The notes beneath the pieces are model-generated. The model was not told where the DNA came from and did not search any database. It saw only the letters and a list, made by a program, of their open reading frames with translations. Below are positions 1 to 64,000 of a DNA stretch of 64,000 nucleotides, in pieces (positions within the stretch are counted from its first letter, which is position 1; each line of letters opens with the position of its first letter). Origin of the DNA: Sphingomonadaceae bacterium. GTDB lineage: Bacteria > Pseudomonadota > Alphaproteobacteria > Sphingomonadales > Sphingomonadaceae. Position numbers and translations under genes: made by a program. Where the stretch lies: NCBI GenBank assembly GCA_016000085.1, contig JAECRT010000005.1, positions 47,493-111,492 of the forward strand. The letters run 5' to 3'.

Positions 1-271
1 CCGCTGCGTCATCCTCCAGCGCGTGAATGAAAATATCCGCGCCCGCCAGCAGGCCGAGCAAGGACTGGCGATCCGCGTCCACGTCCAACTCCACGCTGCG
101 CTTCGATCTATCCCAGCTCTTGCGGCTCAGCTCATGCGCGAAGCAGGCGCCACCCTTCGGTTCGACCTTGAGCACATCGGCGCCATGGTCGGCGAGCAAC
201 ATGCCCGCGATGGCGACGGGCATTTCGGTCGCCAGTTCGATGACGGTCAGATGGTCGAGGGGGCCGGGCAT
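1..271 (-). CDS. CoA-transferase family III (CaiB/BaiF), 5' part; gene runs off the window start
   Basis: Not in the ORF track. Manual translation from ATG 271 (AGGAG RBS upstream): MPGPLDHLTVIELATEMPVAIAGMLLADHGADVLKVEPKGG...WDRSKRSVELD, which has the family III motifs LAD.GADV.KVE and KRS..LD. Confidence 0.85.
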   Translation of the reverse strand, partial: MPGPLDHLTVIELATEMPVAIAGMLLADHGADVLKVEPKGGACFAHELSRKSWDRSKRSVELDVDADRQSLLGLLAGADIFIHALEDDAA

Positions 272-372
272 CGCTTACTCCTGTGGCGGTCTGCGCCGCG
301 CCTTTGGTGGTGGGAGCGGTCTGGCCGGGAGTCCCAAACCTGCCGATCCTTCCCGGTAAGGATGGCATGATC

Positions 373-410
373 TTTCACCCCTGTGCAAGTAATTTTGCAC
401 TATGGGTTCA
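373..410. promoter_or_regulatory. Two putative TetR operator copies (TTTCAC-ccct-GTGCAA; TTGCAC-tatg-GGTTCA)
   Basis: Match the TTGCAC-N4-GTGCAA palindrome found upstream of neighbouring genes. Confidence 0.55.
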
Positions 411-413
411 AAT

Positions 414-1055
414 TCATTTTTTGGATGGCGGGTGGTCGGGATCGTAGCGTGGGCGGTCCATCTGGAAACTGTCGCTGTTGCGGACATACCAACCGCTGCC
501 ATGGGTGCGCCCGATCAGCTTCATGGCGGGCGTGTCGAAATAGACCCGATCGCGATCGGTGATGAATTCATCACGGACATGTGCCATCAGGATTTCGCCG
601 ATCACCACGGTTTGCAAAGCGCCGATGTCGAGCGCCGCAACCTTGCGACATTCGAAGCTGACCGGGCTGGACGCGATCAACGGCGGCGCAACAAGGACCG
701 ATGGCACAGTTTCTATACCCGCATAATCGATTTCACTGACGTCGGCGGGCGCATCGACGCTGCACTGGTTCATCCGCTCTGCATCATCCTCGCATACCAG
801 ATTGACCACAAATTCGCCGGTCGCGATGATGTTGGCGGCAGTATTCTTGAGGCTGCGCGTCGCGGGATCCTTGAGCAGGCCCAGCGTCACGAGCGGCGGT
901 TCCGTTCCCACGCAGTTGAAGAAACTATAGGGCGCGGCGTTGACTACCCCCGCCTCGGAGCGGGTCGTCACCCAGGCGATCGGGCGCGGCGTGATGGTAG
1001 AATTGACGATCTTGTAGCGTGTCACCATCGGCAGTGCGCGCATGTCGAATTGCAT
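414..1055 (-). CDS. Flavin reductase-like protein (DIM6/NTAB family)
   Basis: Motifs PRPIAWVTT, NAAPYSFFN, KNTAANI..TGEFVVN, SPVSFEC. Confidence 0.9.
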   Translation of the reverse strand: MQFDMRALPMVTRYKIVNSTITPRPIAWVTTRSEAGVVNAAPYSFFNCVGTEPPLVTLGLLKDPATRSLKNTAANIIATGEFVVNLVCEDDAERMNQCSVDAPADVSEIDYAGIETVPSVLVAPPLIASSPVSFECRKVAALDIGALQTVVIGEILMAHVRDEFITDRDRVYFDTPAMKLIGRTHGSGWYVRNSDSFQMDRPRYDPDHPPSKK

Positions 1056-1059
1056 CGAC

Positions 1060-1875
1060 TTATCCTTTCGCTTTGGCGGCTGCCCGCGCGGCGGCCATAG
1101 CCCTGAATTTCTCGCGCGCGCGCGGCACTTCCTCGCCCGCCTGGCATGTGTGGCAATAGACCAGTTCGAGCGCGTGGATGGTCGCCAAATCGCCGTTTTC
1201 AGCCTGTATCAACAGGCGCTTCGTCAACTCCACAGCATGGGCGTTGCCGCCACCCATGGTAGCTTCCAGCGCCAACGCTTCCTCGACCGCCGTGCCCGGC
1301 GTAACCACTCGGCTCACCAACCCCAGCGCCAGCGCTTCGTCCGCGCCCAGCGTGCGCCCGGAAAAGATGATTTCGGCCGCGCGCGCACGGCCAAGCTGGC
1401 GGGCCAGAAACCAGGCCGCGCCACCATCGGGCACCAACCCAAATTCCAGAAAAGGCGCGCCGAATTTGGCGTCCTGCGCGGCAAAGATCATGTCGCAGGC
1501 CATGGCAAGGCTCCAAGACACGCCGAACGCACCGCCCTCAACCGCTGCTACCGTCGGAATCGGCAGCGCACGGATGCGATTGATGATCCGCTGCCCCATC
1601 TCCAGCCTTGCGGCGAGCGCCAAAGCCCCTTCACCGCGCGCAGGTGGAAGCTTTACATCGCCGCCATTGCTGAAATATCCCTCCGCCCCGCACAGCACCA
1701 ACATGCGTGCCGGTGTGGCATTTTCCAGATGGTCGAGCGCGGCGGAAAATTGCTCCCACATCGTGAACGAAACCGTATTCTTGGCGCGTGGACGGTTCAG
1801 GGTGATGACGGCCACACCGTCATCCCGCACATCCAGCAACAATTCCGGCGCGGCTCCGGCCTGGTCCATGCTCAC
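1060..1875 (-). CDS. Enoyl-CoA hydratase/isomerase (crotonase) family protein
   Basis: ITLNRP, FSNGGDV, AAVEGGAFG, GLVPDGG crotonase motifs. Confidence 0.9.
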   Translation of the reverse strand: MSMDQAGAAPELLLDVRDDGVAVITLNRPRAKNTVSFTMWEQFSAALDHLENATPARMLVLCGAEGYFSNGGDVKLPPARGEGALALAARLEMGQRIINRIRALPIPTVAAVEGGAFGVSWSLAMACDMIFAAQDAKFGAPFLEFGLVPDGGAAWFLARQLGRARAAEIIFSGRTLGADEALALGLVSRVVTPGTAVEEALALEATMGGGNAHAVELTKRLLIQAENGDLATIHALELVYCHTCQAGEEVPRAREKFRAMAAARAAAKAKG

Positions 1876-1932
1876 TCTCCCCGTCTTGCCATTGCGCCGG
1901 AGACTAGCTCAGCGCCAACCGACAAGGCAAGT

Positions 1933-1956
1933 AAATTTGCACATATATGCAAATTT
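1933..1956. promoter_or_regulatory. Putative TetR operator AAATTTGCAC-atat-ATGCAAATTT
   Basis: Near-perfect 24-bp palindrome upstream of the crotonase gene. Confidence 0.65.
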
Positions 1957-2689
1957 ATAAATCGGTGGCACCCTTGGTTCGCTTGCGGACGGGCAAGGCG
2001 TCCATACCGCGTTCGGCGATGTCCATGATCAATGCCTCCACTTCCTTGCGAGCGGCACCCTTCAGCGTGCCCAGGACACAGGACAAATAGCTGCCGACCA
2101 GCCGCACGATGATATCGCCGTCGGGGATGCGTCCCTGCGCCCAATCGTTGATTGTGGCATATTCAAAACGAACGAGATCCTCGACCAGGGCATCGACATC
2201 GATCCACGGCTGCAACTGCTTTTTCTTTTCCAGCGTCGCGATCCAGGTACGATTATGCTCGACGGCGGGCGAATGCATGGCGGTCCAGATGTCATGATCG
2301 ACATCCGAACTGAAATAGAGCGCCATGATCGCCTTGATATAGTTTCGGATCTTCCGGTTGCGCTGAACAACCGTAATCATCCGCTCCAGATTATAGCGCA
2401 GTGTTCCCGGTTCGCTGGCATAGTCGATCTGGCTGACATATTCGTCAAAATATTCCTGAATGGCCGATGCGATCATCCGCTCGCGCGTCTGGAAGGCGTT
2501 GTAGAGCGTGCGCTTGGCGACACCTGCGCGCTGGCCGATATCGTTCATGCTGAGCGCCGCGATGCCTTGCTCGGCAATGACCTTGCGCGTCTCTTCAAGG
2601 ATGCGGCGACGGCGTTCGATAATGGCCGGACTGGAATAGGTTTGCGGCCTCTCCGCCGATTCCTTAATGTCGATAGTGTCTTTGTTCAC
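1955..2689 (-). CDS. TetR/AcrR family transcriptional regulator
   Basis: HTH: RRRILEETRKVIAEQGIAALSMNDIGQRAGVAKRTLYNAF. Start set at GTG 2689 because of a GGAGG RBS; the ORF track start at 2758 lies inside an operator copy. Confidence 0.85.
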   Translation of the reverse strand: MNKDTIDIKESAERPQTYSSPAIIERRRRILEETRKVIAEQGIAALSMNDIGQRAGVAKRTLYNAFQTRERMIASAIQEYFDEYVSQIDYASEPGTLRYNLERMITVVQRNRKIRNYIKAIMALYFSSDVDHDIWTAMHSPAVEHNRTWIATLEKKKQLQPWIDVDALVEDLVRFEYATINDWAQGRIPDGDIIVRLVGSYLSCVLGTLKGAARKEVEALIMDIAERGMDALPVRKRTKGATDL

Positions 2690-2752
2690 CAAAATCCGTC
2701 GCCTCCCCGCGATGCGCCGATCGGTCGGCGTAGACCTGCCATCATAGCGGTT

Positions 2753-2768
2753 CTGCATGATCGTGCAA
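2753..2768. promoter_or_regulatory. Putative TetR autoregulatory operator CTGCAT-gatc-GTGCAA
   Basis: Same motif, upstream of the tetR gene. Confidence 0.5.
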
Positions 2769-2808
2769 ATTTGCTGTGCATGCGATCGATCGCCGAAGCA
2801 AAGACAAG

Positions 2809-2843
2809 AAGCCCCGCGCCATCATACCGATGGCGCGGGGCTT
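2809..2843 (-). terminator. Intrinsic terminator downstream of the PQQ dehydrogenase
   Basis: 15-bp stem AAGCCCCGCGCCATC/GATGGCGCGGGGCTT followed by a U-rich tail on the minus strand. Confidence 0.75.
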
Positions 2844-2882
2844 AGGCATGCGCGCGGGGAGAAGGGCGGGCATGCCTGATCG

Positions 2883-4937
2883 TCAATTCGCCTTCTTGGG
2901 CGCGGTATCCCGCGCGCGCTGGCGGATATAGTGGCGAAGACCTTCGAGATCGGCGTCGCTCAATTGGGCAAACGACCCCATGCCGCGTGCCATCAACGCG
3001 CCATCATGCACGACCGCCTTGAACGTGTCGGCGTCGAGCGGCACGCCCGACTTGCGCAGATCAGGCGCGGCTCCGCCCGCCATCATGCCGGAACCATGAC
3101 AGATGATGCAGCTGCTGTTATAAATGCCCGCACCGATTTTTGCCTTGTCCGTGTCCACAATGAAGGCGGGATCGTCCTGGATCGGCTGGTCAACCATTTC
3201 AAAGGGTGGCAGCGCCTTATTACCGCCAACGGCGAAGGTCAGCACCCGCCGCCGCTGTTGCGTGTAATCCCAATTGGGCGAATTGGCGAAGCTGCTGCGG
3301 AAACCGGTAATGATCGACACATATTGTTTTCCGCCCACCGAATAGCTGATCGGCGCACCCAACATGCCGTTCTGGGCGTCGAACGCCCATAATTTGCGTC
3401 CATTGGCCGCCGAATAGGCATTGAAGCTGCCGTCATTGGTGCCCTGGAAAACAAGGTTGCCCCCGGTCGCCATCGTGCCGCCGTTGAATACGCCGGGTTG
3501 CGGCACCGACCAGGCGATCTTGTTACCCGCCACGTCCCAGGCGACCAGCTTGCTGGTCGCGACGGGCGCTACGAGATTGGCGGGCGGCGCACCAAGACCG
3601 GTATTGACCATCATGCCAGGCTTATAGGTCCAATCCTTCACATTGGCCGGATCGACGAATACCCGGCCACCTTCCATCACAGGAATATAGCTCAGCCCGG
3701 TTTTAGGGCTGAACGACATGGCCTGAACCCCGTGCGCGCCGTTGGGGAAGGGGTACATCAGGAATGGCTTACCATCGGGATATTGCGCTTCGGGATTGAT
3801 TTCGGGCCGCCCGGTCACCGGGTCGATCCGCTTCGCCCAGTTTTGCCGCGCAAATTCACCAGCGGAGATGAACTTGCCCGTTTCACGATCAAGGGCGTAG
3901 AAAAATCCGTTCTTGGGCGCATGGATCAGGACGGAGCGCTTTTTCCCCGCAATCTCGATGTCGTCAATCAACTCGATGTCCATCGCATCGTTGAAGTCGT
4001 GGCTATTTTCCGGGTTCACCTGATAATGCCACACATAGTCGCCGGTCTTGGCGTCCAGCGCGACGATCGACGACAGATAGAGATTGTCGCCGCCGCCAGG
4101 CGAGCGAATCTTCTGATTCCATGGCCAGCCATTGCCCGTGCCGATGTATATGCGATCATATTTCGCGTCATAGGCCATGGCGTGATAGACAGTGCCACCG
4201 CCGCCAAATTTCCACCATTCCCCGGTCCAGGTCTTGGCTGCGGCTTCCATCGCCTTATTTTCGAAACCCTTGGCCGGATCGCCCGGCACGACGAACCAGC
4301 GCCAGGCCTTCTTGCCCGTCTTGATGTCATAGCCAGTCACATAGCCGCGCGTCGGGCTGTAGTCCGCACCGCCAAAGCCGATGACCACCTTATCCCCCGC
4401 GACCCAAGGGGGGCCGGTGATATAGCCATGCTCCGCCTCGTCCAGCGTCTGGACCGACCAGCGCGGTTTGCCGGTCTTGGCGTCGACTGCGATCAGCCGC
4501 CCTTCGCGCGTCGCGGTAAAGACCATGCCGTCCTTGTAAGCGATGCCACGCGTACCCCAGCCTGCGCGCATGCGCGTCTTGGCTTCGGGCTGACTGGCGA
4601 CGTCAGGGTCATATTGCCACAATAGTCTGCCGGTCCGTGCATCGAGAGCGTGGATGACGCTCAGCCCCACCGCGAAATAGAAAACGCCATCGACTTCCAG
4701 CGGCTGAGTATAGCTGTCAAACGTGTCGATATCATAAGACCAGGCGAGGCCCAGCTTGCCGACATTGGCTTCGGTGATCTGGGTCAGGGGGCTATAATGC
4801 TGCTCCTTGTCACTACCGCCATAGCTGGACCAGTTTGCCCCGCCCTGAGCGATATCCGAACTGGTCCGCGCGACCAGCCCACCGGTCATCGCTACCATAG
4901 CCAGGCCAGCGATCGCGGTTGAAAAACGCAGCTTCAT
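2883..4937 (-). CDS. Periplasmic quinohemoprotein (PQQ + heme c) alcohol dehydrogenase family
   Basis: Signal peptide, HYSPLTQI, Trp-docking repeats (A.DA.TG...W), APKNGFFYALDRETG, C-terminal CIICH heme c motif and APDLR. Confidence 0.9.
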   Translation of the reverse strand: MKLRFSTAIAGLAMVAMTGGLVARTSSDIAQGGANWSSYGGSDKEQHYSPLTQITEANVGKLGLAWSYDIDTFDSYTQPLEVDGVFYFAVGLSVIHALDARTGRLLWQYDPDVASQPEAKTRMRAGWGTRGIAYKDGMVFTATREGRLIAVDAKTGKPRWSVQTLDEAEHGYITGPPWVAGDKVVIGFGGADYSPTRGYVTGYDIKTGKKAWRWFVVPGDPAKGFENKAMEAAAKTWTGEWWKFGGGGTVYHAMAYDAKYDRIYIGTGNGWPWNQKIRSPGGGDNLYLSSIVALDAKTGDYVWHYQVNPENSHDFNDAMDIELIDDIEIAGKKRSVLIHAPKNGFFYALDRETGKFISAGEFARQNWAKRIDPVTGRPEINPEAQYPDGKPFLMYPFPNGAHGVQAMSFSPKTGLSYIPVMEGGRVFVDPANVKDWTYKPGMMVNTGLGAPPANLVAPVATSKLVAWDVAGNKIAWSVPQPGVFNGGTMATGGNLVFQGTNDGSFNAYSAANGRKLWAFDAQNGMLGAPISYSVGGKQYVSIITGFRSSFANSPNWDYTQQRRRVLTFAVGGNKALPPFEMVDQPIQDDPAFIVDTDKAKIGAGIYNSSCIICHGSGMMAGGAAPDLRKSGVPLDADTFKAVVHDGALMARGMGSFAQLSDADLEGLRHYIRQRARDTAPKKAN

Positions 4938-4974
4938 GCCAATTCTCTCCTACCCAACGCGACCTCGCGCCTTT

Positions 4975-5067
4975 TATTGCACTTTGGTGCAATATTGATG
5001 CAGTGTCAACGGAGAAGGCCGTTGACTCACTTATCTGGTCATCGCATTATATTGCACCATAGGTCAT
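4975..5067. promoter_or_regulatory. Divergent sigma70 promoters with operators
   Basis: Minus strand: TTGACA (5009-5004)-17 nt-CAAAGT, overlapped by the perfect palindrome TATTGCAC-tttg-GTGCAATA (4975-4994). Plus strand: TTGACT (5022)-17 nt-CATTAT (5045), followed by TTGCAC-cata-GGTCAT (5052-5067). Confidence 0.65.
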
Positions 5068-5086
5068 AATTAGGTGAGGAAATCGA

Positions 5087-5857
5087 GTGAGCGTTACACT
5101 GGAACGCGACGGCGCGACAGCGATCGTGACGCTCGACCGACCGGGCCGGCACAACGCCTTCACCATGGCAATGCGTGGCGAGATTGCCTCTATATTCTCA
5201 GATCTTGCCGAGGATCAGACGACAAGGGCCGTGGTCTTGACCGGTGCCGGCGGGCATTTCTGTTCCGGCGCCGACACAGGTGAAATGGGGCGTAGCGACA
5301 CCGCCGCCTTCCTCCATCGAATGCGCATGCTGCATCTGATGATCCGCGCCATTGCGGATTTCCCCAAACCCGTCATCGCTGCCGTCGAAGGCACATGTGT
5401 TGGCGCGGGATGGAGCCTGGCGCTGGCCTGCGACTTGATCGTCGCGGCGCCCGACGCGCGCTTTTGCCAGATTTTCGGGCGGATCGGCTTTGCGCCGGAT
5501 GCTGGCGCAATCTGGCACCTTGCCCGTCTGGTCGGACCCATGCGCGCCAAGGAAATCGTCTATTCCAGCCGCATGATCGACGCGGCCGAGGCGCTGACAT
5601 TGGGGCTGGTGCTGGATGTCGTGACCGACGGGCCGGTGCGGGACCATGCGGTCATGCTGGCACAGGACATGGCGCAAGGCGCGCCGCTCGCGCACGCCAT
5701 GGCCAAACACCTGTTTGAGGCAGCCTCTGCACAGTCGCTAAAGCAATATCTGTCGCAGGAATATTGCGTGCAGCCGATGCTGGCCACCACCGCCGACCAT
5801 CGCGAAGGCGTGGAGGCGGCGCGCGCCAGACGTACGCCGCATTTCACCGGTCGCTGA
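5087..5857 (+). CDS. Enoyl-CoA hydratase/isomerase (crotonase) family protein
   Basis: VTLDRP..HNA, FCSGAD, KPVIAAVEG.CVGAG, GFAPDAG. Confidence 0.9.
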   Translation: MSVTLERDGATAIVTLDRPGRHNAFTMAMRGEIASIFSDLAEDQTTRAVVLTGAGGHFCSGADTGEMGRSDTAAFLHRMRMLHLMIRAIADFPKPVIAAVEGTCVGAGWSLALACDLIVAAPDARFCQIFGRIGFAPDAGAIWHLARLVGPMRAKEIVYSSRMIDAAEALTLGLVLDVVTDGPVRDHAVMLAQDMAQGAPLAHAMAKHLFEAASAQSLKQYLSQEYCVQPMLATTADHREGVEAARARRTPHFTGR

Positions 5858-5863
5858 ACGGCG

Positions 5864-6394
5864 TCACGCAGGCTTAAGCAGCAACGGCAGACCGGCGACC
5901 ATCAGCACGGCGCGGTCCACTGCGCCTGCCACCACCTGATTAATCTCTCCCGCCACATCGCGGAAGCGCCGGGCGAGCGCATTGTCGGGCACAATGCCTT
6001 GCCCCACTTCATTGGATACGAAGATCAGCCGTCCCGGCGCAGCGGCGATTGTGGCCGACAGTGTGGCCAACGCGTGACCGATGTCCCGTTCTGCGAACAT
6101 GAGGTTGGACGCCCACAATGTCAGGCAATCGACCAGCACGACCCGATCGGTCCGACTTTCCGCCTGGATCGCATCGGCCAGATCGAGCGGCGCGTCGACC
6201 GTATGCCAGCGGGGTCCGCGATCGGCGCGGTGCCGCGCGATACGATCCGCCATTTCTGCGTCCAGCGCTTGGGCGGTCGCGATATAGACAAGGGCGCCGG
6301 GCAAAGCTTCGGCTTGCGCCTGCGCATAGCGGCTCTTGCCGGAACGCGCGCCGCCCAGAACCAGCAGCGATTTTTCGGGAAAACTCATATCCAT
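5864..6394 (-). CDS. cobU: Bifunctional adenosylcobinamide kinase / adenosylcobinamide-phosphate guanylyltransferase (CobU; CobP in aerobic nomenclature)
   Basis: GGARSGKS P-loop, YIATA, RIARHR, LVDCLTLW, VSNEVG.GIVP. Confidence 0.95.
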   Translation of the reverse strand: MDMSFPEKSLLVLGGARSGKSRYAQAQAEALPGALVYIATAQALDAEMADRIARHRADRGPRWHTVDAPLDLADAIQAESRTDRVVLVDCLTLWASNLMFAERDIGHALATLSATIAAAPGRLIFVSNEVGQGIVPDNALARRFRDVAGEINQVVAGAVDRAVLMVAGLPLLLKPA

Positions 6395-6462
6395 CGTCCG
6401 ATTCCGGCAGCTTGCGGTTGCGCTGTAGCAAGTTATTCGCGAACGGCATCATCGGATCGATA

Positions 6463-7470
6463 ATGATGGAAGATGCTTTCTTGCCCGACTGGACTCATCA
6501 TGGCGGACGGTTGTCGAGTGCGATGCGCGCCTTTCCCGATGCGCCCCAGCCGTGGCTGGACTTGTCGACAGGTATCAATCCCGATCCGTGGAACGGCATA
6601 GCAGGGCTGGAGATCGATTGGCGCCGCTTACCCGACGAAGCCGATCTTGACCGGCTGGAGCGGGTCGCCGCTGCGCATTTCGGAGTCGACAGCGCGCGGG
6701 TTCTGGCGCTGCCTGGAACGGAGATGGGCCTGCGCAGCCTGGCCACGCTTGGCTTGCCAACACCCTATCGGCATGTCGCGCCGGGCTACCGCACCCATGG
6801 AGAAGCGCTGCCGGGCAGCCGGGCCATAGCCTTCGACACGCTGCACCGGACGGATGCGGACGGTGGCGCACTGTTGCTCGCCAACCCCGCCAACCCTGAT
6901 GGCCGGTTAACCGACATGGTCGAGATGATGGCGCTGGTCGGACGCTGGACAGGCAATGGCGGCTGGATGCTGGTCGATGAGGCATTTATTGACGCGCATG
7001 ATACCGGCAGCATCCTGCCCCGGATCGCAGCCGATGCGCGCATCATTGTGCTGCGATCCTTCGGCAAGTTTTTCGGGCTGGCAGGGGTACGGCTGGGCTT
7101 TGCGGTCGGGCCGGTCGACATGATCGCAACATGGCGCACGGCGATGGGAAGCTGGCCCCTGTCCGCCGCAGCCATCGCCATTGGCAGCGCTGCTTATGCC
7201 GACACAGCGTGGATCGCGGCGACCCGGATACAGCTGGCCGAACGCGCCGCCGCGTTGGACGCTGTGCTGGCCCGGCACGGACTGACACCGATCGGCCAAT
7301 CGCCGCTGTTCCGACTGATCGATTGCGACGCCGCCGCTCTGTTCGACCGGCTGGCGCAGCGCGGCGTCCTGACGCGCCCGTTCGACTATGCGCCGCGCTG
7401 GTTGCGGCTCGGCGTTCCGAGCGATGGCGATGCGCTCGACCGGCTGGACCGAGCGCTAGGCGGTGGCTGA
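6463..7470 (+). CDS. cobD: Threonine-phosphate decarboxylase (CobD; CobC in P. denitrificans nomenclature)
   Basis: HGG, WLDLSTGINP, NPANPDG, VDEAFID, LRSFGKFFGLAGVRLG (PLP lysine). Start trimmed from 6118 to ATG 6463. Confidence 0.9.
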   Translation: MMEDAFLPDWTHHGGRLSSAMRAFPDAPQPWLDLSTGINPDPWNGIAGLEIDWRRLPDEADLDRLERVAAAHFGVDSARVLALPGTEMGLRSLATLGLPTPYRHVAPGYRTHGEALPGSRAIAFDTLHRTDADGGALLLANPANPDGRLTDMVEMMALVGRWTGNGGWMLVDEAFIDAHDTGSILPRIAADARIIVLRSFGKFFGLAGVRLGFAVGPVDMIATWRTAMGSWPLSAAAIAIGSAAYADTAWIAATRIQLAERAAALDAVLARHGLTPIGQSPLFRLIDCDAAALFDRLAQRGVLTRPFDYAPRWLRLGVPSDGDALDRLDRALGGG

Positions 7471-8398
7471 CCCGGTCGCACTGGTGGCGTTGATGCTGGA
7501 TGCGGCGATCGGTTGGCCAACCGCTCTCTATCGCCGGATCGGCCATCCGGTTGGCCTGTTCGCCCGGATGATCGACTGGAGCGAACGATGGGGCAATCGG
7601 CCCGAATGGCGCTTCTGTCAGCGTCGTGCGGCGGGGATCGTCGCACTAACGGCGATGTTGACGCTGATCGGGGGCGGGTGCTGGCTGGTGCAGGCCGGGC
7701 TGGCGTTGGCGCTGGGTCAGGCGGCTTGGATTGGTATCGCGCTGCTGGCCTTTCCGGCGCTGGCGCAGCGCAGCTTGTACGATCATATCCGGCCCGTTGC
7801 CGAAGCGCTTGATCGCGGCGACCTGCATGAGGCCCGTCGCGCCGTGGGGATGGTGGTCGGGCGTGATACCGCCGCGCTCGACGCCAGCGGCGTCAGTTGC
7901 GCGGCGATCGAGAGCCTCGCTGAAAGTTTTTGCGACGGGGTGGTAGCGCCGCTGTTCTGGCTGCTGACGCTGGGCTTGCCGGGGGTGTGGAGTTACAAGG
8001 CGATCAATACGGCCGATAGCATGATCGGCCATCGCGAGGAACGGTGGCGCGCCTTTGGCTGGGCGGCGGCTCGGGTGGATGATCTTGCCAATCTGATCCC
8101 GGCGCGGCTGGGCGGCGTCCTGCTGTGCATCGCGGGCGGCGGCGGCTGGCGCGCGATGCTGCGCGATAGCGGGAAACATGCCTCTCCCAATGCGGGGTGG
8201 ACCGAAGCGGCGATGGCCGGGGCGCTGGGACTGCGGCTGGCCGGGCCGATAAGCTATGACGCGGTGTTGCACGACAAGCCGTGGATCGGCGATGGGCGGG
8301 CGGACGCAGGGCCGGACGATATTCGCCGGGCATTGGCGGTGTATCGCCGGGCGTGCCTGATGCTGTGGGGGATCGCGGCGGTGACGTCGCTGGCCTGA
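7463..8398 (+). CDS. cbiB: Adenosylcobinamide-phosphate synthase CbiB (CobD)
   Basis: IGHPV, VGRDT, IESLAESFCDGVVAPLFW, YKAINTADSMIGH, HASPNAGW.EAAMA. Confidence 0.95.
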   Translation: MADPVALVALMLDAAIGWPTALYRRIGHPVGLFARMIDWSERWGNRPEWRFCQRRAAGIVALTAMLTLIGGGCWLVQAGLALALGQAAWIGIALLAFPALAQRSLYDHIRPVAEALDRGDLHEARRAVGMVVGRDTAALDASGVSCAAIESLAESFCDGVVAPLFWLLTLGLPGVWSYKAINTADSMIGHREERWRAFGWAAARVDDLANLIPARLGGVLLCIAGGGGWRAMLRDSGKHASPNAGWTEAAMAGALGLRLAGPISYDAVLHDKPWIGDGRADAGPDDIRRALAVYRRACLMLWGIAAVTSLA

Positions 8399-9103
8399 TC
8401 AGAAAAGCAGGCTGACGAGCAGGCCCGTTTCGACCAGTTCGATGCCCGCGCCATGACAGTCGCCCGACACGCCGCCAACGCGCCGTTTAAGCCAGACAGC
8501 CCAGAGCATGATTAACAGCGGCGCTGCAGCCAGGCGGGGCATGAACCAGATGCCAACGGCCAGCGGCACGAGCCAGATCAGGATATGCCGCAGCCTTATG
8601 GCGTGAACGAAATGGGCCGATAGACCAGTGTGTAATTGTGGCAGCCAACGGGTCCAGACGAGGGGGCCGATACGAGCGGCGAAGGGAATGGCCAACAGGG
8701 GCAGGACGTGGCGCTGTTCCAACAGCGCGTGAAGCAGCACCAGCTTGGCCAGTATTTGCAGAACGATCGTTACGACACCAAAACTACCGATATGGGGGTC
8801 GGCCAGCACCGCGCGGAAGCGGGTGGGGTCTTTGTGGCCAGCACCGATCGCATCGGCCAGATCGGACAGGCCATCGAGATGCAGCGCCCCGGTGATCGCG
8901 ACCCAGACCGTCAGCACCAGCAGCGCGGCGACCCACTGGTCTTGCCCGCCCGCCAGCGTAGCTGCGCCCGCGAGCAGCGCACCGATCAGCAGGCCCACGG
9001 CGGGAAACCAGCGCATTGACCGGGCGAATGCGTCGGGCTCGACCTGCATCGCGGGCAGCGGGAGGCGCGTCAGAAACTGTATGGCGACGAAAAAGCCTTT
9101 CAT
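8399..9103 (-). CDS. cobS: Adenosylcobinamide-GDP ribazoletransferase (cobalamin synthase CobS/CobV)
   Basis: FLTRLP, TGALHLDGLSDLAD, D..IGSFG, GGVSGDCHGA. Start ATG 9103 overlaps the upstream stop. Confidence 0.92.
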   Translation of the reverse strand: MKGFFVAIQFLTRLPLPAMQVEPDAFARSMRWFPAVGLLIGALLAGAATLAGGQDQWVAALLVLTVWVAITGALHLDGLSDLADAIGAGHKDPTRFRAVLADPHIGSFGVVTIVLQILAKLVLLHALLEQRHVLPLLAIPFAARIGPLVWTRWLPQLHTGLSAHFVHAIRLRHILIWLVPLAVGIWFMPRLAAAPLLIMLWAVWLKRRVGGVSGDCHGAGIELVETGLLVSLLF

Positions 9104-9669
9104 GTGCGCAGCCCGATGATCTGCGCCGATGGCGTGTCGCCGGGCCAGACCCGCAGCGTGAGCAAGGCGGCATAGGGAAGGTCGAAGGCCCAGAGCCGGG
9201 AATGATCGAAGCCACAGAGCAGGGCGAGCGCGGCGCGCATGGCCCCGGCATGGGTGACGACCAGCGTGGTTTGCGGCGACAGCCCGGCGATGGCGGCGGA
9301 GACGCGCGTCTGCATCGCGGACCAGCGTTCGCCGCCCGGCGGCGGCGACGAATCCGGATCGTCCCAGAAGCGACCCAGCGCATGGCTGTCGACCTGCGCC
9401 GTCAACAGCCCATCCCATGCCCCGAAATCCAGTTCGCGCCAGCGTGCATCGACCATGAGGGGGATGGCATTCATTCGCGAAAGCGCCTCACCCGCCGCGC
9501 GGGCGCGCGTCAGGTCGGACGCCACCAGCCGGTTGACGGCCAGGCCGCCCGCCCGGTCGACACAGGCAGCCACGCCCGATGGCAGCGGGGCCGCATCGCT
9601 ACGGCCGATCAACCGCCCTGCCCCTTCCGGTTCGCCATGGCGCAGCAGGTGCAGCACGAAGTCCGTCAT
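9100..9669 (-). CDS. Histidine phosphatase family protein (probable alpha-ribazole/adenosylcobalamin phosphatase)
   Basis: LRHG, RELDFGAWDG, PPGGE, VTHAG; lies between cobT and cobS. Confidence 0.85.
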   Translation of the reverse strand: MTDFVLHLLRHGEPEGAGRLIGRSDAAPLPSGVAACVDRAGGLAVNRLVASDLTRARAAGEALSRMNAIPLMVDARWRELDFGAWDGLLTAQVDSHALGRFWDDPDSSPPPGGERWSAMQTRVSAAIAGLSPQTTLVVTHAGAMRAALALLCGFDHSRLWAFDLPYAALLTLRVWPGDTPSAQIIGLRT

Positions 9670-10685
9670 CCGTCCTTGCCCGCGACTCCCGCCTGGGCAA
9701 AGGTCGCCATGCCGTTATGCACCGCCAGCGCGCCCCGGATCACCGATACGGCCAGCGCCGCGCCGCTGCCTTCGCCCAGCCGCATGTCGAGCGACAGGAT
9801 CGGCCGCAGCCCAAGATGGTCGAGCAACGCGCGATGGCCCGATTCCGCCGAACAATGCCCGGCAAGACAGTGATCGGTGATGGCAGGCGCAAACGCGGCC
9901 AGCGGGGCGACGGCGGCGCAGGCGATGAAGCCGTCGAGCACCACCGGGATGCCCAGACACCGCGCCTGCACCACGGCCCCGGCGATGGCGACCGTTTCAC
10001 GCCCGCCCAGCCGCCGGATGGTTTCGAACGGCGTTTGCGCAGCCGTCGCGTGGAGAGCGAGCGCGCGATCGACCACGGCGATCTTGCGCGCGACGCCAGC
10101 GCTGTCCACGCCCGTCCCCACGCCCACCCATGACGCGGCATCGCCGCCGAAACTACGCGCGGCAAGCGCAGCGGCGGCGGTGCTATTGCCGATGCCCATT
10201 TCACCCACGGCCAGCAGGTGCAGCCCCGGATCGACCATGGCCGCGCCCTGGGCCAGAGCGTCGAGACATTCCGCCTTATCCATCGCCGGTTCTTGGGTGA
10301 AGTCGGCGGTCGGACGATCAAGGTCGAGCGCGGTGACGGTGACTTCCATGGCCGAAGCCTGCGCCAGCGCATTGACCGCGCCGCCGCCCGCCCGGAAATT
10401 GGCGACCATCGCGGCAGTGACGCTGGCGGGATAGGCGCTGACGCCATGGACGACACAGCCGTGATTACCCGCGAAAATGGCGACGCGGGCGCGGTCGATG
10501 ATCGGACGGGCATCACCCTGCCACCCGGCCAGGAAGATGGCGATGTCTTCCAGACGGCCCAGCGATCCGGCGGGCTTGGTCAATTGATCCTGCCGCGCGC
10601 GGGCGGCGGCGATGGCGCGTGCGTCCGGTGCGCGCAGGTCGCGCAACGCCGCGTCGAAGGCCGCGGGGGAGGCAAAGCCGGTCAT
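9666..10685 (-). CDS. cobT: Nicotinate-nucleotide--dimethylbenzimidazole phosphoribosyltransferase (CobT/CobU)
   Basis: LTKPAGSLGRLE, FAGNHG, GEMGIGNST, LDMRLGEGSGA, MATF. Start ATG 10685. Confidence 0.95.
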   Translation of the reverse strand: MTGFASPAAFDAALRDLRAPDARAIAAARARQDQLTKPAGSLGRLEDIAIFLAGWQGDARPIIDRARVAIFAGNHGCVVHGVSAYPASVTAAMVANFRAGGGAVNALAQASAMEVTVTALDLDRPTADFTQEPAMDKAECLDALAQGAAMVDPGLHLLAVGEMGIGNSTAAAALAARSFGGDAASWVGVGTGVDSAGVARKIAVVDRALALHATAAQTPFETIRRLGGRETVAIAGAVVQARCLGIPVVLDGFIACAAVAPLAAFAPAITDHCLAGHCSAESGHRALLDHLGLRPILSLDMRLGEGSGAALAVSVIRGALAVHNGMATFAQAGVAGKDG

Positions 10686-11089
10686 TCGGCAACGAAGCCG
10701 GGCGGCGGCGTGCGGGTGATGAAATGCCCCTTCACCCCTTGCGGCCATTGTTTGAACGGCACGCGACCATGATCGCTGGCGGCATAATGAACGGCATAGT
10801 CGAGGATGGCGGTCGCAGCCTCTTCGTCCGGCTGAAAGCGGCCCATGACATAACCGACCCGGCCCGGCGCGCGCAGATGCACGGTGCAATGGTCGGTGCA
10901 GGCGAACAGGCACGCCATTTCCTGCACGGCGATACCGGCATAGCGCGGATCGCTGGCCTGCACGGTGCGCAGCGCGTCGACCATCAGCGCGCCACCGCGC
11001 TGACCGCCCTCATCCTCCCGCTGATCCTTGCTGTGGCGACAGGTGTTGCAGGCGACGATGGCGGGGCCATCATCCACGGGTTTCAGCAT
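10682..11089 (-). CDS. DUF1636 family putative metal-binding protein (cob-cluster associated)
   Basis: CNTCR, CLFAC...C, YVMGRF, GRVPFKQWP..VKGHFITR.PP. Confidence 0.8.
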   Translation of the reverse strand: MLKPVDDGPAIVACNTCRHSKDQREDEGGQRGGALMVDALRTVQASDPRYAGIAVQEMACLFACTDHCTVHLRAPGRVGYVMGRFQPDEEAATAILDYAVHYAASDHGRVPFKQWPQGVKGHFITRTPPPGFVAE

Positions 11090-11135
11090 GGGCCGATCAT
11101 CCTTTTCATGGTCGGTTGGTGGGCAATATCATGGG

Positions 11136-11783
11136 TCATCGTTCGAAAATTCGGTCGCGCCATGGTTCGCGCGCCTGCCAGCCGCGCCGTTCCAGTTCGG
11201 GTACGGCGCTGTCTTCCAACGGATAGCCGATGCACAGCAACGCAATCAGCGACCAGTGCTCCGGCACATCCAGCAGCGCCGTGACATAAGCGGGATCGAG
11301 GATCGACACCCAGCCCACGCCGATGCCGCGCACCCGCGCCGCCAGCCACAGCGTATGGATGGCCATTACCACCGAATGACGCAGCATTTCGGGCATGGTG
11401 GCGATGCCCAGGCCATGGCCCGCATCCGGCGCATCGTCGCAGAATATCGCGATCAATTCGGGCGCTTCGCCGATCCCGTGCAGCTTGAGCGAGAGATAGC
11501 GGACGTGGCGATCGGTCCCGTCATGGCGGGCGGCCGACGCCACGACCTGCGCATCGACATGGGCGACCAGCGCCTGCCGGATGGCCGGGGTGCGCAGACG
11601 GACGAAACGCCATGGCTGGGCATTGCCGACCGAAGGCGCGAGCGACGCGGCGTGCAGCAGCGCTTCCATGTCCGATTCCGCCACCGAATCGGCACGGAAA
11701 TGGCGCACGTCGCGCCGCCAGTGCAGCAGCGTGTCGAAATCCGCCGCGAAAGCCGGATCGAAGGAGGGCAGATCGTCGGTCAG
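11136..11783 (-). CDS. bluB: 5,6-dimethylbenzimidazole synthase BluB
   Basis: WRRDVRHF, APSVGNAQPWRF, YLSLKL.GI.EAP, GVGWVSILDP, LCIGYP, PELERRGW. Start inferred at CTG 11783 (see findings). Confidence 0.9.
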   Translation of the reverse strand: MTDDLPSFDPAFAADFDTLLHWRRDVRHFRADSVAESDMEALLHAASLAPSVGNAQPWRFVRLRTPAIRQALVAHVDAQVVASAARHDGTDRHVRYLSLKLHGIGEAPELIAIFCDDAPDAGHGLGIATMPEMLRHSVVMAIHTLWLAARVRGIGVGWVSILDPAYVTALLDVPEHWSLIALLCIGYPLEDSAVPELERRGWQAREPWRDRIFER

Positions 11784-12400
11784 AATTCGATCCCCTTCTG
11801 CGCCTTCACCCCCGACCGGAAGGGATGCTTGACCATCGTCATGTCGGTGACGAGATCGGCGGCTTCAATGAGGGCGTCGGGGGCGTTGCGGCCGGTCACG
11901 ATGACATGCTTCATCGGGGCGCGACCGGTCAGCACCGGCAGCACCTCGTCCAGCGGCAGATAGTCGTAGCGCAGGACGATGTTGAGTTCATCCGCCAGCA
12001 CCATGTCATAGGAAGGGTCGGCGATCATCCGACACACTTCGTCCCAACCCGCGCGCGCGACGGCGATGTCACGGGCGCGATCCTGCGTGTCCCAGGTGAA
12101 GCCTTCGCCCATGGGCTTGAATTCGACATGATCGGGGAAGGCGTCGAACACGACCTTTTCGCCGGTGGTCATCGCGCCCTTCACGAACTGGACCACGCCG
12201 ACCTTCATGCCATGGCCGATGGCGCGCACGACCATGCCGAGCGCGGCGCTGGTCTTGCCCTTGCCCTTGCCGGTGTGGACGATCAGCAGCCCCTGTTCGC
12301 GCGTCTTGGTGGCCATGATCTTGGCCTGCGCCGCCTGTTTCTTGCGCATCTTCTCGCTGTGCCGGGCTTCGGCGTCGGCGGCCGGGGTATCACTCTCCAT
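11780..12400 (-). CDS. cobO: Cob(I)yrinic acid a,c-diamide adenosyltransferase
   Basis: VHTGKGKGKTSAA, VQFVKG, GEGFTW, TGRNAP, KHPF..GVKAQKGIEF. Confidence 0.96.
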   Translation of the reverse strand: MESDTPAADAEARHSEKMRKKQAAQAKIMATKTREQGLLIVHTGKGKGKTSAALGMVVRAIGHGMKVGVVQFVKGAMTTGEKVVFDAFPDHVEFKPMGEGFTWDTQDRARDIAVARAGWDEVCRMIADPSYDMVLADELNIVLRYDYLPLDEVLPVLTGRAPMKHVIVTGRNAPDALIEAADLVTDMTMVKHPFRSGVKAQKGIEF

Positions 12401-13154
12401 CGCGCATTTCCTTCCGCATCAGATAAATGTCCATGATCCAGCCATGCCGGGCGCGCAATTCGCGGCGCAATGCGGCGATGCGGGGCGCGGCGGTGGCGAG
12501 CGGCCCGTCGACCAGCGCTTCGTGCGCCATACCCAGATACGCGCCCCACCAGATATGCACGCCCGCCGGGTCGAGCACGTCGAAGGCGCAGCCGCTGTCG
12601 AGCATGACGGCCAACGTGCCGACGCCATCGGGCCAGCCCCGGTCGCGCAACTGTCGGCCCGTGGTAATCAGCACGGGATCGGCCAGCGCGTTGAGCGCAA
12701 TGGCATGGGCGGCGGTCAGCGCCTGAAGGCTGGTAATGCCCGGCACCACGCGCAGCGTCAGGTCCATGCCGCCCGCGCGCAGCCGGTCGGCGATGCGCAG
12801 GCTGCTGTCGTAGAGCGAGGGATCGCCCCAGACGAGCAGGGCGAGGCGGCCGCCTTCGGGTAGATGGGTCGCGATCTCACGCGCCCAGGCGGCGGCGATC
12901 GCATCGTGCCAGTCGTGGACCGCACCCAGATAATCGTCGCGCCCGTCGCGCACGGGCAGGTCGAATTCCACCACGCGCGGACCATCGCTCAGCACCGCCG
13001 CGCAGATGCTGCGCCGCAGGTCGATCAGGTCCGACTTCGCGCTGCCCTTGCGCGGCAGCAGGATGAGGTCGGCGGCGTTCATCGCCCCGACCGCCTGCGC
13101 CGTCAGATGATCCAGGTTGCCGGTGCCGATGCCGATAAGGGTGATCGCGATCAT
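12390..13154 (-). CDS. cobF: Precorrin-6A synthase (deacetylating)
   Basis: IGIGTGN.DHLT.QA, DWHDAIA, LVWGDPSLYDS, WWGAYLG, GWIMDIYL. Confidence 0.95.
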   Translation of the reverse strand: MIAITLIGIGTGNLDHLTAQAVGAMNAADLILLPRKGSAKSDLIDLRRSICAAVLSDGPRVVEFDLPVRDGRDDYLGAVHDWHDAIAAAWAREIATHLPEGGRLALLVWGDPSLYDSSLRIADRLRAGGMDLTLRVVPGITSLQALTAAHAIALNALADPVLITTGRQLRDRGWPDGVGTLAVMLDSGCAFDVLDPAGVHIWWGAYLGMAHEALVDGPLATAAPRIAALRRELRARHGWIMDIYLMRKEMRDGE

Positions 13155-14464
13155 GTGCCGGGCGCGATCAGGTGAAAGAAGGTGCCGGTTACATGGCCGC
13201 GATGCGACCCTGTTTCGGCGACGGGTGCGCCGTCCGCGTCGGTGACGTGCGCCAGCGGCGCATCCTTCTGTTCGATGATGGTGGAATAATGAAATTCGTG
13301 GCCGCGCAAGGCGCTGCCCATCGCCATGCCCGCCAGCGGGGCGAGCAGACGCGCCTGACGATAGCCCAGATGCATCTGTCGTTTGGCGTGGCTGGTGACG
13401 AGGCCGAGCAGCCCGGCCATGGCGTGGCTCTCGCCCGCCTTGTCGATCAGCGCTTCGCCGAGCACCATGTACCCCCCGCATTCGCCATGCACCGGGCGGG
13501 TGGCGGCATGGGCGCGCAGACCCGTGAGGAAGCGGTGGGCCGACGCGATCCGTCCAGCATGGAGTTCGGGGTAGCCACCGGGCAGCCACACCAGATCGGC
13601 GTCGCTTGGCGGCGCTTCGTCGGCAAGGGGGGAAAAGGGCGTGATCTGCGCTCCGGCCTGTCGCCAGCCTTCGAGCAGATGGGGATAGACGAAGGAAAAG
13701 GCCTGGTCCTGCGCGAGGGCGATACGCTGGGCGGGTGGTGACGGGAGCGGATCGTGGGTTTGCGGACGCGCAATCGCGGCGGCGGCGGCGGCAATGATCG
13801 CATCCAGATCGGCATGATCGCGCAGGAAGGCAGCATAGTCGGCGATGGCGCGGTCAAGATCGGGATGTTCGATCGCCTGCACCAGACCCAGATGCCGTTC
13901 GGGCAGGGTAAGGTCGCCGCGCCGGGGCAGCGCGCCTAGCACCCTTATTCCCGCTTCTTCCATGCCCCGTCGCGCCAGCCGTTCATGGCGAGGGCTGGCG
14001 ACGCGGTTCAAGATGACCCCGGCGAAGGGCAGGTCGGGATCGAACAGGCAAAACCCCAGCGCAGTGGCGGCGGCGGATTGCGCCTGCCCGCTGACGTCGA
14101 CCACCAGGATGACCGGCCATCCCAGTCGGCGCGCCATGTCGGCGCTGGCGCCATTGCCGGTCGCGCCGATGCTGGCGACGCCGTCGTACAGGCCCATGGA
14201 GCCCTCGGCGAGAATGATGTCCGCCCCCGCTCCGCGCGCAGCGATGGCGTCGAGCAGGCCGGGCGTCATTGCCCAGCTGTCGAGGTTAAAGGACGCACGC
14301 CCGCAGGCGGCGCGGTGAAAGGCGGGGTCGATATAATCGGGTCCGCTCTTGAAGGGTTGCACCACAAGGCCGCGCTGGGTGAGCGCGCGCAGCAGGCCGA
14401 GCATCACCGTGGTCTTGCCGGTGCCCGACGCGGGGGCGGCGATCATCAGGCCGGGGATGGTCAT
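13151..14464 (-). CDS. cobB: Hydrogenobyrinic/cobyrinic acid a,c-diamide synthase
   Basis: [49 protein letters not shown]. Confidence 0.96.
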
Positions 14465-15246
14465 TCGCGTCCTTCCGCAAAAGGCGACGCCGCGCTTTGC
14501 GGACGGAACCGGCGGTCATAGCCGGTCGCATAGAGGCTGCTTTCGCCAAAATCATCGGCGGACAACACCTGTCCCACGACGATCAGCGCGGTGCGTTCCA
14601 TGCTGCCCGCCACCGCCTGTTCGATGGTGGAGAGGGTGGCGCGGACGATGCGCTGGTCGGGCCAACTGGCACGCCACACCACCGCGACTGGGCAGTCGGG
14701 TCCATAGCCGGGGGTCAGGTCGGCCACCACGCGATCCAGTTGATGAATCGACAGGTGGATCGCCAGCGTCGCGCCGGTCGCGGCAAAATTCGTGAGGGTT
14801 TCAGCAACGGGCATGGCGCTGGCGCGGCCGGGCGTGCGGGTCAGCACCAGCGATTGCGCCAGTTCCGGCAGAGTCAGTTCCGCCTCCAGCGCGGCGGCGG
14901 CGGCGGCGAAGGCCGGGACGCCCGGCGTGATCGTGAAGGGTATGTCCATCGCGCGCAGGCGTCGCAATTGTTCGCCCATGGCCGACCAGATCGACAGATC
15001 ACCCGAATGGAGCCGCGCTATATCCTGTCCGGCGGCATGAACGGTCGCGATCTCTTCCATGATTTCATCGAGCGAGAGAGGCGCGCTGTTGATAATGCGC
15101 GCGCCGGGGGGGCAATGGTTCAGCAACGCCGTCGGCACGAGCGACCCGGCATAGAGGCAAACGGGCGATCCGGCGATCCGGTCCCGCCCGCGCAGGGTCA
15201 GAAGGTCGGGCGCGCCGGGTCCGGCGCCGATGAAATGGACGGTCAT
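14461..15246 (-). CDS. cobM: Precorrin-4 C11-methyltransferase
   Basis: [44 protein letters not shown]. Confidence 0.95.
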
Positions 15247-15608
15247 GTCGCGGTTCCTGTGGCGATGGCGCAGGTCGCCATCCGATCGGGGGATATGAAA
15301 CGGGCGCACAGCAAAATGGCCCCCGGACCCGCCGCCGCGAGGGCGGCGGCTTCGGCCACGCTGCCCACGCCATAGGCTTTCAGGCTGGCGGGCGAGACGG
15401 TCGGCGTGTCCATCCCGCGCAGGCGGTCGCGCGATATGGTCGCCAGATCGAGGTCCAGCGACACCGCAAGCGGTTTGAGCGCGGCGGCCTTGTCCTTCGG
15501 CGCAGCCAGCAGGGTAACGGGAGGGCATCCGCCCTGCGCCCCGGCGAGCGCCGCCGCGAACGACGCGAGGGTCGCGCCTTCGCGAAAGCCAAAGCCCGCC
15601 ACGATCAT
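15243..15608 (-). CDS. cobE: Cobalamin biosynthesis protein CobE (CbiG C-terminal-like)
   Basis: [27 protein letters not shown]. Confidence 0.88.
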
Positions 15609-16810
15609 AGCGTCACGCTCCACTGGACGATGGGGAAGCTCGCGCGCCAGCCGCGACGCGTGCCGAGCGGCGCCGCTTCGGCGAGGTCGATACGCAGCAG
15701 ACCGCCGCCGCGCTGAGCATGGACTCGCGCTAGCAGCGCTTCGGATTCGAGCGTCACGGCATGGGCGACCAGCCGCGTGCCGGGGGGCATCGTGTCGAAC
15801 AGGTCAGCCAGCAAGACTTCCGACAGGCCGCCGCCAATGAAGATAGCGTCGGGCGTCGCTTGCTGCACAAGACTGGCGGGGGCGCGGCCGGTCACGACCT
15901 GCAAGTGATCGACACCCAGCGCGGCGGCATTGGCATGGGCGCGGGCGGCGCGCGCCGGATCGACTTCGAATGCGACGGCGCGGTTAGCGGGATGGGCGAG
16001 CAGCCATTCTATGCCGATCGACCCCGACCCCGCGCCAATGTCCCATAAGGTTTCGCCCGGACGCGGGGCGAGCGCGGATAGCGCCAGCGCCCGCACCGGC
16101 CGCTTGCTGATTTGACCGTCATGGTCGAACAGGCTGTCTTGCAATCCCGATATGCATGGTATGACGACGCCATCCCCGGCGCAGGCGACGCCCAGTGCGA
16201 CGGGATGCGCGATGTCGGTGAAGGCCAGTGCCGCGGCGGTCGTCACGCGGACCTGCTCGCGCGGCCCGCCCAGCGCCTCCAGCACATGCAGGGTCGATGC
16301 GCCGAAGCCCTGTTCGACAAGGTAGCGCCCCATGTCCCGCACCGCCGCGCCGTCGCGCAACAGGGCAATGACGCGCCGACCGGGCCCGAGGTGCGGCCGG
16401 ATGCGGGTCAGCGGCGCGGCGTGCAGGCCGATGCAGGCCGTCCGTTCCAGCGCCCAACCCAGCCGGGCCGCGGCAAGGCCGAAGGTCGAGGGCACGGGCA
16501 GCGCGCGCCATTCGCCGGGGTCCAGATCGCGCGTCACCACCGATCCCGCACCGAACCAGAAGGGGTCGCCCGACACGAGCAGCACGACGCGCTGGCCTCG
16601 CTGCGCCATCAGCAAGGGGATGCCGTCGGCAAAGGGCACGGGCCATTCGACGACGGGGCAATCAAGCGCGGGGAGCAGCGCGAGATGACGCGCCGCGCCC
16701 ATCACCAGTTGGGCTTGCGCCAGAGCATCATGGGCCGCTAAAGCCAGCCCGTCCGGTCCATCCTCGCCGATGCCGATGATCGTCAGCCATTGCGCCGGAG
16801 CATCAGCCAT
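15605..16810 (-). CDS. cobL: Precorrin-6Y C5,15-methyltransferase (decarboxylating), CbiE-CbiT fusion
   Basis: [51 protein letters not shown]. Confidence 0.95.
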
Positions 16811-17558
16811 GCAGAATATCCTCGTGCTGGGCGGAACGACCGAAGCGAGCGCGCTCGCCCGGTTGCTGGCGCAGGCCGAGCTGCGCGCGACGCTCAGCTA
16901 TGCCGGGCGCACCGACAATCCGCGCGCGCAACCCGTGCCGATCCGGGTAGGCGGCTTTGGCGGCGTGGACGGGCTGGCTGCCTATCTGCGCGACCATCAT
17001 ATCACCCATCTGGTCGATGCGACCCACCCCTTCGCCGCCACGATGAGCGCGAACGCGGTCGAGGCCGCGCGCCGGGCGGGCGTTGCGCTGATCGCGCTCA
17101 GCCGTCCGCCATGGACGGCGATCGCGGGGGACCGATGGACCAGCGTTCCCGATCTTCCCGCCGCTATCGCAGCGCTCGCCGGACCGCCGCGCCGGATCAT
17201 GCTGGCGCTGGGGCGGATGCATGTGGACGCTTTCGCCGCCCAGCCGCAGCATCATTATCTGCTGCGCTTTGTCGACCGGCCCGCCGCGCCGCCCGCCCTG
17301 CCCCGGCACATATTGGTCGTCGATAGCGGCCCCTTCACCGTCGAGGAGGACGTCGGGCTGATGCAGGCGCACGAGATCGACCTCATCCTCTGCAAGAATG
17401 CGGGGGGCAGCGGCGCGCAAGCCAAGCTGATCGCCGCGCGCACGCTCGGCCTGCCGGTCATGATGATCGACCGGCCCGCCCTGCCCCAGCGGATGGAAGT
17501 CTGGCGACCCGATGACGTGATGGCCTGGCTGGGTCACGCGGCGGATCGCGGCGTGTAG
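16809..17558 (+). CDS. cobK: Precorrin-6A reductase
   Basis: ILVLGGTTEA, GGFGGVDGL, DATHPFA, GPF, KNAGG, KLIAAR.LGLPV.M..RP. Confidence 0.95.
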   Translation: MQNILVLGGTTEASALARLLAQAELRATLSYAGRTDNPRAQPVPIRVGGFGGVDGLAAYLRDHHITHLVDATHPFAATMSANAVEAARRAGVALIALSRPPWTAIAGDRWTSVPDLPAAIAALAGPPRRIMLALGRMHVDAFAAQPQHHYLLRFVDRPAAPPALPRHILVVDSGPFTVEEDVGLMQAHEIDLILCKNAGGSGAQAKLIAARTLGLPVMMIDRPALPQRMEVWRPDDVMAWLGHAADRGV

Positions 17559-18286
17559 AGGATCGGCCCCGCGGCGCGCTCGATGAGGCGGGTCCGGCTC
17601 GACCCGATGATGACGAGCGTGCGCATGTCGGCCATGTCGGGCGTCGCCTGCGTCAACGGGACTATGCGCAACGCCTCGTGCGGGGTGCTGACGGCGCGGG
17701 CGAAGAGGATGGGTCGATCATCGCAGCAGATCTGCTGCAACAGGCGCAACGTCTTCTCGAAACCTTCCGGTCGCGCCTTTGATCGAGGATTATAGAGGGC
17801 GATGGCGAAATCCGCCTCGACCGCCAGCCGCAGACGCTTTTCGATCATATCCCATGGCTTGAGATTGTCGGACAGGTTGATTGCGCAAAAGTCATGACCA
17901 AGCGGCGCGCCCGCCCGCGCACTGGCCGCAAGCATCGCGGTAATGCCGGGCAGCACGTCGATGGTCAGCGCGCGCCATGCCTGCGGCCCGGCCTCGAGCG
18001 CTTCGAACAGAGCGGCGGCCATGGCGAACACGCCGGGATCGCCGGAGGAAACGATGACAACGCGCCGCCCGTCCGCCGCCATCGTCAGGGCGTGGATGGC
18101 GCGGTCGATTTCCACCCGGTTGTCGGTAGCGTGCAGCGTCAGCCCGTCGCGCGGCGCGATGCGCGCGACATAGGGAATATAGCCGACAATGTCGGTGGCC
18201 CGCGCCAACGCATCGCTGACCTGCGGCGTGATCATCGCCTCACTGCCCGGACCCAAGCCCGCAATGGCGATCCATCCTTCATTCAT
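17534..18286 (-). CDS. cobJ: Precorrin-3B C17-methyltransferase
   Basis: GLGPG, VSSGDPGVFAMA, LGHDFC.INLSDNLKPW, YNPRS, DMRT, YTPR. Confidence 0.95.
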   Translation of the reverse strand: MNEGWIAIAGLGPGSEAMITPQVSDALARATDIVGYIPYVARIAPRDGLTLHATDNRVEIDRAIHALTMAADGRRVVIVSSGDPGVFAMAAALFEALEAGPQAWRALTIDVLPGITAMLAASARAGAPLGHDFCAINLSDNLKPWDMIEKRLRLAVEADFAIALYNPRSKARPEGFEKTLRLLQQICCDDRPILFARAVSTPHEALRIVPLTQATPDMADMRTLVIIGSSRTRLIERAAGPILYTPRSAA

Positions 18287-19014
18287 GGTCGGCGCCCCTG
18301 TCCATGGATCAGCAGGATCGAGAAATAGGGCGTCACGCTGTCCGCATCGACCAGCCGGGTAACGCGCTGGTTCGGCATGGCGGCATGTTCGACCAGCCAG
18401 GCATCGGGTTCGCGACCCGCAGCAGCGATAGCGCGTCGCAGCTTGGGCAGGTTGCGACCGATCTTCATGACGACCAGCGCGTCGGTATCGCGAATGCGGC
18501 GGGTCAGGTCATCTTCGTCCATGGTCGCCATCAGCACGGTCAGCACATCGTCGCCCCAAGTGATCGGCGCGCCCGACGCGGTCCATGCACCCGCCATGCC
18601 GGTGATGCCCGGCACCACAGCGACGGGCACGACACCCGACAGACGGCTGTGCAGATGCATGAAGGAACCGTAGAAGAACGGGTCGCCTTCGCACAGGACC
18701 ACGACATCCTGGCCAGCCTGCGCCAGCGCCGCGAGCCGTGCCGTGCAATCGGCGTAAAAGGCGGAAAGGCAGGCATTGTAACGCGGATCGGACAGCGGGA
18801 TTTCCGTCGTTACCGGATATTCCATCGCGATTTCGACCACGTCGTCGCGCAGCATTCCTTCCACGATGCGGCGTGCCTGTCCGGGCCGTCCCGCCTTGCG
18901 GAAATAGGCGATATGGCGCGCGCCGCGCACGAGCCGGTCGGCCCGCACGCTGAGCAGATCCTGCGCGCCGGGGCCAAGGCCCACGCCATGGACGATGCCG
19001 GGCGAGACGCTCAT
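18283..19014 (-). CDS. cobI: Precorrin-2 C20-methyltransferase
   Basis: GVGLGPG, YPVTTE, LCEGDPFFYGSFMH, VVMKIGRN, PYFS. Confidence 0.95.
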   Translation of the reverse strand: MSVSPGIVHGVGLGPGAQDLLSVRADRLVRGARHIAYFRKAGRPGQARRIVEGMLRDDVVEIAMEYPVTTEIPLSDPRYNACLSAFYADCTARLAALAQAGQDVVVLCEGDPFFYGSFMHLHSRLSGVVPVAVVPGITGMAGAWTASGAPITWGDDVLTVLMATMDEDDLTRRIRDTDALVVMKIGRNLPKLRRAIAAAGREPDAWLVEHAAMPNQRVTRLVDADSVTPYFSILLIHGQGRRP

Positions 19015-19640
19015 TCCGCGCGGCTCGCCAGCGCGTTGAGCGCCGCGACCGTGATGGCGCTGCCGCCCAGACGCCCTTCCACGATGGCGCAGGGGACAGG
19101 TTGCGCGGACCATAGCGCATCCTTGGATTCCACAGCGCCCACAAAGCCGACCGGGCAGCCGATGATTGCTGCAGGGCGCGGGCAGTCAGCGTCCTCCAGC
19201 ATGTTGAGCAGGTGGAATAGCGCCGTGGGCGCATTGCCGATGGCCACGATCGCGCCCGCCAGATGCGGCCGCCATAGTTCCAGCGCGGCGGCCGAGCGTG
19301 TGTTGCCTATGGCGCGGGCCAGATCGGGAACCTGAGGATCGCGCAGGGTGCAGAGGACCGCGTTGTCGGCGGGCAGGCGCGCGCGGGTGACCCCCTCCGA
19401 CACCATATGTGCGTCGCACAGGATCGGCGCCCCCCGCGCCAGCGCCGCCCGCGCGGTCGCGGCGAAACCGGGCGAGAAACGAATGTGGCGGGCAAGGTCG
19501 ACCATCCCAGCGGCGTGGATCATGCGCACGGCGACCGGCTCTTCATCCACCGGGAAGCCCGACAGGTCGGCTTCCGCGCGGATGGTGGCGAAGGATTGGC
19601 GATAGATCGCCGCGCCATCGGTTTCGTAGAAATAGGGCAT
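19011..19640 (-). CDS. cobH: Precorrin-8X methylmutase
   Basis: IYRQSFATIRAEA, RMIHA, TRSAAA, IGNAPTAL, PVGFVGAVESK, GRLGGS. Confidence 0.96.
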   Translation of the reverse strand: MPYFYETDGAAIYRQSFATIRAEADLSGFPVDEEPVAVRMIHAAGMVDLARHIRFSPGFAATARAALARGAPILCDAHMVSEGVTRARLPADNAVLCTLRDPQVPDLARAIGNTRSAAALELWRPHLAGAIVAIGNAPTALFHLLNMLEDADCPRPAAIIGCPVGFVGAVESKDALWSAQPVPCAIVEGRLGGSAITVAALNALASRAE

Positions 19641-20770
19641 TAGTCGGCTCCGAAATGCGCGAGAATGTCGGCCGGGCCAAGGCCAGCCCGAAGGGGTTGG
19701 GCACCGGCGCAGGCGTTGATCGCCAGATCGAACCGCCCGTCGCGCCCGGTCAGCACCACATGGGCGGGCGCGGCGCGGGCGCAGCCCTTGGCACAGCCCG
19801 ATATATGCAGCCGACCTTCGACATGGGGCGCTAAACGCCGGGCGAGGTCGCGCGTGTCGACGGTGGCATGGGGACAGGCCGGATGGCCCGGGCACGCATC
19901 GACGCGCAACAGGGGGTCGGCCGGATCGTGAATCAGGCCATCGGTGGCGGCGCTGCCCTGCCCTTCGATCAGCAGCAATCGCCATGGCGTGACACGCAGC
20001 GCGACGACGCTGGCATTGTCGGCCAATCGTGTGAGCAACTGCGCATCGATCCGGCCGAAGGGTGCGCCATGGATGGTGCCGAGCGGATGCGGTCCGGGGC
20101 GCAGGGTCATAGCGGCGATGGCCGGTGCGATCAGGCCCGTGGCGAAGGGCGGTAGAGGTGCGCGATGGCGCGCCATCCGGCGAGCCTCACGTCCCCCGGT
20201 TTGCGCAAACCAGCAGGCGAGCTGGACGAGTGCGTCCGCTTCCTGGCCATGTTCGATCGCCGCGCCGCTACGATGCCCCGCCGCACGCAGGATCAGCCCG
20301 CCATGACTGCCCCGTTCGATGCGGAAGTCACCGCTTTCGTCCAGCAACGCACAATGCACCCCCGCGTCGATTACGAACCCCGTCTTGCCGGGAAGGTCGG
20401 GCAGCTGTGACAGGCGCGCGGCCAGATCCCGTGCGATCCGTGCGCTATCATCCCCTTCCCGCCAGTCCGGCGGGACGATCAGGCTGCGGCGCGCTTCGAT
20501 CTGGGGGTCGGCGTCGACCAGTCCTTGCGCCATCAACGCGCCCAGCAGAGCGGGCAGGCTATCGTCCCGCACACCACGCAGTTGGAGGTTGGCGCGGCTG
20601 GTCAGGTCGATCTGGCCGCTGCCATGAGCAGCCGCCACTTCGCCCAGCACACGCATATCCGCGCGCTTCAGTCGGCCCAGCGCGGGTCGCACCCGCACCA
20701 GCAAGCCGTCGCCCGCCGCCATCGGCCGCCAGGCGTCGGGACACCAGCCCTTTATCACAAAGAGGTTCAT
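19640..20770 (-). CDS. cobG: Precorrin-3B synthase (monooxygenase)
   Basis: KGWCP...RPM..GDGLLVR, LTSRANLQLRG, CPG.PAC and HISGCAKGC Fe-S ligands. Confidence 0.9.
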   Translation of the reverse strand: MNLFVIKGWCPDAWRPMAAGDGLLVRVRPALGRLKRADMRVLGEVAAAHGSGQIDLTSRANLQLRGVRDDSLPALLGALMAQGLVDADPQIEARRSLIVPPDWREGDDSARIARDLAARLSQLPDLPGKTGFVIDAGVHCALLDESGDFRIERGSHGGLILRAAGHRSGAAIEHGQEADALVQLACWFAQTGGREARRMARHRAPLPPFATGLIAPAIAAMTLRPGPHPLGTIHGAPFGRIDAQLLTRLADNASVVALRVTPWRLLLIEGQGSAATDGLIHDPADPLLRVDACPGHPACPHATVDTRDLARRLAPHVEGRLHISGCAKGCARAAPAHVVLTGRDGRFDLAINACAGAQPLRAGLGPADILAHFGAD

Positions 20771-23700
20771 GGCTGCCCCTCTACGTTAGGCAGGCTCGCA
20801 AGGATGGAGTTACGCCGGGTATGCCACAGGCCGCTGGCATGGAGCGCGGCGAAGCGGCTTTCCATCGCCGCGAGCGCGCCCGGATTTTCGCGCGCCATGA
20901 AGGCTCGCACATCCGCTTCCCCCAGCGTTGCGTCATGATAGAGGTCGAACAGGTGCAGCGGCACTTGTCCCGTCAGATGGGCAAAGGCACCCAGATGATC
21001 GAGCGTCGCGGCGATTTCGGCCGCGCCGCGAAAGCCATGGCGCATCATGCCTGCGATCCAGCCGGGATGCGCCGCCCGCGCCCGGACGACGCGCGCGATT
21101 TCCTCGTTCAGCGTGCGAGCAGCCGGGCGGGCGGGATCGCGATTGTCGAGATGGTAGAGCGCGGCATTGCCCCCGGTTACGCCCTGCGCGGCGGCGAAAC
21201 CGCCCTCATGCGCGGCATAGTCGGCCGCGAGCAGCAGGTCGGTTTCTGGGAGATCCTGCAAATGGACGAAGCTGTCGGTGGCGGCGACGCGCTGGCGCAG
21301 GCCCGCCGGGTCCGCCGCCCTATCGGGCATGTCGAGGACATGGTCCGACGCGGCCAGCCAGGCTTCACCCGCCGCCCGGCGGCTGTCCGCATCATAGGTG
21401 TCGACCGCATCGCCCATGCCCAGCCCGTAGCGACCGGGCTGCGGTCCATAGACGCGCGGAGTCGGCGCGCGCCCGGCGAAAGGGTTCCAGTCGGTCGGCT
21501 CGTCGCGCCCGGATAGCGCTCGCACTGCTTGCCCGAACAGCGCGCCCAGCGTGGGAAAGGCGTCACGGAACAGGCCGGACACGCGCAGCGTCACGTCGAT
21601 GCGCGGGCGATCCAGCAGGGCCAGAGGCAGGATTTCGACGCCCGTCACCCGTTCCGATGCATGGTCCCAGATTGGCTTGGCACCCAGCAGGTGCAGCGCC
21701 ATAGCGAATTCCTCGCCCGCCGTGCGCATCGTCGCCGAACCCCACAGGTCGATCAGGATCGCGCGGGGATAGTCGCCCTGATCCTGCATGTGCCGCCGCA
21801 CGAGTTCCTCGGCCAGCCGAACGCCCTGCGCGTGGGCCGCGCGGGAGGGAACGGCGCGCGGGTCGACGGTATAGAGGTTGCGGCCGGTCGGCAGCACGTC
21901 CGTGCGCCCGCGATGCGGCGACCCTGACGGTCCCGGCGGCACGCGATGCCCGGCGAGCGCCGTCAGCAGCCCTGCCCGCTCCGCAGCGCCATGATCGCCG
22001 CGCCCGAACAGGTGCAGCCCGTCGCCATATTGGCTTTCCTTGACGTCGCACACGAAGCGGTCGATCCGGGTGATGATTTCGGCGGGCGAAGCGCCGGTGA
22101 CAAGGCCCAGTTCCGCCTCCAGCCCCAACGCGCGCGCTTCATCGACAATATCGCCCTGCAACCGCCCGCGCCGCGCAGGGTCCAGCCCATCGGCGTTGGA
22201 AAATTCGTCCAGCAACGCCTCTATCCGGCCCATGCCCGCACCGTTGCCAGACGGCGCGAGCGGTGGGGGCGCATGGCCGATGGTGACTGCGCCGATCCGC
22301 CGCTTGGCCTGTGCCGCTTCGCCCGGATCGTTGACGATGAAAGGATAGATGACCGGCATCGCGCCGGTCAGGGCTTCGGGCCAGCAGGCGTCGGACAGGG
22401 CGACGGCCTTGCCGGGAAGCCATTCCAGCGTGCCGTGCGCTCCCATATGTATGAGTGCGTCGATGCCTTGTTCGCGCAGCCACAGGTAGAAGGCGACATA
22501 GACATGGCGGGGGCAGCGGGACAGGTCGTGATAATCCTGATCGCGGGTAGCCGTGACGCCGCGTTCAGGCTGGAGCGCGACGACGACCTGGCCCAGCCAC
22601 AGGCCGGTAAAGGCAAACATGCCATCCGCCACCGCGCTGTCGGCCTCTGGTTCTCCCCATGCATCGGCGAGAGCGGTGCGCAGATCGGCGGGCAAAGTTG
22701 CAAGGGCAGCGCGATACCGTTCCACGGGCCAGTGCAGTTGCGCGGACAGCAGCGTGCGGGCAAGGTCCGGGCAGGCGCGCGTCGCATAGCCCGCTGCCGC
22801 CATATCCTCCAGCACCGCCTGCACGGATGCGAGGGCGTCGAGGCCGACGGCATGGGCCATCTGATACGCCTTGCCGGGATAGGTGGAGAGCAACAGTGCG
22901 AGCTTACGCCCAGCGGCGGGTTTGGCGGCCAGCGCGCACCAGCCCGCGACGCGATCCGCGATGGCGGGGATCCGGTGCGGGTCGGCGCGGTGGACGGTGC
23001 GGGCATATTGCAGGTCCGGGTCAGGTAGGGCCGCGTCCTTGAAGCTCGCCACCCCGGCGAACAGCCGCCCGTCGACTTCGGGCAACACGACATGCATGGC
23101 GAGGTCTGCGGGTGACAGGCCGCGTGCCGCGCCGCTCCACGCCGCGCGGTCGCTGGTCGCCAGCGCGATCTGGAACACCGGCGCGTCGCCATCATCGAAC
23201 GGGGTGCGGCCCGCCTCGTCCCGCGCCGAAAAAGCCGTGGCGTTGACGATCGCGGCGGGGGCAAACGCGGTCGCCCAACGTTGCAGCCAACCGCGCACAT
23301 CCGCCTGCTTGAGGGAGGGCGCGAACAGGGCGACGACATCGAAGCCGCGCTGGTTGAAGGCGGCCTGGAGCGCCGCGAACGGATCAAGATCGTCCGCCAT
23401 CAGATAGGCGCGATAGAAAAGCAGCAGGATGCGCGGGCGGCGCGCGGTCAAAGCGAAGGCCGCGGGGCAAGTCAGCCCCTCCCCCGGTAGCCATGCCCCG
23501 ATCGGCGCGATCCGATGCGGCGCGGCCGCGTCGACGGCGGACAGCCCCGCCGCTTGCGCCAGTTCGCCCAGCGCCCGCTGCGCCATTTCCGTCCCGCCCG
23601 CATCGCACAGGCGCGCCAGTTTGCGCAGCCGGTCGATCGGCACGGTCGAAGCCGCGTCCAGCCGCGCGTCCGGCCGCCCGTCGCCCGGCAACACCGCCAG

Positions 23701-24039
23701 CGCGATGCCGCGCGTGCGCGCCATCGCCTCGACCTGTTGCAGGCCATAAGTCCAATAGGCCATGCCGCCAATCAGGCGGATCAATATGCCTTTTGCGTGG
23801 CCAAGCGTCCGTTCGATATAGGTGTCAACCGACAGCGGGTGAGCCAGCGCGGACAGATTGGCAAGGCGCATCGTCGGCAGTGCCCGGCCGGTCGCGCGGC
23901 CCAGCCGCCATCCCGCCGCGAAAGCCCCAAGATCGCTGTCGGAAAAGGACAGCACCACAAGATCGGCGGGCGTCTGCCCCAGATCTTGCGGGACGGCGCT
24001 TTCCTCCAGCCCATGGGTTTCGCGGAAGATGACGTGCAT
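20767..24039 (-). CDS. cobN: Cobaltochelatase subunit CobN
   Basis: VVLPEVDGR, HMGAHGTLEWLPGK, YPFIVNDPGE, LPTGRN, RPRIDVTLRVSGLFRDAF, MRHGFRGA. Confidence 0.96.
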   Translation of the reverse strand: MHVIFRETHGLEESAVPQDLGQTPADLVVLSFSDSDLGAFAAGWRLGRATGRALPTMRLANLSALAHPLSVDTYIERTLGHAKGILIRLIGGMAYWTYGLQQVEAMARTRGIALAVLPGDGRPDARLDAASTVPIDRLRKLARLCDAGGTEMAQRALGELAQAAGLSAVDAAAPHRIAPIGAWLPGEGLTCPAAFALTARRPRILLLFYRAYLMADDLDPFAALQAAFNQRGFDVVALFAPSLKQADVRGWLQRWATAFAPAAIVNATAFSARDEAGRTPFDDGDAPVFQIALATSDRAAWSGAARGLSPADLAMHVVLPEVDGRLFAGVASFKDAALPDPDLQYARTVHRADPHRIPAIADRVAGWCALAAKPAAGRKLALLLSTYPGKAYQMAHAVGLDALASVQAVLEDMAAAGYATRACPDLARTLLSAQLHWPVERYRAALATLPADLRTALADAWGEPEADSAVADGMFAFTGLWLGQVVVALQPERGVTATRDQDYHDLSRCPRHVYVAFYLWLREQGIDALIHMGAHGTLEWLPGKAVALSDACWPEALTGAMPVIYPFIVNDPGEAAQAKRRIGAVTIGHAPPPLAPSGNGAGMGRIEALLDEFSNADGLDPARRGRLQGDIVDEARALGLEAELGLVTGASPAEIITRIDRFVCDVKESQYGDGLHLFGRGDHGAAERAGLLTALAGHRVPPGPSGSPHRGRTDVLPTGRNLYTVDPRAVPSRAAHAQGVRLAEELVRRHMQDQGDYPRAILIDLWGSATMRTAGEEFAMALHLLGAKPIWDHASERVTGVEILPLALLDRPRIDVTLRVSGLFRDAFPTLGALFGQAVRALSGRDEPTDWNPFAGRAPTPRVYGPQPGRYGLGMGDAVDTYDADSRRAAGEAWLAASDHVLDMPDRAADPAGLRQRVAATDSFVHLQDLPETDLLLAADYAAHEGGFAAAQGVTGGNAALYHLDNRDPARPAARTLNEEIARVVRARAAHPGWIAGMMRHGFRGAAEIAATLDHLGAFAHLTGQVPLHLFDLYHDATLGEADVRAFMARENPGALAAMESRFAALHASGLWHTRRNSILASLPNVEGQP

Positions 24040-24049
24040 GGCGCCGTCT

Positions 24050-25105
24050 TCAGCCCTGCAGCACGGCCCGGATCATGACCGGGTCGATATGGTCATGTTC
24101 GGCGATGACCACCAGCGATGTCGCGCGCGCTTCGCCCGGACGCCACATGCGATCATAATGGCTGCGCGCCCGCGCGCCGACCGCCTGCACCAGCAAGCGC
24201 ATCGGTTTGCCCGCTACGGCGGCATAGCCCTTCACCCGCAAGACGCCATGTTCGCGCGCCAGCGTCTCGATGCGGCGCGTCAGGTCGGCGGGATCGGCGA
24301 TTTCGCCCAGTTCGACGACGACGCTGTCGAAATCCTCATGCTCATGCTCATCCTCGCCATCATGGTGGGAAGGGCGGGCGGCGATGTCATCTTCCGCTGC
24401 TGCGTTCAGCCCCAGGATCAGATGGGGGTCGATCACGCCTTCGGTCAGTTCGATGACCGGCACGGGACGCGGCGCTTGCGCTGTGATCACGGCGCGCGCT
24501 GCGGCTACGCCTTCGGCCCCGGCCAGGTCGACCTTGGTCAGCAGCACCATGTCGGCGCAGGCCAGCTGATCCTCGAACACTTCGGCCAGCGGCGTTTCAT
24601 GATCGATCCCCGGATCGGCCGCCCGCTGCGCTTCGATAGCGGCCAGGTCGGGCGCGAAACGGCCCGCCGCCACCGCTTCGGCATCGGCGAGCGCCAGCAC
24701 GCCGTCGACCGTGATCCGGCTGCGGATCGCGGGCCAGTCGAACGCCTTAAGCAGCGGCTTGGGCAGAGCGAGGCCAGACGTTTCGATCAGGATATGGTCG
24801 GGGCGCGGGTCGAGCGCGAGGAGATGTTCGACCGTGGGGATGAAATCGTCGGCGACCGTGCAGCAGATGCAGCCATTGGCCAGCTCAACGATATTATCCT
24901 CCGGGCAATCGGGAATGGCGCAGGATTTGAGGATGTCGCCATCCACGCCCAGCGTGCCGAACTCATTTACCACCACGGCCAATCGCCGCCCGCCCGCATT
25001 GCGGATGAGGTGGCTGATCAGCGTGGTCTTGCCTGCCCCCAGGAAGCCGGTGACGATGGTGACAGGTACTTTGGAAAGATCCGGCACCTTGGAAAGATCG
25101 GACAT
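24050..25105 (-). CDS. cobW: Cobalamin biosynthesis GTPase/metallochaperone CobW
   Basis: TGFLGAGKTT, VNEFG, ELANGCICC, IETSGLA.PKPL, His-rich HHDGEDEHEHED, LRVKG. Start ATG 25105. Confidence 0.95.
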   Translation of the reverse strand: MSDLSKVPDLSKVPVTIVTGFLGAGKTTLISHLIRNAGGRRLAVVVNEFGTLGVDGDILKSCAIPDCPEDNIVELANGCICCTVADDFIPTVEHLLALDPRPDHILIETSGLALPKPLLKAFDWPAIRSRITVDGVLALADAEAVAAGRFAPDLAAIEAQRAADPGIDHETPLAEVFEDQLACADMVLLTKVDLAGAEGVAAARAVITAQAPRPVPVIELTEGVIDPHLILGLNAAAEDDIAARPSHHDGEDEHEHEDFDSVVVELGEIADPADLTRRIETLAREHGVLRVKGYAAVAGKPMRLLVQAVGARARSHYDRMWRPGEARATSLVVIAEHDHIDPVMIRAVLQG

Positions 25106-25296
25106 GTAAATTCCCGCTGCGCCGAACGACGAAGGGCGGGGCGTGCCGGCGACTGGCCGGTCGGCGCGCGACGACAGGCGGGCGCGTGAACGTCCGTCGA
25201 CACGACGCCGATGCGGCCCCGGCCGCATGGCTTCGTCGCTCAGACGGAAATTACCGTGCCGTGACCATCCCCTGGACCAAGGCAAGAGCGACCAGT

Positions 25297-25499
25297 GCGC
25301 CGGCAGGTCTCCTGGCTCACGGGTCACAGCTTGATGCACGCCTTCCCGGATATGCGCGTGCGCGCCTTCCAGTGACTGCCCCTGAAAACAGAGGCCTGTG
25401 CATCGCGCTATCCGCTTACAGTTGCAGGGACAGCCGTGGATTTGGGGGGAAACCCCGCACCACATTCCCGATTAAGCTCCCTTGCGGGAGCACCGGCGC
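25297..25499 (-). ncRNA. Cobalamin (AdoCbl) riboswitch
   Basis: Minus strand reads GGTGC..AATCGGGAATGTGGTG..AAATCCACGGCTGTCCCTGCAACTGTAAGCG..CACTGG..CCGGGAAGG..GAGCCAGGAGACCTGCC (B12 box); P1 is GCGCCGG/CCGGCGC; lies upstream of cobW. Confidence 0.95.
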
Positions 25500-25737
25500 G
25501 ATCATTTGGAAAAGGAACTCGTCCCTTTCCGCGCCCAGCATCTATGGGAAAGCGACCGGGATGCCAAGCGGCATTCGGATCGCCGATCCGGAAGCGCCGT
25601 CACCGCCGTGTCTTTTGGCATATTCCACCGGACAGACTGGCCAATTCAGAACATACTACCGTACCGCCCACCATAGACGGTGCCCCGACGGCATTGTTAC
25701 CGCAAACATTTCCCTCGGCACGAACCTTGGGGTCGCA

Positions 25738-25775
25738 GGCCGCCTTTCTCCTTGCAGGAAGGCGGCCATTTTTTT
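25738..25775 (+). terminator. Orphan intrinsic terminator (end of a candidate sRNA)
   Basis: GGCCGCCTT...AAGGCGGCC stem followed by ATTTTTTT, with no credible plus-strand CDS upstream. Confidence 0.7.
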
Positions 25776-26071
25776 GGCTTTTGCCGCCAGAACCGAGCAA
25801 TGCGGCCAGGCGTCGAATTGCTTAACTTCGCACATTTCCCGGTAATTCTGACATTTTGTTGCGCCACCCCGATCCTATCGGAAAGTCGTCGCGTAAAACG
25901 TCTGTTCGCGTCCAGACAGCGCTACCACCCGCCATAAAACGGGACATCCTGGCACCGCAGGCGTCCTGTAGGACAGCAGGATATTCGCGCGCGTCAGGAA
26001 AACGCTCGACGGGCTGGTGCAACAGGCAGATATTCGCGGAGCGCCGGGATGAGAGACGGGAAGCACGAAAT

Positions 26072-26566
26072 ATGTTGGGCACACCCAGACTGGACAGGAT
26101 CGACCTGAAGATCCTTACGCAGCTTCAGCAATCCGGCCGCATTACCAATGTCGAGCTGGCCGATGCGGTCGGCCTGTCGCCCAGCCCCTGCCTGACGCGG
26201 GTCAAGCGGCTGGAGAAGGCGGGCTACATCACGGGCTATGGCGCGCATATCAACCTGCACAAGCTGGGCGAATATCTGAACGTCTTTACCGAAGTCACGC
26301 TGACCGAGCATCGGGCAGGCGATTTTTCGCGGTTCGAGACGCGCATCCGCAAGCTGGACGAAATCGTCGAATGCCATCTGGTCAGCGGGGGATATGATTA
26401 TCTGCTGAAATTCGTGACGCGCGGCGTGGGCCATTACCAGTCGATCATCGAAGGGATGCTGGAAAGCGACTATGGGATCGAGAAATATTTCAGCTATGTC
26501 GTCATCAAGTCGCCCTTCATCAAGCATCATTATCCGATCCAGCATCTGTTCGGCGAGCAGCGATAG
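26072..26566 (+). CDS. Lrp/AsnC family transcriptional regulator
   Basis: LDRIDLKILTQLQQSGRITNVELADAVGLSPSPCLTRVKRLE; ECHLVSGGYDYLL. Confidence 0.93.
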   Translation: MLGTPRLDRIDLKILTQLQQSGRITNVELADAVGLSPSPCLTRVKRLEKAGYITGYGAHINLHKLGEYLNVFTEVTLTEHRAGDFSRFETRIRKLDEIVECHLVSGGYDYLLKFVTRGVGHYQSIIEGMLESDYGIEKYFSYVVIKSPFIKHHYPIQHLFGEQR

Positions 26567-26581
26567 AAGCATAGTGAGATC

Positions 26582-27727
26582 ATGAGCGACATTGCCGACC
26601 TGATCGAACCGCTGATCGCCTTTCGCCGCGACATTCACGCCCATCCCGAACTGGGTTTCCGCGAGCATCGCACCGCCGGACGCATTGCCGAGCAGTTGCG
26701 CGCGCTGGGGCTGGAAGTGCATGAGGGGATCGGGCGGACCGGCGTGGTCGGGGTGCTGAGGAACGGCACCTCCTCCCGCAGCATCGGCCTGCGCGCGGAC
26801 ATGGACGCCCTGCCGATCGATGAGCAGACCAACCTGCCCTATGCCAGCAAGACGCCCGGCACCTTCCATGGCTGTGGCCATGATGGCCATGTCGCGATGC
26901 TGCTGGGCGCGGCGCAGCATCTGAGCCGCAGCCGCCAGTTCGACGGCACGGTCAACTTCTTCTTCCAGCCCGCCGAGGAAGGCCAGGGCGGCGCGCGCGA
27001 GATGGTGAAGGAAGGGCTGTTCGAGCGCTTCCCCTGCGACCGGGTGTTCGGGCTGCACAACTGGCCTGACCTGCCCGCCGGGACCATCGCGACCCGGCCC
27101 GGTCCTATCATGGGCGCGGCCGACAAGTTCGAGATCATATTGGAGGGACGGGGCGGCCATGCCGCGATCCCGCAGGATACGCCCGACGCCATTTTGGCAG
27201 CGGCCATTCTGGTGACGCAGTTGAACGCGATCGTTTCGCGCCGGATCGCGCCCACAGCGTCGGCGGTGCTGTCGATCACCCAGATCCATGGCGGGCAGAC
27301 CCATAATGTCATCCCCGCGCTCGTGACGATCGGCGGTACGGTGCGGACGTTCGACGCAACGGTGCAGGACCGGATCGAGGCGGCGATCCGCGAGATTGCC
27401 GCGGGTGTCGCGCTGGCCAATGGTTTGACCGCAAGCGTGGATTATCGGCGCTATTACCCCGCGACGATCAATGATGCGGAGGCGGTGCAGGAAGCGCTGG
27501 CCGCCGCCGCGACCGTGGGCAAGGCGCAGCTGGCGCCCGACCCCGCCTTCACGTCGGAAGATTTCGCCTTCATGCTACAGGCGTGCAAGGGCGCCTATAT
27601 CTGGCTGGGTCAGGCCAAGCCGGACGGGTCGGTGCCGCTGCACAACCCGCATTACGACTTTAACGACGATGTGCTGGCGCTGGGCATCCGGCTGCATGTC
27701 GCGCTGGCGGAGCGGCATCTGGGCTAG
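26582..27727 (+). CDS. M20 family amidohydrolase (hippurate hydrolase/aminoacylase-like)
   Basis: RRDIHAHPELGF.E, LRADMDALP, HGCGHDGH, FQPAEEG, SEDF, LHNP.YDF. Confidence 0.92.
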   Translation: MSDIADLIEPLIAFRRDIHAHPELGFREHRTAGRIAEQLRALGLEVHEGIGRTGVVGVLRNGTSSRSIGLRADMDALPIDEQTNLPYASKTPGTFHGCGHDGHVAMLLGAAQHLSRSRQFDGTVNFFFQPAEEGQGGAREMVKEGLFERFPCDRVFGLHNWPDLPAGTIATRPGPIMGAADKFEIILEGRGGHAAIPQDTPDAILAAAILVTQLNAIVSRRIAPTASAVLSITQIHGGQTHNVIPALVTIGGTVRTFDATVQDRIEAAIREIAAGVALANGLTASVDYRRYYPATINDAEAVQEALAAAATVGKAQLAPDPAFTSEDFAFMLQACKGAYIWLGQAKPDGSVPLHNPHYDFNDDVLALGIRLHVALAERHLG

Positions 27728-27740
27728 GCCGCAATTTCGC

Positions 27741-28631
27741 CTAGAACCAAAAGCGGATGCCCATGACCAGACTGGTTGCGGACGCCCCGTCCCCTGCCGC
27801 GCGGGCATAGTCGGCGCTGCCGCCCAGCTTGCGTTCCCAATTGACCCCGACATAGGGCGCAAATTCGCGGGCGATCTCGTAGCGCAGGCGCAGGCCCAGT
27901 TCGATGTCGGACACGCCGGAGCCGATGCCCAGTTCAGGCACATCCTGCGCCGCGAGATTCACTTCGGCGGCGGGTTGCAGGATGAGGCGCTGGGTGATGC
28001 GCTGATCATAGCTGCCCTCGATACGCAGATGGGCGTCGCCCTTGTTCGACAGGAAAGCCTGGGCATCCAGTTCGAACCAATAGGGGGCCAGTCCTTCGAT
28101 CCCGACCACGGCATAGGTGCGTTGCGGGTCGGGGCGGAAATCCTGTCGCACGCCCGCATGGACATTCCACCACGGATCGATGGCCCGGCTGTAGAGCGCC
28201 TGGATTTCCGCGCTTTCGAGGGGGCCGCCGATGGCGCCTTCCCCCTCCGACTTGAACGCCAGGCGGTTGATGTCGCCGCCGATCCAGCCTTCCCCTTCCC
28301 AGGCATAGCCGTCCGCGCCCTGTTGCGCGCGATATTCCAGCCGGTCGAGCATGAGTTGCGAGAAGGTCATGCCGCCGCTTTCCTTGCGCATGGCAGCGCG
28401 GGCGCGCGCCATGACGGCGGGATCGTACAGGGCTTCGGCCGCATGATCGGTCGGGACGGGCGGCGCAACGCCTTGCGGGATGCCATCGTCCGGCGCGGAC
28501 ATGGCGTGTCCGGCGTGGGGATCGGCGGGTGCTTCCTGCGCAGGCGGCACCTGGTGGGCGCTATTATCCATCTGGGCCAATGCGGGGGAGGTCGTGCTGA
28601 CCAGCAGCAGGGCGGCGATGAGGCGCGTCAT
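27741..28631 (-). CDS. copB: Copper resistance protein B (outer membrane)
   Basis: Signal peptide, DPHAGH, DRLEY, EGLAPYWFE, TQRLILQP, GLRLRYE..REFAPY.G, C-terminal WF. Confidence 0.95.
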   Translation of the reverse strand: MTRLIAALLLVSTTSPALAQMDNSAHQVPPAQEAPADPHAGHAMSAPDDGIPQGVAPPVPTDHAAEALYDPAVMARARAAMRKESGGMTFSQLMLDRLEYRAQQGADGYAWEGEGWIGGDINRLAFKSEGEGAIGGPLESAEIQALYSRAIDPWWNVHAGVRQDFRPDPQRTYAVVGIEGLAPYWFELDAQAFLSNKGDAHLRIEGSYDQRITQRLILQPAAEVNLAAQDVPELGIGSGVSDIELGLRLRYEIAREFAPYVGVNWERKLGGSADYARAAGDGASATSLVMGIRFWF

Positions 28632-30367
28632 GCCGCGTCCTCCGCATGGCGGACGGTGACGACGCGCATCATGCCCGCGTGCATGTGCATCAGCATGTGA
28701 CAGTGGAAGGCCCAGTCGCCCAGCGCATCGGCGGTCAGGTCGAAGCTGATCTTGCCGCCGGGCAGGACGTTGACCGTATGCTTGCGCGGATTATGGGCCG
28801 GATCGTCGCCGGTCAGTAACTGGAAGAAATGGCCGTGAATATGGATGGGGTGCGGCATCATCGTGTCGTTGATGAGGGTGACGCGCACTCGCTCCATATG
28901 GCGGAAGGCGATGGGGTCCGCCCCGTCCGATAGCTTCACGCCGTCGAACGACCACATATAGCGTTCCATATTGGCGGTCAGGTGAATGTCGAGCGAGCGG
29001 GTGGGGGTGCGAATGTCGTCGTTCGGTTCCAGCGAGCGCAAGTCGGCATAGGTCAGCACGCGATGGTCGACATCCTCCAGGCCGGTGGGCCGGTCCGCCG
29101 TGCGATCGGCGGGCATGGAGGACAGGGTCGCGACGCCCGGTCCCATCGGCACATGAGGCGCGACCGACGGGTCGAGCATCTTCATGCTATGGCCCGCCAT
29201 GCTGTCGTTCGCAGGTTGGGACAGGTCGATCACACCACCCTGCCCCATGTCCATGCCGGACATGTCCATCCCCATATCCTTCATGGTGAGCAGCGGGCGG
29301 TGGCGCAGCGGCGGGATGGGCGCGACCATGCCGACCTGTGGCGCGAGCGTCGCGCGGACGAGGCCGGAACGGTCGATGGCTTCGGCGATCAGGCCGTACG
29401 CCTTCGCTTCGGTCGGTTGGATGACGACGTCATAGGTTTCGGCGATGCCGATCTGGAACTCGTCGGTTTCGACCGGCTGGACATGCTGGCCGTCGCACTG
29501 GACCACGGTCATGGCCAGACCGGGCAGGCGGACGTTGAAATTGGTCATGGCCGACGCGTTGATGAAGCGCAGACGGACCCGCTCGCCCGGCGTGAACAGC
29601 CCGGTCCAGTTTTCCGCCGTGCCATGGCCGTTGACCAGGAAGCTGTAGGTGGCGCCGGTGACGTCCGAAATATCGGTCGGGTCCATCCGCATCGCGCCCC
29701 ATTCCCTGCGGTCCCTGGCGCTTTGGTCCCTGCCCGCCAGTTGCCCGGCGAGCGTCTGTTTTTGCATATTGTAATAGCCGCCCATCTGCTTGAGGCGTTT
29801 GAGCAGCACATGGGGATGGACGGGGGTCCAGTCGGACAGGACGATCACATGTTCGCGTGTCGCCTGCACCGGATCGACGCCGGCGGGATCGATGACGAGC
29901 GGGCCGTAATGGCCCATCGCTTCCTGCATCCCCGAATGGCTGTGATACCAGTAGGTGCCGGACTGGCGGATCGGAAATGCGTAGGTGAAGGTTTCGCCGG
30001 GGCGGATGCCGGGGAAGCTGACGCCCGGTACGCCGTCCATCTGAAAGGGGACGATCAGGCCGTGCCAGTGGATCGAGGTGTCTTCCTTCAGCGTGTTGGT
30101 GACGGACAGGCGGACATTCTGCCCTTCCTTCAACCGGATGAGCGGCGCGGGCACGGTGCCGTTGATCATGATGGCATGGGCGGAACGGTGCCCCGTCGCG
30201 AAATGGCCTTCGCCCACGGTCAGCGCGACGGCTTCGCCCGACAACATATCGGGCGCGGGGCGCAGGCCCGGCGTGCCGCTGGCCGCCCAGGCGGGGAAGG
30301 CGTTGGTGAGGCCAAGGGCGGCGGCGCTTTTGAACAGAGTGCGGCGGTCGAGGGTCAGGTTGCTCAT
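28628..30367 (-). CDS. copA: CopA-family periplasmic multicopper oxidase
   Basis: Tat signal (RRTLFK), HWHG, WYHSH, Met-rich linker, HPIHIHG, HCHMLMHMHAGM. Confidence 0.96.
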   Translation of the reverse strand: MSNLTLDRRTLFKSAAALGLTNAFPAWAASGTPGLRPAPDMLSGEAVALTVGEGHFATGHRSAHAIMINGTVPAPLIRLKEGQNVRLSVTNTLKEDTSIHWHGLIVPFQMDGVPGVSFPGIRPGETFTYAFPIRQSGTYWYHSHSGMQEAMGHYGPLVIDPAGVDPVQATREHVIVLSDWTPVHPHVLLKRLKQMGGYYNMQKQTLAGQLAGRDQSARDRREWGAMRMDPTDISDVTGATYSFLVNGHGTAENWTGLFTPGERVRLRFINASAMTNFNVRLPGLAMTVVQCDGQHVQPVETDEFQIGIAETYDVVIQPTEAKAYGLIAEAIDRSGLVRATLAPQVGMVAPIPPLRHRPLLTMKDMGMDMSGMDMGQGGVIDLSQPANDSMAGHSMKMLDPSVAPHVPMGPGVATLSSMPADRTADRPTGLEDVDHRVLTYADLRSLEPNDDIRTPTRSLDIHLTANMERYMWSFDGVKLSDGADPIAFRHMERVRVTLINDTMMPHPIHIHGHFFQLLTGDDPAHNPRKHTVNVLPGGKISFDLTADALGDWAFHCHMLMHMHAGMMRVVTVRHAEDAA

Positions 30368-30373
30368 GCCCGA

Positions 30374-30955
30374 CTATACGCGGCTGTCGCGTTCATCCCT
30401 CAAACTTTCCGTCAGTTTCGCGCGGGCGCGGTACAGGCGGGTTTCGACGGCCTTTTCCGTGACGCCCAGCACATCTGCGGTTTCCGCCTGGCTCATCCCT
30501 TCGATCGTGCGGAGTAGCAGCACATCCTTCAGATTGCCGGGCAAAGCGGCAATGGCGGCGTTGATGCGCGCCAGTTCGGCGCCGGATTGCAGCGATTCTT
30601 CCGGGTTTTGCGCCAGATCGGCTACGAACAGCGCATCGTCGAGCGGGCGGGCGAAGGCGAATAAACGCCGTACTGCGCGCCGCCGCGCCCAGTCGCGGCA
30701 TTTGTTGAGCGCGATGCGGGCGATCCAGACGCGAAAGGGCCGCGTGCCATCATAGCGGGCGAGCGCGGTGAAGGCGGCGACGAAGCTTTCCTGTGTGATG
30801 TCGAGCGCTTCGTCGGCATCGCCGACATGGCCACGCGCCAGCCGCCAGACCGCATCGCGATGCCGTCGCATCAAGGCGCCATAGGCGTCCTGCCGTCCGG
30901 CCAGCGCCAGCGCGGCCAGTGCGCGATCATCCGGTTCAGAGGACGGCGACGTCAC
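30374..30955 (-). CDS. ECF RNA polymerase sigma factor (CnrH-like)
   Basis: DEALDITQESF, FRVWIARIALNKCRD (region 2), EGMSQAETA.VLG...KAVETRLYRAR (region 4). Confidence 0.92.
   Translation of the reverse strand: MTSPSSEPDDRALAALALAGRQDAYGALMRRHRDAVWRLARGHVGDADEALDITQESFVAAFTALARYDGTRPFRVWIARIALNKCRDWARRRAVRRLFAFARPLDDALFVADLAQNPEESLQSGAELARINAAIAALPGNLKDVLLLRTIEGMSQAETADVLGVTEKAVETRLYRARAKLTESLRDERDSRV
30375..30401 (-). promoter_or_regulatory. Putative ECF-sigma promoter of copAB: GAGGGAT-N14-CGTATA
   Basis: One of three identically spaced copies; lies in the last codons of the sigma gene. Confidence 0.7.
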
Positions 30956-31389
30956 CGGGCGGGGTCGGTCAGCGCCTTGACGATGGCGGCGTCGAATTGC
31001 CGCGCCTGATCGGGCCGCAGGACCGCGCGCATCGCGAAGATGTGCTGGAGCGTTTCCTTTTGCAGCGCGCCCATGACATGATGGGTCTGATCCACCGCCC
31101 GCCCCACCTGTGGCCCATAGCCATGTTCGGCGGCGATGGCGGCGGCGAGCCGTTCATTGTCGGCGCGCATTTCCCCCTCCAGCGCGGCGCGGCGTGTGGC
31201 GAAGGCCGCTTCGAGCGCGTGGATGCGCTTTTTCTGCGCAGCGTCGAGCGTCAGCCGCTGATGCAGCAGGGCATGGACTTCGCTTTCGACGCGGGGTTGC
31301 GGCGCAAGCCAGATGCGCCCGACCATGACCGCCGCCAGCGCGGCGGCGAAGGCGACCAGGGCGACGAGAGCGTAGCGCTTCAGGCTCAT
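30952..31389 (-). CDS. Periplasmic heavy-metal sensor (CnrX/NccX-like)
   Basis: N-terminal TM segment, H..LH..L.L, E..F, H..MG.LQ..TL.H.F.MR.VL.PDQ...FD. Confidence 0.85.
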   Translation of the reverse strand: MSLKRYALVALVAFAAALAAVMVGRIWLAPQPRVESEVHALLHQRLTLDAAQKKRIHALEAAFATRRAALEGEMRADNERLAAAIAAEHGYGPQVGRAVDQTHHVMGALQKETLQHIFAMRAVLRPDQARQFDAAIVKALTDPAR

Positions 31390-31646
31390 TGGCCGAGCAG
31401 GCGCGAGGGCGCATAGTCCGACATGCCGATCGGCGTCGGCGCAGCTTGCGCGGGGGCGCCCGGCACCATGCTGCCCGCCCAGCCGATCCCGACCGCGACG
31501 ATCCCCGCCAACATCAGACTGCGCCGCGCGGCGGTGCGATCGCGCCGTTCGCCCACGCCCCGCATCACCGCCGTGTCGATAGTGTCCAGCCGGGCGTCGG
31601 TGGGCATCGCCGCCACCCGCCCCAGCAACTGATCCAGATCGGTCAT
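31386..31646 (-). CDS. CnrY/NccY-like anti-sigma factor
   Basis: Small single-TM protein ending APSRLL, translationally coupled to the cnrX-like gene. Start 31646 (GGAG RBS) or 31661. Confidence 0.75.
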   Translation of the reverse strand: MTDLDQLLGRVAAMPTDARLDTIDTAVMRGVGERRDRTAARRSLMLAGIVAVGIGWAGSMVPGAPAQAAPTPIGMSDYAPSRLLGQ

Positions 31647-31671
31647 TCGCACATACTCCATCTCATTGCGT

Positions 31672-31698
31672 CATACGCGCGCCGAGCGCCTATCCCTC
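31672..31698 (-). promoter_or_regulatory. Putative ECF-sigma promoter of the cnrYXH-like operon: GAGGGAT-N14-CGTATG
   Basis: Same motif and spacing as at copA and copC. Confidence 0.7.
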
Positions 31699-31732
31699 AT
31701 CCCGGCGCCCGGAAAAAAATGTCCTGCCGGTC

Positions 31733-31759
31733 GAGGGATGCGTCCTGTCCATGCGTAAT
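31733..31759 (+). promoter_or_regulatory. Putative ECF-sigma promoter of copC: GAGGGAT-N14-CGTAAT
   Basis: Same motif and spacing. Confidence 0.7.
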
Positions 31760-31790
31760 GCCCCTTAACCGCCCTTGAGGAGAAGCCCCC

Positions 31791-32168
31791 ATGTCCCGTT
31801 TTCTGATTGCCGCCGCCATCGCCCTGACCGTCCTGCCCGGCGCAGCCTTTGCCCATAGCAAGATGGTGTCGTCCACCCCGGCCGCCAACGCGACCGTCGC
31901 CAAACCGACCAGGCTGAGCCTGACCTTTTCCGAGAAATTCCTGGCCCCGATGAGCGGCGTCGAGCTGGTGATGACCGGGATGCCGGGCATGGCCGACCAT
32001 GCGCCGATGCCGATCAAGGGATATAAGACCAGCGTCGCGCCCGATGGCAAGACGATGATCGTCACCCTGCCCCGCGCTTTGCCCGCCGGCAGCTATGACC
32101 TGAAATGGCATATCGTGGGCGCGGACCAGCACAAGATGGAAGGCGGCTATAGCTTCAAGGTGAAGTAA
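31791..32168 (+). CDS. copC: Periplasmic copper-binding protein CopC
   Basis: Signal peptide ending AFA-H (N-terminal His), SSTPAANA, MTGMPGM, W..V.AD.H...G.Y.F.VK. Confidence 0.93.
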   Translation: MSRFLIAAAIALTVLPGAAFAHSKMVSSTPAANATVAKPTRLSLTFSEKFLAPMSGVELVMTGMPGMADHAPMPIKGYKTSVAPDGKTMIVTLPRALPAGSYDLKWHIVGADQHKMEGGYSFKVK

Positions 32169-32251
32169 GCCGTCATGAGCGAGGTGGTGCGGGCATTGGC
32201 GCGGTTCGGCTTGATGGGTCAGGGATCGGCGTTGCGGTTTCGCCGACGGAC

Positions 32252-32872
32252 TTACGCGTCGCGCGGGATCAGCCCGGCCATCAATATATCGACCATGCCT
32301 TGGGACAGTTGCTCGCTGGACATTGACCCATCCGCCGCATGCCAGCGGGCGGGCCAGTTCAACGCCCCGGCAAGGACAAAGGCCGTCAACTTGACATCGA
32401 GCGGGGCAATGGAACCGTCTTCGATCGCCTTTTCCAACAGCCCCCGCAGGGCGTCATCGATCTTCCGTTTAAGGGCGCGGAACTGGTCGCGGCTTTCGGG
32501 CGCCAGCGCCTCTTCGCCCGTACGAATGACGCACCGTCCAAAGTCGTCCATGTTGACTTCGGCATAGCGGCGAAGAAAGCGGATCAGCCGATCCCGCCCC
32601 GTTCCCGGCTCCTGCTCCGCCTCTTGCGCAGCCTGCAACAGCTGGCGAAGGCCGATGGTGACGCATTCCAGCAGCACCTGATCCTTGTTCGCCAGATAAT
32701 GGTAGATCGTGCGCTTGGAGATACCAAGACTGGCGGCGACGTCGTCCAGCGACGTAGCGAAAAAGCCGCGTTCGTTGAACATCTGCACTGCCGCGCGCAG
32801 CACCGCTGCGCGCTTGGCCACCCTGTCCGATTCGCGCTGTGCGGCATTTCTGAAGGGGGAGTCGGACTGCAT
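32252..32872 (-). CDS. TetR/AcrR family transcriptional regulator
   Basis: FNERGFFATSLDDVAASLGISKRTIYHYLANKDQVL; GALNW..RW. Confidence 0.92.
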   Translation of the reverse strand: MQSDSPFRNAAQRESDRVAKRAAVLRAAVQMFNERGFFATSLDDVAASLGISKRTIYHYLANKDQVLLECVTIGLRQLLQAAQEAEQEPGTGRDRLIRFLRRYAEVNMDDFGRCVIRTGEEALAPESRDQFRALKRKIDDALRGLLEKAIEDGSIAPLDVKLTAFVLAGALNWPARWHAADGSMSSEQLSQGMVDILMAGLIPRDA

Positions 32873-32901
32873 GACCGACGATTGACATGAAACGCAGAGA
32901 A

Positions 32902-32931
32902 GAACAATACACTCGCGAGTGCATATTGTTC
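32902..32931. promoter_or_regulatory. Putative TetR operator palindrome GAACAATA-CACTCGCGAGTG-ca-TATTGTTC
   Basis: Long inverted repeat between the divergent tetR and the acyl-CoA dehydrogenase operon. Confidence 0.65.
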
Positions 32932-33053
32932 GGATGGGTGTTTGATTCGACCTGCCACGACAAAAACGCGGTTCGGACCTTGGCTACACATGGACGGGAG
33001 AGGGGATTTTCAATGGGTATTGAAAGACCGGCTACGATAGGGATGGTAACGCG

Positions 33054-34244
33054 ATGAGCGGGATCGGCGCCGAGCGCACCCGCGCGATCGCGGCCAAGGT
33101 CGAAGCCTTCGTCCGCGATGTTGTGGTCCCCTATGAACATGATCCACGCCGCGACCATCATGACTGCCCCAGCGAGGAACTGGTCGCCGAGTTGAAGGAA
33201 AGGGCGCGGGAGGCCGGTGTGCTGACCCCTCATATTCTGGATGACGGCAGTCACCTGACCCAGCGGGAAACCGCCATCATTCTTGCGAAAAGCGGCCTGT
33301 CGCCACTGGGTCCGCTTGCGTGCAACACGGCGGCCCCCGACGAGGGCAACATGTATCTGCTGGGCAAGGTCGGCAGTGCAGATATCAAGGAACGCTTCCT
33401 GAAGCCGCTGGTCGAAGGCAAGGCCCGTTCCGCTTTCTTCATGACCGAGCCAGCGGCCGAGGGCGGCGCGGGATCGGACCCATCGATGATGCAGACGACC
33501 TGCCATCAGGACGGCAATCACTGGGTCATCAACGGGCGCAAGGCGTTCATCACCGGGGCCGATGGCGCGGGCATCGGCATCGTCATGGCGAAATCGCAGG
33601 AGGGCGCCTGCATGTTCCTGGTCGATCTGCCCGACCCGGCGATCCGCATAGACCATGTGCCCAACACGATCGACAGTTCGATGCCCGGCGGCCATGCCGT
33701 TGTGACCATCGACAATCTGCGCGTGCCAGCGGACCAGATGCTCGGTCATGCAGGTGAAGGGTTTCAATATGCACAGGTGCGCCTCAGCCCCGCGCGGTTG
33801 TCGCATTGCATGCGGTGGCATGGCGCGTGCGTGCGCGCGAACGAGATCGCAACCGACTATGCCAACCGCCGCATGGCGTTCGGCAAGACGCTGATCGATC
33901 ATGAGGGCGTGGGCTTCATGCTGGCGGAAAATCTGATCGACCTGAAGCAGGCCGAACTGATGATCGATTGGTGCGCGGACGTGCTGGATACGGGATCGCT
34001 GGGCACCGCCGAAAGCTCCATCACCAAGGTGGCGGTGTCCGAAGCGTTGATGCGCGTCGCCGATCGCTGCGTTCAGGTGATGGGCGGCGCGGGCGTGACT
34101 AACGACACGATCGTCGAGCAGGTCTATCGCGAAATCCGCGCCTTTCGCATCTATGACGGCCCGACCGAGGTTCATAAATGGAGCCTGGCGAAGAAGATCA
34201 AGCGGGACTGGAAAGCGGCGCAGGCGCAGAAGGACAAGCCATGA
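33054..34244 (+). CDS. Acyl-CoA dehydrogenase (ACAD10/11-like)
   Basis: NTAAPDEGNM, FFMTEP, INGRK.FITGA, QVRLSPARLSHCMR, FRIYDGPTEVH. Confidence 0.92.
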   Translation: MSGIGAERTRAIAAKVEAFVRDVVVPYEHDPRRDHHDCPSEELVAELKERAREAGVLTPHILDDGSHLTQRETAIILAKSGLSPLGPLACNTAAPDEGNMYLLGKVGSADIKERFLKPLVEGKARSAFFMTEPAAEGGAGSDPSMMQTTCHQDGNHWVINGRKAFITGADGAGIGIVMAKSQEGACMFLVDLPDPAIRIDHVPNTIDSSMPGGHAVVTIDNLRVPADQMLGHAGEGFQYAQVRLSPARLSHCMRWHGACVRANEIATDYANRRMAFGKTLIDHEGVGFMLAENLIDLKQAELMIDWCADVLDTGSLGTAESSITKVAVSEALMRVADRCVQVMGGAGVTNDTIVEQVYREIRAFRIYDGPTEVHKWSLAKKIKRDWKAAQAQKDKP

Positions 34245-35308
34245 GCGCCGTGGGCGAGGACGCCAATGTCGGCACGACGGCAGTACGCGACGCCTATCGG
34301 TTCGACGAGGCCGCACTGGCGCGCTGGATGGCCGCGCATGTGGAGGGCTATGCCGGGCCGCTGCGCGTCGAGCAGTTCAAGGGCGGGCAGTCCAACCCAA
34401 CCTACAAGCTGGTCACGCCGGGCCGCAGCTATGTGCTGCGGCGCAAGCCACCGGGCGATACGCTGAAAGGCGCGCACGCCGTGGATCGCGAGGCACGGGT
34501 GCTGACGGCGCTGGGCGGCGCGAATTTCCCGGTGGCGCGGGTCTTTGGCCTATGCACCGACGACAGCGTCATCGGTAGCTGGTTCTACGTCATGGACATG
34601 GTCGAAGGGCGGGTCTTCTGGGACGCGACCTTCCCGTCCGTCGACCGCGCGGAGCGACCCGCCTATTTCGACGCGATGAATGCGACGATCGCGCAGTTGC
34701 ACGGCATCGACTATGCGGCGATCGGGCTGGCCGACTATGGCAAGCCGGGCAATTATTTCGCGCGGCAGATCGGCCGATGGTCCCGGCAATATCTGGAGGA
34801 TCAGGATGCCGGGCGCGATGCCGACATGGACAGGCTGATCGCCTGGCTGCCCGACCATATTCCGGCGGGCGAGGACAACAGCATCGTCCATGGCGATTTC
34901 CGTTGCGACAACATGATATTCCACCCGACCGAGCCGCGCGTGTTGGCAGTGCTGGACTGGGAATTGTCGACGCTGGGCCACCCGCTGGCGGACTTTGCCT
35001 ATCATGCGATGATGTATCAGATGCCGCCCGATATCGTCGCTGGGCTGGGCGGAGTGGACATCGCCGCGCTGAACATCCCGGCAGAGGCGGACTATGTCGC
35101 GGCCTATTGCGCGCGGACCGGGCGAACCGGCATCCCCAACTGGGATTTCTACATCGCCTTCAACTATTTCCGGCTGGCGGCGATCTTCCACGGCATCAAG
35201 GGGCGCGTCATCCGGGGGACGGCGGCGTCCGCCCATGCCCGCGAACGCGCCAAGGCGCTGCCCCGCCTGTCCGCACTGGCGCGGCTATCGATGGAGAAAT
35301 GCACATGA
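34241..35308 (+). CDS. APH/choline-kinase-like phosphotransferase (ACAD10/11 kinase-like)
   Basis: QFKGGQSNPTY, YVLRRKPPG, AHAVDRE, HGDFRCDN, VLDWELSTLGHP. Confidence 0.92.
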   Translation: MSAVGEDANVGTTAVRDAYRFDEAALARWMAAHVEGYAGPLRVEQFKGGQSNPTYKLVTPGRSYVLRRKPPGDTLKGAHAVDREARVLTALGGANFPVARVFGLCTDDSVIGSWFYVMDMVEGRVFWDATFPSVDRAERPAYFDAMNATIAQLHGIDYAAIGLADYGKPGNYFARQIGRWSRQYLEDQDAGRDADMDRLIAWLPDHIPAGEDNSIVHGDFRCDNMIFHPTEPRVLAVLDWELSTLGHPLADFAYHAMMYQMPPDIVAGLGGVDIAALNIPAEADYVAAYCARTGRTGIPNWDFYIAFNYFRLAAIFHGIKGRVIRGTAASAHARERAKALPRLSALARLSMEKCT

Positions 35309-36096
35309 CCGACGCTCTCGTACTGGTCAGCGTGGATGGTCCGATCGCCACGCTGACGCTGAACCGCCCGGATGCGGGCAACACCCTCAATCAGGCGCTG
35401 GCCGACGCCCTGCTCGATGCCGCGATCCGTTGCGACAGCGACCCCGCCATCCGTTGCGTGGTGCTGACCGGCAAAGGCAAGCTGTTCTGCGGCGGCGGCG
35501 ACATAGCCTCTTTTGCCGAGGCCGGTGACGCCGTGCCTGCCTTCCTCAGCAGGCTGGCAGGCACGCTGCATATGGCGGTGAGCCGGTTGCTGAGGATGGC
35601 CAAGCCGTTGCTGGTGGTCGTCAACGGTCCGGCGGCGGGCGCTGGCCTTAGCCTCGCCATAGCGGGCGATGTCGTGATCGCGGCGCAATCCGCGCATTTC
35701 ATCGCCGCCTATGGCAGCGTGGGCCTGACGCCCGACGGCGGCATGTCATGGTTGTTGCCGCGCCATGTCGGCCTGCGCCGGGCGCAGGAGATCATCCTGA
35801 CCAACCGCAAGGTTTCGGCCGAAGAGGCCGCTGCGATCGGCATGGTGACGCGCACCGTGCCCGACGACCAACTGGCCGCAGAGGTGGCGAAGACGGCGCG
35901 GATGCTCGCCGATGGGCCGACCGGCGCCATCGCCGGCGCCCGCGCGCTGCTGCTGGAAAGCTCCCATAGCTCGCTCGAAGGCCATCTGGAACGCGAGACG
36001 CGCAGCATCGCGACGGCCGGCGGCAGCGCCGAATGTCGCGAAGGCGTCGCGGCGTTCCTTGGCCGGCGCAAACCCGATTTCTCAGGAGAAGCATGA
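35305..36096 (+). CDS. Enoyl-CoA hydratase/isomerase
   Basis: LTLNRP, FCGGGDI, VNGPAAGAG, GLTPDGG, EGV.AF..RRKP.F. Confidence 0.92.
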   Translation: MTDALVLVSVDGPIATLTLNRPDAGNTLNQALADALLDAAIRCDSDPAIRCVVLTGKGKLFCGGGDIASFAEAGDAVPAFLSRLAGTLHMAVSRLLRMAKPLLVVVNGPAAGAGLSLAIAGDVVIAAQSAHFIAAYGSVGLTPDGGMSWLLPRHVGLRRAQEIILTNRKVSAEEAAAIGMVTRTVPDDQLAAEVAKTARMLADGPTGAIAGARALLLESSHSSLEGHLERETRSIATAGGSAECREGVAAFLGRRKPDFSGEA

Positions 36097-36097
36097 C

Positions 36098-38256
<2,159 letters not shown>

Positions 38257-38265
38257 AGCGACAGC

Positions 38266-39249
38266 CTATTCGGCCGCTTCCAGCCTCGGCTCCGGTGCAT
38301 TCAGGCCGAGGCGACCAAGCAGATCCGCATCGGACGCCTGACCCGCATTGGGCGTGGTGAGCAACCGGTCGCCGGTGAAGATCGAGTTCGCCCCGGCAAG
38401 GAAGCACAGCGCCTGTCCCGCCTCGCTCATCGTTTCACGCCCGGCGGACAGGCGAACCATGGTGTCGGGCAGCACGATGCGCGCGGTGGCGACGGTGCGC
38501 ACAAACTCGATCTCGTCGATCGGCGCGCCTTCCGCATCCAGTTGCGCGTCGCCGATCGGCGTTCCGGCGATAGGCACCAGCCGATTCAACGGGACGCTTT
38601 GCGGATGTTGCGGCAGGGTCGCCAGCGCATGGATGAAGCCCACCCGCTCGCTGCGGCTTTCCCCCATGCCCATGATGCCGCCGCAGCAGACGTTGATGCC
38701 CGCGTCCCGCACATGGTCCAGCGTATCCATCCGGTCCTGCCAGACGCGGGTGGTGACGACCCGGTCATAATATTCCGGCGCGGTGTCGATATTATGATTG
38801 TAATAGTCGAGCCCCGCTTCCGCGAGCCGCGCGCTCTGGTCCGCCGTCAGCATACCAAGCGTCATGCATGTTTCCAGGCCCATCGCCCGCACGCCCTTCA
38901 CCATCGCGACGATTATGGCCATGTCGCGATCCTTGGGCGAACGCCATGCCGCGCCCATGCAGAAGCGTTCGCTGCCCGCCGCCTTCGCTTCGCGCGCCGC
39001 AGTCAGCACGGCGTCGACCGCCATCAATTTGCTGGCTTTGAGACCCGTGGCGAAATGAGCGGACTGACTGCAATAGCCGCAATTTTCGGCGCATCCGCCG
39101 GTCTTGATCGACAGCAAGGTCGATTGCTGCACATGGTTGGCCCGATGATGGGCGCGATGCACGGTCTGCGCCTGGAACAGCAGGTCGGCGAAGGGCAGGT
39201 CGAAAATCGCGGCGATCTCGTCGCGAGTCCAGTCGGTGCGGATGGTCAT
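38266..39249 (-). CDS. bioB: Biotin synthase
   Basis: [17 protein letters not shown] (radical SAM CxxxCxxC), [37 protein letters not shown]. Confidence 0.97.
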
Positions 39250-39263
39250 GGCAGATATGTCCT

Positions 39264-40007
39264 TCAGGCCATCAGCCCGCCGCCATTGGCGTGCAGGATC
39301 TGGCCGGTGATGAAGCTAGCGCGGGGCGAGGCCAAAAAGAGGATGGCTTCGGCGATCTCAACGGTTTCGGCCAAACGGCCGAGCGGCAGCGCTTGTGTCA
39401 CTGTCCTGACCGCGCCGGTGGTGTCGGACGCCATGAGCGCATCGACCGTTTCGGTGCGGGTCGGCCCGGCGGAAACGGCGTTGACGCGGATCGAGGGCGC
39501 GCCTTCCAGCGCCAGCGTGCGGGTGAAAGCCTCCACCCCCGCCTTGGCGGCGGCATAGACCGACAGGCCCGGCGTGGGCAAACGGGCGGCGGTGGACGAT
39601 ATGTTGACGATCGCGCCGCCCCTTTCGCGCAGGATGGGAAAGGCCGCGCGGCACAGCATGACCGTGCCGGTCAGGTTGGCCGCGATGGTGTCGGCGTACA
39701 GGGCGTCGGTCGTCTCCTCGATCAGCGCGGTCGGGAAGATGCCGGCTATATTGGCGAGGATGTCGAGGCTCCCGCCATGCGCGATCGCCGCGGAGACGGC
39801 CTGCGTTGCGGTATCGGCCTGCGCAATGTCGCCCGCCACGATCGTCGCCGCCGCGCCCAGACTGTCCGCCGCCGATCGCAGCGCTGCTGCGTTCCGGCCG
39901 ACCAGCACCACATGCGCGCCACGCTCCACCAGCAACCTGGCGACAGTCAGGCCGATGCCTCTGGAGCCGCCGGTCACGATGGCGGTCTTGTCCGAAAATT
40001 CCCCCAT
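39264..40007 (-). CDS. Short-chain dehydrogenase/reductase
   Basis: [32 protein letters not shown]. Confidence 0.93.
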
Positions 40008-40017
40008 CGCGCTTCGC

Positions 40018-40395
40018 CTATCCGTTGATGTTGCGATGCCGCGTGCGTCGATCGTCGATCACCAGCCGCACGCTCTGCTCGCCCTTCAAGCCGCACATGT
40101 CGGCATAGACGACATGCTGGCCGTGCAGTCGCGACCAGCCGATATCGGCCAGTTGCGCGATATGCGTCCCATGGTCGACATAGAGCCAGCCACCCACGCC
40201 CGCCAGTTCCACCACCAGCATGGCCGCAATCCCCGCCCGGACACGCGGTCGCCGCAGCCATACGGCCGCACGGGTGAAGATCGTATCCGCCGCCTCACCC
40301 TCCGGCACTGGGGCCAGACCCCAGAATATCGCCCAGCGCCGCAGCATCGCCATCGCCTGGGCGACCAGAAAGGCGGCGATGAGGCAGCAGGCCAT
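40018..40395 (-). CDS. Hypothetical small membrane protein
   Basis: Start overlaps the upstream stop (TGATG); two hydrophobic stretches; fills the gap inside the operon. Confidence 0.6.
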   Translation of the reverse strand: MACCLIAAFLVAQAMAMLRRWAIFWGLAPVPEGEAADTIFTRAAVWLRRPRVRAGIAAMLVVELAGVGGWLYVDHGTHIAQLADIGWSRLHGQHVVYADMCGLKGEQSVRLVIDDRRTRHRNING

Positions 40396-42320
40396 CAGGC
40401 CACCGGCACGATCGTCAGCGGCGTGCGACCAGCAAGCGCAACGGTCAAACGCGCCTTACCGTCCATGCCCGCCGTAAAGCGATCGTCCGTCTCGATAATG
40501 CGATAGCTGCGCCCCGGCACCAGCCGGTCCAGGCTGATCTGGCTCTGTATATCGCCCGCGCCGGGATGCAGCACCAGTTCCAGCGCCACTCCGTCCGTCA
40601 CTGCCCGGCCGACAATGACGTCGGGATAAGCGGCATCGGACAGGATCGGTCCCCTAGCCCAGGCGTCGGGCAGGCCGCGATTGACCATGTCGCGGATCGT
40701 GTTGCGCCCGCCCCAGGCCTGCGACGCGGCGACGCCTTCGCCCGAACGCTGGTCGATCGCCTTCATCGTCGCTTCGACGATCGGATCGTCACCCATTTCC
40801 AGCGCCGCCCAGAGCGTCACCATCAGCGGGTTGAGTTCGGGCCAGCGTGAAAAGTCCGCAGGCTTGCGCGTGTCCCAGCCCAGCGGCAGCAGGCGGAAAT
40901 CGAGCGACCCGTCCGGCTTCACGCTCATGAAATCCTGCTTCATCACTTCCCACAACCGTTCGGCGCCAGCAGGATCATAGGGAGTCATGAAGCGGACGCC
41001 CCATGTTTCGCCGAACAGGCCGGACAGGCTGGGCACCTGAAAGCCGAAGGGGGATGACGTGCAAACCTTGATGCGGCCATCGGCCATCATCATTTCTTCT
41101 TCCATCGTCCGGTCGAACCGGTCGCCGACCTGCGCGATATAATCGGTGCCGTGGCGGGTATCATGCAGCGACAGGGACGTGCGGCCAACGAGATTGCACA
41201 TCGAATAGATCCAGCGCGGTTCGCACGGGAACCAGCCCAGATCATAGCGTTTGAAATTCTTGACCACCTCGTCCAGCATCGTCGCGTGGCTGTAGGGGAA
41301 AGCGGTCTTTTCATCCCAACGGAAGGTCAGTGAACCGGGCGCGGCGAAGGGCGATGTTCCGCTGGCGGTTTCGAACAAGCCCAGCGAGACGCCCAAAAAG
41401 CCCGACAGCATGATATTGTCGGTCGTCACCGGGTTCTTTTCGACCCGGAAATTGCCCCACAGGCTTTCCCAATACCAGTAGTTCCAGGTTTTGCGGTCGA
41501 TATGCTTGCGGATCAGGTTTTCCTGCGCCGTGTTGAGATAGCCATGGAAGGCGGGCGTGCGGGTATATTGGCCCAGCGCCAGATTCCAGGACATGGTGCA
41601 GATCTGGTAGCGCAGCGCGCCGTCCTGCCATGTGTCTTCGGTGGAAAAGCCGTTCCAGCTGTCGACCGGCTGCAAGGCGAGATCCAGCATGCGGCGGAAC
41701 TCGGCCACCTGCGATGGCGGCATTTCCGGCGCGGCTTCGATCGGCCCATCGCGCATCACCGGTTGGGTCTTGGCGAGGATGGCGTTGAGTTCCGCGCCGC
41801 GCGCCTTGGCCGCGACAAATGCCTTCCTGCGACCGAGCGCCAGCCAGCCGTGCAGCGCCAGGACCACGCCGGGGATCGCCCATTCCATCCAGCTGACGCC
41901 CGTGCGCCCCTCGATCCATGCAGCGGACAGCAGCGCCGTGCCGACCATGACCGCCGGTGGCCCCAGGATCACACCGCGCGCCCACCAGATGAACATGATA
42001 ACCGCGAAGGCGATCACCGACACCACCGCGCCGATGATGCCGACTGCATTGCCCGCATAAAGGAAGCCCGCGCCGGGGAAGATGAGGCCCAGGCCAAACG
42101 CCTTCCACTGGGCGCTCATGCCCAGCAGCAGGGGCGCAATCCCGATCAGGAAGACCACCCCCAGCAGCGCGTAGAAGCGATATAACCGCCGGGCCGTCAA
42201 GCGGCCGTGCAATGTCGTGCGTTCCGGTATCAGGGGAATTTTGTCGACCAGCGGGCGCAACGTCGGCGCGGCATCGTCGCTGGGAAAATCCATTTCCAAT
42301 GGCAGTGTCCGCGCGGTCAT
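40395..42320 (-). CDS. Membrane-anchored linalool dehydratase/isomerase-family enzyme (Lis/LinD-like)
   Basis: N-terminal TM bundle followed by LRYQI, W.YW, NPV..DNIMLSG, FPCEPRWIYSMCN and HDTRHGTDY, paralleling LinD ENIMY.G, CEP....QCN and DRLHGTDY. Start ATG 42320 has an AGGAGAGG RBS. Confidence 0.8.
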   Translation of the reverse strand: MTARTLPLEMDFPSDDAAPTLRPLVDKIPLIPERTTLHGRLTARRLYRFYALLGVVFLIGIAPLLLGMSAQWKAFGLGLIFPGAGFLYAGNAVGIIGAVVSVIAFAVIMFIWWARGVILGPPAVMVGTALLSAAWIEGRTGVSWMEWAIPGVVLALHGWLALGRRKAFVAAKARGAELNAILAKTQPVMRDGPIEAAPEMPPSQVAEFRRMLDLALQPVDSWNGFSTEDTWQDGALRYQICTMSWNLALGQYTRTPAFHGYLNTAQENLIRKHIDRKTWNYWYWESLWGNFRVEKNPVTTDNIMLSGFLGVSLGLFETASGTSPFAAPGSLTFRWDEKTAFPYSHATMLDEVVKNFKRYDLGWFPCEPRWIYSMCNLVGRTSLSLHDTRHGTDYIAQVGDRFDRTMEEEMMMADGRIKVCTSSPFGFQVPSLSGLFGETWGVRFMTPYDPAGAERLWEVMKQDFMSVKPDGSLDFRLLPLGWDTRKPADFSRWPELNPLMVTLWAALEMGDDPIVEATMKAIDQRSGEGVAASQAWGGRNTIRDMVNRGLPDAWARGPILSDAAYPDVIVGRAVTDGVALELVLHPGAGDIQSQISLDRLVPGRSYRIIETDDRFTAGMDGKARLTVALAGRTPLTIVPVA

Positions 42321-42365
42321 CTTGCCTCTCCTCATGTCCCCGTTTCGATCGGGAGTCTCGATATT

Positions 42366-42394
42366 ATCGTAGGACGATTGCGTTCGACGTGCAA
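42366..42394 (-). promoter_or_regulatory. Sigma70 promoter TTGCAC-17-TACGAT overlapped by operator ATCGT-agg-ACGAT
   Basis: -35 at 42394-42389, -10 at 42371-42366, palindrome at 42366-42378. Confidence 0.7.
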
Positions 42395-42412
42395 CCTTCT
42401 AGCGCCCAAGGC

Positions 42413-42437
42413 GGGCGGCGCTTCGGAAGCGCCGCCC
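42413..42437 (-). terminator. GC-rich hairpin after the TonB receptor gene
   Basis: GGGCGGCGCTT/AAGCGCCGCCC stem; the U tail is weak. Confidence 0.5.
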
Positions 42438-42452
42438 CAGGGGAGGGTTGGG

Positions 42453-44807
42453 TTACATATGCCAGCTGACCTGGATGCCATAGGTGCGCGGCATGCCGGC
42501 AAAGCGCGAGATCGACGCCAGATTGTCCTGCACATTGGTCCAGTAATAGACGTTGCCGACATTGCGGACGTAGATGCCTGCCCGCACATTGCTGTTCGGG
42601 AATTCCAGCCCGGCGCGCAGGTCGATCAGCGTATAGGCCTTTACGTTAAAGCGCGGATCGGCATCCACAAAAGCGGTGGTGGTGTTCGCCAGCGCGGTCG
42701 TCGTCTTGCTGTTATGCGTCGCCGAAACGCCGATATAACCTTCCATCGATCCGCTGAGCGCCGCCTGATATTCGACATCGGCGACGGCGGTCAGCTTGGG
42801 CGCGTAAGGGAATTTCTGACCCGAAAAATTGCGCAGGTCGCCAAAGGCGTCGAAACCTTCAAATTCCTTGATCTTGGTATTGATGTAGGTGGCACCCAGA
42901 CTGACACGCAGGCCGTCGACCGGACGCCCCACGATCGATCCCTCGACGCCCCAGATGCGGCTCTTGGGAATTTGCACCAGCCCGTCGAGCGTGCCGAACG
43001 TCGGGTCCGGCTTACGACCGCGAAGCTGCTTGTCCTTATAGTCATAGTAGAAGCCGGCGATCGCATATTCGATCCTGCGGTCCATCAATGGTCCCTTGAT
43101 GCCCAGTTCATAGGCCGTGACCGATTCCTGCTTGACCGGCTGATAGCCCGTGTAGCTGGAAACCGATGCCGTCGGGAAACTGCCGGACTTGTAGCCGCGC
43201 GCGACGCGCGTGTAGAGCAACATCCCGCCGTCGGTCTTGTAATTGGCCCCGACGTTCCACGAGACATTGTGCTCGTTGAGCTTGTCGAACAGAGCAGGGT
43301 CGAAGATCTCCGGGAAATTCTGCGTGAAGGTGATGCAGCCGCCCGGCTGAACATTGGTACCGAACAGCGTGTTCCACCATATCGCCGTCTGGCCGCCAAA
43401 GTCGTTGGTGCAGCCTTCGAAGTCGCGCTTGCTGTCGGTATAGCGGATGCCGCCGATCAGCGTGATGTTCGGCGTGATCTTATATTCCGCATTGGCGAAA
43501 GCAGCGAGGTTCTTCACATCCTGGCGTGAATAGTTGAACGTCAGGACGCCGCGCGGCGCACCCGGAATCATCCACAGCGGGTTGGACGAAGGCCCTTCGC
43601 TGAAATTGTAGAAGAGCCGGTCGTAGGTCTTGGACTTGTTGTAATTGCCGCCGATGATGAAGTTCAGATTGTCTAGGGTGCCGGTGAGGCGGATTTCCTG
43701 CGCAAAATCCTTGATATAGCCCGTCGTGTTGGTGTCGACCGATGCATAGGTCGTTCCGTCGAAATCCTGCACCGAGTCCGTCTTGTAGTGCGAATAGGCC
43801 GAGATCGACGTCAAGGTCAGATTGTCATTGAGGTCCAGGTCGGCGCGCAGGCTGGCTTGCCAGAAACTGTCGTCACGGGCGGGACGGCGGCCGAACACGC
43901 CATAGCCCCAATCGGCCGCGCGTGGGTTCATCGGGCTACGCGGGTAATTTTTGAAGTTGGTGGCGTCCGGGCTGCCGCAGGTGCCCTCGGTCGATCCGGC
44001 GCAATTATCCGACACGATCTGCGCCGCCTGCGTGTCGCCCTTGTCGCGCCAGCCATTGACGTTGAGCAGGAACTTGAGGCGGTCGCTTGGCTGCCAGTCC
44101 AGCAATATGCGGCCCTGTAGCATGTCCTGCTTGCCCAGGTCGTCCGACCGAGTGAAGCTTTTTTGCCAGGTGCCCGACTGGATCGTGCGGACGGCGACGC
44201 GGGCCTTGAGCGTGTCGCTCATCGGCCCGCTGACATAGCCCTGAACATCATAGGTGGAAAAGCGACCGAAGCTGGCAGTGGCGCCCGCATCCAGTTCATT
44301 GGTCGGCTTGGCGACGATATAGTTGATCGCGCCGCCGGTCGTGTTCTGGCCGAACAGCGTGCCTTGTGGCCCCTTGAGAACCTCGACCCGCTCGATGTCG
44401 AACGCCGCGCCGCGCGATGGCGCGCTGAACGGGAGCGCGACTTCGTCGGTATAGACCGCGACGGTCGGCGCGGCCGACAGGGTCGTTTCATAGAAGCCGA
44501 TGCCACGGAGCGTATAGACCGGCGTGTTGAATGGCGACGGCTGCACCGTCAGGCCGGGCACGATCTTGCCCAGGTCGGTCGGCGACGTGATGCCGCGCTG
44601 GATCAGCGTGTCGCCCGTTTCCGCTGTGATCGACAGGCCAACGTCGGATAGCGACTGTTCGCGCTTGTTGGCGGTGACGATGATGTCGGCATAGCTGTTG
44701 TTGCCAGCGCCCGCCGTCTCCGCTTCTGCTCCGCCTGCCCATCCCGTCATGGCCACCAGCGAAACGCCGACGCACAACGATAGAGTGCTTGTCTTGTTCA
44801 TGCCCAT
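42453..44807 (-). CDS. TonB-dependent receptor
   Basis: Signal peptide, DIIVTANKREQ TonB box, FDIERVEVLKGPQGTLFG.NTTGGAIN plug motif, GYKSG, PRTYG. Start ATG 44807 has a GGAGAAGG RBS. Confidence 0.95.
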   Translation of the reverse strand: MGMNKTSTLSLCVGVSLVAMTGWAGGAEAETAGAGNNSYADIIVTANKREQSLSDVGLSITAETGDTLIQRGITSPTDLGKIVPGLTVQPSPFNTPVYTLRGIGFYETTLSAAPTVAVYTDEVALPFSAPSRGAAFDIERVEVLKGPQGTLFGQNTTGGAINYIVAKPTNELDAGATASFGRFSTYDVQGYVSGPMSDTLKARVAVRTIQSGTWQKSFTRSDDLGKQDMLQGRILLDWQPSDRLKFLLNVNGWRDKGDTQAAQIVSDNCAGSTEGTCGSPDATNFKNYPRSPMNPRAADWGYGVFGRRPARDDSFWQASLRADLDLNDNLTLTSISAYSHYKTDSVQDFDGTTYASVDTNTTGYIKDFAQEIRLTGTLDNLNFIIGGNYNKSKTYDRLFYNFSEGPSSNPLWMIPGAPRGVLTFNYSRQDVKNLAAFANAEYKITPNITLIGGIRYTDSKRDFEGCTNDFGGQTAIWWNTLFGTNVQPGGCITFTQNFPEIFDPALFDKLNEHNVSWNVGANYKTDGGMLLYTRVARGYKSGSFPTASVSSYTGYQPVKQESVTAYELGIKGPLMDRRIEYAIAGFYYDYKDKQLRGRKPDPTFGTLDGLVQIPKSRIWGVEGSIVGRPVDGLRVSLGATYINTKIKEFEGFDAFGDLRNFSGQKFPYAPKLTAVADVEYQAALSGSMEGYIGVSATHNSKTTTALANTTTAFVDADPRFNVKAYTLIDLRAGLEFPNSNVRAGIYVRNVGNVYYWTNVQDNLASISRFAGMPRTYGIQVSWHM

Positions 44808-45200
44808 CGTCCTTCTCCCAAATATCGCGCCCGCTTGTTCCGGGTCGCCTTCATGATCGGTGCGAAAAGGCCGCCATGATCGCGTCATGGCAGGCCGCAA
44901 ATAGCTGCATTTCAGGGGTGGCGGTCACGCCACAGCCGCCCACTGCGAGAATGACCCGCGCGCGATCCCGCGGACTCGCCCTGCCCTTGATGGCCAGCGC
45001 GCCCGCGGGCAACGCCGAGGCGCCTTGCGCCCGTGGCGGCAAGCAGCATCCGCGCCGAATAACCGGACAGACAGGTCAGCAAGCTTCTCATGCGCATGGG
45101 TCTTCCTCTCAAGATGGCACGCCTGTCTTATCGCAGGTCGCGTCCAGGTGCCCTGATTGCCCGGACGCCCTTGTTTCCACAGCTCAGCTTGTTCGTCAAT

Positions 45201-45213
45201 ATCGTTTGACGAT
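45201..45213. promoter_or_regulatory. Operator ATCGT-ttg-ACGAT between the TonB receptor and gntR
   Basis: Same palindrome. Its reverse complement AAATCGTcaaACGATATTGACG matches the context at 54925-54946. Confidence 0.65.
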
Positions 45214-45320
45214 TTTATCGGAGAAAAACGCCCAATCAGGAAGTTCGAGTCATTGCACCATCATATGGACGACACGCGCGCGCGGCGGTATTGCCTGACC
45301 TAAAGGATAATGGATCGACA

Positions 45321-46058
45321 ATGACCAAAGCCGCCGTAAAGCTGACCCCCGCCTCCGCAGCCCAGAAGCCGGGAGACAAGCCGCTTCCCGTCGCCGCGGA
45401 CAGCGAAAGCGCTACCGACAAGGTTGCCGAAGCGATCACCCAGGGCATCCGCACCGGCATATTCGTGCCCGGCCAGCACTTGCTGGAGCCGGACCTGACG
45501 CGCCGATTGGGCATCAGCCGCGGCTCGTTGCGTGAGTCGCTCAAGCATTTGGCGGCCGCCGGGATCGTCACCCTGAACCGCTATCGCGGGGCGTATATCG
45601 GCCTGCTCGACCGCACGGCATCGCTTCAGCTGCTCGATACGCTGGAGCCGTTGGCGCGGCTGGCGGCGCGCCTTGCCGCCGAAAATTGCACGACGCCTGC
45701 CGCCCGCGCGCAGATCGAACAGGCGATCGCCGATCTCGATCGCGCCGCGCGATCGGGCAACCGCGCCCATTATCTGGAATCGCGCCGACGCTTTTATGAC
45801 GCGATGATCGATCTGGGCGGCAACCGCGAACTGGCGCGCGTCATCCCCCTGTCGCGCACCGACCTGTTTCGCGCCCAGATCGAGACAGTGCAGTCCGATA
45901 CCCAGCGCAAGCGACACGCGTCGGGCTATGGCCCCATTGCGAAAGCGATCATCGCAGGCGACGCGAAAAAGGCCGACCTGGCGGTCAAGAAGCATTTCGA
46001 CGGCACGCGCAAGACCATGGCGGAACTGCCGGAAAACATATTCCCCAGCATGACCTGA
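45321..46058 (+). CDS. GntR (FCD) family transcriptional regulator
   Basis: IRTG.FVPGQHL.E..L..RLGISRGSLRE.L..L...GIV wHTH and a C-terminal FCD domain. Confidence 0.9.
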   Translation: MTKAAVKLTPASAAQKPGDKPLPVAADSESATDKVAEAITQGIRTGIFVPGQHLLEPDLTRRLGISRGSLRESLKHLAAAGIVTLNRYRGAYIGLLDRTASLQLLDTLEPLARLAARLAAENCTTPAARAQIEQAIADLDRAARSGNRAHYLESRRRFYDAMIDLGGNRELARVIPLSRTDLFRAQIETVQSDTQRKRHASGYGPIAKAIIAGDAKKADLAVKKHFDGTRKTMAELPENIFPSMT

Positions 46059-46103
46059 CCATGCATTTTCATCCAGCCAGGATCCGTCGGCACAAGATTT
46101 AGC

Positions 46104-46132
46104 TGGACGAAATCGTCAGACACTTTTAGCCT
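46104..46132 (+). promoter_or_regulatory. Putative promoter TGGACG-17-TAGCCT with a degenerate operator ATCGT-cag-ACACT in the spacer
   Basis: Upstream of the ethD operon. Confidence 0.5.
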
Positions 46133-46175
46133 TCCATCATGACCTCGACGAATCGAGGCATGTGAGGAGAGCTGC

Positions 46176-46490
46176 ATGCTGCGCGTATCGGCCGTCTATC
46201 CCAACAGTGACGGCAGCCATTTCGATGGCGAGGATTATGTGCAGCGGCACGCGCCCTTCGCGCACGGCCTGCTCGATCCTTTGGGCCTCAAGGGCTTGCG
46301 CGTCACGCTCGGCCACGCCGCGCTCGACGGCGCGCCCCCGCCCTATTGGGCCATCAGCGAACTGATCTTCGACAACCGCCCCGCCTTCGACGCGGCCATG
46401 ACCGCATGTGGCGAAGCGCTGTTCGCGGACGCCCCCAATTTCACCAACGTCGCGCCGGTGTTGCAGGTCAGCATCCTGGCCGAAAGCTAA
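46176..46490 (+). CDS. EthD family protein
   Basis: V.A.YP..DG..FD...Y...H.P, L.FD....F.AA, D.PNFTNV.P..Q.S; GAGGAG RBS. Confidence 0.85.
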   Translation: MLRVSAVYPNSDGSHFDGEDYVQRHAPFAHGLLDPLGLKGLRVTLGHAALDGAPPPYWAISELIFDNRPAFDAAMTACGEALFADAPNFTNVAPVLQVSILAES

Positions 46491-46515
46491 AAATCCCACT
46501 ATTCTGGAGAGACTG

Positions 46516-47700
46516 ATGCGGAACTTCGTGCGGCATGAAATGGACGATATCGGCCAGCTGATCGGGTTGGACGAAATGCTGAACCACCAGATCGTCGATA
46601 CTTTTTCCTCCACCGCCACGGCGGACCTGGGCTGGACCGAGAAGATCTGGACCGCATTGGTGCGCAAGGACGGCAGCCTGTCGATCGATTTCGGCCTCGG
46701 CCGCTATCATAATCGCGGCGTGATGGACGGATGGGCCGCGGTCGCACGCGGGGTCGAGCAATGGACGGTGCGCGCCAGCCGGGAACTGCGCGACGATCCC
46801 ACCGAAACCACCGTCGGCCCGCTGACCTACGAGATCATCGAACCGCTGCACAAGGTTCGCTATGCGCTGGCCAAGAGCGACGCGCAGCCGATCGCGTTCG
46901 ACATCACCTTCACGTCGGAAATGCCGCCCTTTTTCGAGGATCGGCACAAGCAGCGCGAACGGGATGGCTTCCGCATCGGGTCCGATGTGGTGCGTTATCA
47001 CCAGGTCGGCACACCGTCGGGCTGGGTCGAGATCGACGGCGAGCGGATCGAGGTGAAGCCCGAGGAGTGGACCGAATATCGCGACCATAGCTGGGGCCAG
47101 CGGCTGGACGTGGGCGCACACAATGCCGATGTCCGTCCGTCCTCCGATTTTGGCGACGTGAAATTCGGTGAAGGCGAATTCGTGCTGCTCTGGAGCCCGT
47201 TCATGCTGACCGCACCCAATGGCGAGAAGCACGCATATCATTTCTATTATATGGCGAAGCAGGGCCGGATTTTCTATTCGTCGGGCTATCGCAACCATCC
47301 CGATGGTCGGCAGGAAAAGGTCGCGCGGGTGCGGCCGGAACTGAAATTCGACGACAAGACCCGGCGACTGCTGGGTGGTCAGGTGCATTTCGACATGTTG
47401 CAGGGCGGCACGCACACGGTGGAAGTCGAAGTGGCGGGACCAACGGCGGTGCATCTGGGGCCAGGCCTCTATCTGGGTTTCGACGGCCGAAAGCATGGGG
47501 CGTGGAAAGGCAAGCTGGAGGTCGAGGGCGAGAAGTTCGACGACACGCTGGACCTGCCGACCCTACGTCGCATCCGCCAGTTGCGCGATTGCCCGATCCT
47601 GGTGCGCGAGGGAGACGCGACCGGCCATGGCATCATGGAAACCATCATCCATGGCGCCCATCCAGAACTCGGCCTGACCGCCGAAAACTCGCTGATCTGA
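46516..47700 (+). CDS. Conserved-type hypothetical protein (beta-rich, RDHSWG motif)
   Basis: 394-aa ORF with GGAGAG RBS and typical codon usage; WTEKIW, RYHQVG..SGW, YRDHSWGQR. Confidence 0.8.
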   Translation: MRNFVRHEMDDIGQLIGLDEMLNHQIVDTFSSTATADLGWTEKIWTALVRKDGSLSIDFGLGRYHNRGVMDGWAAVARGVEQWTVRASRELRDDPTETTVGPLTYEIIEPLHKVRYALAKSDAQPIAFDITFTSEMPPFFEDRHKQRERDGFRIGSDVVRYHQVGTPSGWVEIDGERIEVKPEEWTEYRDHSWGQRLDVGAHNADVRPSSDFGDVKFGEGEFVLLWSPFMLTAPNGEKHAYHFYYMAKQGRIFYSSGYRNHPDGRQEKVARVRPELKFDDKTRRLLGGQVHFDMLQGGTHTVEVEVAGPTAVHLGPGLYLGFDGRKHGAWKGKLEVEGEKFDDTLDLPTLRRIRQLRDCPILVREGDATGHGIMETIIHGAHPELGLTAENSLI

Positions 47701-47713
47701 AGGAGGCGACACC

Positions 47714-48697
47714 ATGGCGCGCGACACCGACCGTCTGGCGGAAGGGCTGCGCGCCTTTCTGCCGCGTGGCAGCGGCATTACCGGGGTCAAAACCCTGTCG
47801 GCCGGGCACAGCAACGAAACCTATCTGGTCGAAGGGCTGAACGAGATATTGCGCATGCCTCCGTCGGAGGAAGGGCTGTTGCCGCCTTATGACATGGCGC
47901 GGCAACATGCCGTCCTGTCGACGGTCAAGGCGCATGCGCCAGCCGTGCCGCTGCCCAGGATGCTGGAATTATGCACCGATCCGGCCGTCATCGGCGACGC
48001 GTTCTTCCTGATGGAATGCGTGCCGGGCGAAGCGTTCGAATATGTCACGCCCGACTGGGTCAAGGCCGATCCAGTCGGCGTACCCGACAGCATATGCCGC
48101 CAATGGTTCGACGCGTTGATAGGGCTGCACACCATGCCGGTCGCCGACATGCCGCCGGGCGGCCGCACGGTGCAGGCAGAGGCGCAACATTGGCTGGATG
48201 TGTCACGATCCGCAGAGGCGACCAGCGACCTGATCGGCGTACTGGAGGATCTGGTCGCGCGGCCGCCGCGCCCATCCGGCGCGCCGACGCCGGTGCATGG
48301 CGACCCCAAGCATGGCAACTGCCTGTGGCATGAAGGCCGCCTCACCGCGCTGCTGGACTGGGAAATGGCGCAGATTTCGGAACCTTTGCTCGACCTTGGC
48401 TATGTCCTCATGTTCCACGATCAGGGTGAAGCATCGCTAGCCGATGCCGGGTTCGAGCAACCTGGCTGGTGGTCGCCGGACAGGATGATTGCGGAGTGGG
48501 AAAAGGGCACGGGGCGCACGGCGGTGGACGTTGCGCGCTATACCGTGCTCGGCCAGGCCAAGGTCGCGGCGATCATTGCGCTTGGCGCCTATCTGTTCAC
48601 CAGCGGCAAGGTGCTGGACGCGCGTTTCGAAGCGTTCGGTGCGGTGCTGCCCGCCTATACCAAACTACTGGTGCAAAGGGCGATGGCGGCCGCTTGA
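47714..48697 (+). CDS. APH-like phosphotransferase family protein
   Basis: GHSNETY, ILRMPP, LLPPYD, VHGDPKHGN, LLDWEMA..EPLLDLG. Confidence 0.9.
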   Translation: MARDTDRLAEGLRAFLPRGSGITGVKTLSAGHSNETYLVEGLNEILRMPPSEEGLLPPYDMARQHAVLSTVKAHAPAVPLPRMLELCTDPAVIGDAFFLMECVPGEAFEYVTPDWVKADPVGVPDSICRQWFDALIGLHTMPVADMPPGGRTVQAEAQHWLDVSRSAEATSDLIGVLEDLVARPPRPSGAPTPVHGDPKHGNCLWHEGRLTALLDWEMAQISEPLLDLGYVLMFHDQGEASLADAGFEQPGWWSPDRMIAEWEKGTGRTAVDVARYTVLGQAKVAAIIALGAYLFTSGKVLDARFEAFGAVLPAYTKLLVQRAMAAA

Positions 48698-48704
48698 AAG
48701 CGCG

Positions 48705-48732
48705 GCCCGCCGCCAGTCAGGTGGCGGCGGGC
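48705..48732. terminator. Hairpin between convergent genes
   Basis: GCCCGCCGCCA/TGGCGGCGGGC stem. Confidence 0.55.
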
Positions 48733-48764
48733 GGCATGGCGGGCAAATGCGATCCGGCGCATAG

Positions 48765-51200
48765 TCACCCTTTGGTCGGCAAAGCCCAGGCGATCACCTG
48801 ATCCCCGATCGGCGTCTTCATGAAATGATGGCCGCCGGTCATCAGCACCACATATTGGCGGCCATCCTGCTCATAGACCATCGGTGTAGCCTGTCCGCCC
48901 GCCGGTAGCGCGGTCTGCCACAATATCTTGCCGGTCTTGAGATCGATCGCCTTGAACAAGTCGTCGGTGGCCGCAGCGATGAAGATGAGGCCGCCCGCCG
49001 TAACGACCGCGCCGCCATTATTGGGCGTGCCTATGGTGAAAGGCAGGTAGCTGGGAATACCGAACGGGCCGTTCTTGCGCGCGGAGCCGAACGGACGATC
49101 CCAGATCGTCTTGCCGGTGGCGATATCGATCGCCCGGATGCCGCCATAGGGAGGCTGTTTGCACAGCATCCCGGTGAACGGCATCTGCCATCCGGCATTC
49201 ACGTCGATCGCATAGGGGGTTTCGGCCTGGGGGTCGCCCGCGCCTTCGGCATGGGGCTTGCCGCCCCGGCTGGCGTTGCCGCCGCCGTCCGTCTTCCTTA
49301 CGTCCGATTTGGCCATGTCGGCCTTCTGCTCGCGGGTGAACCAGCCCTTCTTGTCGGCTTCGGCGCGGGGCACGAGGCGGACATAATTGGGCATGTCGTT
49401 ATAGTTGGCGACGATCACGCCACGCGCGGGATCGACGGCTACGCTGCCCCAGTCCGTGCCGCCATTATAGCCGGGATATTGGATCGAATGGCGATCCACT
49501 TCCGGCGGCGTGAAGAAGCCTTTGTAGCTCGCCCGACGGAAATTGATGCGGCAGATCATCTGGTCGATCGGCGACATACCCCACATGTCGGATTCGGTCA
49601 GCCGATCCTTGCGCAGCGTCTGCCAGAGCGAGACGATCTGCGTGGGCGCACGCTGTTCAGGTTCGACGCCGCCACCCGGCGCCTTGATCATTCCAATGGG
49701 CGTCAGCGGCTTGCCGGTCGCGCGGTCCAGCACATACATATCGCCCTGTTTGGACGACACCAGCAGGGCCGCCTTGCCCTTATAATCGATCAGGGTGGGC
49801 TGGCTGCCGAAGTCATAGTCCCAGACATCGTTCTTGACCGCCTGAAACGTCCAGCGCGGCTTGCCGGTCGTGACGTCCAGCGCCACGATGGAGGTGGCGA
49901 AGCTGTTTTCCAACGGCGAACGCATGGTGCTCCAATAATCGACCGTGCTGTTGCCCATCGGCAGATAGACCAGGCCCAACGCCTCGTCACCGCTCGCGAT
50001 CGTCCACATATTGGGCGTGCCGCGCGACCATTGCTGTCCTTCGGGCGGATAGGTGTTCCATTCGGGATGCTTCATGTCCCAGGCAAAGCGCAGCTTGCCA
50101 GTGACGGCGTCGAAGCCTTGGATCACGCCCGACGGTTCCCAGCGCTGTTGCCCGTCCAACGTCTGGTGCCCGGTGACGGCAATGCCGCGAATGATGACCG
50201 GGGGCGAATTGATCGAGACGAGCCCGGGAAATACGTGGCCCATGCCGATCTTGGCATCGACTTGGCCATTGGTGCCAAAATCAGAGCAGGGACGGCCGGT
50301 TTCAGCGTCGACCGCGATGAGGCGCGCATCCAGCGTCCCTTCGATCAGCCGCTTGGCGCAGAGCGATCCGGGCGCGGCATTCGGGACGGCATAATAGCTC
50401 ACCCCGCGGCAGGCCGCCGTATAGGGTATCCATTCATTCGGCACCTTGGGGTCGAAGCGCCAGCGTTCCTTGCCGGTCGCCGCGTCCAGCGAGATCATGA
50501 TATTCTTGGCGGAACAGAGATAGAGCGCGTTGCCCACCTTCAACGGCGTGGTTTCCGCGCCATATTGGGCCGCGGCGGCTGCATCGCTCGGCATGTCGCC
50601 GGTGTGCGCCAGCCAGACCTGTTTGAGTTGCGCGACATTGCCCGCATTAATCTGGGTCAGCGGCGAATAGCGCTGCGCCGCGCCAGTGCCACCATAAGCG
50701 GGCCAGTCGCTGCCAGCCGCCATGCCGGACGGGTCCATCATCCCCACAGAATTCTGTGCCGGGAGCGCAGCGACCGAGACGTCCCGCGTCCCCAGAATCG
50801 TGAACAATAGCGCCGTCGCCACGACCGTCACACCAACGCCGATGCCCGCAAACTTCCAGCGATTGGCCGCCCGCGTCAGCGTCGGCATCACCAGGAAGGT
50901 TGCGATAAGCAGCACGATCGGCGCGATGATGCGCGGCACCAATGCCCAGACCAGATTGCTGCTGGCATCGAAAAAGGCCCAAAGCAGCGTGACCGCCACA
51001 ACGGCAATGTAAACATGCGCGCCCAGCATTCGGCTGCGCATCAGCATTACCCCGGCGAAGAGCATCGCGATGCCCGCCAGCCCGTAATAGAGCGAGCCGC
51101 CCAGCGTCGCGAGCCATACGCCACCCCCGGTCAGAACAATGCCGATGGCGGCAATGATAAATCCCAGGAAGATGGCGGGCCAGCTACGAAATTTGGGCAA
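48765..51200 (-). CDS. Membrane-bound PQQ-dependent dehydrogenase, glucose/quinate/shikimate family
   Basis: Five N-terminal TM helices (LGGSLYY), RYSPLTQIN, ACRGVSY, TPNMW, WDYD..SQP, GG..WG, PPYG, LPAGGQATPM.Y. Confidence 0.92.
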   Translation of the reverse strand: MPKFRSWPAIFLGFIIAAIGIVLTGGGVWLATLGGSLYYGLAGIAMLFAGVMLMRSRMLGAHVYIAVVAVTLLWAFFDASSNLVWALVPRIIAPIVLLIATFLVMPTLTRAANRWKFAGIGVGVTVVATALLFTILGTRDVSVAALPAQNSVGMMDPSGMAAGSDWPAYGGTGAAQRYSPLTQINAGNVAQLKQVWLAHTGDMPSDAAAAAQYGAETTPLKVGNALYLCSAKNIMISLDAATGKERWRFDPKVPNEWIPYTAACRGVSYYAVPNAAPGSLCAKRLIEGTLDARLIAVDAETGRPCSDFGTNGQVDAKIGMGHVFPGLVSINSPPVIIRGIAVTGHQTLDGQQRWEPSGVIQGFDAVTGKLRFAWDMKHPEWNTYPPEGQQWSRGTPNMWTIASGDEALGLVYLPMGNSTVDYWSTMRSPLENSFATSIVALDVTTGKPRWTFQAVKNDVWDYDFGSQPTLIDYKGKAALLVSSKQGDMYVLDRATGKPLTPIGMIKAPGGGVEPEQRAPTQIVSLWQTLRKDRLTESDMWGMSPIDQMICRINFRRASYKGFFTPPEVDRHSIQYPGYNGGTDWGSVAVDPARGVIVANYNDMPNYVRLVPRAEADKKGWFTREQKADMAKSDVRKTDGGGNASRGGKPHAEGAGDPQAETPYAIDVNAGWQMPFTGMLCKQPPYGGIRAIDIATGKTIWDRPFGSARKNGPFGIPSYLPFTIGTPNNGGAVVTAGGLIFIAAATDDLFKAIDLKTGKILWQTALPAGGQATPMVYEQDGRQYVVLMTGGHHFMKTPIGDQVIAWALPTKG

Positions 51201-51352
51201 TGTCTATTCCTCGTCGGTCCAGTGATCGCAGCGTGACGATCGAGCGGGCAAATTTTGCCCGTTCGCATACTGAAGCGCCGAGGATTATTTCTGTTCCGAG
51301 TCTGGAATGAAACTTATTGTTTCCAATGTGGCGGCAGCGGGGTGATACCGCT

Positions 51353-51766
51353 TCAGACCGCCCGCAAGCGCACCAGCGGAGCGTCATATTCGACCAGTGC
51401 GCCGGGCAGCGCCATCACTTCGGTGACCATGGCCGGTCCTTCCGCATACAGGTCGATCGGTTCACCCAATAATTCGATGCGCGCGACGGCGTCACCCGCA
51501 GCGACGGCGCTGCCAATGGCGAGAGCCGACACGAACGAGGCGATGTGCGGGGCGGATACGAGATGTTCGGCAGCGGCGACCTGCACCGGGACGGCTGGTT
51601 GCGCGGGCGCGCGAGCCGGGGCCATTGGGGCACGGAGCGGGTTTGCGCCGCCCTCTGGCTTTGCCACGAACAGTTCGTAGTCGCCCAGGCGCAGATGCAC
51701 ATCGCCATAGCCGGACTGGCGAAACAGGCGCAGCAGCGCGCGGGTGTCGGTGATGATCGCGCTCAT
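51353..51766 (-). CDS. BCCP-like protein lacking the biotinylated lysine
   Basis: AccB-like N-terminus, Pro/Ala linker, V.APHI..F, V..GD....IE and G.LVEY..PL, but EAMKM is replaced by ELLGE. Confidence 0.7.
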   Translation of the reverse strand: MSAIITDTRALLRLFRQSGYGDVHLRLGDYELFVAKPEGGANPLRAPMAPARAPAQPAVPVQVAAAEHLVSAPHIASFVSALAIGSAVAAGDAVARIELLGEPIDLYAEGPAMVTEVMALPGALVEYDAPLVRLRAV

Positions 51767-53493
51767 GCCGCATCCTCCAGCATGGCCAGCAAGGCGGGCA
51801 GCACCGGTTCAGTGACGATCGTTTGCACACCCTGCGCGCGGGCGAGGCGCGCATTGTCAGGATTGGCGAGCGCCGATCCGCGCGCGGCCGCTGCGCCATG
51901 GAGCAGACCCGGCAGAGCGTCCGGTTCGCCACCCGCCCATTGGGCGTCGATATCCACGGCATTTTCGACGCCCGCCGCATCGGCAGGACGCAGGACGCGA
52001 ACGGGGCTACGTTCACGCGCCCACACGATAAGCTGGGCGAGGCGTGCGTCGCTGCCTTCGTCGGGCATTTCGACCGGGAGTTGTCCGGCATAGACGCGCC
52101 CGGTTTCGCCATCGACGGTGACGGTTTCGCCCGGCTTGGGGCCGGTGCCGCCATTGGCGCCAACCCCAACGACGCAGGGACGGCCAAGCGCGCGGCTGAC
52201 GACGGCGGCGTGCGAGGTGGAGCCGCCCTGTTCCGTCACCACGGCGCGCGCGGCGATCATGCCGTGAATGTCGTCAGGGCTGGTGGTGGCGCGGACCAGG
52301 ATGATGGCTTCGCCCGCCGCTGCGCGCCGTTCCGCTTCATCGGGATCGGTGACGACGATGCCGCAGGCGACCCCGGGGCAAGCGCCCTCCCCCTGCGCGA
52401 CGATCACCGCATCCTGCACATCGGAGCCAAGGCGCGGCAGCAGCAGCGCGCGGACCTGTTCCGGGCTGACGCGGGAGAGCGCCTGATCGATATCGATCAG
52501 CCCTTCGCCCACCATATCGACCGCCGCGCGAACGGCCGCGTCAGGCGCGCGCTTGGCGGAGCGGGATTGCAACAGATACAGCGTGCCGGTCTGCACGGTA
52601 AACTCGATGTCCTGAATGTCGCGATGTTCCTGTTCCAGCCGGGTGCAGGCGGCGAGCAACGCGGCGTGCGCTTCCGGATCGCGATCGTGCATGGCGTCCA
52701 GCCCAAGCGGCGTGAACTTGCCGGACACGACATCTTCACCCTGCGCGCGCGGCAAATATTCGCCATAGGGAAGCGGCTCGCCGGTCAGCGGATTGCGGCT
52801 GAAAAGAACGCCGGTGCCGCTGCGCTCGTCGAGATTGCCGAACACCATCGCCTGGATGGTGACGGCAGTACCCATGTCGTGCGGAATATTATTGTGGTCG
52901 CGATATTTCTTCGCGCGACGCGTGTTCCAGCTGTCGAACACGGCGCGGACCGCGCCGGTCAGGCATTCACGCGGGGTTGCCGGCACATTCACCGCCCCGC
53001 GCCAGTCGGCGGGAGGGCCGTCATGGTCCAGCTCGACCGGCGTCTTGAGCACGATCGCGGCATAGAGTTCCAGAAAACGGCGATGCGTGTCGCGGGCGAA
53101 ATCGGGCAGGCCGGATTCCGCCGCCAGCGCGGCTTCGGCGGCATCGTCCATGCCCAGGTTCAGCACCGTGTCCATCATGCCGGGCATGGAAATGGCGGCG
53201 CCTGAACGGACCGAGAGCAGCAGCGGCTTATCCTCGCCGCCGAAGGTGCGGCCGGTGGTCGTGTTGAGCCAGGCAAGGCCAGCCTCGATCTCATCCTCCA
53301 GCCCGTCGGGGAAATCGCCTTGTTCAAGATAGGCCAGACAGGCTTTCGTCGTGATGACGAAGGCAGGTGGGACCGGCAGGTCCATGCCGCGCATGCGCGC
53401 GATCGACCATGCCTTGCCGCCGATCAGGCTCTTGTCGGGCAAGGTCGACCCGTCAAGCCGGAGAGTCCATTGTGTCGCGGTCACGGGGGTCAT
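51763..53493 (-). CDS. Pyruvate-phosphate-dikinase-like protein (ATP-grasp + phospho-His domains; no C-terminal PEP/pyruvate barrel)
   Basis: GGKA, LPVPPAF.ITT, LLLSVRSGAAISMPGMMDTVLNLG, QAMVFGN, AQGEDVVSG, DIEFT, LLQSR, TEQGGSTSHAAVVSR; only 576 aa. Confidence 0.9.
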   Translation of the reverse strand: MTPVTATQWTLRLDGSTLPDKSLIGGKAWSIARMRGMDLPVPPAFVITTKACLAYLEQGDFPDGLEDEIEAGLAWLNTTTGRTFGGEDKPLLLSVRSGAAISMPGMMDTVLNLGMDDAAEAALAAESGLPDFARDTHRRFLELYAAIVLKTPVELDHDGPPADWRGAVNVPATPRECLTGAVRAVFDSWNTRRAKKYRDHNNIPHDMGTAVTIQAMVFGNLDERSGTGVLFSRNPLTGEPLPYGEYLPRAQGEDVVSGKFTPLGLDAMHDRDPEAHAALLAACTRLEQEHRDIQDIEFTVQTGTLYLLQSRSAKRAPDAAVRAAVDMVGEGLIDIDQALSRVSPEQVRALLLPRLGSDVQDAVIVAQGEGACPGVACGIVVTDPDEAERRAAAGEAIILVRATTSPDDIHGMIAARAVVTEQGGSTSHAAVVSRALGRPCVVGVGANGGTGPKPGETVTVDGETGRVYAGQLPVEMPDEGSDARLAQLIVWARERSPVRVLRPADAAGVENAVDIDAQWAGGEPDALPGLLHGAAAARGSALANPDNARLARAQGVQTIVTEPVLPALLAMLEDAA

Positions 53494-54095
53494 TCCTCCC
53501 GAACCCGCCCCATGATGCGGAGCAGATCCTCATGCAGTTCGAACCAGACGGTGTGATAGCTGTCGCGCCGGATGTCGCTGACCCACTCATGGTCGCCATC
53601 TTCCGCCGCTTCGAGCGCCGCGAGCAGCTTGTCGGCATAAAATGTGAGGCGCGGCCATTGGGCTGCCAGTGCCGCGAGGATCGGTTCCACCTGTTCATGA
53701 ACCTCCCCCAGCCGATCGATCACCGCTTCGTCATGGGCACGATCGCTATGATCGTTGGCGACCTTGTTGCCGCCGATGCTGATGGTCTGCCAGTCGGTAA
53801 TGACCTGCTTCAGACTCTTGTTGACGCGCTCGAACGCGAGATAGGCGGCTTCAAACCCCTTGTTCGCGCGCAATTCGGCAAAGTGCAGACCATAGCGCGC
53901 CTCCAGCGCGACACGGGTCAACGGCGCGAGGATGAACGCCCCGCTGGTGTCCACCACCCGCCCGCTCGCCACCGCATCGGCGAGCAAGGCCGATACGCGC
54001 GGCTCGGGCAGGCCGACCAGTTCCGCGATGGCGCGGGCACCAGCATGGCGCTTGATCGCCACGCCATGAAAAATAAGATCGCGTTCGTCGATCAT
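53490..54095 (-). CDS. Hypothetical protein with a wHTH-like N-terminus and SYHTVWFELHE motif (type found beside short ppdK genes)
   Basis: Translationally coupled on both sides; FERVNK.LKQ.ITDWQ, DSYHTVWFELHEDLL. Confidence 0.75.
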   Translation of the reverse strand: MIDERDLIFHGVAIKRHAGARAIAELVGLPEPRVSALLADAVASGRVVDTSGAFILAPLTRVALEARYGLHFAELRANKGFEAAYLAFERVNKSLKQVITDWQTISIGGNKVANDHSDRAHDEAVIDRLGEVHEQVEPILAALAAQWPRLTFYADKLLAALEAAEDGDHEWVSDIRRDSYHTVWFELHEDLLRIMGRVREE

Positions 54096-54841
54096 GCGGC
54101 CGCCTCCTCTTTCACGATGCGCCAGACGCGGCCGACCCGATCAATCCCCTGCTGATAATCCTCGGTGGTTTTCGCCGCCGCGCTCGCCTCGATCACCACC
54201 GTGTCGCCATCGGCGATACCGGCGATCTTCGCGTTCATGAGGCACGGGATATTATATTCGCGGGTCAGGATGCCGAGATGCGAGCGGACCGTGCCGCCAG
54301 CGCAGATGACGCCGGTAAACCGTTCGATGATGGGCGCGGTCAGCGTGCCACCCGAATCGTCGATCACCGCAATGATGCCCGCAGGCACGCCATTGGTGAG
54401 ATAGTCGAGCACCCGTTCGTTGGTGCGGATGAATCGGGCGATGCCGGTGACATCGCCATCGTGGCGCACGACATTGTCGCCAACCCCGGCGAGCGCACGA
54501 CCGTCCGCATCGGCTTCGCCCTGCGGCGCGTCCGGGTGGGAGAAGCTTTCGTCCACCTGCCCGCCGTCGCCGCGCGATTTATAGATTTCGGGGCGTTCCT
54601 GCGCCGAGATGCTGGCCGACCAGTCGAAGCGATGGCCGCTGGCGAGCAGGCGCCGTTCGACATCCTGCATATCCGCCGTGGTAATCGCCGCCTCGCTCAG
54701 GCGGAAGGCGGCCCAGTCCTGTCCCGATTGGGCGAACCGTTCGCGCAGCCGTTCCTGCACCAGGCTCAACGTCGCTTCGACCAGCGGAGAAGCCGGTGGC
54801 CGGCCCTTGCGCGCGATGTCGATGGGCAGTCCAGCCCCCAT
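54092..54841 (-). CDS. Stand-alone PEP-utilising enzyme mobile (phospho-His swivel) domain protein
   Basis: GVICAGGTVRSHLGILTREYNIPC..I.DGD.V. Start ATG 54841 has a GGAGAGAGG RBS; the ORF-track TTG 54910 coincides with a TTGACA -35. Confidence 0.85.
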   Translation of the reverse strand: MGAGLPIDIARKGRPPASPLVEATLSLVQERLRERFAQSGQDWAAFRLSEAAITTADMQDVERRLLASGHRFDWSASISAQERPEIYKSRGDGGQVDESFSHPDAPQGEADADGRALAGVGDNVVRHDGDVTGIARFIRTNERVLDYLTNGVPAGIIAVIDDSGGTLTAPIIERFTGVICAGGTVRSHLGILTREYNIPCLMNAKIAGIADGDTVVIEASAAAKTTEDYQQGIDRVGRVWRIVKEEAAA

Positions 54842-54904
54842 GCCTCTCTCCTGTATCAAACCGAGTCTTCGCTCGCCCTTCGATGTGCCGGGTCCGGCAT
54901 CGCC

Positions 54905-54969
54905 TGTCAAGCATCTGACAGATGAAATCGTAGGACGATATTGACGGAAACTTTCGACTCCATTAGCGT
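54905..54969. promoter_or_regulatory. Divergent promoter region with operator ATCGT-agg-ACGAT
   Basis: Minus-strand TTGACA at 54910-54905; operator at 54927-54939, identical to 42366-42378; plus-strand TTGACG (54941)-17 nt-TAGCGT (54964). Confidence 0.7.
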
Positions 54970-55027
54970 GGCATCCAAAGAAATATGCTTCCGGAGAGAA
55001 TGTGTGACGTCCAAACCGACCAACCCT

Positions 55028-55810
55028 ATGTCAAATCCCAGGGTGCTCATCGTCAACGATGACGGCATCGACGCCCCCGGCATCCTGCTGCTGGAGGAGG
55101 TTGTCCGCCAGTTCACCAATGATGTGTGGGTCGTCGCCCCGGACGAGGAACGGTCGGGCGCGGGCCATTCTCTGTCCCTGTCCTATCCGATCCGGGTGAA
55201 GCAGCGCGACGAACGGCATTTCGCGGTCAAGGGGACGCCAACCGACTGCGCGCTGCTGGGAGTTTATGAACTGTTGGGCGACCGGAAGCCCGATTTGCTG
55301 CTGTCGGGCATCAATCGCGGGCCGAATCTGGCCGAGGACGTCACCTATTCCGGCACTGCATCGGCCGCGATCGAAGGGGCGATGCTGGGCATTCCGTCGA
55401 TCGCGCTGAGCCAGATCTGGACCTACCAAACGCCGGTTCATTGGGACACGGCGCGGCATTATACGGCGCAGTTGCTGCCGCATCTACTGACACTGGAATG
55501 GAAGCAGGGCAGCTTCGTCAACATCAACTTCCCGCATTGTCCGCTGGAAGACGTGAGCGGCGTGCGTGTGACGACACAGGGCCTCCGGCCGCCCGGTTCC
55601 TTCCGTCCGATCGGCCGCATCGATGAGCGGCATGTGCCCTATTACTGGATCAAGATCGCCTTCCCCGACGGCGGGGCTGCCCAAGGCAATGACCTGGCCG
55701 CCGCGCGTGACAACGCGGTGTCGATTACGCCCATGCAACTCGACATGACCGCGCACGACCAGCTGGCCAGTTTTCGCGCGCTGTTCGAAACCGAACCGAT
55801 GCACGGATGA
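55028..55810 (+). CDS. surE: SurE-family phosphatase (5'/3'-nucleotidase)
   Basis: LIVNDDGIDAPGI, VVAP..ERSGAGHSL, GTPTDC, SGINRGPN, YSGT..AA.EG, VSITP. Confidence 0.92.
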   Translation: MSNPRVLIVNDDGIDAPGILLLEEVVRQFTNDVWVVAPDEERSGAGHSLSLSYPIRVKQRDERHFAVKGTPTDCALLGVYELLGDRKPDLLLSGINRGPNLAEDVTYSGTASAAIEGAMLGIPSIALSQIWTYQTPVHWDTARHYTAQLLPHLLTLEWKQGSFVNINFPHCPLEDVSGVRVTTQGLRPPGSFRPIGRIDERHVPYYWIKIAFPDGGAAQGNDLAAARDNAVSITPMQLDMTAHDQLASFRALFETEPMHG

Positions 55811-56481
55811 TCGCGATCCCTGCCCTTGGCGGGTCCGTCGGCACGACGGAAAAGGTCGCCGAAGCCATCCGATCAGGCATCCGCACCGGGCAGTTCGTGC
55901 CGGGCCAGCATCTGGTCGAGGCGGAACTGACGCTGCGGTTGCAGATCAGCCGGTCATCACTGCGCGAGGCGCTGAGGCATTTGAGTGGGGACGGAATCGT
56001 CGCCATCCATCGCTATCGCGGCGCCCATATCCATCGCCTCAGCCGCAAGGAGGTGCGCGATCTGCTGGAAGTGCTGGAACAGCTGGTGCGACTGGCCGCG
56101 CGCCGGGGGGCAGGATCGACGCGGGAGAAGCGCGACCTGATGGATGCCGCGCTGGAAGCGGCACGGCGGCATGATGAGGATGGCGGGCACCATCTTTATC
56201 TGTCGGTACGGCAGGCATTCTACGATGCACTGTTCGAAGTGGCGGACAATCAGGAACTGCCGCGCGTCACGCCGTTGCGGCGCGCAGACCTGTTCCGCGC
56301 CCAGATCCGCCCCTACCAGACGCGCGAGCAGCAGGAAGCGCATACGCAGGGTTATCGCCTGATCGCGCAGGCCGTGATCGGCGGCGATGTGGCGGCGGCG
56401 GAGGCAGCGGTCGGCGCTCTGTTCGCGCAAACCTATGCGATGGTGGAGACGTTGCCGGATATTGCGTTCGAGATGGAATAG
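55807..56481 (+). CDS. GntR (FCD) family transcriptional regulator, paralog of 45321..46058
   Basis: T.KVAEAI..GIRTG.FVPGQHL.E..LT.RL.ISR.SLRE and DLFRAQI are shared with the first copy. Confidence 0.9.
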   Translation: MIAIPALGGSVGTTEKVAEAIRSGIRTGQFVPGQHLVEAELTLRLQISRSSLREALRHLSGDGIVAIHRYRGAHIHRLSRKEVRDLLEVLEQLVRLAARRGAGSTREKRDLMDAALEAARRHDEDGGHHLYLSVRQAFYDALFEVADNQELPRVTPLRRADLFRAQIRPYQTREQQEAHTQGYRLIAQAVIGGDVAAAEAAVGALFAQTYAMVETLPDIAFEME

Positions 56482-56505
56482 GGAAAGCCCCCTCCCCGGC
56501 TTCGC

Positions 56506-57732
56506 TCATGATGCGGCCAATATCGTCACCGCCGACAGGCCGTCCTCTACGCCATAGAAGCCGCCGCTATTTTCGGCGAGCGCGATCCGTGCGCCCTCAA
56601 CCTGCCGTTTTCCGGCGTCATCGCGCAATTGCGTCACCAGTTCGTAAATCTGGCCCAGCCCCGTGGCGCCCAGCGGATGCCCTTTCGACACCAGCCCGCC
56701 CGATACATTGACCGGCACGCGCCCGCCCAGCGCGGTCACGCCCGCTTCCGCATCATGGCCAGCCTGCCCCGGCGCGCTCAGGCCCAGCGCCTCGACCTGC
56801 ACGATCTCGCCCGATGAACTGGCGTCATGCACTTCGGCTAGCTGGATATCGCGCGGGCCGACACCGGCCTTTTCATAAGCGCGGGCCGACACGATGCGGG
56901 TGACATGGGCGCTATAATCGTCAGGCGCGCGGTCGCTGCCGCTCTGCGATTCGGTGGCCAATATGCGGATGGCGCGGGCCTGCGGGAAACGCACAAGGAC
57001 GTCGCCCGCGCACAGGATGGCCGCCGCCGCGCCGTCGCTGATCGGCGCGCACATCGCCACGGTGAGCGGCCAGGATACGTTGGGGGCGGCCAGCACGTCG
57101 TCGATGCTCATCGCATTTTGATATTGGGACAGCGGGTTGAATTGGGAATGATAGTGATTCTTCGCCGACACCGCCGCAATCTGCCGCTGGGTCGCGCCAT
57201 AGGTCGCCATATAGAGCCGCGCCTGCGCGGCATAGGCGTCCATCATGATATTCGGTCCGGGACCGTCCAACCCTTCGGGTGCTGGCGCAAGCATACCTTG
57301 CGTAGCGTCGATATAGCGGCGCGCTTCGATGGCATCGAGAGGTTGCTGGAACACGGCGAAGCGCTTTGCCCGGTCCGTGCTGTAGAGCTTCTCCACACCC
57401 ACGACGAGCGCGACATCGGCCAGACCGGCGCGGATATAGTCGGCGGCAACGTGCAGGCCGATCGTCGCGCTGGCGCAGGCGGCCTCGACATGCAGCACGC
57501 GCACCCCCTGGATACCGAGGGGGCGCAGCGCATATTCGCCCGGTATCGACATTTCTCCGGCGAAGAAGCCCTGCACGACATTGGCGTAGATCGCCATGCC
57601 GAGGTCGCCCGCCTTGGCGCCAGCATCGCCCAGAGCCTGGGTCACGGCCTGTTGCGCCAGATCGGTGTGCGTGCGGTCCAGATGGCGGCCAAAAGGCGTC
57701 ATGCCGACGCCGATGACATGCACGTCGCGCAT
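56506..57732 (-). CDS. Thiolase, SCP2/lipid-transfer type
   Basis: [49 protein letters not shown]. Confidence 0.92.
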   Translation of the reverse strand: MRDVHVIGVGMTPFGRHLDRTHTDLAQQAVTQALGDAGAKAGDLGMAIYANVVQGFFAGEMSIPGEYALRPLGIQGVRVLHVEAACASATIGLHVAADYIRAGLADVALVVGVEKLYSTDRAKRFAVFQQPLDAIEARRYIDATQGMLAPAPEGLDGPGPNIMMDAYAAQARLYMATYGATQRQIAAVSAKNHYHSQFNPLSQYQNAMSIDDVLAAPNVSWPLTVAMCAPISDGAAAAILCAGDVLVRFPQARAIRILATESQSGSDRAPDDYSAHVTRIVSARAYEKAGVGPRDIQLAEVHDASSSGEIVQVEALGLSAPGQAGHDAEAGVTALGGRVPVNVSGGLVSKGHPLGATGLGQIYELVTQLRDDAGKRQVEGARIALAENSGGFYGVEDGLSAVTILAAS

Positions 57733-59282
57733 CAGATGCGCCTCCCCGCTTCTTCCCAATAGGGCTTGCGCAATTCGGCGCGCGATACCTTGCCCGCATT
57801 GGTGCGCGGCAGCTGGCGGATGATCTCGATCCGCTTGGGCGTTTTCACCGGACCCAGCGCATCGCGGGCAAAGGCGATCAGCGTCGCCTCCTGCGGCTTA
57901 TGACCGGCACGCGGCTCGACGAAGGCGATCACCGCCTCGCCCCATTTCTCGTCGGGGATGCCGACCACCGCGCAATCCTGCACCGCGTCATGCGCGAGCA
58001 GCGCCTTTTCGACCTCGGCGGGGTAGATGTTGAAACCGCCGGAGATGATCATGTCCTTCTTGCGATCCACGACATAGAACCAGCCGTCCGCGTCGCGCAC
58101 GCCGATGTCGCCGGTATGGTGCCAGCCGAAGGTCGAGACTTCCGCCGTGGCTTCCGGGTTCTTGTAATAGCCGCCCATCACCAGAGGGCCGCGCACGACG
58201 ATCTCGCCGCGCTCGCCCGGTGGGAGAATCTGCCCGTCGTCATCCATGATCTCGACGATCGAAAGCAGATTTGGGCGACCGCAGCTACCCGGATGCGCCA
58301 GTTCACCCGCCGCGTTCAGATGTTCATGCGGCGGCATGGCAGTGACGCACATCGGCGCTTCGGTTTGACCGAAGCTGGCGTTCATCACAGGGCCGAAGAC
58401 CGCGATGGCTTCCTTCAAACGATCCGTCGACATGGGCGCGCCAGCGTAGGAGATATATTGGAGACTGGAGAAATCGGCGTCGCGCACGCCGGGGTGCGAC
58501 AGCAGCATGTAAATGGCGGTGGGCGGCAGGAACATGTAAGTGACGCGATGCTTTTCGATCGCATCGATCACCGGACCGGGATCGAATTTGGGCAGTATGA
58601 TGACGGTACCGCCCAGCGCCATGCTGGCGAGCGCCAGCGGTCCGGCAGCGTGGGTCATGGGTGCGGCGACCAGATTCACCGGCGGCACGGTCATCGGCAT
58701 GGACGCGACCAGGCTGGAGACAAGCGCCTGCCAGTTGCCGTTGGTCAGCATCACGCCCTTCGACCGGCCGGTGGTACCGCCGGTGTTGGCGAGAAAGCCC
58801 AGTTCCTCCGGTGCGCCGGTGCGGCGCTGGGGGACGGGTGGCGCGTCGGGGTCGATATGGTCTTCGAGATAGAAATCCGCTTCCTCGAACGGCTGGTCGA
58901 GGGCGATGTAACGGCGGATGTTCGGACATTCGGCCCGAAACGTGGCGATCCGGTCGGCCACTTCGGAATGAACGAACAAGGTGTCGATATCGAGCAGGTC
59001 GAACAGATAGGCGTTCTCGCTCGCGCTGGCGCGGTTGTTGGCCATCGCCCAGACGCCGTCGGCGCGTAATATGCCCAGCACCGCTTCGAACGCGACCATG
59101 GCATTGCCGCTGAGGACGGCGGCGTGCGCACCGGCAGGGAAATCGTCCGCGATCAACATCGCGGCGATGGCGTGCGTGCGCGCCGATATCTCAGCATAGG
59201 TGCGCGCCGTATCTCCCTCGATCATGCAGGGGCGGTCATGGGCGATGCGCAGGCCGCGATCGAAATAGTCGATCATCCGCAT
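57732..59282 (-). CDS. Acyl-CoA synthetase / AMP-binding ligase
   Basis: TGGTTGRSKG, FGQTE, HTGD.G, VDRKKDMIISGG.NIYP.EVE, PRTNAGK. Confidence 0.94.
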   Translation of the reverse strand: MRMIDYFDRGLRIAHDRPCMIEGDTARTYAEISARTHAIAAMLIADDFPAGAHAAVLSGNAMVAFEAVLGILRADGVWAMANNRASASENAYLFDLLDIDTLFVHSEVADRIATFRAECPNIRRYIALDQPFEEADFYLEDHIDPDAPPVPQRRTGAPEELGFLANTGGTTGRSKGVMLTNGNWQALVSSLVASMPMTVPPVNLVAAPMTHAAGPLALASMALGGTVIILPKFDPGPVIDAIEKHRVTYMFLPPTAIYMLLSHPGVRDADFSSLQYISYAGAPMSTDRLKEAIAVFGPVMNASFGQTEAPMCVTAMPPHEHLNAAGELAHPGSCGRPNLLSIVEIMDDDGQILPPGERGEIVVRGPLVMGGYYKNPEATAEVSTFGWHHTGDIGVRDADGWFYVVDRKKDMIISGGFNIYPAEVEKALLAHDAVQDCAVVGIPDEKWGEAVIAFVEPRAGHKPQEATLIAFARDALGPVKTPKRIEIIRQLPRTNAGKVSRAELRKPYWEEAGRRI

Positions 59283-59314
59283 GGGGCGAACCCTTTCGGT
59301 TGGAGCGGCACGCC

Positions 59315-60772
59315 TTACCGCCGCAGCGTGAGGTCGAGCGCGCCGGACTTGATCTGGACCAGCGGCGCGCTGGCGAGCTTCATAAGTTTCTGCACCTGGC
59401 TCAATTCCGGCGATGAAAGCGTCGGGTAATCGCGCGCGACCGGTCCGGCCTTGCGCATCTTCTCGATGTCGAACGCGGGAACCAGCGCGCGCAGGATCAG
59501 TTCGTCATCATCCTCCCCCGTGCCATGTCGACGGCGCAGTTCGGCGAGGTCGGGCTGCTCGGGCGGATTGGCGAGGATTTCCCTGGCGCGCGGCTTGGAC
59601 AATATCTGGTCGAGCACATTGGCGTCGATGGGGGCCACGGGATCGCCGTAGAAGCCCGCAGCATATTGGATCACTTCGTCGGGCACGACCGAATAGCGCT
59701 TGCCGGTCACGATGTTCAGCACGGCAAGCGTGCCGACCAGTTGCGCAAAGGGCGTCGCCATGCCGGGATAGCCCAGTTCCCGCCGCACGGTCGCCACTTC
59801 CGCCAGCACGGCAGGCAGCTTGTCGAGCATGTTCTGCTGAACCAACTGCGCGCGCAGCGTGCCCATCATGCCACCGGGGATCTGGTGCTTGAGCGCCGTC
59901 ACATCATATTCGAAGAACTGGTTGACCAGGAAGCCTGCGGCCTTGCCCACCTTTTCGAAATGGTCGGCGACAGGCTTGAGCTTGGAGGTGTCGATATTGT
60001 GGGTGTGACCCATGATCTCGACATTCTTCGTCATGATTTCGATCGAGGGGATGGACGGGCCGTTGGCCATGGGGCGCACGGCAGTGTGCAGCACGGTTAC
60101 GCCGAACTCGATCGCATCCATATAGGATTTGGCGGACTGCCCCAGCATGTTGTTGGCGTGCATCTCGATCGGTTTGCCGCGCGCCTTTGCGACGATGGCG
60201 GGGACGAGGGTGGAGATGCGATCGCGGTCCAGTACGCCGCCAGTGTCGTAAAGCAGCAGGCTGTCGACTTCGGGCAGCGCCGAGAGCTTGTCCGCCTTGT
60301 CCGCATAATAAGCATCGTCATGGACGGGCGAGAGCGTGAACAGCATCGTGCCCGCCACCTGGCAGCCATGGCCCTTTGCGATTTTGGCGAGGCGGTGCAT
60401 CTTGTCGATGTTGAAAAGCACATCGTAGAGCCAGAAGCTGCGGATGCCATGAACGCAGAGACGATCCACCCACAGGTCCATCAGCACGTCGGGGGTGAAG
60501 CCGAATGTCACCGACCCGTTGGAACGACACCCGGCGCGCAGCGGCGTATGAGGCATCGAGCCGATCAGAAGGTCCAGGCCCGCCCAGGGATCTTCCTGGC
60601 AGTGGCGTGTGAGCACTTCGAACAGCGAGGAGCCAGCAAGGCTGATGATATTATAGCCGGTCTTGTCGATGATCGGCGTGACGGGCAGCGCCATGCCAGC
60701 CTGCATCCGCATGCCCCACAAGCTCTGCTGACCGTCGCGCATGGTTTCGTCGAGGAAGGTGATATGGGCCAT
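59315..60772 (-). CDS. Carboxyltransferase subunit, pyruvate carboxylase B / oxaloacetate decarboxylase alpha-like
   Basis: DETMRDGQQSLW..RM, EDPW, HQIPGGMM..L..QL, VRRELGYP.MATP.AQ.VG. Confidence 0.9.
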   Translation of the reverse strand: MAHITFLDETMRDGQQSLWGMRMQAGMALPVTPIIDKTGYNIISLAGSSLFEVLTRHCQEDPWAGLDLLIGSMPHTPLRAGCRSNGSVTFGFTPDVLMDLWVDRLCVHGIRSFWLYDVLFNIDKMHRLAKIAKGHGCQVAGTMLFTLSPVHDDAYYADKADKLSALPEVDSLLLYDTGGVLDRDRISTLVPAIVAKARGKPIEMHANNMLGQSAKSYMDAIEFGVTVLHTAVRPMANGPSIPSIEIMTKNVEIMGHTHNIDTSKLKPVADHFEKVGKAAGFLVNQFFEYDVTALKHQIPGGMMGTLRAQLVQQNMLDKLPAVLAEVATVRRELGYPGMATPFAQLVGTLAVLNIVTGKRYSVVPDEVIQYAAGFYGDPVAPIDANVLDQILSKPRAREILANPPEQPDLAELRRRHGTGEDDDELILRALVPAFDIEKMRKAGPVARDYPTLSSPELSQVQKLMKLASAPLVQIKSGALDLTLRR

Positions 60773-60777
60773 GGGCG

Positions 60778-62133
60778 TTACTCCGGGGACGCGAGCAGGG
60801 TCTGCTCAAGCCAGCGTGTGTGGATGGTGTTGGCGATGAAATCGGGATGGCGCACGATGCGGCGGTGCAGGTCGATCGTCGTGGGGACGCCCTCGACCTT
60901 GAAGCTGTCCAGTGCGTCGGTCAGCTTTGCCACAGCATCGGCGCGGTCGGCGCCGTGGACGATCAGCTTGCCGATCATGCTGTCGTAGAAGGGCGGGATC
61001 ACCGCGCCTTGCGACATATGGCTGTCGAGGCGGATGCCATCCCCCACCGGCGGTTGCCAGCCGGTGATGCGGCCAGGGACCGGGATGAAGCCCTTGCCCA
61101 CATCCTCCGCATTGATGCGACATTCGATGGCATGGCCGGTGACGCGGACTTTATCCTGCGTCACCGACAGCGCCGACCCGCCGGCTATACGGATCTGTTC
61201 CTGCACCAGGTCGAAGCCGGTGATCATCTCGCTGACCGGATGCTCGACCTGGATGCGGGCGTTGACCTCTATGAAATATACTTCCTCGCGCGCGACATCG
61301 TAGAGAAATTCTGCGGTGCCGGCGTTACGATAGTTGACGCTGGACGCGAGCGCGACGGCGGCCTCATGCAAATGCTGGCGCACGCGATCGGGCATGGCGG
61401 TGCACGGCGCTTCCTCGACCAGCTTTTGGTAACGGCGCTGGACCGAACAGTCGCGTTCGCCGAAATGGACGACATTGCCGGTGCCGTCCCCCATCAGCTG
61501 GACCTCGACATGGCGGGCCTGGGGCACGAAGCGTTCCATGAACAGGCGGCCGTCGTTGAAGGCGGCCTGCGCCTCGGCACTGGCTTTGTGGAAACCAGCC
61601 TCGACCTCGTCCGCATTGTTGGCGATTACCATGCCGCGCCCGCCGCCGCCGGCCGACGCCTTGAGCAGAACCGGATAACCAATGCGATCGCCTTCGCGGC
61701 GCGCATCGGCGGCCGACGCGATTTCTTCGCTGCCCGGAACCAGCGGGACGCCAGCCGCCTTTGCCATCGCGCGGGCCTGAAGCTTGTCGCCCAGCGCATC
61801 GATCATGTCGGGTTCGGGACCGACGAAGGCGATGCCATGTTCGGCGCAGAGGCGCGGCAGGATGGCGCGTTCGGAGAGAAAACCATAGCCGGGATGAAGC
61901 GCGTCGCAACCAGCGGCCTTGGCGGCATGGACGACGAGACGCGGGTCGAGATAGCTGCGCGCAGCCGGACCGGGGCCAAGGACCAACGTGCGATCGGCGA
62001 GTTGCGCGGCGGCGCTGCCGCGGTCGGCTTCGGACACGCCGATCACGGTTTCGGCATTGAGGCCCTGTGCGGCGCGGACGATCCGCAGCGCAATCTCACC
62101 CCTGTTAGCTATGAAAAGGCGGTTGACGGCCAT
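60778..62133 (-). CDS. accC: Biotin carboxylase
   Basis: IANRGEIA.R, HPGYGFLSE, KASAGGGGRGM, ERDCSVQRR.QK..EEAP, EVNARIQVEHPVSE, ECRINAED, PFYDSMIGK. Confidence 0.95.
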   Translation of the reverse strand: MAVNRLFIANRGEIALRIVRAAQGLNAETVIGVSEADRGSAAAQLADRTLVLGPGPAARSYLDPRLVVHAAKAAGCDALHPGYGFLSERAILPRLCAEHGIAFVGPEPDMIDALGDKLQARAMAKAAGVPLVPGSEEIASAADARREGDRIGYPVLLKASAGGGGRGMVIANNADEVEAGFHKASAEAQAAFNDGRLFMERFVPQARHVEVQLMGDGTGNVVHFGERDCSVQRRYQKLVEEAPCTAMPDRVRQHLHEAAVALASSVNYRNAGTAEFLYDVAREEVYFIEVNARIQVEHPVSEMITGFDLVQEQIRIAGGSALSVTQDKVRVTGHAIECRINAEDVGKGFIPVPGRITGWQPPVGDGIRLDSHMSQGAVIPPFYDSMIGKLIVHGADRADAVAKLTDALDSFKVEGVPTTIDLHRRIVRHPDFIANTIHTRWLEQTLLASPE

Positions 62134-62140
62134 GGCGCGA

Positions 62141-62668
62141 TCAGCCCTGATTCTTGGCGGGAATGACGGCGAACAGAGGCTGATCGGCTTCGACCATCGC
62201 GCCATCGGCGGCAAGGATGGCGTGAACCGTGCCGGAAACCCCCGCGCGAACAGCGGTAAAGAGCTTCATCACCTCTACCAGGCACATTTCGGTGTCGTCG
62301 GTCACGACCGACCCGACGTCGACATAGACCGGCGAACCGGGCTTGGGCGCTCGGTAGAAAGTGCCGAGATAGGGCGCGGTTACGATGACGGCGTCCTCGG
62401 GCAGATCGGATGTCGCGTGGATGGCCGGAGAGGCCGCCACCGAAGGAACCGCTGTTGCTGCTGGCGCGCTTGTCGGCGCAGCCACCGCCTCCACCTGCAC
62501 GGTGACTGCCTTGGCGCCGAGGCCGGGTGCGGTCGCGTCGGTCGATAGATAGATTTCGACATCCCCCGCCCGCACATGCAACTCGCGCATGCCCGATGCT
62601 TGAAAATCGGCAATCAGCGCTTCGATATCCTGAAGCGATGCGCCTTCGGTCCCTGGCCCGCCGCTCAT
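62141..62668 (-). CDS. accB: Biotin carboxyl carrier protein
   Basis: APYLGTFYRAP.PG, biotinylation site EVMKLF, G.MVE..QPLF. Confidence 0.93.
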   Translation of the reverse strand: MSGGPGTEGASLQDIEALIADFQASGMRELHVRAGDVEIYLSTDATAPGLGAKAVTVQVEAVAAPTSAPAATAVPSVAASPAIHATSDLPEDAVIVTAPYLGTFYRAPKPGSPVYVDVGSVVTDDTEMCLVEVMKLFTAVRAGVSGTVHAILAADGAMVEADQPLFAVIPAKNQG

Positions 62669-64000
62669 GCCTTCTTCTCCCGCAGGGCTTCGATCTGGTC
62701 TCGCGTCAGTCCGGCGCCCTTGCCCTTCAGGAGCCGTGACTGTTGCTGTTCAAGCGCATGCAGAGCTTCGACATCGGCCGAAGCAGGCGCGCCGCGCACG
62801 CTGCTGTCACACAGGAAGCGATAGGGATGCTGCATCTGCGCCGGGCGGAACGCTGCCGCGCGCGCATTGTAATCCGCGAGCGATAGCGCGCCTGCACTAG
62901 TGACATAGCGATCCACCTTCTCCGGCAGATGCGTGACGCCGCCCGCGACATGCGCCTCGCTCGGGCTGCCGTCCCCATTCAGCACCGAATAGGGAATGTG
63001 CGAGATATATCGGGCCGGCCGACCACTGTGCATCATCATCGCATAGTCGTGCAGCTGCTGGCTGGGCAGGTCGACCAGCCCCACCAGTTCACCCAGGAAA
63101 TCGCGACCGAACTCGTCGTTGAGCAGGGGACGAAAGCGGTCTGCCCGCTCATCGATCGTCATCCAGTCGTCGACGTCATAGACGCCCGCGACATGTGCGA
63201 AATCCTTGATGAGGGAGAAATAGACCAGAGCGCCTGCATCCATCATCTGATCGCGTGACCAGCCCGCCATATTCTTCCACAGATCGACAGTCGCGGTGCG
63301 AAAGATGTCGGTGAGCATCTCGAACGTCTCGGCCAGCTCCTCGGCCGATCCCATGCCGACGGGGACGTAATTTTCCGTGAGCACATCGGACGTATATAGT
63401 CCGATGCCCGTCAACTTCTCGGCGGTCAGTTCGGGCCTGGATTCAAAACTGCCCCAATCGTCCATCAGGTAGAAATGGCAGTCGGTCGCTTCCATCGTGA
63501 TGGTCAGGTTGGGATAGGGAATGGCGTCCGCCACCCCGTCCAGCCAAGGATAATCGCCCTGCGCCAAATCGGAAAAGTCGCGAATGATGAGTTCGCGATT
63601 GTCCGCCAGCTTGTAGGGGCCACTATTGTTGAGGGTGCAGCGGCTCTCGCAGGACACCAGGAAACCATATTGCGAAATGGTGGCAAGAAAGCTTTGAGCC
63701 GCCTTGTGCAGCCGGTCGCCATTGGCGCAAGCATGCAGGTCGGCATGGAAGCGCTGGATGCGTCGTTCGGGCAGAAGCTGGACGCGCTGGCCAAATTCGC
63801 GCGCATTGAGATGGCCGTCCTCGCGCTGCTGCGCCAGTTTGAAGCGGCGCCAGAAGTCCATCACATAAGCGACGTCTTCCGCCGCATCCTCCGGCTTTTG
63901 CAGGCCGAGGTTGATGAGGATCTCGCGCCCCAGCAGGAAAAATGTCGGCAGCCCCCAGCCGGGCAGATTGCCGAACTTGCCGCCCATCGCCCGTGCCCGA
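62665..64000 (-). CDS. Hypothetical protein, 5'-truncated by the window edge; candidate substrate-binding subunit of the kinase
   Basis: Frame is open to the window edge (>440 aa) and coupled to the BCCP gene by an ATGA overlap; no motif I recognise with certainty. Confidence 0.8.
   Translation of the reverse strand, partial: RARAMGGKFGNLPGWGLPTFFLLGREILINLGLQKPEDAAEDVAYVMDFWRRFKLAQQREDGHLNAREFGQRVQLLPERRIQRFHADLHACANGDRLHKAAQSFLATISQYGFLVSCESRCTLNNSGPYKLADNRELIIRDFSDLAQGDYPWLDGVADAIPYPNLTITMEATDCHFYLMDDWGSFESRPELTAEKLTGIGLYTSDVLTENYVPVGMGSAEELAETFEMLTDIFRTATVDLWKNMAGWSRDQMMDAGALVYFSLIKDFAHVAGVYDVDDWMTIDERADRFRPLLNDEFGRDFLGELVGLVDLPSQQLHDYAMMMHSGRPARYISHIPYSVLNGDGSPSEAHVAGGVTHLPEKVDRYVTSAGALSLADYNARAAAFRPAQMQHPYRFLCDSSVRGAPASADVEALHALEQQQSRLLKGKGAGLTRDQIEALREKKA

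Follow-up and report, generated by a model that had tools for sequence, protein, structure and literature searches.

A syntenic set of genes under a common palindromic operator was found in the window, the whole stretch of 64,000 nucleotides from a Sphingomonadaceae bacterium that was analysed. The island is read as a GntR-controlled regulon that has spread horizontally among sphingomonads and serves the catabolism of a lipophilic alcohol or ketone, probably a tertiary-alcohol isoprenoid, with a probability of about 0.55. That its modules form one conserved, operator-linked unit is supported by gene order and operator positions in other genomes.

Gene content of the island

Gene families were assigned by Pfam and NCBIfam profiles, and every gene listed in a preliminary description of this DNA was found in the window. 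Coordinates are those of the window.

38266..39249, minus strand: bioB, biotin synthase (TIGR00433, 382 bits), starting 14 bp past the SDR gene
39264..40007, minus strand: SDR of the front end (adh_short_C2, 195 bits)
40018..40395, minus strand: 125-aa small membrane protein, two hydrophobic segments by hydropathy, no Pfam or NCBIfam family match
40395..42335, minus strand: membrane-anchored Ldi/Lis-type hydratase or isomerase (PF18566, 245 bits)
42366..42378, no strand: operator copy 5' of the Ldi operon, exact
42453..44900, minus strand: TonB-dependent outer-membrane receptor (plug and beta-barrel domains)
45201..45213, no strand: operator copy in the divergent TonB/GntR promoter region, exact
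45291..46058, plus strand: GntR/FCD regulator 1 (GntR and FCD domains)
46112..46124, no strand: degenerate operator copy 5' of EthD, two mismatches
46176..46490, plus strand: EthD-family small protein (TIGR02118, 53 bits)
46534..47700, plus strand: Rv3169-family protein (NF053593, 350 bits)
47714..48697, plus strand: APH-fold kinase (PF01636, 117 bits)
48765..51200, minus strand: membrane PQQ dehydrogenase, glucose/quinate type (TIGR03074, 889 bits)
51353..51766, minus strand: BCCP-like protein without the biotinyl-Lys, pseudo-BCCP (TIGR00531, 30 bits, under the cut-off)
51763..53493, minus strand: truncated PPDK, VadK/Rv1127c type (NF004531, 679 bits)
53490..54095, minus strand: 201-aa protein, probable Rv1126c counterpart (embedding search lead; no Pfam or NCBIfam family match)
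54092..54841, minus strand: 249-aa phospho-His swivel carrier (PF00391, 30 bits)
54927..54939, no strand: operator copy in the divergent swivel/SurE promoter region, exact
54941..55810, plus strand: SurE-family phosphatase (PF01975, 202 bits; NF001490, 305 bits)
55807..56481, plus strand: GntR/FCD regulator 2 (GntR/FCD domains)
56506..57759, minus strand: SCP2-type thiolase (thiolase domains)
57732..59282, minus strand: AMP-forming acyl-CoA ligase (AMP-binding domain)
59315..60772, minus strand: PycB/OadA-type carboxyltransferase, CT (PF02436)
60778..62214, minus strand: biotin carboxylase, BC (NF006367, 598 bits)
62141..62668, minus strand: genuine BCCP with EVMKLF hairpin (PF00364 and alignment)
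62665..64000, minus strand, continuing to ~64215 past the window: 516-aa family-less protein, first gene of the carboxylase operon

The boundary of the island is an FtsX/MacB permease gene beyond the 516-aa gene.

Operator and regulation

The recurrence of one operator in front of several units, claimed from the window alone, was borne out. The palindrome ATCGT-N3-ACGAT occurs there in three exact copies (42366, 45201 and 54927) against 0.08 expected; none of 100 shuffled sequences held three exact copies, and only seven are found in the whole 3.23-Mb assembly. All three are intergenic, each at an island promoter, and a one-mismatch copy lies ~95 bp upstream of the 516-aa gene. Five other sphingomonad genomes with the same gene set have the same operator at the matching promoters. 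The copy 5' of the Ldi operon has orthologous copies in loci L041, L012 and L010, that of the TonB/GntR region is kept in L002, L040, L041, L010 and L012, and that of the swivel/SurE region in L001, L002, L003, L004, L040, L041, L010 and L012, while one-mismatch copies occupy the place of the EthD-upstream site in L040, L010 and L012. One palindromic operator is thus located at five or six promoters, at positions conserved across genera.

The operator fits the palindromic GT-N-AC type of GntR/FadR-like regulators, and GntR/FCD regulator 1 is predicted to be, likely, the repressor that binds it. Both regulators described earlier as paralogs were found, with cross-matches of ~50% identity; regulator 2 is also present in Aquisediminimonas.

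Conserved core and variable parts

At least seven genomes carry the gene set in syntenic arrangement. In Novosphingobium sp. G106, PASSN1 and 9U, in Croceicoccus BE223 and C. bisphenolivorans, and in Aquisediminimonas, both the synteny and the places of the operator are found again. Six loci retain the same order of genes between the TonB receptor and the thiolase, and in every locus the SurE gene and the kinase operon are transcribed divergently. Orthologs of the TonB receptor (64-72% identity) stand in the same place in L002, L010, L011 and L012, those of the SDR are encoded behind Ldi in L010 and L012 (60-62% identity), and the small gene after Ldi is kept in L010, L012 and L041. In at least seven further cases CT and Ldi orthologs come from contigs of equal length and are therefore apparently co-located.

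Two genes of the window do not belong to this core. The PQQ dehydrogenase, counted as a member in the preliminary description, is missing from all six other loci, no such gene being present between the APH and pseudo-BCCP genes in L001/L040, L003/L041, L010 and L012; it is a window-specific insertion outside the conserved system. The in-operon bioB is real but peculiar to the window: it closes the Ldi operon in this genome only and is therefore a variable accessory, being absent from the corresponding position in L010, L011, L012 and L041 and represented in G106 by an aminotransferase gene.

Some loci vary more deeply. In strain 9U the core is retained, and ACAD and APH genes behind the TonB receptor replace those of Ldi, the small protein and the SDR; genome G043 has the core in a different gene order and gave no match to Ldi; the related carboxylase of G095 is not accompanied by the dikinase. 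Such variation would be expected if the terpene-alcohol front end, the dehydration tandem and the carboxylase pathway were independent neighbours acting on different substrates, with a common regulator type and a mobile island. This is very improbable in view of the same 13-bp operator at the promoter of each module in several genera, the order retained from receptor to thiolase, and the contigs that Ldi and CT orthologs apparently share in many metagenomes.

The proposed multi-protein kinase

Sequence comparison and modelling suggest a kinase composed of a VadK/Rv1127c-type truncated PPDK, the 249-aa carrier, the 516-aa protein and an Rv1126c-like protein. Of the split dikinase proposed earlier, the barrel-less PPDK and the separate phospho-His protein are both present; the split as such, however, already exists in the Acv and Hpe systems, and the novelty of the kinase is its composition. 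The truncated PPDK consists of an ATP-grasp and a phospho-His domain (GGSTSHAA motif) without the PEP/pyruvate barrel, and TIGR01828 matches it only at model positions 193-538 of 865. NF004531 was above the cut-off also in five control genomes with full-length PPDKs, so that the truncated type cannot be defined by this score alone. Among G043, G095 and G187, the short PPDK was found only in G043, the genome that also has the swivel and 516-aa genes. In the 249-aa carrier, whose N-terminal half is without family, His188 lies inside a GGxVRSHLGIL motif that is invariant across six orthologs. The second BCCP does lack its lysine, as first described: Gly or Asp replaces the biotinyl-Lys in six of six orthologs examined, and the 'thumb' is deleted in the alignment. 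For the 201-aa protein the nearest Atlas clusters were 201-aa proteins mainly of Actinomycetota (score 0.99); it probably corresponds to Rv1126c, VadK's partner; this is a lead only, as the homology comes from the embedding search only.

The 516-aa protein, whose full-length gene was read in L033, gave no Pfam or NCBIfam family and no detectable homology with the AcvA N-domain. Among its distant relatives, some are joined to a swivel domain in one polypeptide and others are encoded directly after a swivel gene. The AF2 model of the protein was of high quality (pLDDT 91, pTM 0.92), and its complex with the swivel protein reached an ipSAE of 0.84 against 0.00 for the best control. Of 80 solved complexes 58 came up to that mark, as did 2 of 110 mismatched pairs. 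The runs had at least 81% of contacts in common, with a partner pLDDT of at least 81. The modelled interface includes swivel residues 186-188, His188 among them, with an invariant Arg192 and a nearly invariant Arg29. Conserved Arg residues at the modelled phospho-His contact suit a phosphotransfer site, and the 516-aa protein is proposed as the acceptor or substrate subunit of the dikinase.

VadK (Rv1127c) autophosphorylates on His with ATP/Mg, and its solubility is raised by Rv1126c; in M. tuberculosis it is described as a regulatory histidine kinase that contacts methylcitrate-cycle enzymes and tunes flux, with no known small-molecule acceptor (PMC13400623). Both systems have a PPDK truncated after the phospho-His domain and a co-transcribed gene of ~201 aa. 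The M. tuberculosis pair, however, adjoins methylcitrate genes and is read as regulatory, whereas in the island the pair belongs to a catabolic operon together with a biotin carboxylase, a second His carrier and a large subunit resembling an acceptor. The description of VadK as regulatory, and not as a small-molecule kinase, speaks against a substrate kinase. The VadK-like kinase, swivel, 516-aa and 201-aa proteins and pseudo-BCCP could instead form a regulatory phosphorelay that tunes the carboxylase or flux by protein phosphorylation, as has been proposed for VadK, the Lys-less BCCP serving as a decoy and SurE having an unrelated or resetting role. This is considered improbable: the kinase genes share operator and promoters with catabolic genes as stoichiometric operon members, the 516-aa gene heads the carboxylase operon, the conserved Arg contact suits phosphotransfer, and in the Acv and Hpe precedents it is the substrate that is phosphorylated.

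Carboxylase, ligase and thiolase in comparison with known systems

The sequence of kinase, carboxylase, phosphatase and CoA-dependent cleavage has been demonstrated for Acv (Sphingobium sp. SYK-6; acvABCDEF and vceAB) and Hpe (Rhodococcus rhodochrous GD02; hpeHI, hpeCBA, hpeD and hpeEF); XccABC/AcsA/TioL of Aromatoleum aromaticum EbN1 is a related system. The island has in common with Acv and Hpe the ATP phosphorylation, a three-component biotin carboxylase with PycB-type CT, a phosphatase and the cleavage to acetyl-CoA, and all the kinases come from the PEP-synthase/PPDK superfamily. According to the Acv and Hpe papers, those kinases are of the two-subunit PpsAB type and the phosphatases are NagD-type HAD proteins. 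In the island one truncated PPDK holds both the ATP-grasp and the His domain in place of a PpsA/PpsB pair, with the separate His carrier, the 516-aa and 201-aa proteins and the Lys-less BCCP as further parts; the phosphatase is SurE, and the regulator is GntR rather than AraC. Its ligase and thiolase differ in type from HpeEF (acetoacetyl-CoA-synthetase-like enzyme and CouO hydrolase) and from VceAB, and the TonB receptor, the Lis-type enzyme, the SDR and the kinase/lyase tandem are additional. Neither SurE nor the pseudo-BCCP is part of the published Acv and Hpe pathways, and the same holds for the second phospho-His protein and the Ldi front end, in agreement with the preliminary description.

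Compared with OadA and PycB, the metal site of the island CT is altered from KDMAG to YDTGG and from HxH to HAN. The Tyr/HxN replacement is common to the whole island CT clade, whereas acv-type CTs keep Lys and HxH. A genome of the same genus holds a canonical acvABCDEF-type cluster, whose CT is only 37% identical to that of the island. These sequence differences support the earlier view of a distinct variant of the Acv/Hpe scheme rather than an ortholog. The nearest solved structures were SCP2-thiolase type 1 for the thiolase (6hsj, E 1e-60) and Mtb FadD8 for the CoA ligase (E 7e-83).

Front end and probable dehydration tandem

The assignment of the Ldi protein to the LinD/Lis family stands. 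Aligned with LinD of Castellaniella defragrans, it keeps the CEP...CN (Cys-Glu-Pro...Cys-Asn) and HGTDY motifs but has Phe at the position of His in the 'KGH' motif, and the similarity extends over only ~190 residues (E 3e-8). Transmembrane segments lie within residues 51-141. In size and architecture it matches Lis of Thauera linaloolentis 47Lol, with ~640 aa, a membrane anchor at the N-terminus and an Ldi-like domain at the C-terminus (PMC4791888).

The EthD/unknown/APH unit is present as described, but its 'unknown' member, of the Rv3169 family, is homologous to 25-phosphosteroid lyase (PDB 9fzn; phmmer E 1.1e-29). Its AF2 model, of moderate confidence (pLDDT 67, pTM 0.72), matched 9fzn in Foldseek (E 4e-22, TM 0.67-0.72) and in VIA (Z 32.3, rmsd 3.6 over 312 residues). 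The protein is likely a phosphate-eliminating C-O lyase, as predicted from sequence and model. For the APH kinase the nearest solved chains were APH-like proteins, the ACAD11 kinase domain and 3ats, which we take to be Rv3168. With a lyase homolog as neighbour, the pair would thus be an ATP-dependent alcohol dehydration tandem.

The corresponding system is 25-hydroxysteroid kinase (25-HSK)/25-phosphosteroid lyase of Sterolibacterium denitrificans (PMC8449060; PDB 9fzn, 9g4c), in which kinase and lyase dehydrate tertiary alcohols (PMC8449060). The homology of lyase sequence (identity ~25%) and fold and the neighbouring phosphotransferase-fold kinase fit tertiary-alcohol dehydration. In the island the two genes are adjacent, together with the EthD protein, whereas the 2021 paper, which predates the identification of the lyase gene, reported no candidate lyase gene near that of 25-HSK (PMC8449060). 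The island host, unlike S. denitrificans, is an aerobic sphingomonad without Mo-hydroxylases near the tandem.

Proposed pathway and substrate

The TonB receptor may import a lipophilic compound, on which the membrane-anchored Lis-type enzyme would shift or add a hydroxyl, to be oxidised to a carbonyl by the SDR. The APH-fold kinase and the lyase homolog could phosphorylate and then eliminate a further hydroxyl, probably a tertiary one. The ketone intermediate would then be phosphorylated by the multi-protein dikinase: the truncated PPDK would pass phosphate from ATP through its own His to that of the 249-aa carrier, which would dock on the 516-aa subunit as the site of substrate phosphorylation, with the 201-aa protein and the Lys-less BCCP-like protein as putative accessory subunits. 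The activated ketone would be converted to a beta-keto acid by BC, BCCP and the PycB-type CT with its altered metal site, SurE would take off the phosphate and the ligase form the CoA ester. The SCP2-type thiolase would yield acetyl-CoA and a shortened acyl-CoA, which may feed the neighbouring ACAD10/11-like and beta-oxidation genes. We infer the order of the steps, the role of SurE and the substrate; an enol phosphate, which carboxylation would remove, agrees less well with the conserved phosphatase than a stable ester of the kind formed in Hpe. A point against the scheme is the conversion of an allylic alcohol or aldehyde to a methyl ketone, a step without an assigned enzyme.

Bisphenol A is catabolised via a tertiary alcohol and 4-hydroxyacetophenone, and the cluster is carried by Croceicoccus bisphenolivorans, a bisphenol degrader, which keeps an aryl ketone among the candidates. 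The same scheme would then serve a hydroxyaryl methyl ketone: hydration or dehydration of a vinylphenol or bisphenol-derived tertiary alcohol, followed by oxidation, would give 4-hydroxyacetophenone or acetovanillone, and phosphorylation of the phenol, carboxylation, dephosphorylation by SurE, CoA activation and thiolysis would lead to a benzoyl-type CoA. The demonstrated Acv and Hpe and the proposed Xcc systems all act on 4-hydroxyaryl ketones, and Hpe requires a phosphatase after carboxylation. An aryl substrate is nevertheless rather unlikely, as the congeneric genome already has the acv-type cluster, with its divergent CT clade and metal site, and no gene for ring cleavage, an O-demethylase, a P450 or a stilbene-cleaving oxygenase was present in any locus examined.

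The evidence leans towards a tertiary-alcohol isoprenoid over a lignin-type aryl ketone; of the substrates first suggested, vinylphenols are less favoured by the linked genes and aliphatic or isoprenoid compounds more. An aliphatic substrate is suggested by the Lis architecture, the FadD8-like ligase and SCP2-type thiolase, which resemble fatty-acid or branched-chain enzymes, and the linked split ACAD11 homolog, which in three genomes adjoins the cluster and in strain 9U takes the place of the Ldi genes behind the TonB receptor. Repeated linkage to the loci is also seen for beta-oxidation genes and an ACAD10/11-like 4-hydroxyacyl-CoA module, and the characterised relatives of Ldi and of the lyase act on terpene or steroid side chains.

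Carboxylase and relation to the Acv and Hpe pathways

Phosphorylation-assisted biotin carboxylation of ketones was demonstrated only in 2022, for lignin-derived aryl ketones. In the published pathways of Sphingobium sp. SYK-6 (Acv) and Rhodococcus (Hpe), the kinases AcvAB and HpeHI have two subunits and resemble phenylphosphate synthase, the biotin carboxylases are AcvCDE and HpeCBA, and the phosphatases AcvF and HpeD are HAD proteins of the NagD type; N. aromaticivorans has the UPF0261 kinase MarK in place of the two-subunit kinase. The account of Acv and Hpe given in the preliminary description agrees with these papers. The island (38266-64000 of the window) appears to solve the same problem a second time with parts that are largely non-homologous: the kinase, the phosphatase, the regulator and the clade of the carboxyltransferase differ.

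The exact acv architecture, including the HAD gene, was found in G187, a genome of the same genus. The Acv/Hpe kinase pair, consisting of a subunit of ~660 aa with a C-terminal swivel and a PPDK_N subunit of ~390 aa, is present in G187 and absent from the island, whose PPDK_N protein differs from the Acv-type subunit in having its own His domain and shows only a local alignment with an AcvB-like protein (34% identity over 82 residues). The island contains no HAD gene, and hence no NagD-type phosphatase of the AcvF/HpeD kind; a SurE-family phosphatase is present instead.

The biotin carrier (BCCP), biotin carboxylase (BC) and PycB-type carboxyltransferase (CT) of a three-component biotin carboxylase are all encoded in the island. 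The CT and BC are 37% and 54% identical to those of G187, and the CTs of ten further genomes of the order are 34-39% identical to the island CT. In the pyruvate-carboxylase-type metal site of the island CT the Asp is kept (RDGQQS), the Lys is replaced by Tyr (YDTGG) and the HxH by HAN. All acv-type CTs in the alignment have the canonical IKDxGG lysine and HxH, whereas the island clade has LLYDTxG and HxNN, and comparison with OadA and PycB showed the changed positions to be those of the metal site. The cluster is therefore not a set of close acv orthologs of the same composition, a case that had been considered beforehand, and the divergence of the CT together with the altered metal site indicates a separate lineage, similar to Acv and Hpe in its working but not a member of them.

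A related carboxylase (CT 65% and BC 80% identical), with the same Tyr and HxN changes, occurs in locus L030 (G095:C1:2024000-2043999), together with a pseudo-BCCP-like gene, a TonB receptor and two BCCPs. The 516-aa protein, the swivel protein and the short PPDK described below are all missing from genome G095, so that a dikinase does not always accompany the remodelled CT clade. The second, lysine-less BCCP of the preliminary description (pseudo-BCCP, 137 aa, 51353-51766) is borne out by the alignment: the biotinyl-lysine position is occupied by Gly or Asp in all six orthologs and the thumb is missing, while the genuine BCCPs have VMKL.

Searching the literature for the present combination of genes, and for clusters linking methyl ketones, biotin carboxylase and phosphorylation, brought up only the papers on Acv, Hpe and MarK, and a search on bisphenols nothing about this cluster. 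The kinase composition is not described in the literature searched, and the scheme of phosphorylation, carboxylation, dephosphorylation and cleavage is partly supported. The distinct scheme of the earlier interpretation stands in refined form; the PQQ dehydrogenase and bioB, listed there among the island genes, are not conserved members. With such a different regulon common in sphingomonads of soil, biofilm and wastewater, the chemistry looks broader than lignin monomers, and in biotechnology the system could allow more kinds of ketone and tertiary alcohol to be funnelled into central metabolism.

A proposed multi-protein kinase

Candidate kinase components of the island
51763-53493, short PPDK (576 aa)
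53490-54095, 201-aa protein
54092-54841, swivel carrier (249 aa)
62665 to about 64215, 516-aa protein

The short PPDK contains the PPDK_N (ATP-grasp) and PEP-utilizers (phospho-His) domains, with the GGSTSHAA motif, and stops before the PEP/pyruvate barrel; TIGR01828, a model of 865 positions, is matched no further than position 538, and NF004531 gives 679 bits. NF004531 was rejected as a specific marker of truncated PPDKs, as it scored above the cut-off in five control genomes and full-length PPDKs score too. The architecture is that of the virulence-linked truncated PPDK VadK (Rv1127c) of M. tuberculosis, which in the presence of ATP/Mg phosphorylates itself on a His and gains stability from Rv1126c, encoded in the same operon (PMC13400623, a 2026 paper). 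The gene of the 201-aa protein overlaps both neighbours and sits at the position of Rv1126c; the nearest Atlas clusters, to be taken as a lead only, are 201-aa proteins mainly from Actinomycetota (score 0.99). The island shows a VadK-type protein and a putative counterpart of Rv1126c among catabolic genes, together with an evident partner for accepting the phosphate. The 249-aa carrier contains a second swivel domain, in which His188 is invariant.

The 516-aa protein has 418 relatives among 1.84 billion representatives. Several distant relatives carry an N-terminal swivel fusion or directly follow a 155-aa swivel gene, and this Rosetta-stone arrangement links the 516-aa protein to the carrier. 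The AF2 model of the protein has a pLDDT of 91 and a pTM of 0.92. For its complex with the carrier an ipSAE of 0.84 was obtained, against 0.00 for the best control, a mark attained by 58 of 80 solved complexes and by 2 of 110 mismatched pairs; between runs at least 81% of contacts agree, the partner pLDDT is at least 81, and among the interface residues are 186-188 of the carrier, Arg192, which is invariant, and Arg29, which is nearly so. The complex model supports binding of the two proteins, without proving it.

No match to the 516-aa protein was obtained in sequence searches of Pfam, NCBIfam and PDB, and an Atlas feature search gave no usable one. With the model, Foldseek on PDB gave nothing better than an E of 0.17, VIA-align in its wide form nothing above a Z of 2.4, and the Atlas shape search no TM over 0.24. 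As modelled, the protein is without a structural relative in these searches, which is not proof of a new fold, as the 515-residue model was searched whole; a confident model without assigned family makes it a good structural target. The suggestion that the family is homologous to the substrate domain of AcvA was not supported, the hhalign match to an AcvA-like protein being confined to the swivel domain of fused members.

The short PPDK goes together with these partners: genome G043, from another family of the order, has short PPDK, swivel and 516-aa genes in one contig stretch, and G095 and G187 have full-length PPDKs only. In two loci (L034, 6343-8534, and L036, 6394-8438) a distant relative of the 516-aa protein either has a fused swivel domain or comes after one, and the next gene encodes an unrelated small protein; the 201-aa protein had no similarity by BLASTP to the small proteins following distant 516-aa relatives. 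A P450 and an aldehyde dehydrogenase are close by in L034, and neither locus has a biotin carboxylase nearby, so that the swivel-plus-acceptor module serves in other contexts too.

In the mechanism proposed, the short PPDK would pass the phosphoryl group to the carrier in a His-to-His relay, and the 516-aa protein would take the place of the absent barrel. It is tempting to speculate, with a probability of roughly one in five, that this is a new class of small-molecule dikinase, in which phosphate would pass from a VadK-type ATP-grasp/His protein through a free His carrier to the 516-aa acceptor subunit, of unassigned fold, and an unactivated aliphatic ketone would be turned into its enol phosphate, which the CT, devoid of the enolising metal site, would carboxylate directly. 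If so, VadK and Rv1126c of M. tuberculosis would be what is left of a metabolite kinase, or related to one.

Probable dehydration tandem and front end

The protein encoded between EthD and the APH-fold kinase belongs to the Rv3169 family (NF053593, 350 bits). It matches the 25-phosphosteroid lyase structure 9fzn by phmmer (E 1.1e-29), including the RD(H/R)SWG motif, and in structure comparison by Foldseek (E 4e-22, TM 0.67-0.72) and VIA (Z 32.3, rmsd 3.6, 312 residues aligned), the VIA match standing well above the next hits, which have the AttH and kievitone-hydratase fold; the model used is of moderate confidence (pLDDT 67). In Sterolibacterium the phosphotransferase 25-HSK and 25-phosphosteroid lyase dehydrate a tertiary side-chain alcohol via a high-energy phosphoester (PMC8449060). 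The adjacent APH-fold kinase would suit the kinase role in such a tandem, and the earlier guess of phosphorylation followed by elimination gains support from this specific precedent. The families of Rv3168 and Rv3169 are met here as a kinase and a 25-phosphosteroid-lyase homolog, which, with VadK and Rv1126c, gives testable functions for two M. tuberculosis gene pairs; if the dikinase proposal is true, Rv3168/Rv3169, which belong to these families, would work in tandem to dehydrate an alcohol at the expense of ATP.

Croceicoccus bisphenolivorans has a further, paralogous set of such genes next to its main cluster, and kinase/lyase tandems may differ in specificity.

Paralogous set of C. bisphenolivorans (locus L011, 14041-18470)
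Zn-ADH
APH kinase
137-aa protein
Rv3169-like protein (27% identical)
SDR

The front-end protein contains an Ldi domain (PF18566, 245 bits) in which CEP...CN aligns with the catalytic Cys pair of LinD. The His of the LinD 'KGH' motif, which we take to be catalytic, is Phe in the aligned position (NIMLSGF here, NIMYKGH in LinD). In size and membrane anchor the enzyme resembles the linalool isomerase (Lis) of Thauera (PMC4791888).

Substrate

From comparison with characterised relatives, we lean towards a lipophilic, probably isoprenoid substrate that bears a tertiary alcohol. The lean rests on the Lis size and membrane anchor of the front end, on the isoprenoid side chain that is attacked by the characterised relative of the lyase homolog, on the ligase and thiolase being nearest to FadD8 and SCP2-type thiolases, and on the recurrence beside the cluster of a split ACAD10/11 homolog with beta-oxidation genes.

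Genes beside the island in the window
32252-38256, region of these genes, with a TetR gene ahead of the split ACAD10/11 homolog
33024-34244, ACAD
34178-35308, APH-fold kinase

The ACAD and the kinase (33024-35308) together match full-length ACAD11 (PDB 8v3u/8v3v) and 3dxp, and so form a split bacterial 4-hydroxyacyl-CoA kinase/eliminase of the ACAD10/11 type; enoyl-CoA hydratase, thiolase and NMO-family genes follow. The pair and beta-oxidation genes stand beside the cluster in the window (33024-38256), in C. bisphenolivorans (NMO 86% identical) and in Aquisediminimonas, and in strain 9U an ACAD10/11 homolog and beta-oxidation genes replace the Ldi genes behind the TonB receptor.

An aryl ketone would agree with the biochemical precedents, all of which act on hydroxyaryl ketones, and the conserved phosphatase would suit a stable phosphoester. 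No aromatic ring-processing genes were seen in any of the loci, which adds to the lean towards an isoprenoid, and an aryl ketone is considered an improbable substrate.

Conservation and distribution

Locus contexts were fetched via orthologs of CT, Ldi and APH, and their genes were mapped by tblastn. One supercluster was found across the fetched contexts.

Units of the supercluster
TonB receptor, Ldi, small protein, SDR
GntR
EthD, Rv3169-like protein, APH
Swivel protein, 200-aa protein, short PPDK, pseudo-BCCP
SurE, with or without a second GntR
516-aa protein, BCCP, BC, CT, ligase, thiolase

A lack of co-occurrence elsewhere, which the preliminary description had envisaged, was not found: the same units stand together in other loci, and at least seven more records, metagenomic or genomic, list CT and Ldi orthologs on contigs of identical length. 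Of 301 species-representative genomes of the order, 3 have the 516-aa protein, 1 has a close Ldi ortholog and 3 have a CT of at least 65% identity. The system is rare among these genomes, and co-occurrence was therefore read from metagenome and draft-genome contigs. Between genera the island orthologs are 65-96% identical, which, given their rarity in the order, fits horizontal spread. The DNA sequencing runs with the system are biofilm, soil, wastewater, rhizosphere and activated-sludge metagenomes, with no RNA run listed, and these sample types are uninformative about the substrate.

Neither the PQQ dehydrogenase nor bioB is conserved across the loci. The former, a membrane enzyme of the glucose/quinate/shikimate family (TIGR03074, 889 bits) encoded at 48765-51200 between APH and pseudo-BCCP in this genome only, is missing in every other locus, and was rejected as a pathway member and regarded as an insertion. 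bioB is found at its position here only, Novosphingobium sp. G106 having an aminotransferase gene there.

The variant in G043 (L028, G043:C32:10000-29999, and G043:C32:8238-9965) has the same parts reordered: short PPDK, TonB receptor, SurE, thiolase, swivel, 516-aa protein, ligase, 201-aa protein, BCCP, BC, CT and second thiolase; Ldi had no match in this genome.

Island content and operator

The source assembly measures 3.23 Mb and is 83% complete. The list of 22 genes from 38266 to the window end is confirmed, its family assignments agreeing with Pfam and NCBIfam. The last gene crosses the window end, and its length of 516 aa was obtained after the rest of the contig had been fetched; an FtsX/MacB permease upstream of it marks the island boundary.

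The recurring operator of the preliminary description, ATCGT-N3-ACGAT, was recovered at three island promoters. Three exact copies in the 64 kb compare with 0.08 expected, none of the shuffles had as many as three, and the whole assembly has seven.

Operator sites in the island
42366, exact, upstream of the Ldi operon
45201, exact, divergent TonB/GntR promoter region
54927, exact, divergent swivel/SurE promoter region
Degenerate copies, upstream of EthD and of the 516-aa gene

The operator occupies orthologous intergenic positions in Novosphingobium sp. 9U, G106 and PASSN1, Croceicoccus sp. BE223 and Aquisediminimonas sediminicola, and Aquisediminimonas has an extra copy before the adjoining acyl-CoA dehydrogenase gene. 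Co-regulation of the island modules is supported chiefly by the fact that these positions are kept from genus to genus, and we infer that both paralogous GntR/FCD proteins bind the operator.

The genes upstream at 20767-32168 seem to have no connection with the island; they include CobN and CobW-type genes, a gene for an M20 peptidase with an AsnC regulator, and one for a multicopper oxidase with CopC. The other four exact copies of the palindrome in the source assembly (G000, contig positions C24:528, C40:32465, C76:3877 and C76:6190) all have the spacer GGC/GCC (ATCGTGGCACGAT) and may represent another GntR-type regulon or part of a repeat.

Follow-up and report, generated by a model that had tools for sequence, protein, structure and literature searches.

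A membrane-anchored, Lis-type homologue of linalool dehydratase/isomerase within a conserved gene island of sphingomonads

The window analysed here, a stretch of 64,000 nucleotides, comes from a Sphingobium-like MAG, which agrees with the sphingomonad-like host supposed in the initial annotation. Its features of interest are collected in Table 1. An Ldi-family gene is followed on the same strand by genes for a small membrane protein, a short-chain dehydrogenase/reductase (SDR) and biotin synthase, the SDR gene starting 10 nt past the stop codon of the small gene. On the other side lie a gene for a TonB-dependent receptor and, divergent from it, a GntR-type regulator gene and an operon of EthD, Rv3169-like and APH-fold kinase genes. 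The island also holds short PPDK-like kinase genes, a biotin carboxylase set and genes for CoA ligase, thiolase and ACAD.

Table 1. Features of the Ldi locus (window positions; residues in 646-aa numbering)
Feature	Position	Strand	Remarks
Biotin synthase BioB	38266..39249	-	TIGR00433, E 1.6e-114; start 14 nt past SDR stop
Classical SDR, 247 aa	39264..40007	-	Pfam adh_short_C2, E 1.6e-57
Small two-TM protein, 125 aa	40018..40395	-	start overlaps Ldi stop (TGATG)
Ldi-family, Lis-type membrane-anchored enzyme, 641 aa	40395..42320	-	Pfam PF18566, AF2, VIA, motifs
Parts of the Ldi protein	residues ~51-170; 200-560; 562-646		TM domain; (alpha/alpha)6 barrel; beta-sandwich
Operator-like palindrome, copy 1, ATCGTAGGACGAT	42366..42378	.	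exact copy; upstream of Ldi gene, over promoter-like -10
Stem-loop	42412..42438	-	11 perfect pairs, GC-rich, no U-tract; after TonB receptor stop
TonB-dependent outer-membrane receptor	42453..44900	-	Pfam Plug and TonB_dep_Rec_b-barrel; just upstream of Ldi gene
Operator copy 2, ATCGTTTGACGAT	45201..45213	.	receptor/gntR divergent region; same relative place in orthologous loci
GntR/FCD (FadR-subfamily) regulator	45291..46058	+	Pfam GntR and FCD; divergent from receptor
EthD-family, Rv3169-family, APH-fold kinase	46176..48697	+	TIGR02118, NF053593 (E 1e-104), Pfam APH
Operator copy 3	54927..54939	.	between short-PPDK operon and surE/gntR2

The reading frame of the Ldi gene (40395..42335, minus strand) is stop-free on translation and offers two start codons. 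The ATG at 42335 would give a protein of 646 aa, however the ATG at 42320 is the likelier start because GGAGAGG stands 5 nt upstream of it, the identical protein in the database has 641 aa and the alignment of close orthologues begins at residue 5 (646-aa numbering, used for all residues of this protein). Pfam family Ldi (PF18566, cut-off 26.1 bits) matches residues 242-532 with 245.5 bits and E 1.2e-72, a sequence match far beyond chance, and a profile made from 74 family members finds LinD, the Ldi enzyme of Castellaniella defragrans 65Phen (EC 4.2.1.127; PDB 5G1U, 5HLR, 5I3T), at E 1.4e-29. The AlphaFold (AF2) model of the enzyme (pLDDT 94, pTM 0.92) was superposed by VIA on ten LinD entries with Z 33.6 and rmsd of 2.3-2.5 Å over 311-317 residues, model residues 200-560 lying on LinD 17-365; the next-best folds were unrelated (alpha/alpha)6 barrels with Z of about 19, and Foldseek returned the LinD fold at E 9e-11. 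The gene is real and its product is homologous to LinD and Lis by sequence and fold, as had been claimed, and the structural comparison proposed at that time gave the (alpha/alpha)6 barrel and not another fold. From the LinD superposition and the alignment it follows that both cysteines of the conserved motif would be placed in the pocket of the model.

The motifs NIMLSG, CEPRWIYSMCN and HGTDY were found as described earlier, beginning at residues 307, 371 and 395 respectively. HGTDY was considered as a family signature and rejected, as it varies even in close orthologues and is rare in distant members. Cys371 and Cys380, nine residues apart in CEPRWIYSMCN, align with LinD Cys171 and Cys180 (170/179 in other numbering), Met309 with Met125 and Gly294 with Gly107. 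Neither cysteine is replaced in any of 74 diverse members or 120 orthologues, which supports their reading as the catalytic pair; Glu372 and Pro373 are invariant too, and Met309 and Asn381 nearly so. In LinD both active-site cysteines are essential and must be reduced, and in the pentamer the neighbouring subunit completes the active site (PMC6600392).

Common to the two proteins are the (alpha/alpha)6 barrel (rmsd about 2.4 Å, 20% identity over about 315 residues), Glu-Pro after the first cysteine and Asn after the second. LinD, however, has about 372 aa, is exported through Sec and forms a soluble periplasmic homopentamer whose subunits share the active site, whereas the protein described here bears a membrane domain at its N-terminus and an additional beta-sandwich at its C-terminus and was modelled as a monomer. 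Asp174, which follows CEP in LinD, is replaced by Arg374. LinD is capped by the disulfide Cys48-Cys101; the position of Cys101 is taken by Asp280 (His in some orthologues) and the region of Cys48 gives no sequence alignment. His129 of the LinD motif NIMYKGH, a residue with a role in LinD, is replaced by Phe313, and almost all membrane-anchored members carry Phe, Tyr or Trp at this position, so some details of the chemistry may not be those of LinD. The absence of both His129 and the capping disulfide had been overlooked in the initial annotation. A literature search on the roles of LinD His129, Asp39 and Tyr45 and on the function of Rv3168/Rv3169 gave nothing usable.

The bundle of transmembrane helices noted at the N-terminus is confirmed by hydropathy peaks and AlphaFold helices at residues ~51-170. 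AF2 places helices at 45-70, 97-120, 125-140 and 150-189 and a short helix pair at 75-94, which are predicted to form four membrane helices and a re-entrant loop; in the loop G83, P87, G88 and G90 are nearly invariant. The membrane domain almost matches the barrel in conservation (majority fraction 0.42 vs 0.48). There is no Sec export signal, and a membrane domain of about 170 residues stands in its place. In 74 sequences the mean number of Lys and Arg is 3.9 before TM1, 5.9 after TM4 and 0.1-0.4 in the remaining loops, a positive-inside pattern from which both protein ends and the barrel are predicted to be cytoplasmic; Asp280 at the position of the LinD disulfide residue Cys101 fits a cytoplasmic barrel.

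Because the LinD disulfide, His129 and export signal are absent, the architecture is regarded as that of Lis, the enzyme of Thauera linaloolentis 47Lol (EC 5.4.4.4/5.4.4.8, ENO87364) reported by Marmulla et al. 2016 (PMC4791888). Lis has 644 aa, four N-terminal TM helices and a domain predicted to be cytosolic, and its gene stands by itself in a bacterium that degrades monoterpenes anaerobically (PMC4791888). The similarity in size and membrane anchoring pointed out earlier is therefore real (641 vs 644 aa, four TM helices in each; PMC4791888), and both proteins, at about 640 aa, share a four-helix anchor in the first ~140-170 residues, an Ldi-like C-terminal domain and the lack of a Sec signal. 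The requirement of Lis for a reductant fits the conserved free cysteine pair. The closeness to Lis is one of architecture. The Lis termini deduced from published primers (MSNMES... and ...KPGH, with RGAK at 141) were present in 0 of 393 retrieved proteins, and a search seeded with the Lis look-alike P0176 returned no Thauera protein.

It could be supposed that the protein is a functional Lis orthologue, a linalool/geraniol isomerase that serves the breakdown of monoterpene alcohols, and that the SDR is a geraniol dehydrogenase. The same length, membrane anchoring and Ldi barrel (PMC4791888), the conserved cysteine pair and methionine and the dehydrogenase gene after the Ldi gene speak for it. 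Nevertheless the orthologues, which are 63-91% identical, form a separate sphingomonad clade (support 1.0, stem of 0.65 substitutions per site) with no more than 45% identity to all other cluster representatives. Next to the catalytic motif certain residues are fixed in this clade alone, namely CEP-R/K/H in place of CEP-N (Asp in LinD), and T235, N301, K491, A493 and F495 are fixed as well. The Lis gene, moreover, stands alone (PMC4791888), whereas the gene examined here is operonic with the small membrane protein, SDR and bioB, lies in an island of an aerobic sphingomonad, carries a GntR-type operator and shares its regulon with TonB receptor, kinase and carboxylase genes. Equivalence to Lis is for these reasons judged unlikely.

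Related loci were searched for with 12 sequences, which gave 80 related loci, 43 of them orthologous and 38 of these informative for the SDR. The gene of the small protein is present in 36 of the 43, and this MxCC protein accompanies alphaproteobacterial Ldi members only. Its alignment shows invariant C3, C4, R19, W21, T38, E63, W70, H75, H78 and C101, the Cys and His residues being predicted on the periplasmic side. Its AF2 model has pLDDT 87; neither a Pfam or NCBIfam match nor a PDB fold match at E <= 0.001 was obtained, and the predicted complex with the enzyme scored 0.00 with the partner poorly folded, which speaks neither for nor against binding. This conserved membrane protein, encoded between the enzyme and the SDR, was missed in the initial annotation. 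The link to the SDR proposed there was well founded, since in 28 of the 38 informative loci the SDR gene comes next downstream, in the same orientation. After its second beta-strand the SDR has Gly-Arg, which, by SDR classification, suggests NADP(H); such use could mean a reductive role and another order of steps.

The features of the membrane part also invite a reading in which the barrel is mainly a binding or channelling module that, jointly with the membrane domain and the small Cys/His protein, draws a hydrophobic compound out of the periplasmic leaflet and into the cell, catalysis being secondary or lost. The re-entrant loop with its nearly invariant glycines and proline, a membrane domain almost as conserved as the barrel, coupling of the gene to a membrane partner with invariant Cys and His predicted in the periplasm and the position directly downstream of the TonB receptor gene are consistent with it. 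Invariance of Cys371, Glu372, Pro373 and Cys380 and near-invariance of Met309 and Asn381 argue for retained catalysis, however, and no transporter-like fold was detected, which makes this reading very unlikely.

The operator-like palindrome has the consensus ATCGT-N3-ACGAT, of which three exact copies occur in the window vs 0.08 expected. In about 33 of about 40 orthologous loci a copy precedes the Ldi start by no more than 200 bp, and upstream of the PPDK operon orthologous loci have a copy equivalent to the third; among 37 distant-paralogue genes none has the operator within 200 bp of the start, and three exact or one-mismatch copies stand 273-677 bp upstream. The shared operator ties the receptor, Ldi, small-protein and SDR genes to the GntR regulator, the kinase-like genes and the biotin carboxylase module. 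The GntR/FCD protein, whose gene is present in 31 of 43 orthologous loci, is the candidate binder of the operator. A promoter-like TTGCAC-17-TACGAT, read by eye upstream of the Ldi gene, has its -10 overlapped by the operator; a consensus sigma-70 scan of 38000-46300 gave no promoter, the TACGAT hexamer failing the scan rule. The stem-loop between the receptor and the Ldi unit (MFE -27.4 kcal/mol over 56 nt, stem-alone centroid -23.6, z -2.2) is a possible terminator or processing site. The receptor gene, which precedes the Ldi gene in 29 of the 43 orthologous loci, likely has its true start at an internal MGMNK signal peptide. It may be remarked that for a small volatile terpene there is no obvious need of a TonB receptor.

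The order of TonB receptor, Ldi-like gene, small protein and SDR, together with the divergent GntR, EthD, Rv3169-like and APH genes, is conserved in at least eight named genera, the EthD/Rv3169/APH operon being co-conserved with the Ldi unit; around two Novosphingobium resinovorum orthologues no GntR or kinase gene occurs within 10 kb. The last gene of the operon, bioB, is peculiar to this genome, which the initial annotation did not note: with a BioB match in 0 of 80 related loci, it was rejected as a part of the conserved module and is an operon member in this genome only.

The enzyme is integral to the membrane, its membrane domain is strongly conserved, and its family is spread very widely among aerobes not known to degrade terpenes. 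It might instead serve a non-catabolic function and remodel isoprenoids or lipids of the bacterium's own membranes, for example by hydration or dehydration of a hopanoid, carotenoid or polyprenol. Its distribution is patchy, however, in a manner unlike a core lipid function: orthologues occur in 4 of 151 family genomes (G000, G039, G045, G082), and orthologues of the Rv3169-like protein and the short PPDK only in these four plus G029. Linkage to an uptake receptor, a GntR/FadR-type regulator and beta-oxidation-type genes likewise disfavours lipid remodelling, and we consider it improbable.

Sphingomonads are pollutant degraders, and a xenobiotic tertiary or benzylic alcohol, for example 1,2-bis(4-hydroxyphenyl)-2-propanol, a 1-arylethanol or 2-methyl-3-buten-2-ol, could be imagined as the compound dehydrated or isomerised. 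One orthologue is found in Croceicoccus bisphenolivorans, but dozens of other hosts, sphingomonads and MAGs of lakes, soils and groundwater, have no link to bisphenol, and the vinylphenols, arylethanols and bisphenol A metabolite put forward as candidates earlier find no further backing than this single orthologue. The oxygenase or P450 genes typical of such pathways were not seen in the conserved neighbourhood, whose genes are of acyl-CoA type (ACAD, thiolase, CoA ligase, carboxylase). A xenobiotic substrate is accordingly held to be very improbable.

It is considered probable that the Lis-type enzyme acts on a lipophilic allylic alcohol or alkene inside a conserved catabolic island. The cofactor-free enzyme would be held in the inner membrane by its four helices and re-entrant loop with the barrel in the cytoplasm, and the lipophilic substrate would enter the site from the membrane. 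If the enzyme works like LinD and Lis, reduced Cys371 and Cys380 together with Met309 would carry out acid/base chemistry on the allylic alcohol or alkene, the reaction being a 1,3-hydroxyl shift and/or the addition or removal of water; enzyme activity of the sphingomonad clade is presumed from homology. The gene is translationally coupled to that of the small Cys/His membrane protein, and the SDR would most likely oxidise, or supply, the alcohol. With its own promoter and GntR-type operator, the Ldi unit seems to serve as a feeder module of the island. As to the substrate, whose nature, like the topology, reaction type and step order, we infer, the best guess is an allylic alcohol or alkene of isoprenoid type or with some other long chain. 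The new substrate class proposed in the initial annotation has not advanced beyond a suggestion.

A more ambitious version, which we regard as rather doubtful, would make the enzyme, the re-entrant domain and the MxCC micro-protein one membrane machine feeding a new alkenol route. If so, the machine would take a TonB-delivered lipophilic alkenol or alkene and turn it into an alcohol at the cytoplasmic face, the SDR would make a ketone or aldehyde of it, and this carbonyl would enter an assimilation route not described before, in which a kinase (short PPDK or APH) activates it ahead of biotin-dependent carboxylation, CoA ligation and thiolysis. This would amount to a new oxygen-independent entry for isoprenoid-type alkenols in aerobic sphingomonads and to a new class of Ldi substrates.

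The conserved regulon, operator and likely regulator of the sphingomonad clade offer a route to the physiological substrate, and the island itself, with its short PPDK-like kinases, remodelled biotin carboxylase and Rv3168/Rv3169-like pair shared with mycobacteria, is uncharacterised. Cofactor-free hydration or dehydration of unactivated alkenes is sought in biocatalysis, and this clade, whose pocket is altered (Arg after CEP, Lys491), is worth considering for enzyme discovery. In the literature searched only two Ldi-family enzymes are characterised, and no further one turned up from 2017 onwards. The Lis-type architecture is nonetheless far from rare: it is that of a large, almost unstudied family in aerobic bacteria, which counts 864 cluster representatives and has relatives in no fewer than 366 species. 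The uncharacterised PF18566 members, from Actinomycetota, Binatia, Myxococcota and other Pseudomonadota, align over the full length at 30-45% identity. They have the same three-part architecture and the motifs CEPxWxYxxCN and N[IV]MxxG[FYW], but their neighbours differ from those of the sphingomonad gene, and the next gene in distant members of the family is often that of an SDR or a Zn alcohol dehydrogenase.

The window encodes a Lis-type protein of the linalool dehydratase/isomerase (Ldi) family in which, at sequence level, the catalytic Cys pair and Met are intact, and its gene is co-transcribed with two others, for a membrane micro-protein and for an SDR; the predicted operator of this unit is conserved and common to the receptor, the kinases and the carboxylase set (see the table). 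The gene is real and its family assignment is right. The ORF is translated without stops, its GC3 of 0.81 is in line with the real genes of the window, and the three motifs quoted in the initial annotation (NIMLSG, CEPRWIYSMCN and HGTDY) are found at residues 307, 371 and 395 (646-aa numbering, from the ATG at 42335). The start proposed there, the ATG at 42320, is the better one, because GGAGAGG is positioned 5 nt upstream, an identical database protein has 641 aa and the alignment of close orthologues begins at residue 5.

Features of the Ldi locus and the surrounding island (window coordinates)
Feature	Position	Strand	Remark
ACAD, APH, thiolase, FabK-like reductase	33054-38256	+	often also in island
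bioB	38266-39249	-	
SDR	39264-40007	-	
Small protein (125 aa)	40018-40395	-	
Ldi gene	40395-42320	-	ORF 40395-42335
Operator copy	42366		promoter region
TonB receptor	42453-44900	-	
Operator copy	45201		promoter region, receptor/gntR
EthD, Rv3169-family, APH kinase	46176-48697	+	
PQQ dehydrogenase (811 aa)	48765-51200	-	membrane-type; between APH and PPDK operons
BCCP-like gene, short PPDK (NCBIfam PRK05878 type), 201-aa protein, PEP-mobile-domain protein (272 aa); SurE and second GntR; thiolase-like gene, CoA ligase, PYC_OADA-type carboxyltransferase, biotin carboxylase	51353-62214 and 54941-56481	- and +	
Operator copy	54927		promoter region, short-PPDK operon/surE

Residues 242-532 match the Pfam Ldi family (PF18566, E 1.2e-72), and none of the NCBIfam models covers the protein. 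By sequence, the only relatives with solved structures are entries of LinD, the Castellaniella defragrans enzyme (E 3e-8 in a single-sequence search, 1.4e-29 with a profile from 74 family members). The AlphaFold2 model, for which 74 sequences were aligned (pLDDT 94.1, pTM 0.92), consists of a helical membrane domain (residues 45-189), an all-helical barrel (200-560) and a beta-sandwich of eight strands (562-646). Superposition of the barrel on ten LinD structures (Z 32.9-33.6, rmsd 2.3-2.5 A, 311-317 residues, 20% identity) bears out the LinD-like (alpha/alpha)6 fold predicted initially; the Foldseek result agrees, and the next-best folds are other (alpha/alpha)6 barrels, e.g. cellobiose 2-epimerases and GH76, with Z of about 19. 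Alignment to LinD would place the Cys pair in the pocket.

In HMMER alignments LinD Cys171, Cys180, Met125 and Gly107 are kept as Cys371, Cys380, Met309 and Gly294, and these are the positions mutated in deposited structures (C171A/S, C180A, M125A, G107T). Cys101 of the capping disulfide and His129 are lost (Asp280 and Phe313), and Asp174, after CEP, is changed to Arg374; the four cysteines of the protein are at 246, 371, 380 and 425. In LinD, Cys170/179 must remain reduced, the Cys48-Cys101 capping disulfide is essential and the Cys mutants are each inactive (PMC6600392). Nearly all of 149 cluster representatives have CEPxxxxxxCN, and nearly all have N[IV]MxxG with Phe, Tyr or Trp as the next residue, which indicates that His129 is lost throughout the membrane-anchored branch rather than just in this protein.

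Lis, the Thauera linaloolentis linalool isomerase, is described as a protein of 644 aa whose four TM helices lie in residues 1-139 and whose C-terminal domain is cytosolic (PMC4791888). Like Lis, our model has four long membrane helices; a short helix-turn-helix (75-94) has the invariant Pro87 at its centre. Over 74 sequences the mean K+R count is 3.9 directly before TM1, 5.9 directly after TM4 and 0.1-0.4 in the loops between them, so that the positive-inside rule would put the two termini, and with them the barrel, in the cytoplasm, which fits the lost disulfide and the required free thiols. Conservation in the membrane domain comes close to that in the barrel (majority-residue fraction 0.42 vs 0.48), and a role beyond anchoring is probable.

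When 1.84 billion cluster representatives were searched exhaustively with HMMER, 864 proved to be relatives at E <= 1e-3 and 266 still at E <= 1e-30; the majority have about 640 aa and align over their whole length. In one genome per GTDB species relatives were confirmed in 366 stretches. Among the hosts are Mycobacterium, Nocardia, Nocardioides and Pseudonocardia, as well as Sphingomonadaceae, Caulobacteraceae, Binatia, Myxococcota-type MAGs, Maricurvus and Parvibaculum. No characterised member besides LinD and Lis was found in the literature searched; the architecture is common, and the protein is an uncharacterised addition to a known family, not categorically new. The distribution in Sphingomonadaceae is patchy, with any Ldi match in 10 and an orthologue in 4 of 151 genomes. 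Second full-length membrane-anchored paralogues, 31-37% identical and in unrelated contexts, occur in genomes G045:C7 (locus L099), G112 (L100), G003 (L101) and G104 (L102), and G045 carries both orthologue and paralogue.

Orthologues (63-91% identity) are hosted by Sphingobium (S. limneticum, S. lactosutens), Novosphingobium (N. resinovorum, N. rosa, N. mangrovi, N. anseongense), Sphingopyxis, Croceicoccus, Blastomonas, Caenibius and Aquisediminimonas, and a few are in MAGs labelled gammaproteobacteria. The window protein, from a MAG 83% complete, is 87-89% identical to the three named Sphingobium orthologues. The orthologues form a monophyletic clade (support 1.0) whose stem is long (0.65 substitutions per site), and among the cluster representatives only one full-length 50%-identity cluster belongs to it. 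Seven substitutions are fixed across 120 orthologue clusters and conserved differently in the rest of the family: Gln235Thr, Asp301Asn, Asn374Arg/Lys/His, Phe415Met, Asp491Lys, Gly493Ala and Tyr495Phe (family residue first). Two gain a positive charge, two lose a negative one, and one directly follows Cys-Glu-Pro; this is a hint that the substrate may differ, perhaps being more polar or anionic.

The Ldi stop overlaps the start of the small-protein gene (TGATG), the SDR starts 10 nt past the small-protein stop and bioB 14 nt past the SDR stop. The small protein, with two TM helices and a beta-hairpin in its predicted structure, matched no known family or fold in Pfam, NCBIfam or a PDB fold search. 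It follows 36 of 43 Ldi orthologues, as well as paralogues of 36-39% identity in two further alphaproteobacterial MAGs. Its invariant residues are C3, C4, R19, W21, T38, E63, W70, H75, H78 and C101, of which the Cys and His would, by charge distribution, be on the periplasmic side. The supposed link with the adjacent SDR held, this gene being directly next in 28 of the 38 loci with sufficient flank. At least 7 of 37 distant paralogues have an SDR-like gene or zinc alcohol dehydrogenase <=150 nt downstream, and their repeated association is consistent with an alcohol as substrate or product. Among the related loci examined, bioB ends the operon only in the window genome, where it could provide biotin to the carboxylase of the island.

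Past the TonB receptor stop, upstream of the Ldi gene, an 11-bp GC-rich stem-loop is followed by a promoter-like site, TTGCAC-17-TACGAT, the -10 of which is covered by the palindrome ATCGTAGGACGAT. The exact operator, ATCGT-N3-ACGAT, has 3 copies in the window vs 0.08 expected. Of about 40 orthologous loci, about 33 have it, exact or with one mismatch, in the 200 bp preceding the Ldi gene, and in these loci further copies stand between the GntR and receptor genes and in front of the PPDK operon. The 37 distant-paralogue loci together yield only 3 upstream occurrences, which lie 273-677 bp away from the gene start; none is in the nearest 200 bp. Since its GT-N3-AC core matches the FadR/GntR operator pattern, the divergent GntR/FCD regulator is the likely binder.

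It can be proposed that a lipophilic allylic alcohol or alkene would come in from the membrane to the barrel on the cytoplasmic side, where thiol-based acid/base catalysis would shift the hydroxyl group or add or remove water; the SDR would oxidise the product, pulling an unfavourable equilibrium, and the resulting carbonyl compound would be processed by the island. By analogy, isoprenoid alcohols with the geraniol/linalool allylic pattern (farnesol/nerolidol, phytol/isophytol) would be the most natural candidate substrates. What is added to the family is a clade-specific residue signature, a coupled micro-protein and a conserved regulon, the last of which makes the substrate of this clade findable by experiment.

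The short PPDK of the conserved island is barrel-less, and with the carboxylase genes its module looks like a kinase-plus-carboxylase route. About one in three orthologous loci has the ACAD/APH/thiolase/FabK-like set close to the Ldi gene; the ACAD-kinase pairing of this set recalls ACAD10/11 and LvaA/LvaC, which act on 4-hydroxyacyl-CoA. Synteny of the whole island extends to Aquisediminimonas and, with rearrangement, to Caenibius. Orthologues of the Rv3169-family protein (NF053593, E 1e-104) and the short PPDK are in exactly 5 of 151 genomes, 4 of which are all those with an Ldi orthologue; the genomes being few and related, this is only suggestive, and it would fit an Ldi unit that feeds into the island as an attached module. 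The EthD/Rv3169-family/APH set corresponds to the Rv3168/Rv3169 pair in Mycobacterium tuberculosis. The PQQ dehydrogenase was not at the equivalent place in the orthologous loci examined. At three further loci (L060, L063, L068; Acidimicrobiia and Actinomycetota MAGs and Mycobacterium pinniadriaticum) distant Ldi paralogues (34-40% identity) have both a short-PPDK homologue (42-53%) and a p201-like gene at a distance of 3-8 kb, thus the association of Ldi and short PPDK may recur outside sphingomonads.
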